A stretch of DNA of 63,777 nucleotides, counting the filler, from Collodictyon triciliatum (lineage: Eukaryota), in assembly GCA_043381765.1 (NCBI GenBank). It is 6 parts of 6 records of this genome, joined end to end, with 100 filler letters (N's around TTAATTAATTAA, not from the genome) between each part and the next. Parts side by side here need not be neighbours in the genome. Positions count along the whole stretch, not along the records: positions 1 to 12,888 come from JBHJMP010002084.1; positions 12,989 to 25,841 come from JBHJMP010002085.1; positions 25,942 to 38,793 come from JBHJMP010002086.1; positions 38,894 to 51,734 come from JBHJMP010002087.1; 2 more parts are not named here. The stretch is one strand, 5' to 3'. Position 1 is the stretch's first letter, and each line of letters opens with the position of its first letter. The translations under genes were made by a program, and so were the position numbers. The notes under the pieces are model-generated. The model searched no databases. It was given only the letters and a program-made list of their open reading frames with translations, and was not told the origin of the DNA. This document shows, piece by piece, positions 1-63,777 of the stretch.

Positions 1-178
1 TTTTTGTTTTTGTTTTTGTTTTTGTTTTTGTTTTTGTTTTTGTTTTTGTTTTTGTTTTTGTTTTTGTTTTTGTTTTTGTTTTTGTTTAACAAAGAGGGGT
101 GAAGCGGGAGGTTGACTTTATCGAGGTTTTCGCTTTATTCATATTTCTTTTACCTCAGAGGGCCGGGTACAAGAATCA

Positions 179-322
179 TCAAACATCAACGTCAGCACCA
201 ATTGATGCCAAGACACTCATGTTAGTGTCTTTGCTGGTTCGGGTGGCACTCTTAAAGCCAGACTTCAATTTTTTAAGGAATGTATTAAAGCTGCGACCGG
301 AGGTCGAGCTGCCGACTCTGGC
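179..322 (-). CDS. Duplicate copy of the terminal exon of the 7TM receptor gene (ARVGSSTSGRSFNTFLKKLKSGFKSATRTSKDTNMSVLASIGADVDV*)
   Basis: About 160-431 is near-identical to about 2512-2783, including the upstream intron segment, the CCCCAG acceptor and the TGA stop. The frame is intact. Confidence 0.6.
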   Translation of the reverse strand, partial: ARVGSSTSGRSFNTFLKKLKSGFKSATRTSKDTNMSVLASIGADVDV

Positions 323-422
323 CTGGGGTGTGGAAGATATAATAAGTTTGATTATGCTGTTGAATATATGTTTCACCAAGGGCGGCTTGTGTCATGAATT
401 GGTCAACATTTTTTGTTTTGTT

Positions 423-630
<208 letters not shown>

Positions 631-741
631 GAATGAAAAAGGGACAAATGGGCAGAATAATCGGGTCCCAATATCGAAATTTACTATCTTTTAGTGTCGT
701 TCGAATATCAATCAAACACTCTAAAATTAAGTCAAGGCACT

Positions 742-1489
742 ATGAGAGTCAGCCAGCTAAGCCTTCTTCGCCTCACTTCCTGCTGCTTCAAAACGGGTCA
801 GCAAAAGATATTTCTATACGCCCATAAAAGATGTTTTTAAGTTACAACTCTTGTATTCTTCTAGTGCGTTGCTTTCCCCACCACTACTCCACCAATATAC
901 ATACACAACAGAATGGAATAGCCCGCGATAGAGATACGTAGAAGTAACCTAAGATAGTAAAATCTTTGACTCCAAGGCGGCGCTATACCAGCAAAAGCCT
1001 TGAGAGACATGCAAGATCGAGAGAGAAGAAGGGCACATGCAAAACAGGCTGCCCAGAATAAGAGGGAAATGATGGAATCTCTGGGATATGATAAAGATGT
1101 TATGCAGGTATTACAGTTCAAGATTATCACAGTTTTATTTAAAAGTCTATCCCTGCGAGGCCACTAAAAGAAAGTGGCGCGAGAATGAAGGAACTATCCT
1201 TTTATTTCATACATTTGATATATTCTCCTATTCACTTTTCTTGGATAGGTATTTTGGGGGTTCAAGTGAAATCAAAAGTGTAGTTTTTATGCCAACTTTT
1301 ATTTGATGCAAGAGTGGACTAGCAGCTTCCTCGCGAGGCCATATTTACCTGATGATATACCTGTTTTCATGCTCTATTTCTTACCTACTAAAATGATGCA
1401 ACGCAATATCGCAGGCTTATGACGAAATCAAGGAGGAGGACCGGAAGGCCCAACTAAAGAGCAAGGAAAATCCTACGCCCAAACAATAA
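742..1489 (+). CDS. Small (~86 aa) charged protein, possibly mitochondrially targeted, 3 exons
   Basis: Phase-compatible GT-AG exons ~742-796, ~977-1107 and ~1415-1489 give MRVSQLSLLRLTSCCFKTGGAIPAKALRDMQDRERRRAH...AYDEIKEEDRKAQLKSKENPTPKQ*. The N-terminus is R/S/L-rich and lacks acidic residues. Confidence 0.5.
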
Positions 1490-1819
1490 AATTCTCAATT
1501 TTCTGTTTTTACAAAGTTAACCCGGCCTTTACATGTGCTTTATTGTGATATATTCAAGGCTACCCCGATATGATTTTGGGAGTGAAAACAACAACAACAA
1601 AAAAAAAAGTTTTCCTATTTTGCATTTCTCCACGTCTGTTTTATTTTCTGTAGCATTCAGCTCGAGAAGTGCTGTTTCTATATAGAAGGTATTATGGTCG
1701 TTGAAATCGATGGATGTAAGATATTCAGCAGTGTATTAATTTCGTGAAATGCGGTCACACAGCTTGAAGAGCTTTTGTAGTTTGTGACACATATCTATAC
1801 AACTTTATCTCGCCTTGAC

Positions 1820-2398
1820 TAATCTATCGAGCACTCATTTTTGCAATGTCCCTTCGCTCAAAACCCTGCGCAAAACAGCTGGTGAGATTCTTCGACTGGC
1901 ACTCAAGACGGCTGCAGCTGTTGTTAGCCCAATCCAGGCGATATTTGGGCCTCTACAACAGCTGCGTTCAGATGCGAAAAAAGATTCTGGGCAGTGACGC
2001 GAGGCTATTTGCTATGGACTATGTGGATAGCGCGCATATACTCGCGCATGGCAAGGACTCAACAACCAGCCACCCATTCCTGATAACAGGCTGAATGACA
2101 CCATACAAATCTCTTTCCTCTATAACTTCCTTCGCCACCTGCACGTTCTCTACTACTCAGACCCCGTGAGAAGAGACATGTAGAAAGAAGCTGAGAAAGA
2201 TATTAAACCTCGCCTTGTATCCCTCATGTAAGCACAAGACCCAGACTACAGGCCAAACCGCACGATGCAATTCCTGATTGCCGACTACTCCTCCGCCACC
2301 CGGCCAACAAGTAGCGTCCATGCAAACGATGGCTAGCGAACCAAAGCCAAAACGTCCACCATCTTGCGCAAAATTGAAAGGAAGAATAGAAAAAAAAT
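1820..2398 (+). mobile_element. Decayed, 5'-truncated L1/Tx1-like non-LTR retrotransposon 3' end (family B)
   Basis: Frameshifted translation has SIEHSFLQCPFAQ (resembles the E-x-x-x-H-x-F-x-x-C half of the ORF2 CCHC finger) and RFWAVTRGYLLWTMWIAR (resembles W-x-I-W-x-x-R). It ends GCAAAATTGAAAGGAAGAATAG-A(n), and the same 3' end recurs at 11386-11442 and 16171-16201. Confidence 0.75.
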
Positions 2399-2530
2399 CT
2401 CTTGCTGTGATTTATCTACGTGTCTTTTGAAGAGTAGGGGAAAATGTTATTTATTTTATTTGTTTATTCATATTCAGAGCTTTACGCTTTTCTCTTCTTT
2501 CTTTTCCCCGAGGACCGGGTACAAGAATCA

Positions 2531-5500
2531 TCAAACATCAACGTCAGCACCAATTGATGCCAAGACACTCATGTTAGTGTCTTTGCTGGTTCGGGTGGCG
2601 CTCTTAAAGCCAGACTTGAATCTGCTAACCAGGGAATTGAAGCTGCGACCGGAGGTCGAGCTGCCGACTCTGGCCTGGGGTGTGGAAGATATAATAAGTT
2701 GAATTATGCTGTTGAATATATGTTTCACCAAGGGTGGCTTGTATCATGAATTGGTCAACATTTTTTGTTTTGTTTTTTTTTAAAAAAAAAACAGACAAAA
2801 GTGATAGAAGAGAAGGAATATTTAATTACTTCGACATTATTGCGGAAGGAGAACAGAATAAGTGCACACGGGACGAACTCGGCCAGAAGAAATGGAATGA
2901 GTGCGACGTTAACATCATTTACTGACACATATAGAGTAACAACAAGATATGTGCATTGGAAAAGAAATGATAACGTGCAGATAATTGTGACAATAGCAAT
3001 CTAAACGGAAGTGAAATTTAGATATAGGATACATCAAGAAACGATATAAAGGAAATGCTTATGAGTCCGTTATATTTGTTTTTTGTTTTTTTGTTTTTTT
3101 TTAAAAAAAAAACAGTAATATAACATTTAACATTCTTCATTACCTTCCTAAGTGTGGCCTTTTGACGCTCCGACCTTTGGGCAATCTTGAGAGATGACAT
3201 CGTCCTCCACAAGCGTCCGCCGTAGTAAGAAAATCCAACAGACATTAACAACGCGATTGAGGCCAAAAAGTAGTAGTAAATCTCCTTGACGATTGGGATA
3301 TGTTCCTAGTGTACCAAGGCTTTAATTTTTGGTTTGGGGAACATCCTGATAGCTTGATTCAACCAAGCTCTCTACTCAAGAATTCAGAGGCGCGATGTTG
3401 TTTTTTTTTCTTATTCAAATAAGGTACTTTATATATCGTGTAATGTAAGGAAACCTGGTCAATAGTTTCTGACAAAATTACAACGACAATAAAGAAGATA
3501 TACATAACTCCGTTGGTCTGGTACAGTAGTGGCCTTAAATAAGACACGAAGATAAGGTTCTCGCGCATCCCTCTAGTATTTGAGGTAATCTCCGCCCTAA
3601 GATATTCAATGCAAATAAGGGTCTATTTCTTTGCTTAGTTATGTTTTTCTAATAACGGATGGAATACATACTCTAATGTCAGCCACATCTTGCAAATCAA
3701 GAGAAAATAAAAAAAAAAAGGTATGTAAAGTCAAAAAATCATACCAGAAAAACAGTAAGCATGAATATGCCGTAAAGAAAAGCAAAGTTGGCAAGTCATA
3801 GAGCAAAATTTGCTGCAAACTTCCATCTTCAATTTTGTCCATGGCAACGAGGAGTATGTAAGTGCCCCGAACAGTTGTGAATACGAAAATGATTACGTGC
3901 AGTAGTTTTTGGACAGATAAGCTAAACTTGCGAGTAATATATATATCAGAGCGCAACATGATTAACATTTGAATCATGCAACAAAAGGCGAGGATGAAAT
4001 CTAGCGCGGCAACTGCATAAACGAATGGATGTGACGTAGTTGAGGATGAGTAAGAATCCCAGTTGGGATACAGCATCGCCGGGAATATTACTTTCTAATT
4101 GATGGTGGAAATGAATTATGACTGGGGTTGTAGTCTACTGTTGCTATTGGACAACTTAAAATTTAATTAAGATTTACTTTACTTGAATCGAATAAAGGGA
4201 AAAAAGATTTACTTTACTTCCTCCAGTTAAGGCCATATAAGCACATGTAGATTCCCCATGTTTTTCAGTGTCGAGAGAAAGCGGAATAAAATCACCACCA
4301 CTCATGTCCCTGGTGATTTGGTTCAATCGAGTGTAAATGGAAAACGACATATAATTGTAATGTACAAACAAATCAAAATATTCATCAAATACGGTAATGA
4401 ATAGTAAAGAATTTTTTTAAAAAAGAACCACTGAAAACTGTATACAGATTGAAATAAAATGACACATATAAATAAAATCATGAAGCACAACTCTCAATTG
4501 GAAATGAGTGATATTTAACCTGATAACGAAGTCTGCATGGGTGAATGCTTTTGATACGGTTATGTCACTTCTTCTAGAAGAGCATATATACAGGGATGTC
4601 AACTCCCCAACAAATTCAAGCACCAAGCCATCAGAGGTAATTTGGCCAACATATTCTCCGCCATGCTTGATAACACTGTAGGGGTTATTTTTTTCCTAGA
4701 GATAATATAAAGACATGTGAATATTTCCTCCATATTCCACAAAATTGATCAGATTTTTTTCCTTTATTCGATTCGAAGTCAATATTAAAATAATAATAAT
4801 TAAAACTCTATGAATGGGGAAAAAAAAAACTCTGAATAATACAAGGGTATGACAGTATCAAAACCAATTTACGGTAACTGGTTCTCATATGTATGAAAGG
4901 GAATGAAAATAAGAAACAAAGCAAAAGAAACAAAGAAACAAAATAAAATATATACTTGACTAGCGGCACCGGACAGTTGGTCAGAGGAAACAGAGTCTGG
5001 AATATTTCGACGAAACTGAGAGGCAGGAACGATAGATATGTTGGTATTGATGCAGTTGTAAGCAATAGGAACACTGAGCTTCGACACCTTGACGCTGTAA
5101 GTCCCTGTCTTTTTTATTTTATTCAATGCAATTCATAATTAAAAGGATATCTTATGTCCATGAAATACATAATTTGTGTATCGCCCAGCCAATTGCGTAC
5201 GACAAGACACCATGAGCTGTTAGCATATTTCTACCTACCATGACCCAATCCTCCAATCCTGAGCAAAATCGTTGCATACCAGCGCTGATGACACGCACGG
5301 ATGATGAGTAGCAATTAGATGGGACATTAGGGTCATCGCCGCAGTCACATGTGATGTAGCGCAAAGTATCAAGAATAGCGGAATATCTATTTGGAAGGAG
5401 AAGAAAAAAGAAGGAAGGTACGTGGATGTGTTGTAATTAGAACTCGATAGAAGGAATAAGAAAAAGAAAAAGGAAAAAGAAAAGGATAAGAATAGGAATA

Positions 5501-8500
5501 AGAATAGGAATAAGAATAGGAATAAGAATAGGAATAAGAATAAGAATAGGAATAAGAATAGGAATAAGAATAGGAATAAGAATAAGAATAGGAATAAGAA
5601 TAGGAATAAGAATAGGAATAAGAATAAGAATAAGAATAAGAATAGGAATAAGAATAGGAATAAGAATAGGAATAAGAATAGGAATAAGAATAGGAATAAG
5701 AATAGGAATAAGAATAGGAATAAGAATAGGAATAAGAATAGGAAAAGGAAAAGGAAAAGGAAAAGGAAAAGGAAAAAAAAAACTACTAACCCTCCCGAAA
5801 TGAAACTAACAAGGTAAAATTCAATAAAATGACATGAAAGGTGCAAAAGAACAACCGACTCAAGGATATTAATAGATCTACAGAAGTAATATGACTGACC
5901 TGCACAAAAGCTCTGTTTGAAAGTACGATGCATATCTCAGAGCAATTTGCTTTTCGATAGTCTCATACACTTTCCCGAAATTCAATGTATTCCCATACAT
6001 ATTTACAGGTATGAACTCATACGGCTTCCAATGCATGGGAATAAGCTCGGCTATCCAGTAGAAAGCGTCGTTATGGAAAATAGAATAGCGTATGGATTGA
6101 AAGAGAGAATGAAACGACATAAATACTTTCATAAAAAGAAAACCTCCAGTCGTCCAGTTTGATTTCAGCCAAGAATAGACAGGCTGGAAATCTCCTCCGC
6201 ATGATTCACACACGTCTGGTGTTTTCCCACTAAAGACAGTCGACGAGGGGGTATCTCGACAGGCCTATGGTTGATTTTTCATTAATCTTATTGTAATGAA
6301 TACAGTACTTCGGCGATGGTAATTTGGTTTTTTTTCTAACCTCTTCGTGTGTGCATGAGTCGTACGAATGTCGGGTATGGACCCAATCCCCACCCTTACA
6401 TATATAAAAATATGATCACTTTTATAATTAAAGGAAGTAGATATCTAAAAATCATAGAAATAATTCTACATAATAAGTGCAGTCCTCCTCTGTGATTAGA
6501 TAAGGGTCGAGACATCCATCATTGACAAAAATTTCGTAGTCAAAACAGTAGGGAGATCCCTTTACATCGACAGAAAATCCAAATCTGCACGAATAAAAGC
6601 TATGCAATATACTTTAATTACTAACTGACAACAACATCTACTCTGAAATCAAATATTGACAATCAAAATGGAATTTGAGCATGGGCGAGATCTGGTGGAA
6701 TGATATGAAAAAGGCGATATGTTAATTATATGCAAACTATAAGTATACCAGTGAGCCAGTTCACTTGTTTCGACACCGATTGCAAAAATGTTCGTGCAGT
6801 CTGGATGGAACCAGTTAAAGTAACTGAAATCATTGCATCGACCACCTATACAGTTTGATTATTTTTTAATATAGGTATATAAACAGAATTAAAAAAAGAC
6901 GGCCCCCGTTTACTAGTTTTTTATAGCCTTTCTTTTCAAAAGATTGTTTTCTTAAAATTGCAGTAAAGTTATGTCAAGGGTATTTATGAAAAGTTTTCAT
7001 TACTGTCACTTTTCGTGCACTGTTCGTATGAGCAGGTTTGGGACCTTGTCAAGCCACNNNNNNNNNNNNNNNNNNNNNNNNNNNNNNNNNNNNNNNNNNN
7101 NNNNNNNNNNNNNNNNNNNNNNNNNNNNNNNNNNNNNNNNNNNNNNNNNNNNNNNNNNNNNNNNNNNNNNNNNNNNNNNNNNNNNNNNNNNNNNNNNNNN
7201 NNNNNNNNNNNNNNNNNNNNNNNNNNNNNNNNNNNNNNNNNNNNNNNNNNNNNNNNNNNNNNNNNNNNNNNNNNNNNNNNNNNNNNNNNNNNNNNNNNNN
7301 NNNNNNNNNNNNNNNNNNNNNNNNNNNNNNNNNNNNNNNNNNNNNNNNNNNNNNNNNNNNNNNNNNNNNNNNNNNNNNNNNNNNNNNNNNNNNNNNNNNN
7401 NNNNNNNNNNNNNNNNNNNNNNNNNNNNNNNNNNNNNNNNNNNNNNNNTGTTTATACAGGAAACTCGACAAACGATTCACATTTAAAAAGAGAATGATAC
7501 TACAGTTACAACGGACCTTCAAAGAGCTGAAATATTAAGTCTTCAAAAGCCACCAGAAAAAATAGCATTTTGATGTTTTGACTAATTTGGCTATACCGAG
7601 GTACGCGCAGTCGCAGAGGTCCAACTCAGCCCAACATAATGTCGCATAAGTTGCCGATGCACAAGAAATACACGATAAATCGCAATCTTCTACATTCAGA
7701 CACTAAATAATGACGCAGTGTCTTGTAAATGATAATGTTTATGAGCGCATAAATAATGGCAATGTAGATAAATTAGTATTTGTTACAAAAAAAAAATCTT
7801 AATATTTTGTTACTGGGGGCGTGTAAATGATAAATCATGTGAAAATAGGGAAATGATAGGAAAAGGGCTAAAAGAGAAAATTCCAACCTGATCGTCAGCA
7901 AGGCCTAAAAAATAATAGTCTCCAAAAAGGCAAGTATTTCCACATGTTTCGTTTGAGTTGTAGAGCCCATCACTCCATACTCTACCATTGTACCAAACAC
8001 CATTATGTGATTCACATGTGTCTTGATCTACACCATACATCATGCATAATCCCGTCCCAGAAGCCATATACTGATTTTTGTATATTCATCTTTAGTATAT
8101 TACAGAAATATACGGATTTATAAAATTTTAATTTAAATCGTTAAAAAAATGATTACATTGTCCCAAATTAACAAAGGATCATATACTCCAGTTGAATTGT
8201 TGCATGTCCAGTTCTCATTGGTACATGTAGTTTCATTCTTTGATGGTAAGTAACAAAACGAGAACCCACAGGAGTAATCGTCGCCATCCTTCGAATTAAA
8301 TTTGAACATTTAAATAATTCTCTATGATAATTTATTAAAAAATCCTTCTTCTTCTTTTTTTTGCGTGCAAGAGTAAAACGTTACAATAGAATATCGAGGA
8401 CAAATCTCAGAAGGGAGGCAGTCATCGCGAGTATAATTTGGGAAAACGCAAGGGTTTGGATAAAATGAGTAGTCATAAACTCCTCCGTACGATGCGCAAA

Positions 8501-9702
8501 TCTCTTCATTTGCAGTTGAAATATGTATGAAGCAAAAAGGGACACTTGAAAACTATTCGGGGTTTAAGAGGAAACCCCATCGCCGGAAGACAAAGTAAAT
8601 TAATATTATTCTTTGAATGCGTTTGTTAAGAGAATACACAGAGAATACATAAACATATTGGTAAAACATTTGTCGAAAAAAGGGCTTACTTGAGAACAAA
8701 AAGGTCCTTTACATATACCACACACCGGGTTCCCGCTATTACTGCCAGAACATTCGTTCTCTGGGAGCCAACTATTCCAATTACACACTTTCTCTTCTTG
8801 GCAAGCATCACTGGAAATGATGTTGTACTATAAAATGTATTGTAAATAATATGATGCGGGGGAACCACTACATCGGCTATCCAAATGCATCAAATTTTTA
8901 ATAATAGGAATATCCGTACAGATGGTCCCGTATCCGTAAGATGCTGCGCGTAGTATCCGTAGCAATTTTCCTCACTTAGTTGCTTGACGAATTCTAGGCG
9001 AAGGGCCTCTTTTTCTGAATTTCCTGGCACACTCCATAGGACTTCCAAGTAGCGAGAAAGGGCTTCATCCATCCGATCAACATAACACTTTTTTTTGCGA
9101 GATTTTTTAGTGATTTTTTTTAACTAAATCAAGATATTCATGATGTTCCTTTTGTGTCAAATTCAAAAGTAACAATTGAAACATGCTTTGTTTTTGTTTT
9201 GTTTTGTTTTTGTTTTCTTAAAAATAAGTTGTACCTGAGAGAAAACATCATTCCAATTCTCGTATGGAATTTCGCAAGAATTCTCAAAACATTTCGTGTA
9301 GCAGTCACTATTCTGGGAACAAATAGGAAGTCCACTGCTGTCCCCGATAATCAACTTCTCGCACACATTAAGAAAAGATGATGTTTCACTATATACCGCA
9401 TCCGACACAACCTAAATGAGAGACGAGTTTTTTTTTCCATTAGGGTAGCCATATTCCTCAGATTACCACATGCTGGACTATTATGAATCCTTTTGGGACT
9501 CAAAAACCTTATCTTTAAAATTAAAATAAAAGCTGTCACAGAACCTTCTTTCTTTCCGCTGTACATCCGGATTGTAAATTATTGATTTGATTGAGTTGGA
9601 CAATTGAGTCCAAAAGGATGCTCTTTGATTGTGTCGGGTCTTTGCAAGTGCTATACAGATTAAGTCATGCGAGAAACATACGTCAATTGCCTTATTTTCT
9701 CT

Positions 9703-9741
<39 letters not shown>

Positions 9742-11946
9742 TAAAATGAAAAATTATGTGCATATTTTTGGAGCAAATAAAATTTTAAGAACAGCATTGT
9801 ATTTTAACAAATGATTTAGAATGATTGTGATTATTGCCTTATCCTATCACCCAGAAGAGATGTATATATTGGTATGTCAAACACTGTAGGACTTGATGCA
9901 CAACACTGTTCGTAGAGGAGCCTATTTTATGGTTATCAATTAAATACACTTAGGAAACCAATGCATATCTAACTATTATTATCATAAGAGGGGTTGCAAT
10001 AGATTGTAATAGGAAGACAAGAAACCAGTGGTCGTGTGTCACCTACATGGTGTTACAGCAGGGGTCTGTTTTCCACTCTGGCTCGGTGTCCATATACATG
10101 CAAAAGTTGGTCTCATAGTGCGTTACTGACTCCGTTGAATTCAGAAAAGACTTTAGCAAAGACAGACAGCCAGCGAAGTGATTCGAAGAAAACAACAGGG
10201 GGACCTTTTAAACGGTGTTGTATTTGACTAAAAGAAATGCTGCATTTTGTGTTGAAATGTATATAGTTTACATTAATATCCTGTTTCATATTAATTCCAA
10301 ATGATTAAATATAATATAATAAAATAAAACCCTCCATCTCATCAAATTCATCGATATCCAGTCTGGTGACGTACTAATTGAATTAATGGTAGTTTGCATT
10401 TCGGTTGCAAGTTTATTGATTTCTGAGTAAACACACGGAAAGGTCGGTTGTGTGAATCCAGTGATAGAATCGGAGTAGCCCTATATTCACATATATTTTA
10501 GGAATGTGGAAGGTACAGATTTTTTTTTCCCTTTATTCGATTCAAAGTGTAGCGAGGTTATGCCATACAATGTGGAAGGTACAGATATTCAACACAACGA
10601 AGACGATGAGTTTTCGGTTATCATGCGTGGTATTCTCATTCTAGTAAGGATTCATACCTGCCCGTTCGCATCTGTAATGTTTTCAGATAAGTAAAGCTCG
10701 CAAACTGAAAAGTCGAAGTCTTGAGCAAATCGTCTTCCAGTGTAGTCAATTCCCAAGTCTCTGAAAGTGATGTAAAATCCGACCGAAATACGTGCCTTCA
10801 GAGCAACGGAGCCGGACTGGAGAATACTGCAGACAGGTCAATGGAGGATTTGGAAGAACACCGGAATAAACAAGGCAGAAGTCAGTGTGAAAACGTATCA
10901 CTCAATGACGTAAATATACACACTTCTTAAGTATATATGACGAATTGGATGGATCAGCTTTGTGCCAACACTATATTGCTTCATAAATATGAATATAACA
11001 CAAACTTTGTCACTTTCAGTAGCTCCAGGAATGAGTCCTCGGCCGGCGGGAGCGGAATCAGATACATGGGAGGCATATTGCTTTCTTTGGATGTATCGCT
11101 ACAGTCCACTGCATTTATTGGAAAGGAAGAAAGCTGCACCCCACCGCAATTCATTTCAAAGAGCCCTAGCTGCTTCTGAACAACAGGGGGCATGCAACCA
11201 CATATATCAGAATTCCAACACATCTTGAGAGGGCTCCAATCACTGACGTTCAGTCCCGTAGGAGGCTTATTCATCATCAAAGACTCGCCGTTAACAAAGA
11301 GCTCACTGTCTGTGTCCACGCTAAAAACTGCCATTTCCATGCTGCGTGGTTGCAAGTTTATCAGCAGATTAATACACGACTTTGTTTTTTTTTTTTTCTT
11401 CCTTTCAATTTTTTGCGGGGATGGTGGAGATTCAGGCTTTGGAATACATGACTTTGTATGCATTAAGAGCTGAAAATAGCTTGATTTCTCTTAGTGATTG
11501 TAGATCATTAATTAGACTTCTTACTTGTTCAGGTCATCCATGATAACTCGCTTGACTTCCATCGTTTTGCTTGTAATGACGAAGCCATGGGCAAAAATGG
11601 CTGGAGCATTTTTATTTTTATTTTTGGTAAAATATGGTGTTTTTTATTTTATTTTTGGTAAAGTATTTTATTTTATTTTTTACATAAAAAGGGTCCATCG
11701 TCCCTATAACTTGAGTATATAGAGTTTCCTTTTATTAATGTTTATTTTGTTTTTTATTTATCTTCTAAGGCAATTTAAAATGATCGGTTAAAAGATGCGT
11801 GATAGAGAATATAATTCAAAAAAGATAAATGTTTTATACATCAACGGACACTACCTCAGGTTATGCATCTATTTCAGAGGCTCAAAATAGATCCAATAAA
11901 AAAAAAAACCTGATACAACTGCGACAAGGAAGGCAGAAACAGCCAT
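2531..11946 (-). CDS. Multi-exon signal peptide + long Cys-rich ectodomain + THH1/TOM1/TOM3-like 7TM receptor-like protein
   Basis: Exon 1 MAVSAFLVAVVS splices to AIFAHG (signal peptide). Many Cys/Trp-rich exons follow. TM exons include LLYDLPTLLFFTAYSCLLFFWAEI, GFSYYGGRLW and LLAEFVPCALIL, typical of the TOM1/THH1 family. The last exon is 2531-2674. The gene spans the N gap at 7058-7447. Confidence 0.8.
4169..4219 (+). mobile_element. Family A retroelement 3' stub (19 nt) with 16-bp TSD
   Basis: AAGATTTACTTTACTT (4169-4184), then GAATCGAATAAAGGGAAAA, then AAGATTTACTTTACTT (4204-4219). Confidence 0.8.
4754..4779 (-). mobile_element. Family A retroelement 3' stub, no clear TSD
   Basis: TTTTTTTCCTTTATTCGATTCGAAGT matches the family A end on the minus strand. 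Confidence 0.65.
5452..5780. repeat. Intronic compound microsatellite (AATAAG/AATAGG)n + (GAAAAG)n
   Basis: Direct inspection. Confidence 0.95.
10503..10586 (-). mobile_element. Family A retroelement 3' stub (48 nt) with perfect 18-bp TSD
   Basis: AATGTGGAAGGTACAGAT at 10503-10520 and 10569-10586. The insert reads, on the minus strand, GTATGGCATAACCTCGCTACACTTTGAATCGAATAAAGGG-A(n). Confidence 0.9.
11371..11457 (-). mobile_element. Family B retroelement 3' stub (57 nt) with 15-bp TSD
   Basis: AATACAYGACTTTGT at 11371-11385 and 11443-11457. The insert on the minus strand, CCAAAGCCTGAATCTCCACCATCCCCGCAAAAAATTGAAAGGAAG-A(n), aligns with 2341-2397. Confidence 0.85.
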
Positions 11947-12315
11947 GCGAAGGAATCCTTGTGGGAATAAACTCTGTCCCATTCTTTTCTTTCGAGATAA
12001 CCCCACACACAAAGTTTGAGAGTCAAACAGCGAAAGTAAGAATCGGCTATATAAAAAAACTTTGAAAAAAGGAGCAGGGAAAAAAAAAGCTAGTCGGCAT
12101 AGAAATGTTTCTCTGTAACAAGATGGAATAAAAAAAAGTGGTTCGTAGTGCTCTGTCCATTCCGATCAACAAGCTTTTCTCTCATCCTTTTTATATGTAA
12201 CTTCACAAGATTCTTTGCCCCAAAAGCGAGATTTAACTATAAACCTTATCCAACCCCACGAAGTAAAGCGCAATTGACTGTAAGAAGAAAAAATAACTTT
12301 GACGTGATCGTAGAC

Positions 12316-12888
12316 ATGATGACAAGTAAAGAGAAAGAAGACGAAAGAGATCAAGTCATAAAATGTAATATGAAAGAACACGCAATAACTAGAAATTAGG
12401 AGAGTTTGGACTGATAAACGGGGAAAAAAGGGAAGTAGTTTGGTGTATTTCTCGTTTTTCAGTGAGTTCTGAATACACCTTGGATTGCGCTATGATTCTG
12501 ACATCTTTTCTGGTGACGCATTTAATCTGCAAGATGGCTATATATAGCTCGAAATGAGAGTCAACCCACTAAAAGTAGCCTCCAGGCAGACGAAGGGCAC
12601 AAGCCCCCACCTGCAGGATGTGCAACAGGGGCTGGATATGGGCATTTGCAAGGTTCTGTGTGGAAGCGGACAAGTTTCATGAAAAGCTGGCGTCCTCGCT
12701 ACTTTGTGGCTTCCGTTTAATACAGTTTGTCTGAGGCAGAAATAACCCCATCTTCAAGCAAAGACGGTCAATTTGCCGTCACATTAAAAGGAAAGACAGT
12801 GTATGTCAAGGTAAATTCGATGGAAGAACGGAATATATGGGTCAGCACTCTTCTGACCTCAAAGAAATGCTATCTAAAGAGTCTATCT
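12316..12888 (+). CDS. PH-domain protein, 5' part (apparently disrupted, truncated at contig end)
   Basis: LQGSVWKRTSFMKSWRPRYFV and FAVTLKGKTVYVKVNSMEERNIWVSTL are PH beta1-2 and beta5 to C-terminal helix. There is an in-frame TAA at 12718-12720. Confidence 0.6.
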
Positions 12889-12988
12889 NNNNNNNNNNNN
12901 NNNNNNNNNNNNNNNNNNNNNNNNNNNNNNNNTTAATTAATTAANNNNNNNNNNNNNNNNNNNNNNNNNNNNNNNNNNNNNNNNNNNN
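12889..12988. other. Artificial contig linker N44-TTAATTAATTAA-N44
   Basis: Six-frame-stop spacer, repeated identically five times in the window. Confidence 0.97.
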
Positions 12989-13295
12989 TTTCTTTTCTTT
13001 TCTTTTCTTTTCTTTTCTTTTCTTTTCTTTTCTTTTCTTTTCTTTTCTTTTCTTTTCTTTTCTTTTCTTTTCTTTTCTTTTCTTTCCCTTTCCCTTTCCC
13101 TTTCCCTTTCCCTTTCCTTTCCTTTCCTTTCTTTATGTTAGGGTCTGACATGCGTTTCGTCATTTTATCTTATATATTTATTCAGACATATACCTTTTAG
13201 TATGTCTATTTTCTATTTTTATCCATTTATATATGTACTTACTCATTCATCGACTTATTTGCCTTTACTGACAAAGAAACAAACCAATCCATCAG

Positions 13296-16200
13296 AAAAG
13301 GGACATTGTCTATGCTCGAACAGTTTATGAGCGATTCTTGTACTATTTTCCGACTGCGGTTCGATTTTGCATCCTAGCTACTCCATTACCAGAATAATAC
13401 TTAGGATAACCCCCCGAAAAGCATATATATATTTTGTTCTGTACTAGAGCCTTTTTTCTTTCTTTCTTAATTATTAGGGGCGCGTTTGGGCTCAATATGC
13501 ATCTCATGAAATTAGAGAAAAACAAACATCGAGTGTAGAGGCTCTCTTCAAAAGATGTTTGCTTTCCGTACCAAACACTGAGTTGATGAAGACTTACATA
13601 GAGTATGGAGGCTCTCTCCTTTTCCCTTAATGTTGACAAGTTGCTTCTCTTAATTCTTTATCCTTTGTGATTCGCTCTTGAAGAATTTTTGAAGAACATT
13701 ACGTGTCTGTCTGGATGATTCCCAACGATAATGATCATTTATATTCCTTTAAGCGCATACCCAATTCTTTATTTCATATCATCCCTGCTATCTAAATTAG
13801 CTCCTCTCTATTATATATTTTCTGGAATTACATTGCCACGGCTAGCCTTCTTTTAATCTCCATTATTCTATATTTTCAACTAATATGCAAATCGATTTTG
13901 CCATTCAGCTACACAAAATCTCGGCGTGGTACTGACCCTCGCTTCAACGACGAAATCATACGTGTATATTCTTTCGCAATACAACATATCGGGACTGATC
14001 CAATGTCTGGATCTATCTGGATGGATTATATCACCTTCCTTACAAAAATATCGGTATAATTTCTCACATGATTGTAATGAACGTCACTGCTTTAAATGAT
14101 CTGAATTTTTTCGGATACTCAATTAAACTGCTTAACATACATTCTTAATCTCTGCAATAGAAAACGTTATCGAAAAAGCAGAATTTTATCTATACAGCCT
14201 AGAATTGTATAGTGCACTAATAGAACTTATCTCTCCCTAAAAAAAATAATAAAATACCTGCAGCAAGAAGAGGTCCGCCACCACGAGCGCCTGAAAACCG
14301 TCTTCAAGGAAGTAGTAAGGCTTCGAATTCAGCTCTTTACAATTTTTTTTTATTGTTTTAAAGTGGTAGGATTTCGAGATTAAATGGTTATTGATATTTT
14401 CTTTGATGCAAAACAGTTCAATATTCCTCTCATTCACATGGAGGACATGATGAAGGAATATGAAAGTTATGAAAACAAGCACAATCGCTCAACAGTGAGT
14501 TAAAATTGCCCCATTTTTGTGGTTTCGTTTTTCCGTAACAAGCATAATATATCGCATGTTGTATTCTAAATGATGAACTTATATCTTGGTGAAACTTCAT
14601 CTCCTTCAAATATTATTTCAAAAGAACATAACATCTTTATATCATGTTGCAGGCCCGAGAAACGATAGGTGAAAAGAACAAAATCTTTCAAGCAACAAAA
14701 AATTATTTAAAGGAACTTAAGGTGTCGTATGCTTATTTATTCTTCTTTATTTCTATGCATGTCATAGTACTGCTATCTTTGACAGTTATCAATTCTTGTT
14801 TGATTATCAGAGTGTGACAGACCTCATCAACCGAAACATGTTTGCAAAACCTCTCACATGCAAAGTTCATGACGATAATCAGGTGGTGACATATACTAAG
14901 TCATATTGCGCAGCATTTTTGTTAACAAAAGTGACGCTTACAATTATTCCAGTATCGAGTTTGGCAGAGTCTTATCGCCTTGGAAAAGGAGAATCGTCTT
15001 TCGATGGAACAAAATGTGTGGAGAGCCCGAGTTGGATTCTTTTACAACCAAATGATTCAGTACTTCTATCATTATCCGGATATTTGGTAAGTTTAAATTG
15101 GTAGTGATTGCTATATTTGAGACCTATAAATGTATTTTGTAGCAGTAGTCATTTGCAGACGTTTTAGGTATTTTATGTATATTATTTTAATGTCTTTTTT
15201 ATGTTGCTGCGTAAACATGTCCCCCTCTTTTTCTCTTTTTTTCTCTTTTTCCTCTTTTTCCTCTTTTTCTCTTTTTCCTCTTTTCCTCTTTTTCTCTCTT
15301 TTTCCTCTTTTTCCTCTTTTTTTTTCTCTTTTTCCTCTTTTTTCTCTTTTTTCTCTTTTTTCTCTTTTTTCTCTTTTTTCTCTTTTTTCTCTTTTTTCTC
15401 TTTTTTCTCTTTTTTCTCTTTTTTCTCTTTTTTCTCTTTTTCCTCTTTTTTTCCTCTTTTTCCTCTTTTTCCTCTTTTTCCTCTTTTTCCTCTTTTTCCT
15501 CTTTTTCCTCTTTTTCCTCTTATTCTCTTTTTTCCTTTCATTATCTTGTCCAACAGGATTGATGCAGCGCGTTTTCAAATACAGTATCAAGGAATCAAGG
15601 AGGCGACGAAGCTTTTTGATGATGCTATCAAAGCTATTCCGGACAGGTTTATTATACAATCCTAAACTAGATTGTGTCATAACGTTAATAAAAAGCTATC
15701 CTGATCGTATTTTTCTTCCTGTATTTTAATTGTTCCTTCATATGAATCATGATGACATTCAGAAAATTCATTTCCAATCCAACCCACATCTTAACCAATA
15801 GCCCCTTACTTCGGCTCGTTTACGCTGACTTCCAAGAGCAACGGCACCTCGAAAAAGTAAACATCTTTTTCTCCATTGAAATATATTTGATGTAACCGAA
15901 CTCTGGAGTAAATAAAAAAGCAAAAAATATTGATTATGTTTGCTTTTGTGTTCTATGGTAAATGTCCGAATATAAATATGGCATAGGAAACTACGATAAT
16001 ATATGAAGATTTGATTCGAGACATCCCGAGTACTCTCGCTCATATTCAATATATGCGATATGTTCGAAGAGTTAAGGTTGCTTTTCACATTAGATAAAAT
16101 CGACAAATAATTATCAAATTAAATGCCATCACAAGACAATCATCATTTTCCTTCTCTGCAACAATGTCATTTTTTTTTATTCTTCCTTTCAATTTTGTGT

Positions 16201-18882
16201 TTGCAACAATGTCATGTTATGTATTGGCAACAGGGTGACAATGAAGCCAGAAAAATATTCATGAGGGGAAAAAAGATGCCTGGGTGCACCTATCACCTCT
16301 ACGTTGCTGCGGGTATGCTGAGTTTCTTTTCCGACGATAGTCTTCCTTTTCAGCTATGTATATTATTAGCAAAATAATCATATACAATCAGCCAATATTG
16401 AGCTCTATGTGAACCGAAAGCCGGAGAAGGCCAAGAATATTTATGAGCACGGAATGGAGTTTTTCTCAAAGGATCCAAACTACATAAGACATTATGTAGA
16501 CTTTTACACCAGACTTGACGAGGACATCGGTAATCATTGCTGAACCGACAAGAATAGGCGACATAAGATGCAACCTTGCCTTTCTATCTCTATCTATCTT
16601 TATCTTTATCTCTATCTCTATCTCTATCTCTATCTCTATCTCTATCTCTATCTCTATCTCTATCTCTATCTCTATCTCTATCTCTATCTCTATCTCTATC
16701 TCTATCTCTATCTCTATCTCCATTTCTGTTTCTGTTTCTATTTCTATTTCTATTTCTATTTCTATTTCTATTTCTATTTCTATTTCTATTTCTATTTCTA
16801 TTTCTATTTCTATTTCTATTTCTATTTCTATTTCTATTTCTATTTCTATCCATTCATTACCACATATCACCAGGTTCTCGGGCCTTTTTTGAAAAGCTGC
16901 TGAGTCAGAAAGATTCAAACGCTGTTGAAAAGCATGTAATTATGAACGCTGATGAATTTTTAGAGCTTACACATGTCTAAATCCAAAATATGCGACTTAT
17001 TGTTAACCAAAATTCGGTAAGGTTTGGAATCAATTTATGGAGTTTGAATGCGAAAGGAACGACCTAAATTTGATATCATCGGTGGAAAGTAAAAAGGGGC
17101 ATGCTCTCAATGAACGTAATGCGTTATTTCTATGCATGTATCCGAATAATTCTTTCTGGATGGGGTTCATTACCATATCAATCGTTCATCCAGTTGCCGC
17201 GTTGACGCTGACACATCGCTACCAATTCATCGATTTGTGGCCTTGCACCGATGTTCAGATGAATCATATTGGTAACGCACAGACAAAATAATCATTTGGC
17301 GGATGCATAATGAATATATGATATTGCAGTGAGAAATTTGGTTTCACGTGTTTTAAACTTGACAAGTTTTTCTTCACGTGACATTAATTTTGCAAATGCT
17401 CAAACAATTTGAAACATATAGCTCATGTTCGTGAATTGCGTCAGTCTGGCAATGGATTAAGGCACTGTTTTATTCCTATCCGACTATTGTTATTTTTATT
17501 ATCATTACTCTTTCTTCTTCTTCTTTTTTTTTTTTTGGAAACGTTACTGGCAAACCAATATACACCAAATAAAATAATAATATAGGCATATCATCATCAA
17601 TAATTAGTAATTATTTGCTTTTGTTGGAGAAATGTCCCCATAGTAATATTTTGTACTAAAGAGAATCATCCAAAATGGAAACCTAGGCCTAAGGACAGAG
17701 ATGAAGCAACAAAGACAAAAGGCTCAAGCGCAGCACCAGAGGATGTTGCCATGCCAAACCTCACCGCCGTTTGTCAATTGAACATTTTTTTCAATTTTGG
17801 TTTTTTTTTTTTTTACTGTTTTTTTTATAATACCTCTAAGACTTACCAAAATCTTTTTCTTCTATTTCGAATATCTCCCTTTTCATTCTTCTTTTCGCTC
17901 TTTCCATCAGCTCATTCCATTAAGAGATTACGACATGCTCAATGCCGTCCGTCACATGCTTCCCCAAGCCCTGATACGCTTCATGTCTAAGTTGCACTCA
18001 AACTTTGTCCCGCAGGGTAATTAAATCTCAATTATAAACAAATAAAGCAATCAAAAGACAAACCAATAATATGTTTCATGTTTGCCATCACCATGAATTT
18101 ATATTTATGTAGAAATCGTGTCGAATCCTTCTTGTCTCTACCACAATGAACAAACATTAGCTTTTCTCTCCGTATCCAGGGCCCCAAATAGACCCCCTGA
18201 CTCTATGCACGGCGATTCTGGAGGCCCAGATTGCACTTCCTAGCTCCCTGCAACACATCGCAAGAGACGAGGTGAGTCCACAAACACCACAACTGCGTCC
18301 TAATCCATCAATTTGTGAAAAAACAAGAATAAAAACAAAAACAATGAAGACCATTGATATACAACAAGAGATCATATGCACACATATATATCAACGAAAT
18401 TTTAATGTCTAACGCAATACTAAATATGAAACGAGCAGAAGCACAGCCAGAAAGGTTCTTGTAAGATGCCTCTTACTATTTACGATTTCTCTTAATCCTG
18501 CACCGCCGTATGAAAAGTTTTCCCAACAGCAAGATGAGTATCTTTGCTGTAAGATAGGCACTGTGAAAAGGCAGACTAAAGCCTATTTGTTTTATTTCTT
18601 TTCCTAATCCTCGCAACAGTCCAAAACATGTCTTATATCTGTTGAAGTAACGAGCTTCTATTTCTTGAAAACGCATGATAATAGCTGCAGATTCACAAAG
18701 GAAGCGAGACCGAGATGACGACGATGACGAAGGTACGCGTTTGTGATTGGAATGGAAAGTCCCTTTATGTCTTGATTAATCAGCTGTTTGCTTTTCAGGC
18801 GTCCGTCCCAACAGAAAATCTGCTGGACGCTCTTGAACTGCAAGCCGAGCGGGCACCAAATAAACGAGAGCCTTTTTTTTAA
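13296..18882 (+). CDS. CSTF3: Cleavage stimulation factor 77 kDa subunit (CstF-77/Rna14/Su(f)), HAT repeats, 5' truncated
   Basis: Spliced exons give ARTVYERFLYYFPTAGRVWAQY, FAIQHIGTDPMSGSIWMDYI, RVGFFYNQMIQYFYHYPDIW, CTYHLYVAA, RYQFIDLWPC and YPGPQIDP. The 3' end is approximate. Confidence 0.9.
15225..15540. repeat. Intronic pyrimidine-rich ~9-mer repeat (TTTTTCCTC/TTTTTTCTC)n
   Basis: Direct inspection. Confidence 0.95.
16157..16215 (-). mobile_element. Family B retroelement 3' stub (31 nt) with perfect 14-bp TSD
   Basis: TGCAACAATGTCAT at 16157-16170 and 16202-16215. The insert on the minus strand is AACACAAAATTGAAAGGAAGAAT-A(n). Confidence 0.85.
16582..16850. repeat. Intronic microsatellite (TCTCTA)n then (TTTCTA)n
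   Basis: Direct inspection. Confidence 0.95.
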
Positions 18883-19327
18883 AGTCAAAATAAAATAAAC
18901 TTATCCGAAGACTAAAAAAACGAGGAGGAGAAGAGTAAGGCAAGACAACAGACGTTTCGAATGTATGAAATGCCATCCAAGTGATAGATTCAGAGGCCAG
19001 AAATAGCAAAAAAAAAAAAAAACATATGTATGTCGGAAGGTAATTTTTCTCTAAAATAGTTCACAGATTATTCGCGGCATCAATAGTAATATTAATGAAC
19101 CACAAAAAGCACGAGAACATTTCGAAACTTGATGTTGGAGACCATTCGAAATAGTGCTCTACTCGTTCCTGCGGATTGGAATGCCGCAGGTTTGTTTCTC
19201 TGACAATTAGGAATGATAGCGAGCGTGTCCAAAGCACTGAGGAAATCCCGTCAGGAGCATCTACAATCTTTGGAACATATGCCTTGTCCACACTCGCTCT
19301 GCTGCCCGTCTGTTTGCACTTTCCTCG

Positions 19328-25620
<6,293 letters not shown>

Positions 25621-25841
25621 TATAAATCATATGAATTTGTGAGGTGGTATATACGTAAAAAAATATATATATATGTGAGCAAAAAGAATAAGATATGAAA
25701 AAAGAAAAAGTAAAAGTAAAAGAAATAGAAAAAGAAATAGAAAAAGAAATAGAAAAAGAAAGAGAAAAAGAAAGAGAAAAAGAAAGAGAAAAAGAAAGAG
25801 AAAAAGAAAGAGAAAAAAGAAAAAGAAAAAGAAAAAGAAAA

Positions 25842-25941
25842 NNNNNNNNNNNNNNNNNNNNNNNNNNNNNNNNNNNNNNNNNNNNTTAATTAATTAANNN
25901 NNNNNNNNNNNNNNNNNNNNNNNNNNNNNNNNNNNNNNNNN
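25842..25941. other. Artificial contig linker
   Basis: N44-TTAATTAATTAA-N44. Confidence 0.97.
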
Positions 25942-26001
25942 TTACCAAAGATTAGGCAACAAATGATATTCACTCATCTATGCATGCGACATAACAGACA
26001 G

Positions 26002-26129
26002 TCATGGCAACCATCGCCATCGACAAGATGTGTGGAACTCTGACCATGGCTGACGGTTCATTCAACGTGGATTTGTTCCGCAGACTGAATCCCGACGAGG
26101 CATTGATCCGAGAAATCAGGCTCTCGTAG
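26002..26129 (+). CDS. Probable 3'-terminal exon of an unidentified gene
   Basis: Coding-like frame MATIAIDKMCGTLTMADGSFNVDLFRRLNPDEALIREIRLS* after a CAG, near the contig start. Confidence 0.35.
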
Positions 26130-26380
26130 GCGCATACCATCCGTCTTTTCTTACGAGCTCTCACATAGAACAAAATTTTGTTGGAATCCCCCACTAATGC
26201 ATTCGGAACACTGTAATGCTACTCTATCCAAACACAAGTATGATGCTCTACACCACAGAAGCCAAATAGGCGATTTTTTCCCTCATATTCTCATTTCTCT
26301 TTTCATTCTTAATATCTGCTCCTTGAAAATAAAAACCTTCGGTCATCCATTTTAGAAAACTATTTCAGTTTTATGTCATG

Positions 26381-26415
<35 letters not shown>

Positions 26416-26464
26416 GATGTTACGATGGATAATATGATGGCGGTGCCCTTTCATGTCTGGCAGG

Positions 26465-26915
26465 CAGAAATAGAAAAACAAGACGTATCTTCGATTCCAT
26501 AATTTGGACTAATTTTCCTTCGCACAAAAGAACATGTTAACTACGGAGAGCTTCGTGATATGTAACCTTTGCGAAAAGAAACTTGACGTTCGCCTATTAT
26601 GCCCAGCCCGTCGCACAGAGAACCAAGGAGAAAGAGCAAACAGCACAAGTCGAATCCAAGCTTGGAACTTCACACACCAAAGACAGTCCGAGCAAGCAGG
26701 AGCGCATTTTTCTAAAACCACAAACGCGTATCCATACTCCGGTTAAGCAAAGTCCACTGCCGGCTACGCATGGTTCCGAAACCAGGGGACGGTCAAGCGC
26801 CACCTCCAATAATACCAGAGAAACAACGATGTGTCGCTTTTTGTCTGAGTCGCCCAGCAAGAAACGCAAGGAAAGTGACCCGTTGTCCCCCCAAAAGACT
26901 CATCCAGTGGAATGA
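26465..26915 (+). CDS. Possible small low-complexity protein, exon structure unresolved
   Basis: GC-richer open frames with S/T/P/K-rich translation ending SPSKKRKESDPLSPQKTHPVE. Splicing is ambiguous. Confidence 0.3.
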
Positions 26916-27095
26916 AATAGGATGTAGTCATTGTCTGAGATAGACGGTTGAAAGGACTCGTCGGATTTGATTCTTGAGAAGAAACTGCCGCGTGTGTACT
27001 TTCATCGACCCGACAACTTTATCCGCTCTTCTGTCAGTCTTGAATACAACCAGAAATCGAAAACAAAAAAAAAATGTGTCAATATCAATCCAGAA

Positions 27096-29589
27096 ATGGA
27101 TGTGCGATTAATATACGAACATAGGGAAAATGATTTCCTTCGTGCGGTATAAAAAGCTCTTTGGTTCGTGACATAGGCAATCGCTTTCTTACATTAATCA
27201 GCAATAGAGAATACCCACAGACTTTGATAACTACAAAAACACGGACAATGCAGGTCAACATGGAGATTCCTCGACTTGCCACGGTTAATCTTGGAAAAAG
27301 GTGATTCGGTCTCGTTTTTAAACCTCATAATTGCTGTGTCCCTCCTATTCGATCTTTCTCTCTGCCTATATATATATTTTACCTTTTCCTTTTCTTTTTC
27401 CATTTTCCCTTTTTCTTTACCCTTTTTTTTTTCTAACAAAATCTTCTGTCTGTTCAAAAAGTTTTCTTGTTCTTAAGTTTTAAAAAAATTTTTAACACAG
27501 GTTGGTTACCAACGTGATAAAGCTCTTTGAGGGCCCGCCTCGTGAAGCACCGGCCACTGAGGCCTCTGAACCGTCCGTCCCAGGTATGTACCGTGTATTT
27601 ATACTCAACTCAACCATGGCGATAACAAACATGCACAACCTTGGGTTATTACAACACCTTGTGGGGCAAAATTGCCTCTTTCTTCTTTCACCGGGAGCCA
27701 GCTGGGGCGACCCTGGCTCATACCTCCTATTATGACATGGATGAATTTGCTATATTCTATGTAGACAAAATATCAGAGGAAGCAGATATCGAATGTACCC
27801 CCGAGCTCGTAAGTTCCAAATCTTTCAGTATTAAACCAAACCGCAAGTGCCCATATACTACCCTCAAGTCAGCACTGTCAATCAATTGATTAATCCATTT
27901 CGATGCAGGAACATCTGTACCGTCGCGTTTATGAATGCCTACTGTGTCCGACTTCTGATGAAAATCTTTGGGCCTTTCGCAACTTTTTATATCACAGGAA
28001 TGATTTTTGTTTCGAGATATTAGTATGTTTCTTTACTTTGTGCAATGTCTCGTCCGCTTGAAGATACTATGACATAATATTCGTAGTTTTCCTAAATTGT
28101 GATGTTTGAAAATTCTATCAACAGGTGCGAATTCCTGTTCGAGTCATTTAGAATTAACCATAAAACGCATACACGAATTACACACAATATTCAGTCCACA
28201 AACGGGGTAAATATTGCAGGATTATTTTCTTATGGACAAAGAAATTGATTCATGAGCAATCCTTGAGATACTCGTGTCACGCTTTTGTATTTATATTTTT
28301 TTCTTATGAAATCCTCTTAAAGTTGCTCATTCCGTATGTATTTGTGTGTAATTTTAAATGTGTTCATCTTTTGCTCAGATCCTACTTAATCGCCTAACGT
28401 CCCTCAAAGACGCAATCGAGATGGACAGCCACCCTTTATACGGAAAACATTCATGGAAGGTCTCTCTTCTCTCTTCTCTCTTCTCTCTTCTCTCTTCTCT
28501 CTTCTCTCTTCTCTCTTCTCTCTTCTCTCTTCTCTCTTCTCTCTTCTCTCTTCTCTCTTCTCTCTTATCTCTTATCTCTTATCTCTTTAATTCGCCTTAA
28601 GATAATTTGAATGCTATATTTTATGTGGTAATAATTGAGCTCCGCAATTGATCATGCATGAATCTAAATTCACTTCATTTTTTATTTATTTATTTTCAAC
28701 AAAACTCTAATTGCCTGACACGCGAATCAAGAGCACTAGCGAATATGACTTATGGAAAAAAACGAGCATAAAGAATTTAAGTGATAAGATCTCAGAACTT
28801 TCGGTGAGACTGATATTCCCTTTCGCCTGTTCTCCCTGCATTTGCATTTACGGTCAAGAGCGTCGGTATCGTGACTTTCTCATACTGACCTCAACATTAT
28901 TAAATAGAAATCTCCTTTTGGTGGGACATTATATATTGGAGGTACCGTTTGTTTTATGTGTTCTGTATATGAATAATGAAAAGCAAACCATTTGACGCAA
29001 CTGTAAATATTAATCTCATAGCAACAATCTAAAACCTAACATATTTTACCACACTTTACATGTATATTTTACAAATAGTCATCGATTCTTCCAACATTCT
29101 TCCTGTGGATACTCAAGGTTCAGATCCAATATCTTATCGCCCAATACAGTCTAAACTTTGCAGCAATAGAGCATTAAAGATATTTATAACTATTATTTCT
29201 TAGGTCTTGGCTTGAAGCCATCATCTGCCGACCCATACGTCGCCATCAATCTCATGGAATCAAAGAAAAGCGCTGAAACTGCAAAAAAATTTTGCTGCTT
29301 GCAACCCGTCTGGAAGGAGTTTTTCGAATTGTATGGCCATAGCTATACAATCATTAATAATACAACGAAACTCGTATTACCCTATACTCCCAATTCGTTA
29401 GCGCCTGAACGTTTTGCCCATAAATTTGACATTTAAATGTGTATTTCAACAAATAGCTCGATTTCGACATCCGAAGAATTAATAAAATTATCGTTAAAGG
29501 ATCATGTGAGCCTTTCTTACCCTTCTTAAGTTTCCCCCTACCCCTATGTCTCTGTCTCCTAATTTTATTGGTACAATATTGCTAACATG

Positions 29590-29686
<97 letters not shown>

Positions 29687-32600
29687 GAATACAACAATTG
29701 ATAAGGACCTTGGGTTCGTCTATATTCCAATTCGCTCTTTTCAAGATGGTCAAGTATACAGTACGCAGGAAATCAATAAAATATATAACCATATTTCAAA
29801 GTGATACCCTATCCTTTCTAAATCTATATTGACCAGACAATCATGATAATTAGAGTATTCGTCTATAAGGACATTCAGATGACCATTTCTATTAATGTTT
29901 AGCCCTTCCCTTCGACTTCATGCTCCCAATGGAATCGAATATCATACCTACAGATTTGTCCATTACTGCTCTTCAATCAGCCTATCGATCAATAAAGGAC
30001 AAAGGCTTTTATGAGGTAGAGATAGTATATATTGGAACGATTGCAGATCATTTTTCTCCAAATATCTGAGTGTCGAATATTAATGAAAGTCAAAATGTTA
30101 TTTGCATAGACAACTACTTCAAGTTTCATGAATTTCATGCATGGCAATACCTCCAAGAAGAATGTGCAAATTATGCTAGGCGGAACAGTGACCTTGTGCC
30201 TACAATTCATTCAGAGAGATAACGCCCTAAAACCACCGGTTTTTACATATAAAAGGAGCTAAATATAAATTTGTTGTAATCTAGCAATGCTTTTTCTTTT
30301 CATGTGAAAATGTACCCTTATTGAAGCAAATTATTATGCATCATTCTTCTTTTTTTTTTTTTTTTATTCCCTCAGATTGGCAAAACTATTCCCAATTACA
30401 AGGAAGATCTGCAGACTCTAATAGGATTGTAAGTGCCATGGAAAAACATAAAAGCCTGTTCATATTTGTGATCTTTTGAATATGTAATATGCTCACTGAT
30501 AATATTAAATAAGGTTCACCGAAGCAGCCAGGTGGAGGGTAATTGATGGAGTGAATGGTAAAATTCTGCATTTACTGACTGACTTTTTTTCAATTCCTTT
30601 GTTCGATTCCTATGTATACTACCCGGTATACTGGTGCTTTTCTTTCGACCAAATAGTGTACCGGAATCTAATTGCCCGGCTTCTTGACTGTTGTTCAATC
30701 ACATTTAATTATCTTTGTAAATAGCCGATAAGGGAGCCATTCGCCTGCCTAAAGACTGTAAAATAGTCCTTCAGGATTACTGTATCCGGTACGGATTTAG
30801 TGAATACGCCGTTGATATAGCATACGCCAAATGGGTTATTCAAGACTTTATGAGGAGGACATCTCCCAAAGCTGTAAGAGATCTTTGCCTTTTAATTATA
30901 TTTATTTATATCATCCCAACTGGATAAGTTCAGAAGTATCTTAATATTTATATTTTAATTTATTTATTTTTTGTTAATCTTCAATTAGAATATATACCTA
31001 CCATACTATGACAATACCGATATCAATATTTTTACTTCACAGAAAGGTGCGCACCCAAAGAGGAATAGCTTCATATATGACAACATTAACCTCTCTCTCT
31101 CAAGCTCTGGGTTGGGAGAGTCATATTACCAAAGAATGGAGGTCTGCTTCATCAGAAGTTTAATTTTTCTCACTACCAGGATATTTTTATATCATCGCCA
31201 AAATATGTCTTTTTTATAATGAATTAGTTTGCCATTGATGAATTCAAAAGGATTGAGAGTAATGTAACGACTAAGGAGGTAAACAATCGTATTAGAGGCT
31301 ATGATCGTTTTCTTGATATTTTTTTTATGTACGCCCGTCTTAACATTAATATAAAATCAGCAAATATATGTCGATATAGAGAAGAAAATAGGACAATGGA
31401 AGGTAGAAAATTAATTGGTATGCTATTCGTGCTTATTAGAGTTAATGATACTAGGCAGAAGAAGTCAACCTACTCATATACGACTTAGATTTGCATCTCC
31501 AAAGCATGATAGCAAATTTCTCAGAATCAATGCTTACAAAGAAAAAGACTGCTTCCCAATCGTATTAAACTTTCCTGCATTTTTTATTTCAATCCATTAA
31601 TGTTTTAAAATTTTGCCTTGATGCTTAATATTCGAATTTAATGATCTCATTTCATTTGATACAGCTGGTTTTTGTTGCTGCTAACCCAATCATCTGATTA
31701 ATTTTAAATAAAAAAAGTTTAATCTGCGCATTTGATCTCCAAGCCAAGATTTCTCAAAGAAAGAGTGAAAACCATTCTCAGTTTCTTACAAAGTGTTTTC
31801 AGGTACACCCTTCTTATTTAGATATAATTATCTATTGTATGACCATGAATAAAATTCGGAAGAACTTTTATGTTTATTTTATTTGTCTTTGTCTTTGTCT
31901 TTGTCTTTGTCTTTGTCTTTGTCTTTGTCTTTGTCTTTGTCTTTGTCTTTGTCTTTGTCTTTGTCTTTGTCTTTGTCTTTGTCTACATGAACCCGTTTCT
32001 TAAGATAGGGCAGCATCATCTCACCTGTATTTACTGTATTTTTTTTCTCGCATAAAGAGGGGGATTGATGCAAAAATCCGTCGAATACCTCTTGAACTTG
32101 CGCCAGAATCAAACACCGACGGCTTAATATTGTAATATTAAACAAACAACTATAAACCTACTGGCAAATTGGTGTCGGTGCTGTTTTTATATATAAAAGT
32201 ACAGATTCACCATGTATCCATATTTTGATGAAATCGACTGATTATTTTTTTTTATTGTTATAGCAAATGGTCAAATCTCGTCCACTATGAATTGAACGCC
32301 TCGTACAAGACATTCGACAGTCTTTTTCTCAAGAGGAATTGGTAACTGCTCTTGTGCCCTAAAATGATTAAAAATTTAGGAAAAAAAATCACACTGGTTG
32401 TTCAATTTTTCTTTTAAAAATAGACCTAAGATTATCAAACTTACATATCTGCAGGGGAGTTACACCAAGAAGTGTCATTCCGAAATATGTGTGCGCAGCC
32501 TTTAGAGATAAATTAGTCGAGTACAGCACACGAGTTTCAGCCGATCCAGAAGTTTCTATGAAGCTTTATCTAGAGTGCAAGGAGATTAGCTCCATGCTAT

Positions 32601-35600
32601 CACAACATTCTGAACCAGGGTTTGTTTGCCATACTTATATTTACAATTACAACAACAGTTAGATAATCAAGTTTCTCTCAACAAACGCAACCTTATTGAA
32701 TTCTGGTCGCTTTGTTGATATAGAGAGCCTGAGTTTGCACCTCTGAATCAGCTTTTTCGCTATCACAAAACAAAATATATTGAATTCTTGGGCTCGATAG
32801 TTATGAATATCCAAAAGAATGTTCAGTTGGATAAGGTAACTTCATATGTTAAGGTTTAGGGACGTATTCTCAATAAACTGATTAAGGAAAACAATAAAGT
32901 CTCTAATTATTCTCTAAAAATAATTCAAAGATCTTTATATTGTTACCAGTATGAACGATTAGATGGTGCTGCATACTCCCAAAGTGTCGTTGATTTGTTT
33001 GGAATTTTAAATTCTCCGCTTCAGATTATTCGAAAAGGTGATTTCGATGCTGAACAAATCATCCAGTATGTCAAGGTGAGTTTTCGAAGAATTCATCTTT
33101 CCATTCCGTTTGATAACATCTATATTTCAGATTGAGGTATTCGTTCAGAGTTTTACCAACTATACTTTTAGTTTGTTATCAAAGGTAACTGCGAATATAT
33201 TAAGCTACTGAACCAGCATATGCAACGTTTCGTGGGACCAACATCGGAAAAAGAGGAGGTATGAGATATTATAATTATTATCATATAAAAGTGTCTACAT
33301 CTATGTGTGTATGATATATTAAATACAATCGTGTATCATGACCAGGAAAAGAAGGAGAGATCTTCATCAAAGTCTTCCATCGGAGGAAAAGTAGTGAGCA
33401 CAGTCTCGACCATTGGATATCCAATTGTGTGGATTGCAACAGGTGCAGTTTCAGGTGTATCTAGGATAGCCACAGGTTTTCTTCCAACAGAAGAGAAAGG
33501 GCAACAAGTGCCAGAACAGATGGTGTCTGTGAACCAAGAAGTTTGTATCAAATTAATCAAATCAATTTCTTCCATCTTCATTTGTCATTTACTACGCTCA
33601 CAAAACAAAAAGTGCATTTATTGAGCAATGCCTCATAATTCGGCGAAGAATATTAGTTCATTTTCTCTTTTATGTGTACGATTGGCATGTACATCACAAA
33701 GCCTTTTTTTAAAAAAAAATAATAATAATTATAATTATAACAAATATATACTAATAAAAATATACGACTTTATTTTTATGTTAGATGTGTGTCCTTATTA
33801 ACAATGCGACAAAAGCTATCGAAGAACTTCTTTGTGAGTGACAGACTATTATTTCATTTATTTTTATTATAAAATGGCAACCACCCCACCTAGCAATGAG
33901 TTCCTGTCATAAAAGGTATGATTCGCCAAAATTCAACACTGACTCTATCATACTAGACTTCTTTAAGGACGTAAAGACATTGCCCGTTCAAGATAGTGAA
34001 AGAGATTCATTTGATGCTTATCTGACAGCATGTGAAGAAAATTCTACGAAAGATATGCACAAACATAGAGACAACTTAGTTGAGACATTCGTAATGCTGG
34101 TATGGCTCAAGTCAAGAATACGTGACATTTTTTTAAGAATTTTTCCAGAAAGAGTATCATCGTAAATTCTATGGGTATTTATAAGCAAATGCATAATTCT
34201 TTATTCTATGTATACATCTAGATTGATAAACTGATACAACATGATTTCCGTCAATTCTTCGAGGCACCGATATCGAGTGGATTGAAATCCGAAGAGAGAT
34301 TGGCTACATTTAAAGAAGACCTTGGTAACCTGGTAATAACCGCTCAATTAATTTTACTTATTTGTCATCCGAAATTAACACTTTGGTGCTTCGCATGAAA
34401 ATTCGGTCAGTGCGTATATGGCATAAAGTCGTTGTTTTATATACACAAGAATAATGCATGCTATTTCATGCATAAAAATTTTAATATCTTATTAGCTACC
34501 CATCCTATCCGAAAACATTGCCAATTTCTCGGAAATAGTTCTGGATAAAATATGGGCACATGTTGTCAAGGTTTGGTTAACAACTTCTCAAAGGATAAAA
34601 AAAGAAGAAGAAAAAAGAAAGAACACTTAACGTAAAATTAACATATCTAAGTAGTGTATATGGCCAAATTTCTTATGTACTGCTGGTGATTTGATTCAAG
34701 TTCAACTCTGCAGTGCCTCGAATCATGCTGCATGAATCCAACAGATGCAGTTTATATCATCAGGACAGAAAGCGAGGCAAACTTGTTGATCTCTGCCATC
34801 GAGGTGATATTTAATCCTTTATGTTTACTGATCTCTACGCCCTCTTGATTCCATTCAGATATAAAATAATGAATAGCGCACATAGGTAAGGGCATCCATA
34901 AATAATGAAATATAGTATGATTAACCGATTTTGAATCAGGCATTATGGGAGTTTTTTGAGCTCAATCAAAGCGGTCTACCCCGTCCCTTTTTATGTCAGT
35001 CCTCAGAAAGGGTTCGGATGATATATATATATATGGATTTACTTCCCATCTACCCTCATTCTCATAATTAAATGTATCTATACATAAATTCTGATACATT
35101 TTTTGCTTTGTAATATCTACGAAGCTTATGTCATTACTGTCCCTTTTCTCGCTACCACCGCAAGAGTTGTTTAACTGGTACTACTCGAGTGAGGAGCAAG
35201 AGTACGTTAAGATAATGGAGACTTTGTAGTTCACTTCATGGTTATAGTATAACTAACTCAAATCAATAGAGCCAATCATGTCAGCCGAGAAGACATACTT
35301 CACATTTTGAAACGAAGAGATAAGGAAGAAATCGTCAGTCGTTTTTTGGTTTATATTAAAGAAGGAAAAGGGCCAAGATTCATGGACTTTGAAATAAGGT
35401 AATCATATGCTGTTTTAACGAAATACATCTTAACTTCAGTCTCCATTACCTTATCTATTACGCCATAAACTTAACTTTATCATAAAAGTCATCATAATTG
35501 ATATTTCTACCATTAATATTGCTGCTGTCCTTAGTGCCAGCAAATCAACCTATCGGAAAAAGCTTGGCATTCCCGAATCAGAGTTGGATGGAAAGTGTAC

Positions 35601-38600
35601 AACTAAGCGCAATTAATTAGAAATAAATATCATTGTAAAATTTCAGCAACATACTTCTGGAGAATCTCTCTTTCCTAATTTTTCAACGTATCCTAATACT
35701 TTAGGGTATGTATGCAAACACGAAGGCAACCTGGGATGGCTTTATGTTTTCTCTGGTTCCATAGGTTTTTGTTCCAGGGACGAAAGAACGCTACAAAAAG
35801 TCACCCATTATGACATTTCAGATATATCCGTGGGTTTTTTTTTTAAAAAAAAAAAATCTTGTCAGAGTTGGCGCCATTTATATGGTCTTATTAGAGCAAG
35901 CAGATGAGGAACTTTACCTTACTTTTTGTTCTCCTTTCGATAAAACAGATTGAAAAGTCTGTTATCTTTTATAAACGAGCAATGAAAATCACGACGAAGG
36001 AACAGGCACAGGTATTTTTCGTTGATTGTTTCGCAACATAGTTCTGTCAAAGTAATCATCTTAACTTATTGTGCATTTCACGCTTTCCATATGCAAGTGC
36101 TCATCCATGTCTTAGATTAAATAGTATATTAATGTTGGTCATTTTTTTTCCGATGATTTCTTGGTACTTCCAGTACTAACATCAGATCCGCTGCTTACTT
36201 TAATGTTTCTCTCAGGTGTCAAGCAAAACGTTGGAATTCACCTCATTTTTATCTGATTTCTTCCTTCAAAGAGCGGCTGATGGTTTTCTAAAGAATCTAG
36301 AAATCAAATACTTGTGAAGATAACCCATGAGAAAGTTTCACATCTTTCCTCTTGTCATTCATTTTTTTCCATTTGTATATCATTTCTCAACAGAGATCGA
36401 AAAGTACCGCACTCTTCTGATACAAGGTGGAAGAGACCAAGGTAATGAGAGTCAACAACGCCAAAAGTCGTACTCCTTAAATCTGTTTGTAAGTAAGAAC
36501 GATAAAGAAAATTTAGTCGGTTTGTGTGCGTTATTTTGTGCACACTCACTGATTTTTAAATTCTCTCTTTTTTATTCATTTATTTATTAATATTTATTGT
36601 ATTTATTGTATTTATTGTATTTATTGTATTTATTGTATTTATTGTATTTATTGTATTTATTGTATTAAAATGTTTACTAAATCCTTCTGAGTGTTTTTGT
36701 GTGCGGGTGGTTTCGTCATATGTTGTATAGGTTTATTCATTTGACCTTTAAATCGAATATAAACTAGTCAAAGCAGCTTGATAAAGGAGACTCGGTTGCC
36801 ACTCGTGATTATTTTAGGGTATCACATAGAGAAAAGCACATTCTTGGTGAGATTTGTCCGTGCATATCTTGAGTTACTTTTGCTCAAATTTGGTTTTTAA
36901 AAAAATTCCTTACTATATCAGACTGTGTCTGCACGATTGGCCGCGCAGCTGCTCGACTCTATATATACTATGATAATATATGCATTCTATCTGAATCTTT
37001 AATCAGCTCGACTAAGGTAACAATTTAAGAAAATATACAAAAAATTTTTTTTAGTAATAATGGAGAACCATTTTAGGTTACAAATTTCGAATTGGTGAAA
37101 GAATAAATGGTCAGCGTATACATATATGAATCAATTATATGAATTTATGTGACGTATATTATATTACAGGATGTGATTAAACATAGCCAAGTCAAAGAAA
37201 TATCAGGATACTATTCCGATAAAATCAAGATAACCATCGTTTGTGAAGATAGAAGCGTGCGTCTTTTTTTTTTTTTAAAAAAAAAAAAATCGAACAAATA
37301 TCTCATTCTTTTATGAATGCGTTGCTCATCTAACATACTCAGATGAACATTGAAGCGCCGACCGAATCGGACCTCTATTTCCACCTACTGAGTTTCTGGA
37401 AAAGAGACACGCTCGTAACATTTTCTAATATGAAATCATACTTATCTGCACTTGAAATGGCGAAACGATATCCTAATTAAGCTGCCCGATAATACTATAT
37501 GCCACAGGACCCAGAAGGAGACTTCTATTCATTTGAGTCTCGAGAGCAGGCTAATCAATTGAAAGTTAAGATCTCCCTTCCATCAGTCGAAAGGATTATA
37601 ATCAGTATGTAAACATGAGAATAGATATACCCTAACACAACAATCGTTTAAGTAATAATTGATGTAAGAGGGCTTCGAGAGAAAATTGTGATATGCGGTT
37701 GAGAGATCTTCTTGGCAGCAAATAAAAAAAAATCTTTTGTATTTATGAATAGGGTAAAAAAAAATATTTTTTTTTAAATGTTACGGTACACTATGTATAG
37801 GCTCTAAAAGTCGTCCGGTTACAAGTGTATGGGGAGAACTTTTTCTCACAAAAAATCATTTATGTTGGGTGCCTACTCGTGGTAAACCGATCATACACGA
37901 ACTAAATCATGTTAAATCGGTTAAGTTTGTAAGTCATGCCTATAATTAATTAAATGTGTAATATATAGTTTTATTGACAAGTTTATTAATATGCACTCAT
38001 TACATATTTAAAATTTTGTGTCTCTATTTTAGACGAAAGAGAACATCGGAAATAAGCTCAGCTTAGTGATAGCCGACGAAACTGCTTTGGAATTCACCAA
38101 TATCGAATGTGGGGATGTTTGGAAAACTCTTATCAACAGAAGATTGCGTTTATTGCAGAAAGTAAACTCTATTATTCTTTATTTTTTTTCTCGTTTGTTT
38201 TAGATTCTTTTCTTTGATTAATTATCTTACCCTGTCTTTGAGGATGAGCCATCAAGTGAAAAAGACAACTCCATCGACCTACACGATATAACGGCATATC
38301 GCCAAACCTTTGATATCAAAGACTCTGACGAGCTTATTCGAAGTAGGATTGTTTGTAATTAATGTCCAAGAAATTGATCGCCTTTGATTATATACACAAC
38401 TCGAAATAAAAGGTAGCTTTCGAGAGTTTTCATTCTATTTTTGAACAGAATCACTAACCCCGAAACTTATGTATGATTCTTAGTTGATAATTGCTGGTAT
38501 GGAAAGATTCAGGGAAGGTTGTGGGTTGGGACATTTCGCATATGCTTTTCTCCCATTAACTTGTCATCTATCATCGGTAACAAAATCATACTGCCTTATT

Positions 38601-38625
38601 CAGATGTGAAGAAAGTTTTCCCGGT
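27096..38625 (+). CDS. Large Munc13/CAPS-like C2 + MUN-type helical protein with several C-terminal GRAM/PH-like domains (3' truncated)
   Basis: C2 exon ADPYVAINLMESKKSAETAKKFCCLQPVWKEFFEL. LQDYCIRYGFSEYAVDIAY resembles the start of CAPS/DUF810-type MUN regions. MCVLINNATKAIEELL is MHD1-like. GRAM-like exons are HEGNLGWLYVFSGSIGFCS, AARLYIYYDNICILS and KIQGRLWVGTFRICFSP. The start is uncertain (27096 or 27248). Confidence 0.7.
29590..29686. repeat. Intronic (ATT)n microsatellite
   Basis: Direct inspection. Confidence 0.95.
31883..31985. repeat. Intronic (TTTGTC)n microsatellite
   Basis: Direct inspection. Confidence 0.95.
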
Positions 38626-38793
38626 TCGTCTTTTCATTATGTGCTATTAATGGTTCATTTCCAATTGAATACAAGACCCAAGTGCTCTCTTTGTTTTCTT
38701 TCTCTCTTTCTCTCTTTCTCTCTTTCTCTCTTTCTCTCTTTCTCTCTTTCTCTCTTTCTCTCTTTCTCTCTTTCTCTCTTTCTCTCTTTCTCT

Positions 38794-38893
38794 NNNNNNN
38801 NNNNNNNNNNNNNNNNNNNNNNNNNNNNNNNNNNNNNTTAATTAATTAANNNNNNNNNNNNNNNNNNNNNNNNNNNNNNNNNNNNNNNNNNNN
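38794..38893. other. Artificial contig linker
   Basis: N44-TTAATTAATTAA-N44. Confidence 0.97.
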
Positions 38894-38937
38894 ACACCGA
38901 CCATAATTTTCAGAGTTCCACTGGTGTCATTCGTAGT

Positions 38938-39340
38938 ATTTTGATATTCAGAGTCTACGATTCGAACAAGGACGACTTTATCTCGCCTTATGAATTCACC
39001 ATGCTTGTGTCAGATGCGATGGCTCGCTCGAATGTCCCACCGAACAAGTCACAAGAGCTTCTCATGGTAGGAATACTTTTATTTTTGTATAAACGCGCTC
39101 AGTTTTGAATACATAATTTCTTTTCTTTTTTTTGTTTTTATTTATCCGTTTACTCAATTTTTTATTTTATGCACTTTTTTGCTAAAATCTAAATTAAAAT
39201 ATACCACTACTTGTGAAAAGAATGTCCAAGCATACTTCAGTTTGAGGCCGCAAGAAACGCATATATCCATTGATACCTTCTTGCAATACATCCGCCAATT
39301 CATCCCGTCCTACATATCGTCTGTTTACCGCCTCCGCTGA
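38938..39340 (+). CDS. C-terminal exons of an EF-hand (calcineurin B/recoverin-like) protein
   Basis: IFRVYDSNKDDFISPYEFTMLV is a canonical EF loop. It splices to NVQAYFSLRPQETHISIDTFLQYI...*. Confidence 0.7.
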
Positions 39341-39788
39341 CGAAATCTTGGTTTCTTCTCTACTTGTCTGATTTCCTCCTTTTTCTTACCTTTGCCTCTC
39401 TTTCTGTTGAGACACAGCACCACTCAATCACTGATTTATGGGGCCATTCACGAAACTGCAGTGTTTGATTGATGAAGAAAATAAAGAGAATATCTTGGCA
39501 CGCTTCATGATTTTGATATATTGATTTCCTTAACTATTCATGTTGTTTTCATCAGCGGTGGTGTTGCAAGAAAGTCTTGATGAACTGTTTCAAATTACCT
39601 TGCAAGTGCGGAGCTCGATTATAAACCCTTGTGTATCCAAAATGTTCTCGTTGCAATTCTTTCTGCTCCTTCCTTCTGCCTTGTAAATAATAATTAAATA
39701 TATTCCACAATAAGATAATGCAGCACGCTTTCAGAAATCGGCCGGAAATTCCGCTGCAATCACAACTCGCGCTTACACAGACGAAGTT

Positions 39789-39837
39789 GATGGCGTGGGA
39801 TTTTTTTTTTAATTCAATTCAAAGGGATGGCGTGGGA
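39789..39837 (-). mobile_element. Family A-variant retroelement 3' stub (25 nt) with 12-bp TSD
   Basis: GATGGCGTGGGA at 39789-39800 and 39826-39837. The insert on the minus strand is CCTTTGAATTGAATT-A10. Confidence 0.75.
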
Positions 39838-39978
39838 CGTTTATCCATAATCGAATATGTCCAATGCCCGTGAGTGTGGTAAAAGAAAGATCGTTCTGAG
39901 CCCGGCTGGGTTCGATTAACTTCTTAGTTCTCAATATTGATGTTCAAACAATACTTTATGCGAATAAACTTATTATCT

Positions 39979-40240
39979 GCTTTTTGCTTTTTTGCTTTTT
40001 TGCTTTTTTTGCTTTTTTTTGCTTTTTTTGCTTTTTTTGCTTTTTTTTGCTTTTTTTGCTTTTTTTGCTTTTTTGCTTTTTTTGCTTTTTGTTTTTTGCT
40101 TTTTTGTTTTTGTTTTTGTTTTTGTTTTTGTTTTTTTTGTTTTTGGTTTTTTTGTTTTTGGTTTTTTTGTTTTTTTGCTTTTTGTTTTTTGTTTTTTGTT
40201 TTTTGTTTTTTGTTTTTTGTTTTTTGTTTTGGTTTTGTTC
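39979..40240. repeat. T-rich degenerate microsatellite (TTTTTG/TTTTTGC)n
   Basis: Direct inspection. Confidence 0.9.
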
Positions 40241-40425
40241 GTTTTTCGGGGTTGCTCGTGGATGGGTCTCTGATGAGAAGGAATTAACTCCAACCAGCTG
40301 TATGTTTTGTTTGTCTCTTTTAGGTTCGTTGCCTGGTACTAATTTTTACTTCTGTTTCATTTTTGCCCTTTAAGTACAGAAACCACAGTCAAACAGGCCA
40401 CTCGATCCTGAAAAGAAAAGGAAGA

Positions 40426-41323
40426 ATGAGTTCGGCTCTAGGATTGCGGGCGAGAAGAAAACAAGTCTTGACCTTGGTTTGAACCTTTTTTTGATTACAT
40501 TTTATATGAATTCCTTATTGTTTTCTAATAATTATAGTTTTATTATAGTTGCACCTTTACTTATTACCGCTGTCTCTAAATGACAGACCTCGTTCTAAAT
40601 TCATACTTTGCGAGGTTATCCCCGACTGTTTTTATTTAGCTATAATTTTACTTGTATCTGTAACGGACCCATATGAAATATAGACAGAAAGAGCAGCCAC
40701 GAGAATCAAAGAATTACTCACTTCAAAGAGTGAAAATACAGTGGGTGTTCGAGTTGGAGTTAAAACGCGCGGATGCAGCGGCCTCAGCTATACCATGGAT
40801 TACGCAAATGAGCAAAGGAAACTTGAATCAGTGGTTGAACAACACGGTTTTTTTTATTCGTTATTATAAATAATGCATTCTTTTCACCTGACATTCATTC
40901 TATGACGATTTGAATTGAAGGAGTTCGAGTGTTTGTGGAGCCGAAAGCTGAGATGTATTTGATTGGGACAGTCATGGACTTTGTTCAGGACGAGTAAGAT
41001 CAATTCTTTTGTTATCAGAATCACGTCCATACTTTTAGATATTTACAATTACTTCTATCCGCTTCGAATGAATAGAAGGAGAGAAATGGAGAGATACATT
41101 CCAAGTTTTGCTACATGGTTCTATATATTTTTTTCCTTTATTCGATTCAAAGTTACATGGTTATATATTTAAAAAAAATAATGGGCTTAGGGTCAAGGCA
41201 GAATTTGTCTTCCAGAATCCAAACAAAGCTGGAGAGTGCGGTTGTGGGGAAAGTTGGTATTTCAAAAAGGATGAACTTGTGCAACAGGCACCCCCAGAGC
41301 CACGCGTGGATATCCCCCAATAG
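40426..41323 (+). CDS. ISCA1: Mitochondrial A-type Fe-S cluster assembly protein, 4 exons
   Basis: VLTLTERAATRIKELL, VRVGVKTRGCSGLSYTMDY, LIGTVMDFVQD and EFVFQNPNKAGECGCGES. All three conserved Cys are present. Confidence 0.93.
41112..41170 (-). mobile_element. Family A retroelement 3' stub in ISCA1 intron 3 with ~17-19 bp TSD
   Basis: TACATGGTT(CT)ATATATTT at 41112-41130 and 41154-41170 flanks TTTTCCTTTATTCGATTCAAAGT. Confidence 0.8.
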
Positions 41324-42340
41324 ATTGTATATTTGCACAGTTTGAACATGACCAGAATCGAACGTAAGAACACGGCACTCTAAGCACAAATCAGAAACGA
41401 AGGCGAGACAAGGCAAGTCACTCATCAGTTCATGACAAATTCGACGCAGCTCCAGATATACAACCGAATATTGGGAGGGTTCATAAAAGTCTTTCGGAAA
41501 CAATATAAATAAAATAAAAATAAAAAAGGCTGCATCTCCAAATAGTTTCGCTGTTGCATTTTTTTTTTTAAGAATTAGTCTATTTCCATCACTTATCAAT
41601 TTCGTTTCAAAAAAGAAATATGAATAATCTAAAGGAATATAATATTGGGTGCTAAATCAATTGGCTGTGTTCTGCACACTTGAGCGAGGCGCTGGCTTTG
41701 TAGCTGCTCTTGGGCTCTCGCTTGTGTGGTGGTGGCGCCTATTAGGTTGGCGTTATGGGGAGAAGGGGTGCAGAACCTTTTTCTTATGTGGAAAATATAT
41801 TATTATTTTACATTTTTCACAATTTGTCATTTTGTAATGTATTAGTTTGTGCCTATTATGCTATAAGCAGACATCATGTCAATATAACAATCAAAATAAT
41901 GTGATTGCGTCATCACAATATGCAAAATTACAAACAAACCACATGTCTTGGCCATAAATCTATGACCAAAAATAGATATATGCACCACATATCCGAATTA
42001 GCGCCAAACACTACAATATCACTACACACCGTTATAGCATAGCTCCTGACCGCTACTCATACCGAAAGCAGAACCCTGGTCTCTTCCACAGCCTTGAAAA
42101 CAAAGACAAAAAAGCCAACAACATATTCAACACCTTAAAAAGATACTGAATACCCCACAACCTGCACACACCAAACACCCAGCAGCAAGAATCATTCCAC
42201 AACCACAGAGACGCTCACAGCGTTGCCACCCCACACAAAACCAAGCAAGAAGAGAAAAGAGAAGCACAGATCACACAACCACAACCACAACCACAACCAC
42301 AACCACAACCACAACCTCAACCACAGCTAGGATCCCCGCC

Positions 42341-43427
42341 ATGCTGTCGAAAGTCGCCACCCGCTCCGCAACCGCCCTCGCGCAACTGACACGCGCCTCT
42401 GCCGTGCCCCTCTCGCGCCGCACATACTCTGTACGTCGAGACAGACACACACACACAGCATCCCCTTCCCTCCCCTCCTCTCCCCTCTCCCCTCCTCTCC
42501 TCTCCTCTGCCGCACGTGCGACTCACGCCGACGCACGCGCCCAGGCCAAGGCGGACAGCCACGGACACAAGGGCCGCCACAGCAAGTCGTCGGACATCCG
42601 CGAGGTCTTTGCGCATCTCGTCCCGCATCTGCGCGAGCACACGGCAGCCATGAAGAAGTCGTACGGGCAGATGCCTCTGGGCACGGTGACTGTGGACATG
42701 GTCTGTCGCCCACCTCTGATCTGGCCTCATCTCATCTCGCCTCATCTCATCTGATCTCGCCTCCTCATCTCATCTGATCTCGCCTCCTCATCTCATCTCA
42801 TCTCATCTCGCCCCAACCCCATCACACGCAGGCGTACGGCGGGATGCGCGGCATCAAGGGCCTCGTCTCGGAAATCTCGCTGCTGGACGAGCAGGAGGTG
42901 CGCGGTCTCTTTCTTCTCTCTCACCCTCCCATCCACACGCACACGCCCTCTGCATCGCCCCGCCAGAGACGCGCCCGCCTAACACCCGATCCATGGCAAT
43001 GCCATGCAAACCCNNNNNNNNNNNNNNNNNNNNNNNNNNNNNNNNNNNNNNNNNNNNNNNNNNNNNNNNNNNNNNNNNNNNNNNNNNNNNNNNNNNNNNN
43101 NNNNNNNNNNNNNNNNNNNNNNNNNNNNNNNNNNNNNNNNNNNNNNNNNNNNNNNNNNNNNNNNNNNNNNNNNNNNNNNNNNNNNNNNNNNNNNNNNNNN
43201 NNNNNNNNNNNNNNNNNNNNNNNNNNNNNNNNNNNNNNNNNNNNNNNNNNNNNNNNNNNNNNNNNNNNNNNNNNNNNNNNNNNNNNNNNNNNNNNNNNNN
43301 NNNNNNNNNNNNNNNNNNNNNNNNNNNNNNNNNNNNNNNNNNNNNNNNNNNNNNNNNNNNNNNNNNNNNNNNNNNNNNNNNNNNNNNNNNNNNNNNNNNN
43401 NNNNNNNNNNNNNNNNNNNNNNNNNNN

Positions 43428-43479
<52 letters not shown>

Positions 43480-45892
43480 TCTCCCTCTCCCCCTTTGTAC
43501 GCTTCAGTCAATTCCCGCCCTCTCAACTCATCAGCTGCTGCGAATGTCTGACTCAGCCCATGAAACATGAGAGAAAAACAAGCGATACTGACTCTGCTTG
43601 GCAATTTTTTTTTTTGTCGTGATCATGCGCTTGCTTTTACCAATGCTGTGCGCCCGCTCCAAGCCGTTCACTCACCCACCCACCTACCGCATAACCCTCC
43701 CAGACCTTCCCCCGCACGCTGCACCCGATGTCCCAGCTCTCTGCCGCCGTCCTCGCCCTCCAAGTATGCAGTCCTTATCTCTTTCTACAGTACTCCTACC
43801 AATATTTATTTATAATTGCTCCTTGTGTTGTTTCCTTCCTTCTTTCCTCCTTTCTTTCTCTCTTTTCCTCCCTCCTTCGTTAATCGCTCGTATCTACAAC
43901 AGCACGACAGCGAGTTCGCCAAGGCTTATGAGAAAGGCATCCACAAGAACCACTACTGGGAGCCTGTTCTGGAAGATACTCTGAACTTGGTATGGCCTCT
44001 CCCCTTCTACCTTCTCTTCCCTCTTCTCGGTCGTTCATTAGGCTACATCCCAACAAAGGAAAGATATAGTTGGAGAAGGTTGCAGTCGTACACTCAATCG
44101 TTCTATTATTTGACTCCCAAAGGTTGCTCGCCTGCCCACTGTTGCAGCTATGATATACCGCCATACTTACAAAAACAGCGAGTTCATTGCTGCCGACAAC
44201 TCTCTTGACATGGCTGCAAATTACGCTCACATGATGGGCTATGACAATCCCACCATCCACGACCTCTTCCGCCTTTACCTTGTCATCCACTCGTATGTTT
44301 GACATTCGCACATATGCCCCATATTCTGGATTCTATCTCTCCTTAACATCTTTCCGTGCATGACTCGAATCCCTTCCATATTGTCTGCCTGAAATTGTTT
44401 CATTCTGCTATATCCCCAGTTCCTTCCATGAATCTTTGCTATGCTCTACCATGTCCTGTATTGTCGCACTGGATAATGAAAAAAACTATTAGCTTATACG
44501 AACCATACCCCTTTTAGTGACCACGAATGCGGAAATGTCAGCGCACATGCCACACACTTGGTTGGCAGTGCCCTTTCTGACCCATATCTTTCCTTCTCTG
44601 CTGGCCTCAACGGACTTGCTGGCCCCCTTCACGGCCTCGCCAACCAGGAAGTTCTCCGCTGGCTGACTGACATCGTGGTACGTTTCTGAGACAATTAAAA
44701 GAACCGATATCCACTCAAATCACCCTTCTGTCAAAGGGAACTTTGAGTGCTATACGATAGAGAAAAGTAAAAAAAAAAAAAATTACCAAACTTTCATTCC
44801 TTCCCATTTCTCTCTCTTTTAATCTATTCTTCGCCGTGGACCCAAACAACATAGTCGATAACGTGTAACACTATCATCTCGCAGGACACTCTTGGCCACG
44901 AGAAGGTTAAGGACCCCGAAAACCTCAAGAAGTACATCTGGGATACCCTGAAGGCTGGAAAAGTCGTCCCCGGATACGGCCACGCCGTCCTTCGTCGTGT
45001 AATTCCCTTTTAATCATCGCTTGGTGGCTCGATCCAGCAACATATTCCTTACCCGTGCCCATAAGATTGTTTCATCACTGACGGGAGAACTCAGTAACAC
45101 GAACTAAATTCCGCATCCGCGTCACAGACTGACCCCCGCTTCACCTGCCAACGCGAGTTCGCCTTGAAGCATCTTCCCCACGACCCCATGTTCCAACTTG
45201 TTGGAGATCTATACCACGTACGCCATTTAATCTTCATACTGGCAGTCTCCCGATTATGTCCTCGAACAATCGTTTGGATGAACTCCGAAGCTCCACTACA
45301 CTCCCAACCCACACTTAACACCAGCCCTTTCTTTTTTAGATCGTTCCCAAGATTCTCCTTGAGCACGGAAAGACCAAGAACCCTTACCCCAACGTTGATG
45401 CTCACTCTGGCGTGCTCCTCCAGGTAGAGACCTGTTCAAAGTCGTGATGACACCAACAAACCTTACCGGAAGACTGTCGCTAAACGAAGATATCTTTTAC
45501 ATCTAGCACTACGGAATCAATGAATCCGGATACTACACCGTCCTCTTTGGTGTCTCCCGTGCCCTTGGTGTCCTTGCCAACCTCGTCCACTCCCGCGCCA
45601 TCGGCCTGGTAAGTAACCCATTCCATGAAAAAAGGCATGAATACGAAAGAGAACACACCCGCAACATCCCGACATTCATCAATTACCGTCTTGTGTATCC
45701 TCGTGTTCGACTGTCCCTGTCCGCTTCACAAACAATCCTCACCAAGACATCACTCACCTCTTCTTCACCCACCCATAATCCTCGCAGCCCATCGAGCGCC
45801 CCAAGAGCGTCGACTCTGCCTGGTTGATTGAGCATGCCAAGAAGACAAACTACACCGCACCTGCTGCCCCAGCCCCAGCCCCCGCGGAATAA
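42341..45892 (+). CDS. CS: Mitochondrial (eukaryote-type) citrate synthase, multi-exon, spans N gap 43014-43427
   Basis: Presequence [18 protein letters not shown], then [70 protein letters not shown] and PIERPKS. Confidence 0.95.
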
Positions 45893-46627
45893 AAAGGATG
45901 GCCGTTCGCTCCCGTTCATCCTTTTGCTTGGAGCACCAGCCCGCCCACCCCGCGAAAGGAGCGCACCGCTAACATCCCCCAAAAAACCGGAACACTCGCA
46001 GACTCGCCCAACAAACAACTCCTGCTTTTGACACCGACAGAGCACACAGTTACACATTATCGGCAATAGACCATAAATCTCACCCTAACGCACACCAAGG
46101 CCATCCGAGCTCTGCCCCTTTTCCTCCCTTTTCCACAAGCGGGTGGACGGATTCAGACACCGTTGAACCGCCGAGAAGCCTAACTTGTGATTCCGTTGGA
46201 GAGAAGTGCACCTATTTTCCCATTGCAGAGAAATTAAATGAATAATCTATGAATTCCTCCATTTTTGCTCAAATCCTCTCACCAAAATCAAGTTGATCAA
46301 AGTTGTGTGATCGCGAAAGGAGATCAGGGCAAAATCAGAAGGAAGCCCTGTCCGGGATAAAGCGGGTGTGTGCGTGTGTGGATGGACGGAACATCCACGG
46401 AGAGGACGTGTTGACTGAGGCCTCGGGCGTTGGTGCGTCCATGACAGAATCGACAGAGACGCAAGGCGGAGTCTTTGGTTTCCTTTGGGCTGTCCAAACT
46501 ACGATAATTGTCTTTGTTGTTGTTTTTTGTTTCTTGGGAAAAGTGTTTGAGTTCAAAACTGTTACTTTTCGCCAGCAGCAATCAAGCCTCCTGCGTCTCT
46601 CTCCTCCCCGTGAAAATATGCGCTGGC

Positions 46628-46800
46628 TTGTTCTTGTTCTTGGTCTTGTTCTTGTTCTTGTTCTTGTTCTTGTTCTTGTTCTTATTCTTGTTCTTGTTCT
46701 TGTTCTTGTTCTTGGTCTTGTTCTTGTTCTTGTTCTTGTTCTTGTTCTTGTTCTTGTTCTTGTTCTTGTTCTTGTTCTTATTCTTGTTCTTGTTCTTTCT
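46628..46800. repeat. (CTTGTT)n microsatellite
   Basis: Direct inspection. Confidence 0.95.
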
Positions 46801-46883
46801 TTTTTTTTTTTTTATTCTCGTGGTGTGTTTGTTCATTGTCTGACGCGGGTGTCTTATCTTTTCACTATTCTGTGCGATATAGA

Positions 46884-49800
46884 ATGCCGCCCAAGTTTGC
46901 TGACCGATTCCGCCAAACTGTGTCTTCTGCGTCGAGTTCCTCTGCACTGTTGTCAGGTAATTGTTCTTTTCTTCTTCTTTATTTCAGTATATTTTTCTAC
47001 TTGGTGACTGAGAGCTCGGACAAAGTTGATGTCACAAGTCTTGAAAGCTTACGTAAAATATTGGGCTGAGACATTGTAGAGATAAGAAGAAAGATAGAAT
47101 AAAAACAAAACGGAAAGCATAATTGCAGTGTATACTGAAGGGGAATATGTCAACCAGTTCAAGATATAACATTTCAGACGATGGAAAATCTGAGTGCCCT
47201 AGATGAATCGCTTCCTGTCAATTGAACTTTTAAATAGGAGCCTTTCAAAAAGAAGTTTTCAAAATACCATGATAATCATAAACATATATGCCACAGAGTC
47301 TGCAGACTTCACCATCGAGTCCAATCGCCACCTTCCAAAATCCTTACACCGATCGGCGTGAGTATATCACGCTCTGGATAACATGTGTTATACAAAACAT
47401 GCTTGCCCAACGTTATGTTTTTTTTTTACCATGCAATTTAGTCACAAATGAACCTTTAGCCCCGCTCCAAGTGAGTTTGCTGTGGTCCGAGCATCCGATA
47501 TTAGAAGAATTCGGAATGCAATATCTGAAGTGAAACATGAAGACGAATTTGAGTTGCGAGAGAAACAAGTGAGTTTTGTTATAAATATTGCTTTTTCATG
47601 TGGATTGCCTCATACTATCTCTTCTATGTGTAAAACCAGAATCAATCCCGACTAATTGGATGAGATAATCAAATCGGTATGAATACTAAATCTTTGATAT
47701 TATCAGAGACTTGCAGACCATTTGAAGTCACTGGAGCGATCAAAAATGTGGCCTGATACGCTTGAAAACCAGAGAGAGATAAAGATACGAAAGTCCAAAG
47801 AAAGGGCTGAAGCTGAGGAAGAAGAGAGATTGAAAATAGACAGAGAGGAATCCTTATATCAAGTATCATTCACTTTCCAATTAACACTCTACTTCCTTCT
47901 TCTTTGAATCGAATAAAGGAAAAAAAAAACACTCTACTTTCTTAAAGGCAGATAAATAAAATATTATATTTATATCAATTCACAGAGTCACTATTTTCTC
48001 ACACAAGGAATTAATTATGATTTGTAGGAAGAGTTGAAAAGAGAGATGAATGAAAAGGCATGGAAAATGCTGCAGCAACAGTCTGTTGGAATGAGACAAC
48101 TGCAAAGCAAACAGCTGCTTTGTGACGTCCTAGAAGTATGAAACTTATACATATCGAAGCAAAAATATACTCGATGATTTGCTCTAATGGTATACATATA
48201 TATGTATGATAGCATCTGGTATTAGTAATCACGCACTATTGACGGCTAGGAAAGAGACGCTCAGAAAGAGCTTGCCAAGCAGATCGAAGAAAGAAGAAAG
48301 AGAGAGCATGATGAATGGGTTCAAAAAGAAAAAGAAAGAGCCAAGCAGGAAGCTGAGAAGCTAAACGGACGTGACACAGTTAGTCTGCAAAAAAAGATTG
48401 ATTACGCAAAGGCCTTAGAGGAGCAACAGCACGAAATTGTCAAGAAGGCAATTGAAGAGAAAAAGGTTATCCCTGTTTTATTTCTCCTCCTTCTGTGTGC
48501 TATACTATTTTGCAATACGATTATTTTTTTTAAATATTACTCATGAATCCCTATTAACCACAGGGTATAATACAAATAAAGATAGTTTGTGAACAAAATA
48601 AGCACGAAATATATGACATACCATTTCAATCATTAGAAAGCAATAGAAGAAAAGAAACAGATTGAGGATTTAGTTCAAAAAGCGACACAAGAGGAGCAGG
48701 CAAAGTTGCAAGAAAAAAGAAGCAGAAATGTCCAGGCATTAGAAGAAACGAGAATATTAGACGAAATGAAAAAGGTAAACTTTTCTTTACTTTTCTGAGA
48801 AAAAGGGCAGGTATATACAGCCTGGAAATGTCGCAGCATTTTCAAAGTATACAAGGGCAGTGGATGAAATTAAAATAGAACAAAAAAAAACTTTTATAGG
48901 AAATTGAAAGTCGAAAGGACGAGAACGAACAAAGAGAATATGAAACAAGCTTAAAATATGTGGAGCGCAAAAACAGGATTGAAACCAGACGCAAGGAGAT
49001 GGAAAGGAAGGAAATTCAGTGAGTATTCGCCACCCTAACTGATTGGTTATTTGTTTTTTCGATGGCTATCCACGCCACTACATTTTACAATAAACAAAAG
49101 GAACGTACAAACACTTGACTGAGTTTTATATGACTGAGAAATCAATTTAAACACGTACTAGGAAACGCGAAGATAGGAATCAGTACCTTCTGGATAATTA
49201 TCACGAGACTGCTGCCCAGAAACGGGCAGCTGAAGAGGAAAGACTAGCGAAATACAACCAGGAAAAAGAAGAGGAATGGCAGAGGAAGCGAGAAAAGGAA
49301 GAGCAGAAACGAATTCAAACAAATATGGTATGACAAGAATGTACATCATGCCATATTAATGAAAACCTCACAAACAGAAAATGCAAATACTTTTGAATTC
49401 AAGCCGCCCATTCGATAGCAAAATATATCTAATTCTATCGTTGATTATTCGCTCGTAAAAATAAATGATTAAATAATTCAAAAAATACAGTCCTTAAAAT
49501 AATAATCAAATGTTTTACTGAGTATATTATTGTTTTGAATTGAAGGAACTTGACCAAGCTCACCAATTCCAACTGGCACAAAAGCACCGGAAGAAACAGT
49601 CTACAAAAGAACACGAACAGAAAATGAAAGAAATCATTGAGGGCCAATACGAAGAGGCACGTCTTGAAGAAGAAGCTATAGAGCAAGCCAAAGTACAAAA
49701 GGCACAGAAGATAAACCACTTCAACTCAAACCAGAAGGTACATCACCATCGTCTGAGTGATACACCCTTCTTCTGGCTAGAAAATAAGATCAATACTGCA

Positions 49801-50174
49801 TACACACAGACGAAAAAAACCGATTTCTGTTTCCTTTTTCTCCTCTTATGATGTATCTACTTGACGAAGCCACCATTGAAGGAGTAGTCATATACCTTTA
49901 CAATTCAATGATTGCGTATGGATTTACAATTTTTCAGCAAAAATACATGATTAACAAACAATCACCTATCTAGGCACAAAGAGACCATTTGGACAGACAA
50001 GCACGCGAGGAGGAATTACGGCAGGATATGTTAATCAGCGAGTCTATCCAGCTGGGCGATAAGGCTGTGGAGCAATACGTCAGCAGTATGACACAGAAGC
50101 TCGCCTTGGAAGGTAAGCAGACTTCCCCTATGAGAAGAATCGACCCGGGTTATCGCATCATCATTCCGTCATGA
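46884..50174 (+). CDS. CFAP210: Axonemal coiled-coil microtubule inner protein, CFAP210/CCDC173-like (TPH family)
   Basis: HLKSLERSKMWPDTLENQREIK...EEEERLKIDREE...AWKMLQQQSVGMRQLQSKQLLCDVLEERDAQ follows the FAP210 N-terminal pattern, followed by a long E/K/R/Q coiled coil. Confidence 0.75.
47883..47943 (+). mobile_element. Family A retroelement 3' stub in a CFAP210 intron with 16-bp TSD (1 mismatch)
   Basis: AACACTCTACTTYCTT at 47883-47898 and 47928-47943 flanks CTTCTTTGAATCGAATAAAGG-A(n). Confidence 0.8.
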
Positions 50175-50406
50175 GCCTCTGTCGGAGGAAAGAAAGAAAG
50201 AACCAGAAAAAACCCCCCAAAGACATATCAAGCAGCAAAACATAAATACATTCTCTTCCTATCCATTAGTTTTTCTTTTCCTTTTGAAACAACAGCCATT
50301 AAACGAATACTATAAATGAAATATTTGCCTCTGCTTACATTTTTGCTTCCGCTTTTGTCTATTCATATTCATATTCATTTTTTTTTTTTTTTGTATTTGC
50401 TAAATT

Positions 50407-50443
<37 letters not shown>

Positions 50444-51004
50444 AATAATATCACTGTACTTCCATGAATTCTCTGTCCTGTCAATTTTCTACGTTTTCTT
50501 TCGAATTGAAATGGTCTAATGCTGTTCTCCGTGATATCCTCCGTGTCTTGTGAATGAGTTAGGTCTGTAAATTGAACTCTATGAAGTCTTATGTTGATTA
50601 ATCTGTACAATAATTTGTATATTTACCTTACAAACACTGATGTTACTACCTAAATAACAAGAAATGAACACACACACACACACACACAAAAAAAAAACAA
50701 ATAAAAAGACAGTTAAGAAGGTAGAAGTATTGGTTTCAATTATCTTTGTTTGGTCACCCCGGATTTTCGACATATATGTAAATAAGCGTCTCTGAAGTCA
50801 ACACAGCACAGAGCGATGAAAACGGGAGGATTTTTTTTTTTTTAAAAAAAAAACAGATTACACAGATAATCGCCTCCAACACAAAGAAAGAAATATAAAT
50901 ATACATTTAGACGCAAAAAGAGCACACACACAACTTTCATCTGCAGTCGAAACGTTTATTCTCTCGCTCATCACTCATCACCCAACACTCTCGCTCATCA
51001 CTCA

Positions 51005-51734
51005 TCACTCATCCTGGGCACGAGCAAGCCACAAACCAGCACGGACAGCATCTGCCTGGACTCCGAGGCCGGCCTCATAGCATCGTGACATTGCCCGAGC
51101 CTGGAAGCGCGTGACAGCACGGGCCTCGCAGAAGGCAACAAAGTCCGGGTCCATCGAGACAGCACCGCGGCGAAGCAGGAGCCGCTTGTTGGAGGGCGAT
51201 ATGGAGACGACGCCAGCGAGCCGAATGGGACTTTGAATCAGCGACTTGGGTGATGATGATGACGATGATGACGATGATGAAGATGACGAAGTGGAGAGGT
51301 AGGGAGAGAGGGCCACAGTGCGGTCATCACTGGCCGACGCAAGACACGGACCGAGGAGGGCAAGCGCATAGACGGCCTGCGCATGCGGGGCAAAGCGGCG
51401 GACTTCAGCGCCCACAGCCACGTCCCACAGGCGGACAGCCGTGTCCGAGTGGCCCGAGTCGCACCCGAACGAGCCGCCGCCCGAGACGAGCCAGCAGCCG
51501 GGCCCAGACGCCGAAGCAGACGCGAGGCAGTAGACGGAGCTGCCGTGGCCGCGCAGCGTCTTGACCGGCGAGCCCAGCACGTAGTCCCAGACGCGGATGG
51601 ACCTGTCATTCCCGCCTGCCGCAAGCCACGCCTCGCCGCTCGGCCCGCGCAGCGCACACACGGCATAGACGTACGCCGTCCGCTGGGGCAGAGTCCGGAC
51701 CAGCCGCTGCTTGCCAACGTCCCACACGCGCACA
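51005..51734 (-). CDS. WD40-repeat protein C-terminus ending in a SEL1-like repeat (5' truncated)
   Basis: LAAGGNDRSIRVWD, LRGHGSSVYCLA, DTAVRLWD and LASASDDRTV, then C-terminal RCYEAGLGVQADAVRAGLWLARA. Confidence 0.85.
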
Positions 51735-51834
51735 NNNNNNNNNNNNNNNNNNNNNNNNNNNNNNNNNNNNNNNNNNNNTTAATTAATTAANNNNNNNNNN
51801 NNNNNNNNNNNNNNNNNNNNNNNNNNNNNNNNNN
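51735..51834. other. Artificial contig linker
   Basis: N44-TTAATTAATTAA-N44. Confidence 0.97.
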
Positions 51835-51840
51835 TTATTT

Positions 51841-51904
<64 letters not shown>

Positions 51905-51929
51905 TTTGTTCTTTTTTTTTTTTTTTTTT

Positions 51930-51952
51930 AATTTTTGTGGGTTTTTTTTTTT

Positions 51953-51986
<34 letters not shown>

Positions 51987-54900
51987 GGTTATCATGTGCC
52001 CAAGGAGGTGTAATCGGTCGCGAAAGGGAAGATGAAGTATTTTGAAATAAATCATGGTTATATTCGGATGCCAGGTGGTCATTGATGAAAATTAAGTTTA
52101 TGTATCATAATCAGATATAAATATAGGGAACCTGTATTTCAGACCGTAAGCCCCAGGGTGGTGTGAGATTGTCCAAGAATGATTTATCAACCTGCATCCC
52201 ATGAATAGATTAGAAGATAGCGATTGATGTGATGTTGAAAGTCTATTTATAAAGATATCCTTAACACCAACATAAGAAACATCAGGATATGATATTAAGG
52301 ACCACTTCTAGTAAAATTGGTGCCGTACTTTTGATGCATCGAGTCCTGTCTGTTCCAAAATTTGTTTCAGGAAATGGATAATGAATAATCCACAATCAAA
52401 ATAATTCGTTTGCTTTGGTGCCTATTATCGAATTCAATTTAAAAAATCAGTTAAGAATCAAGCATCTGTTTGTTATTTTGGAAAGAATTACGCCTCGAGA
52501 TTCATCAAATGCGATTTGGAATAGACAGATATGTTACATTTGGAACAAAGAAGGGCAGTTTGTTCGCAATTTCAGAGCTATTTTCATTTATCACCGCAAT
52601 ACGAACTAAAAACCTGGTGTAATGAATAATAATATCATTGTCATCCTTGTAAATAGAATTTAATCATTGAATTTTTGTAATTTTTATTTTCTATCTGATG
52701 CTTTATCCAAAAAGAAAGAAAGAAAAACATTGACAAAATACTGAGGAAACAGACTCTCTAACATTGGACAATACAGTTTCAGGCTCGGTTCTGAAGAAAA
52801 CGAGAAAAAGCATATCAGTTTGATATTTGTCTCATTCACAAGATTTTCCCTGTTTTTCAGATTGAAAGTATCTCTGAATTTATTTCATGTTTAAACTATG
52901 AGACATACATGAAACCTTCCAGTGAGTCAAAATATACAATTCCTGAATACATTCCAGGGATGCTTAGTCTTGGGTTAAGGACGCACACAAGAACCCAGTG
53001 AAGTCTGTTAGGTTATAGAAGAGAAAATCCAACGAACATTTAAAGACTATTAAGCTATGACATCATATGTTCATTGTCAAAATGTTTGGGCTGCTATTGA
53101 ACCAAAATTCTTACTCTATATGAACTGGAATGGCTATAACAATATTGTCAAAAAAGGATTTATCAGCGAGTTGACCCCATCTCTTTATAGTGGAAAACTG
53201 TTTCGGCTGTAGCAAGTAATATTGGTAAATATTTTAAATTATAAAGAAAAGAAAAGAAAACTATATTTTTAACATACCTTGTCGCTCAAGTTCATAGAAT
53301 AAAAGAATGTATTAAAGCTTTTGGTCAAGAATCCTCCATCTCCATAATGCTTTCGTCTCAGGTAACTTTTTGTAAAAAAAAAAAAAAAAGGAATAAATTG
53401 GAAATTTTTGTCTGTTAGAGAATCAATGAGAACAATAAAAGGGACACCATGGTACATATGTAAAGACATTGTGTAATATATATATATAATATGTATGCTG
53501 GTGTTTTAAGTCCAGTCTTTTTATAGGCACATCACAAAATATAATTTTATTTTTGAATGTATACAATGTGTGTGCTAAGGAACTCACTGAAACATGAAAT
53601 TTATTACATTGTCCAAAATGAACTCACTACTTTCTAAAGATTTATACTCTTGTGCAGTTATCCTTTTCGTTTTCAACATATGAATTTTTGTTATTAAATA
53701 GAGAATTTTATGATTTAAATTCAATCATAATTAATAATGATAATAACTGTAGAGAAATTATCGAATCTATCAAAAGAGTTCATATGTGTTATTATTGTAC
53801 CTCACACTATCGCTACTTTCTGGTCGATATGTAAACATGGGTTCATGGTCTGGTGAGGAAATCAAGAACGTGTGTTCTTTTTTGTCACTAGTATTGCATT
53901 TTGTCATAAAATTATTTTGTAGTATATCATTTTATTCACTCATTTGTCTCTTATAAACGCTACCCAATATTCCAATCTTCTTGGTCCTTGGAATTTAAAA
54001 AGAAGAAGCTCTTCTTGCTGATATGAGTACAATAAAGAATAATAGGAGCACAAGCAGTTTTTAGAAAAATTAAAAATTAATCTATTGGACAGTAATAGGG
54101 ATATTGAATAATGATAGTGATAGTGATAGTGATAGTGATAGTGATAGTGATAGTGATAGTGATAGTGATAGTGATAGTGATAGTGATAGTGATAGTGATA
54201 GTGATAGTGATATGGAGGTTAATCAAGTGGGAAAATAGGAGTATGTATAACTATCAAAGTACATAACAAAGCAAAATAAAAGATGAGCATATATTTACAT
54301 ATATGCATATTAGATGGGGAAAATGCACAGTGCCTTGATAAATTTAAAGATTGTTTAATAGGTCCTGCAGTGTTAGGGTTTATAGGGGAAAAGCATACCC
54401 CAAAGTTTTTCGGGAAAGCTTCACATTGTGCACGCTCAGTATCTTTCGAAGAATCTTAATATGGCTTCTGAAATGGCTAGGCTCTTTAACTCTGAGAATC
54501 ATTTCTTTTCAAAGTGAAAGATAATATTTATAATGAAAGAAACACTGGTTACACATATTTTCAGATAAGAGAGGCAATTGTCATGCAAAAAAAAAAAAAT
54601 GGAAAGAAATAAAAAAAAATACTGTGTGGTTCTAAGTTTGGAGACTTGAAGAAAAAAAAAAGGAACCTTGATCGATCATATTTGTGTCCCTCATCGTAAA
54701 GTCTGGAGATTTCAAATATATAAAAAGGATCATCATGTCGCATTCATCCACCTACAGAAGGTATATTTAAACGGGATGTTCTTTTTTCTTTCCTTTATCA
54801 AAAACATACACCGATGAAATTGAATAGTGGCTATACTTTACTATCATTTGAGAGCAGTTATAGAGAACATGTGGCCATATTACAAAATGATACAAACATA

Positions 54901-56016
54901 TGATATTTCTGTAATTAATTGCACGTCTCCCTCGTCGCTGAATTCACTTTCAAACCGAAACGTGGTTTCCTTTCCATATGGGATATGTTACAATTTTGAT
55001 TGCAACATGCTTCACTTGGAATTTGAACGAAATAATGATGCAATAATCCATCATATAAAGTTTTATAAATAAAATTACATATGGGCTTCCCTCTTTTTAT
55101 AAAAATGAGTATTAACGGAATATATGAGTGGATGAAATTACAATACCGAAATCTTGAATATACCACCCGGAGATAAAATTGTGATAGAGCCCTTCTTGTC
55201 CACTATCGAAGAAACAATGTCAAACACAAGTGGCTCTGAAAAGTCAAAGCTATCTGCCTCGGTTCCTTTTATAAGAGAAAATTAATAACATATTTTCAAC
55301 TTAACTCGTAAGTCTTTTTTTTTTTTTTTTCGTCGATTTTTTTTTTCCGCTTCATAAACCGATCAAATGAGTTGTTATGTGTAAATAGACATGTTAAAAT
55401 AATGAAATGAAGATTCAGCAAGATGATATAATGTATTTTAATCTGTTTATAGAAATGTTATGTGTTAGCAAATTGCTCGTTCTAATTGCGCGGTTATAAA
55501 ACCTGATGCAGTGATGGTCCCTGTCTCCGCATCACTGTCATCGTCCAAATCTATTGGTTCGTTTCGAGCCATTACGACATGGTGCGAAAGAGATGGAGGT
55601 GATGCGCGCATATTCGTAGATGTTCTGATAGCTGGACCCTTTTCGGACGGCAAGCCTGACTGCTGTGTTTTTGTTGAGGCTTTCTTAGCTGATGGACTGT
55701 CTTCGTTTGCATGTGGCTTTGTTTTTTGTGTTGACCCTGGAATTTATGTAAAGCAGCTACCGTTTATTATCAAGGCACAAAATGATAGCAGTAACAATTG
55801 ATATATATATATAAGTGTTAGGTTAGGGTCTTCCCCAACGACTTTCTCTTGTTTGAAGCTATGAAAAGGAAAATGCGTGTTTATTAAAATAGCAGTGAAA
55901 ACTTGGATCGATATATCCCTTTTATTCATCCAGCACGAGGTGTACAGACTTTGAGGTATATTTTTTATTTTATTTTATTTTTTACGTTTTGTCGTGGTTC
56001 CTGGCAAATCCTTCAT
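51930..56016 (-). CDS. Ulp2/SENP6-like SUMO protease (peptidase C48)
   Basis: EFILDNVINF, FNTFFY, LHWVLVCV (catalytic His), YFDSL (Asp) and PKQTNYFDCGLF (Gln, Cys). There is an N-terminal SIM-like PIDLDDDSD. Both ends are approximate. Confidence 0.88.
54113..54212. repeat. Intronic (GATAGT)n microsatellite
   Basis: Direct inspection. Confidence 0.95.
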
Positions 56017-57597
56017 CTCTTCCTTTCACAGGCTTGTTATTGCACTGGCCAGAACGCAGCTTGCCTTCTTGTCGAACAGGGAGGGATATGCGAAATGCAC
56101 AAGAAAATAACAGTTATATGGACTCGGAGTCTCTGTTTGCTCAGGGCAAGGTCAGTACTTTGCTTTGTGTGCTTTGCTTTGCTTTGTGCGCTTTGCTTGC
56201 TTTGTGGCTGTTTTCTCGTAAATGCTGGCAAACAGGAATCAAAGACAAAGCCCAACAAAGAGACAAGCAGGCAAGCAGAGCGAAGGCAGCCACCATTTAC
56301 GTGGCCGTGTTGGCGCAACGCTGCCATAAGGCCGCCGGAATGAAATGTTCGAATCCCGGTCGATGCATGTGCCAATGTCTACACGGCGCTTTTGGGGTTT
56401 TTTGCTTGTATGTTATGCGTGTGTCGTATAAGTGGATTCCAGTTCTCAAACTAATCTTTTGCAGATATTCTTAATTATATGTCCATTTTTTTAAAAAAAA
56501 AAATATAGTTAAAAAAAAATAAGCCCAAAAGAGAATGAAATCAGGAGTTGTAATGGAGAGGTAAATGTAAGTCAGTAGATGTAATTTTTCTACGATAGCC
56601 CTTTGTCAAATTGAATGTATAGCTATAAGACACTTCATAATCCAGATATTTAAGGAAACTGGTGTTTGGGACATGGCAAGGAGCAGATTTATAATATGTT
56701 GTCTAATATCTGGCAAAAAGTAAAAGAAGACCAGGGAGATAAGTATGGAAAACACTTATTTATTTTTATTTGGTCCTATATTTTTACTAATCTTACACGA
56801 CATTCAACTCGACGTATCAGTAATCACTCTTTGATAGGCAACACGTGGATATCCCAATAATAGCGATATTGTACCACGGTATCAATTTAATGGTAATATA
56901 CTATGAACGAATTTTTCAACCCCAGAAAAGTTTCAGATGGATGAATACACCGACTATTTTATTTATAGAAAAAGTATAACAGTAGATATATTGTGACAAA
57001 TAGAAGAAAAAAGAAAACAGCGTATCTTTAATTGACAATCATTGAATCGAGTAAATGAAAAATTACTTGCACTTACATTAACACAAAAATTACTTGGTAT
57101 TGTGCTGATACCGAGGAAACTGGGTTTGTCTAATAAACATATATTGCAACATTTCTACAAGAAAAAAAATCCTGTGAGTGACCTTACAGGTTAAGTTTTA
57201 GATGGCATCGTTACGATTTTAAAAGTTGATAAGAAGATAAATGAATGGTTTGAACATCAACCTGGATTTTATAGACAAAAAAAACCCCCTCCTACTCTTA
57301 ACAGTATCCAACTGCAAATTGTTTCCAGTCAAACACCCTCACGCCGAGGTATTAAAAACTTGTATATCAAAACCAGTAAAAATTGAGTGAACTGAGAAAG
57401 ATAGGAGAGGGAGTAGGTGAATTTTCTTAACATTCTATATCTATTGAATTTATGCAGAACATGTAAAGTAAATATTGATGATTTTTAGATTTAGATTATT
57501 TGGTGCCCACTACGACAGGTAAACAACTAATGACTCTTATGCATATGATAGAAATGATTGGCCTTTGGACAGAAGTAAACCGTTTTATTTTTACGAA

Positions 57598-59924
57598 TCA
57601 TTGTTGAAGAGGTACAACAAACTGTACAGGTACTTGTCGACGCATTGTCCCGCCTCTTTCACCCTCATCATCATCAAATTGAAGGACATAATCATGCAGT
57701 TTTTTCTGGAAAAGTTGTGATTTAGATAAGCAATTTCTACTCTTGGAATTTCAAATCTCATGTGCACAGAATGAGTCTAGTGTATCTCAATTGAAAGCAG
57801 TTTCGCATATAATTTAATGAAGAATGGAATGGCGAAAAAAAAAATCTAATTAAAAGACGGAATACCCTCCGTGGAGTCAAAATAACTCGCGCTCTATAAA
57901 AGCTTGTTGTTCCGGGGAAAAGGGCTAGAACATAAGTGTTCTTGGCAAACTCTGCTTGTGGAACTTGAGGCCAATTCTCTGGTTCATACTTTGGTAGAGG
58001 TATTACATTCTTTGCATTTATGTAGTAATGCCTATCAGATATAGAAGAGGTATGGATGAGCTCATAAAATATGAGGAATGCTATCAAATGATGGCGAAGT
58101 GGTATAGTTCTCACTATTATTGTAATAAGCTTCACATATTAATTTTGATTATTTTTATATAAAAATGTATTTTATTGTTGGCTGATTTTTAAAATTGAGA
58201 GTTGATTTTAAACTAATTTAAATACTTTCGATTTAAGATAGGGTTATCATCATCTCCTGGGTCTTCATCTTCAATTTCATACCTTTTGGGAATTTAGTTT
58301 GTTTATTGAACACGCAAAAATAGGTAAGGTGTTGACAGATATATATTCATAAATCTTCTAAAAATGAAACCACATCTTTTCAATATTCATCGAAGCAAGG
58401 AATCATGAAAAAAATTATAAAAAAGAAAAAAAAAACACTACCTCTGCCTTTCTGGAAAATACTTTACAACTTGTGCTAAAATCCATTCTGGATTTTCATA
58501 TCCTTTTTTCCCTTGAATTTTTGCAGCGACCTGTGTTAGATAAATTATGAGTCGGTCAAGTACTATAAATTTAAAGTGATTCTATTTGCTGCACATCTCA
58601 TGCAATTTTTTCCTTTTATTCGAACCAAGGAAGAGTATTTTTTGATATACTTCTTTTAATTGAAAAATCAACTATGCGGATCAATAATCAATGGGTCTAT
58701 TTTAGGTCATAAAATAAGGTATTATTATCCAAGAATAAGTCTACCAACCTGGTCTCCAATTGGTATGATATATCCAGGCGGAGGTGGTACTGACCCACAC
58801 AAAGCTGGTGGTGCGCTGTGCACAATAAAGGTATATTTTCATTTGGCAATAATGTGATAAATAATTTGATTTTTTCCTAGGGTTGGTAAAGGATATTCTG
58901 CTTATTGAAGTTAATGATTTGTATCGAATTGTTTCTTGACCCCTTTCCCTTCCATTTAATCAATTCCCGCATAAACCCTTCACTTTTCCGCTTTTTTAAT
59001 GGTGATTCATCTTCTGTTTCCTCTTCGTCACTTGTTTCTATCATGAATAGTAAAGTAGATTTAACATTCGCAAGGCTCAGAATAGCAAACTAAACCATGA
59101 TTTTAACGCAACTTTTGGTTGAGTATGACCAATTTTTGTAAAAATTGAAAGGATGATAAAAAAAATCGATCCGATAGATAAGTATCTCCAAAAAAGTTTA
59201 AAAAAACATAAGCAATACCGTTTGATGTTTTCGAGACATTCGTTTCCGCTACTTCACTGGGACCTATGTCTTCGCTCTCTTCTTGCCTCAATGACTCAAG
59301 TTTTATTAGGCACTCTCCTAAGCACCTAAATACAAAATACATATTAATAAGTTACTATAAATAATTTTGTTTCATATTCAAATCTTCCGGATGAAAATTT
59401 ATCTGGTATTTGAGATGATTATGTGTCCTTGCTCGGTGAATGTATTTGCACCCAAAGATAAAAAAAAAATTACTCTATCTCTTTTTGTGCTGCTCTCTGA
59501 CAGTCCTCATACATTCGTATTATTCTGCCTCGCTCTCTCTCATTGGAGAAAAACTCTTTAAAACGGAGTATGAACGATTTTGAGAAGTTAAGTATATTTG
59601 AAATAATTAATTCACATCATATTAGATTTTTATAATGAGGGAGTAAGAGAATTATGCCATCATTGAAATCATAAGAATTATCATCAGTATCTTGTGTAAA
59701 TAGTTATTGCATTATGTTTACTTTATTATTAGTAATTTTGTAAACATGTTATCAGAAAGTGCATATGAAAAAAAAATCAATCATTACAATAGGCCTTTCT
59801 GAAACATACCCGTTTTCTGAGACCCAGACAACGCTTTCACAATCTTGTCAAGAGCCGACTCACATTCTTTATGTGATTGCTCAGCCCTCTTGGCTCTCCC
59901 TATAAAGTCTCTCGCTGCTTCCAT
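57598..59924 (-). CDS. SGF29: SAGA-associated factor 29 (double Tudor)
   Basis: PPALCGSVP...GDQVAAK, EWILAQV, YEIEDEDP, VLALFPGTTSFYRA and DYVLQFDDDE, plus an N-terminal coiled coil. Confidence 0.9.
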
Positions 59925-60051
59925 CACTGACTTTGACACAAAAATCGAGAGAAATCCTAAAGTGTGGTGAAGAGAAGAGAATGAGCTCTATTGCCGTAGA
60001 GCCTTTCTTTACATATCTATCAGGTGAATAACACTTTATCGCAGGGTTATA

Positions 60052-60053
60052 GC

Positions 60054-60084
<31 letters not shown>

Positions 60085-60380
60085 TAAACAACATAAACAA
60101 CATAAACAACATAAACAACATAAACAACATAAACAACATAAACAACAACATAAACAACAACAACATAAACAACAACAACATAAACAACAACAACAACATA
60201 AACAACAACAACAACATAAACAACAACAACAACAACATAAACAACATAAACAACATAAACAACATAAATAACATAAATAACAACATAAACAACAACATAA
60301 ACAACATAAACAACATAAACAACATAAACAACATAAACAACATAAACAACATAAACAACATAAACAACATAAACAACACG
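60052..60380. repeat. (AAC)n/(AACAACATA)n compound microsatellite
   Basis: Direct inspection. Confidence 0.95.
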
Positions 60381-60472
60381 CATAAAAGCGCTTGATCAAT
60401 AGTGATTCTTCTCTCTCGACCAAACCTAGATTGTATTTTGGGGCGTTGTGTCCCTCCCATTGTGCCGCACGG

Positions 60473-60572
60473 NNNNNNNNNNNNNNNNNNNNNNNNNNNN
60501 NNNNNNNNNNNNNNNNTTAATTAATTAANNNNNNNNNNNNNNNNNNNNNNNNNNNNNNNNNNNNNNNNNNNN
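60473..60572. other. Artificial contig linker
   Basis: N44-TTAATTAATTAA-N44. Confidence 0.97.
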
Positions 60573-60809
60573 TTTTGTTTTTTTGTTTTTTTGTTTTTTT
60601 GTTTTTTTTGTTTTTTTTGTTTTTTGTTTTTGGCTAGTAAAACAGCAAAATTGAGGACAAATGCGAGTCACCAGCAAATTTGTTACAACGCACGCACCCT
60701 GGACGGAACCGAAGGGAGCGGCCAGTTCCAAAGAAAAATAAGAGTTTTCAGGGAGAACAAAGCAGCACAGAGGCACAAAGACGACAAAAAGCAAGCAAAG
60801 CAAACAGAC

Positions 60810-61964
60810 ATGAATGAGGTAGTCGCTGCACTCTTCCTTCTTCTGTTCGCCATCTTCCAAGCCCGACTGTTCTTGGATTTGCAGCAACTCCCTACCGAGC
60901 GCGAGCCGTGGCGAGTCGGTGAGAAGATCATATCATCAGAAAGAAAAGAAAACTGTCAAGACGTGAAGCGGATGAGCATTCTACCATCTCGATAAGATAT
61001 GCCGCTCCTATAGCGCAGCCCCCCCCCCCCCTTAAACAAAGGCCTTTCGTTTTCCATCCGCCAGGAGCTTTCTGATGTCGTATACTCACCCTGCCTAGAT
61101 CTCTTCCGAAGGCTGATCTTTGTGGACACATGCGGCACGGGCGTCGGGTGCGATTTTACGGGGCAAAACGCAGTGGTTCTGGACACTTACACTGTGCCTG
61201 ACGGAGTCGAACTTGTGCTGCTGATAGCCTCAGACGATGGGACAGACATGAATGGAGACTGGCCGCTGGGATGCAGTGACTTATTTCGTGGAGACATGAG
61301 CCATCTCTGGAGGGTTGTTGTGATGCATTCAAAAAGCAACTTCGTCGGGGGCGACAGCAATCTTGTGAAGATGATTCAACGCTGCATCTCTCCTTCTCGT
61401 ATCTCCTTTGTTCAATCGAATATTAACTTGAACGACTCCACAGTTGGGTACGTCATTCATACTGCACTGAGACAACAGTTTCCGAAAATGCATGAACGCG
61501 GCTACGATAAGCTCCGCGCCATGTTCTTCATTCGCCCCCAATACTGCACCCTTCACACGAAACATCCGCATTGGCTCGACATCATCACAAAGCGATTCCT
61601 TCGCACGCTGCCTGATCCGACTCCCCCATACTGGATCGATTCGGCCACATCGCGACCTTTCCAAATGCCCATATCCATGCAGAACATACTTCCTCGCAAT
61701 CTCCCGCTTCTTATCATGTCCTGTGCATGGTTTCGTCCCAGCATTCGCCTCATGTCCATGTTGGAGCAAGTGCTGCGGCCGGGAAGGTGGGCGCCCGACA
61801 CAGACTTTTCCCTTCAATTCCATCTCCTGCGCTCGTCCAACTACACTCTCTTGCGCTCCACAGCACACCACTTTGCATCCTCGAACCTCATCTGCCACGC
61901 AGAGGCCGAAGAGTATCTCGACAAGGATATCTGTGTGATGTTCTCATCTTGGAAGCCGCAATGA
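60810..61964 (+). CDS. Uncharacterised protein with N-terminal signal/anchor helix, 2 exons
   Basis: Exon 60810-60918 (MNEVVAALFLLLFAIFQARLFLDL...) splices in phase via GT-AG to the long exon 61099-61964. Confidence 0.7.
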
Positions 61965-62202
61965 CACGTCCCTCGACCAACGAATATATGTTTTTGTATA
62001 AATCTGGAAAGACCACAGCCTCCGATCTCTTTTTTTTTTTTTTTCGTTCTTTTGCGTTTTCTGTTGGTTACTTTAGTATCAGCATAATCACACACAACAT
62101 CCTCAGAGGCAAACACATAGAATCCGTGAGACAGCTGCATTGAGGCTGGGCATAAGCTATGCTCTGACTGCTGGAGTAACCATCACTCTATAGTTTTCTG
62201 CA

Positions 62203-63507
62203 ATGGGCTCGCCTTGGGTTGGAGACAAGACGCAGTTTGGATACAAGATGCTTCTGAAGATGGGTTGGAAGGACGGCAACGGACTCGGGGCGAATCAGGA
62301 CGGAGCTGTGAAGCCGATTGTAAACTCAAAGAACCTCGAAAACAGAGGTCACCATTACGCTGCCCCCTTGCTCTTATTCTGCAACCCTTGTATTCTTGTG
62401 AGCTGACTCTGGCCTTTGTGCATCTTTGTGTACGTGATTGTGTGACTTTGCTTTAGGGTCGTTTGTGTGCTTCTTATTGTATTGTATTTTATCGTATTTT
62501 ATTGTATTGTATTGCACAATAGGCATCGGGGCAAAGAGAACCTCAGACAACTGGATCCACGGAGCAAGCGATTTCGAGAAGCTTCTCAAAAGACTGAACG
62601 AGGCGAAAGCTCCGGGTGACGAACCCTCTCAGGTGAAAACGGAGCCAGAGCCTGTCAGTAATAGGGTCGATAAGGAAGAGGTGAAAGAGAGTGTCGAGGA
62701 AGAGGAGGTCGGGACTGAGGCGCAGAAGCGTGGCCCTAGAATGAGGTAATGCAGGAGAAGTGTTATATTTTTTTCATTTTTGCTCTCCATTTATTTTTTC
62801 CTTTAACTTTCGATTTCTTCCGTCGAGTTCAGTAGAGGGACATTAGTGGGCGTCTCTGTGATAACATTATTTTTTTTTTTTTGTTGTTGTTTAATATGCA
62901 TGTTCTTTATATTCTCCAAGGTACACTCGAATCCTCAAGTCTAAGGGCATTATCCGCAGTGAGCATTCGGCCGACAGAATGGCAGAGGTTTTCGCCATGA
63001 CGCGCAAAGAACAGCTGGGTGTTGATGTGAGAGCATATGTGAATAACATCGAGATAAGGACAACATGGGATTTGTGAAATTACTAGAATTAAGCAATGCC
63101 CCTTTAATCTCACACATGTGCATACATAACAGGCTCCTGAGGTTGCTGTTGATGACATAGATGGACATCATGACTTGAACAGAAAGGCCAACAAGTCGCG
63201 AGCAGATGCCGCACCCAAAACAGATGGTAGAAATGATGAGGATGTTTCAGATGGAAACCATACAAATGATGCAGAGCCAGATTTTACAGAGCAGCAGTTG
63301 GCATCAGACCCAAAACTAGCAGATAAGGAGAAGAAACAAAAGAAAAACAAACGGAAGCATTTACATGAAGAAATTCCTGCTGTTGATGGCGAAGTCCTAT
63401 CAGAAACAGTTACACACAAGGATGAACCAGAGATATCCGTGAAACTTTCTAAGAAAGAAAGGAAGGCACTCAAAAAGAAGCAGCGGGAAAGTGAGGGTCG
63501 ATCATAA
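62203..63507 (+). CDS. PINX1: G-patch protein, PINX1/Pxr1 (or GPATCH4)-like
   Basis: WVGDKTQFGYKMLLKMGWKDGNGLGANQDG...GIGAKRTSDNWIHGASDFEKLLKRLN, with a K/E-rich tail. Confidence 0.8.
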
Positions 63508-63680
63508 CATCCAAGCCACTATTTAAACTCCTAATCATGCCAAAAAAATTATTTTTTTTTATTTATCGTACACATCTTTACAAAACGATTCACCTGCTAT
63601 TCTGTTTTCATTCACATAAGATAAACAAATAAAATTCAGCTTGAAAGAACCGCTCGTATCCAAACCTCTTCAAAATCATA

Positions 63681-63777
<97 letters not shown>

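What the first reader, a model, noticed from the sequence alone, without database searches (positions are those of the whole stretch)
4169..47943. Family A: poly(A)-tailed 19-48 nt retroelement stubs with full target-site duplications
Seen: the motif (A)CTTTGAATCGAATAAAGG(G)-A(n) occurs at 4185, 4754, 10521, 41131 and 47899, with a variant (CTTTGAATTGAATT-A10) at 39801. The copies lie in both orientations on two different contigs. Five of six have 12-19 bp flanking direct repeats unique to each site. Three sites read TT|AA at the element-sense 5' TSD edge (TT|AAGA, TT|AACA, TT|AAAT). Known: a poly(A) tail, variable 7-20 bp TSDs and TT|AAAA nicking are hallmarks of target-primed reverse transcription by L1-clade elements. 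Inference: a recently active LINE or SINE whose insertions almost always abort within ~10-40 nt of the tail. That is far shorter than typical 5' truncation and may reflect host interruption of TPRT or selection on short introns. Standard repeat finders would probably miss these.
Basis: partly seen in the sequence, partly recalled or inferred. Interest (0 to 1): 0.75.

Follow-up and report, generated by a model that had tools for sequence, protein, structure and literature searches.

The report
Ultra-short LINE tail insertions, 18-base cliff
These tiny A-tailed repeats are the last few bases of an L1-type jumping gene; most insertions in this single-celled eukaryote stop within 50 bases, and nearly half at the same 17-19 bases, far shorter than the insertions known from human L1.

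Summary
In detail: six copies, five with site-specific direct repeats. The motif is the 3' tip of an APE-RT-zinc-knuckle LINE (L1/Tx1-like), not a SINE. The genome has 2,268 exact copies of the last 16 nt. In the first 100 of 2,446 tail matches, 95 carry 50 nt or less of the element and 45 carry 17-19 nt; 71 have a TSD against 0.7% in swapped controls. Genome-wide counts fall from 1,830 (last 18 nt) to 650 (last 21 nt), then level near 350: a cliff plus a long-copy plateau of about 5-17%. Two sister LINEs are also mostly short but lack the 18-nt peak. Junctions show 15-19 bp TSDs and chance-level microhomology, unlike truncated human L1. TPRT origin is near certain; why it stops is open: early abortion at a weak RNA stem (about 0.45) or complete copying of short 3' RNA fragments (about 0.33). 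The target is T|AW, not TT|AAAA. The scan had already found this family in other windows of this genome; the genome-wide test is added here. Empty alleles and RNA ends are untested.

The parts
4169..4184 (+). 5' TSD (16 bp) of copy 1
   Evidence: identical to 4204-4219
4185..4203 (+). copy 1: last 14-17 nt of the LINE, one extra G, short A tail; family A or A2 cannot be told
   Evidence: up to 3 nt overlap with the TSD
4204..4219 (+). 3' TSD of copy 1
4754..4779 (-). copy 2: last 18-19 nt (one mismatch) plus A7; no TSD found
10503..10520 (-). 3' TSD (18 bp) of copy 3
10521..10568 (-). copy 3: last 39-41 nt of family A plus G and A tail; 2-nt overlap with the TSD
10569..10586 (-). 5' TSD of copy 3
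39789..39800 (-). 3' TSD (12 bp) of the variant copy
39801..39825 (-). variant copy: positions -18 to -6 of family A, no terminal AAAGG, A10; appears to sit in a coding exon of an EF-hand gene
   Evidence: EF-hand hit, below Pfam cut-off, in an upstream exon
39826..39837 (-). 5' TSD of the variant copy
41112..41130 (-). 3' TSD (19 nt, carries a 2-nt indel) of copy 5
41131..41153 (-). copy 5: last 19 nt plus A tail, antisense in the 197-nt intron 40994-41190 of an IscA-like gene
   Evidence: Fe-S_biosyn E 4e-5, below cut-off; GT..AG and frame read from the sequence
41154..41170 (-). 5' TSD (17 nt) of copy 5
47883..47898 (+). 5' TSD (16 bp, one mismatch) of copy 6
47899..47927 (+). copy 6: 3 extra nt, last 18 nt, A tail (could instead be a diverged A2 stub)
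47928..47943 (+). 3' TSD of copy 6
16157..16215 (-). family B stub (21-23 nt plus A tail) with 14-bp TSD; sister LINE, same phenomenon
11378..11457 (-). family B stub of about 47 nt with a TSD-like repeat
2021..2395 (+). family B 3' fragment of about 370 nt, one of the minority long copies
   Evidence: 87% over 369 nt to a copy in L282

Best explanation
SHOWN: the stubs are independent dead-on-arrival insertions of the 3' tip of an L1/Tx1-like LINE (family A: APE, RT, zinc knuckle, about 100-nt 3' UTR ending AATAAAGG plus oligo-A). INFERRED FROM ESTABLISHED TPRT BIOLOGY: ORF2p nicks an AT-rich T|AW site, primes on the A tail, and the second nick falls 15-19 bp away, giving the TSD. SHOWN: the copied length is biphasic, with very frequent ending within about 45 nt, a cliff at -18/-19, and a plateau of long copies. 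INFERRED (about 0.45): reverse transcription usually aborts before it becomes processive; in family A the enzyme reels in the unpaired last 18-20 nt and stalls at the base of a small stem-loop (-36 to -21, possibly extending to -18), perhaps while ORF2p holds that stem, and host end-joining seals the short cDNA without microhomology. Identity as LINE tips made by TPRT: about 0.95. The confidence below is for the whole statement.
For: RT-to-tail continuity in L091, L067, L097, L092; RVT_1 and zf-RVT; APE-like stretch upstream of the family-A RT in L094. TSD in 71 of 100 against 0.7%. Nested exact counts 2268, 1830, 650 for the last 16, 18, 21 nt, then 513, 340, 366 for words further in; 37 of 37 long copies exact to -18 are also exact to -21, so the cliff is not mutation. 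The peak is tied to sequence, not to distance from the tail: 30 of 69, 7 of 16, 9 of 15 with 0, 1, 2 extra G. It is absent in A2, which shares the last 16 nt (52:21 against 0:4, p=0.009) and in B (3 of 30, p=0.0004). The -33:-24 pair has probability 0.76-0.95 in the young subfamily. Analogies: NHEJ factors shorten LINE inserts (PMC2666801, passages); human ORF2p holds a template stem-loop beyond a 15-nt single strand and splays its base (PMC10830416, passages).
Against: The stem is weak and no better than shuffles (z -0.39 and -0.61), and is mostly lost in longer folds of the two copies tested that have G at -21; no compensatory change was seen. Microhomology at the peak is at chance (16 of 31 against 0.445 expected, p=0.27), whereas about 80% of truncated human L1 have it (PMC2912911); discrete TSDs without microhomology are the signature of full-length inserts (PMC11702581), which favours the rival. 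A2 rests on 4 copies. No RNA or enzyme data.
Confidence: 0.5

Rival explanations
1. The stubs are complete copies of short templates: the LINE RNA is cut or trimmed to a 3' fragment starting at -18/-19 that stays bound to ORF2p; RT runs off its 5' end and is joined as in a full-length insertion.
For: Chance-level microhomology, 1-2 extra nt in 6 of 37 peak junctions, TSDs 15-19 bp in 65 of 71, like full-length human L1 and Alu. No stable RNA structure to stop RT. 32 exact copies end in AA plus 6 or more T (control 0), which would fit uridylated decay intermediates; uridylation and short tails mark L1 decay in human cells (PMC11014359, abstract and passages).
Against: The 23-60 nt class has the same low microhomology (9 of 18), so this host may simply join without it. 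A protein footprint on the shared last 16 nt would give A2 the same peak, and it does not. Only 1 of 8 T-tailed copies examined showed an exact TSD-like repeat. The same paper says uridylation blocks TPRT initiation.
Confidence: 0.33
2. Ordinary truncation plus purifying selection against longer inserts in introns leaves mostly tiny copies.
For: All three families are mostly short; one window copy is intronic. Selection may raise the short fraction.
Against: Cannot give a 2-3 nt peak (45 of 95 against 11.5% under a geometric fit, p=3e-18), an empty 23-25 nt bin, or a family-specific peak; counts level off beyond -46.
Confidence: 0.08
3. Assembly artefact: long young copies are collapsed in a fragmented assembly, so stubs only seem to dominate.
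For: 14,576 contigs; 10 of 10 long copies cut by contig ends or gaps are identical over their last 60 nt; 10 of 74 sites in the 30-nt-or-longer sample are cut.
Against: Collapsed copies still leave their 3' tips and are counted; the cliff lies between -18 and -21, inside those tips; stubs have both TSDs on one contig.
Confidence: 0.05
4. An independent 18-nt micro-SINE or hairpin element with its own transcript.
For: Fixed 5' boundary and more than a thousand copies.
Against: The sequence is colinear with the LINE end and grades into 20-230 nt copies; the 18-mer does not fold (0 kcal/mol); flanks are unique and 18 nt hold no room for an internal promoter (inference).
Confidence: 0.04

Closest known systems
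5'-truncated L1-clade LINE insertions made by TPRT (human L1)
   Same: APE-RT-zinc-knuckle ORF2, AATAAA then A tail, 15-19 bp TSD, AT-rich target, 5' truncation.
   Different: Median element part 18 nt against 503 bp for non-inverted tumour L1, smallest 55 bp (10.1101/2024.08.27.596794, passages) and 712 bp in RPE-1 cells (PMC11702581); sharp sequence-anchored end; no microhomology excess; target T|AW; A run median 6.5. Human studies may miss such short inserts, so the contrast is partly one of detection.
Solitary poly(A) insertions from severely truncated retrotransposition
   Same: Near-immediate end of TPRT (named in 10.1101/2024.08.27.596794).
   Different: There one class among many; here the majority class, with a fixed 18-19 nt of element sequence.
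Full-length L1 and Alu insertions (run-off at the template end)
   Same: Discrete TSD, chance-level microhomology, about 12-16% extra nucleotides (PMC2912911).
   Different: The insert is 18 nt, shows no excess of a cap-derived G among the few extra bases seen, and has no promoter.
Tx1/L1-like plant, lizard and metagenome LINE ORF2 proteins
   Same: Nearest named relatives are 'LINE-1 reverse transcriptase-like' and 'Transposon TX1 149 kDa protein', with PF03372+PF00078+PF13966.
   Different: At most 36% identity among the best 120 of 1,020 hits: a distant lineage.

Membership tests
L1-clade LINE (L1/Tx1) | APE endonuclease N-terminal to RT in ORF2 | tested here: met
   Sister L093: Exo_endo_phos E 2e-16 plus RVT_1. 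Family A copy L094: APE-like stretch 51-55% identical to it, broken by frameshifts and stops, directly upstream of the RT; not itself scored by Pfam.
L1-clade LINE (L1/Tx1) | C-terminal zinc knuckle (zf-RVT) | tested here: met
   PF13966, 32.3 bits over cut-off 27.5, in L092.
L1-clade LINE (L1/Tx1) | RT groups with L1/Tx1 in a phylogeny | tested here: inconclusive
   No tree built. Best solved structure for the sister is human L1 ORF2p, E 7e-45, R2 E 2e-19, but only those two LINE types appeared; named homologues are L1- or Tx1-like.
L1-clade LINE (L1/Tx1) | 3' poly(A) tail after a polyadenylation signal | tested here: met
   182 of 203 family-A-type ends in the fetched loci are A-tailed; part of those loci were chosen by an A-tailed pattern.
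L1-clade LINE (L1/Tx1) | Variable 7-20 bp TSD unique to each site | tested here: met
   71 of 100 against 0.7%; 13-22 bp, mode 16-17; the finder cannot see short TSDs.
L1-clade LINE (L1/Tx1) | ORF1 upstream of ORF2 | not tested
   A 167-aa open stretch lies upstream in L094 but was not scored.
Mammalian L1 target preference | TT|AAAA | tested here: not met
   0 of 71; TT|A 30, TT|AA 19.
Human-type 5'-truncated L1 insertion | Microhomology excess at the 5' junction (about 80%) | tested here: not met
   16 of 31, p=0.0004 against 80%, p=0.27 against chance.
SINE | Own head (tRNA, 5S or 7SL) with a Pol III promoter | tested here: not met
   Upstream of the boundary lies either the TSD or more LINE sequence. 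No Rfam or tRNA scan was run.
Active, polymorphic family | Empty alleles in other individuals | not tested
   No read or contig comparison was obtained. Indirect only: 39 of 66 TSD pairs perfect; identical contig-end copies.

The most novel reading that the evidence does not exclude
The 18-19 nt stubs are complete retrocopies of a defined 3' cleavage or decay fragment of LINE RNA, and the AA-T(6+) copies are retrocopies of uridylated intermediates: a host RNA defence that turns most retrotransposition into 25-bp scars, leaving over a thousand genomic records of where LINE RNA is cut.
Probability: 0.3. Interest if true: 0.78.

Novelty: new variant of a known kind. Interest (0 to 1): 0.55.

Why it matters
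How LINE insertions become 5'-truncated is an open question (PMC2912911 calls it long debated). Here about 1,200 insertions end within three bases (1,830 minus 650), and a sister family sharing the last 16 nt does not. That is a natural control and gives a sharp prediction that one small-RNA library or one in vitro RT assay can test. It also suggests that repeat annotation with a minimum length would miss most LINE insertions in this genome, and at least one stub appears to interrupt an exon.

Tried and rejected
18-nt terminal hairpin as the unit: 0 kcal/mol, -18:-2 pairing at most 0.01 in the young subfamily; rejected. cDNA snap-back at -18: would add C or T-run bases at the junction; only 2 single extra C among the peak junctions printed; not supported. 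A difference in microhomology between peak and longer stubs: suggested, gone in the larger set (16 of 31 against 9 of 18). Length fixed from the A tail: the boundary does not move with the G run. Intron gain: an antisense stub ending at -18 reads as a T tract plus AG, but clean removal needs a TSD ending in AC, and none of the 18-19 nt class TSDs printed does. A de novo TSD scan found no TSD-flanked poly(A)-only inserts outside simple repeats, but did find a 6-nt and two 11-nt stubs and family B (46 family-A, 34 other, 23 in the backwards control). One paper on human L1 lengths was not held.
Full report
Observation. The motif is real and far above chance (6 matches against 0.21). Five of the six listed copies have flanking direct repeats, three perfect and two imperfect; the 4754 copy has none. 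The window is a join of pieces from a 75.4-Mb eukaryotic assembly of 14,576 contigs.

What the motif belongs to. An RT search gave 135 matches. In four fetched loci the RT region runs colinearly into the motif and A tail (L091, L067, L097, L092). L092 encodes RT and a 423-aa C-terminal part with zf-RVT, then about 100 nt of 3' UTR. L094, 90% identical to L092 over 2,240 nt, has a frameshifted APE-like stretch upstream of its RT. A sister family (L093, 57% identical over 576 aa) scores APE and RT in Pfam and matches human L1 ORF2p best among solved structures. Named relatives are L1- or Tx1-like at 36% identity or less. No tree was built and no intact copy was seen; 10 of 10 long copies cut by contig ends or gaps are identical over their last 60 nt against 3 of 26 internal ones, which suggests a young collapsed subfamily.

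Length profile. To avoid bias towards 16 nt or more I searched a 9-nt end plus tail: 2,446 matches, control 23. I fetched the first 100 listed (contigs C1-C203, not a random draw) and dropped none. The element part was 9-16 nt in 23, 17-19 nt in 45, 20-22 nt in 7, 23-25 nt in 0, 26-50 nt in 20, and over 60 nt in 5, two of them cut by contig ends. A TSD score of 9 or more was reached by 71 of 100, against 0.7% with swapped flanks; 38 of the 52 copies of 17-22 nt have it next to the junction. Whole-genome exact counts agree: 2,268, 1,830 and 650 for the last 16, 18 and 21 nt, 513 for -30 to -13, 340 for -46 to -30, 366 for about -85 to -70. All 37 long copies exact to -18 are exact to -21, so the drop is loss of length, not mutation. 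Correcting the 366 with the match rates (16 of 30; 18 of 35) gives about 17% long copies, against 5% in the sample: later contigs are richer in long copies. Stubs under 9 nt and copies with decayed tails are not counted.

Family controls. A de novo scan found a second tail, family B (1,052 exact, control 6), joined to the L093-type RT in L069. Of the first 30 B hits, 28 are 50 nt or less, median 27 (measured against one copy, so somewhat low), but only 3 are 17-19 nt. A third family, A2, shares the last 16 nt with A and differs upstream (62 exact); its 4 copies in the sample are 27-37 nt, none 17-22 (p=0.009). Shortness is therefore general here, and the peak is specific to family A's sequence just upstream of -16.

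Junctions and target. Among all fetched family-A sites with a perfect TSD (73; two with 18-20 unexplained bases set aside, 71 kept), 65 have TSDs of 15-19 bp; the finder needs 11 exact non-A bases and cannot see short TSDs. T is at -1 in 54 (A is excluded there by definition), A or T at -2 in 64; TT|A 30, TT|AA 19, TT|AAAA 0. In the 17-22 nt class (37): 6 have 1-2 extra bases, 15 are blunt, 16 overlap; chance gives 45% overlap. In the 23-60 nt class (22): 4, 9 and 9. Truncated human L1 has about 80% (PMC2912911, passages), and full-length inserts have little microhomology (PMC11702581, passages).

Mechanism. TPRT follows from the enzyme, tail and TSD. For the stop I favour early abortion, with the family-A peak set by a small stem whose 3' base lies at -21 to -18 (pair probability 0.76-0.95 in the young subfamily). 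Human ORF2p holds a stem-loop beyond a 15-nt single strand (PMC10830416, passages); NHEJ shortens LINE inserts (PMC2666801, passages); repair pathway choice shapes R2 truncation (review PMC13586686, passages). Against this, the stem is no stronger than shuffles, and the junctions look like run-off ends. The rival, full copying of short 3' RNA fragments, is nearly as likely. The 32 AA-T(6+) ends (7 of 203 ends in fetched loci) hint at uridylated templates, but only 1 of 8 examined showed an exact TSD-like repeat.

Novelty. Nine literature searches (listings and abstract starts only) showed no LINE family dominated by inserts of about 18 nt; the library lacks most subscription papers, and no supplements were read, including the insertion tables of the two preprints, which could hold very short events. 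The scan itself had reported this family in at least eight other windows of this genome; one of those notes says the fixed start was untested genome-wide. Gene names for host exons beyond the Pfam hits are my reading of the sequence. Verdict: a real, quantified, unusual variant of ordinary L1-type retrotransposition.

Noticed in passing
window 39725-39870: The 39801 copy seems to lie inside a coding exon of an EF-hand gene: the frame is open up to the first TSD copy, a stop follows inside the insert, and the 37 added bases are not a multiple of three. Possibly a null allele or pseudogene.
   Followed up: partly
G000, 32 places; L021, L028, L060, L276, L278, L293, L312: Family A and A2 ends followed by A1-2 and 7-9 T instead of an A tail; uridylated templates or target slippage.
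   Followed up: partly
window 2021-2395, 11378-11457, 16157-16215, 59141-59165: Four copies of sister LINE family B that the finding did not include; the last is doubtful.
   Followed up: partly
L091, L067, L097, L063: Several family-A copies share the same internal deletion of about 700 nt in the C-terminal part of ORF2: a non-autonomous derivative that was itself amplified.
   Followed up: no
L207 (G000:C172), L227, L101: Nested events: a B stub inserted into the tail of an A2 stub, and A stubs inserted into other LINE copies.
   Followed up: no
sample; Minor preferred ends at 12-13 and about 28-36 nt in family A, and apparent clusters near 24, 33 and 42-47 nt in family B; too few to test.
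   Followed up: no
window 57040-57062: 3-mismatch copy followed by A5 with no clear TSD; an old stub or chance.
   Followed up: partly
window 90-431 and 2337-2702: Two similar open stretches; on the other strand the second is the family-B 3' end, so the first is probably another B copy whose tail reads into the simple repeat.
   Followed up: no
window 42098-45900: Frames that look like a citrate synthase with a mitochondrial-type leader (recognised from recall, not scored), on a GC-richer piece.
   Followed up: no
L061 (G000:C929): Best RT hit of the genome, in a long open frame with a compact RT; probably an LTR-type element unrelated to the stubs.
   Followed up: no
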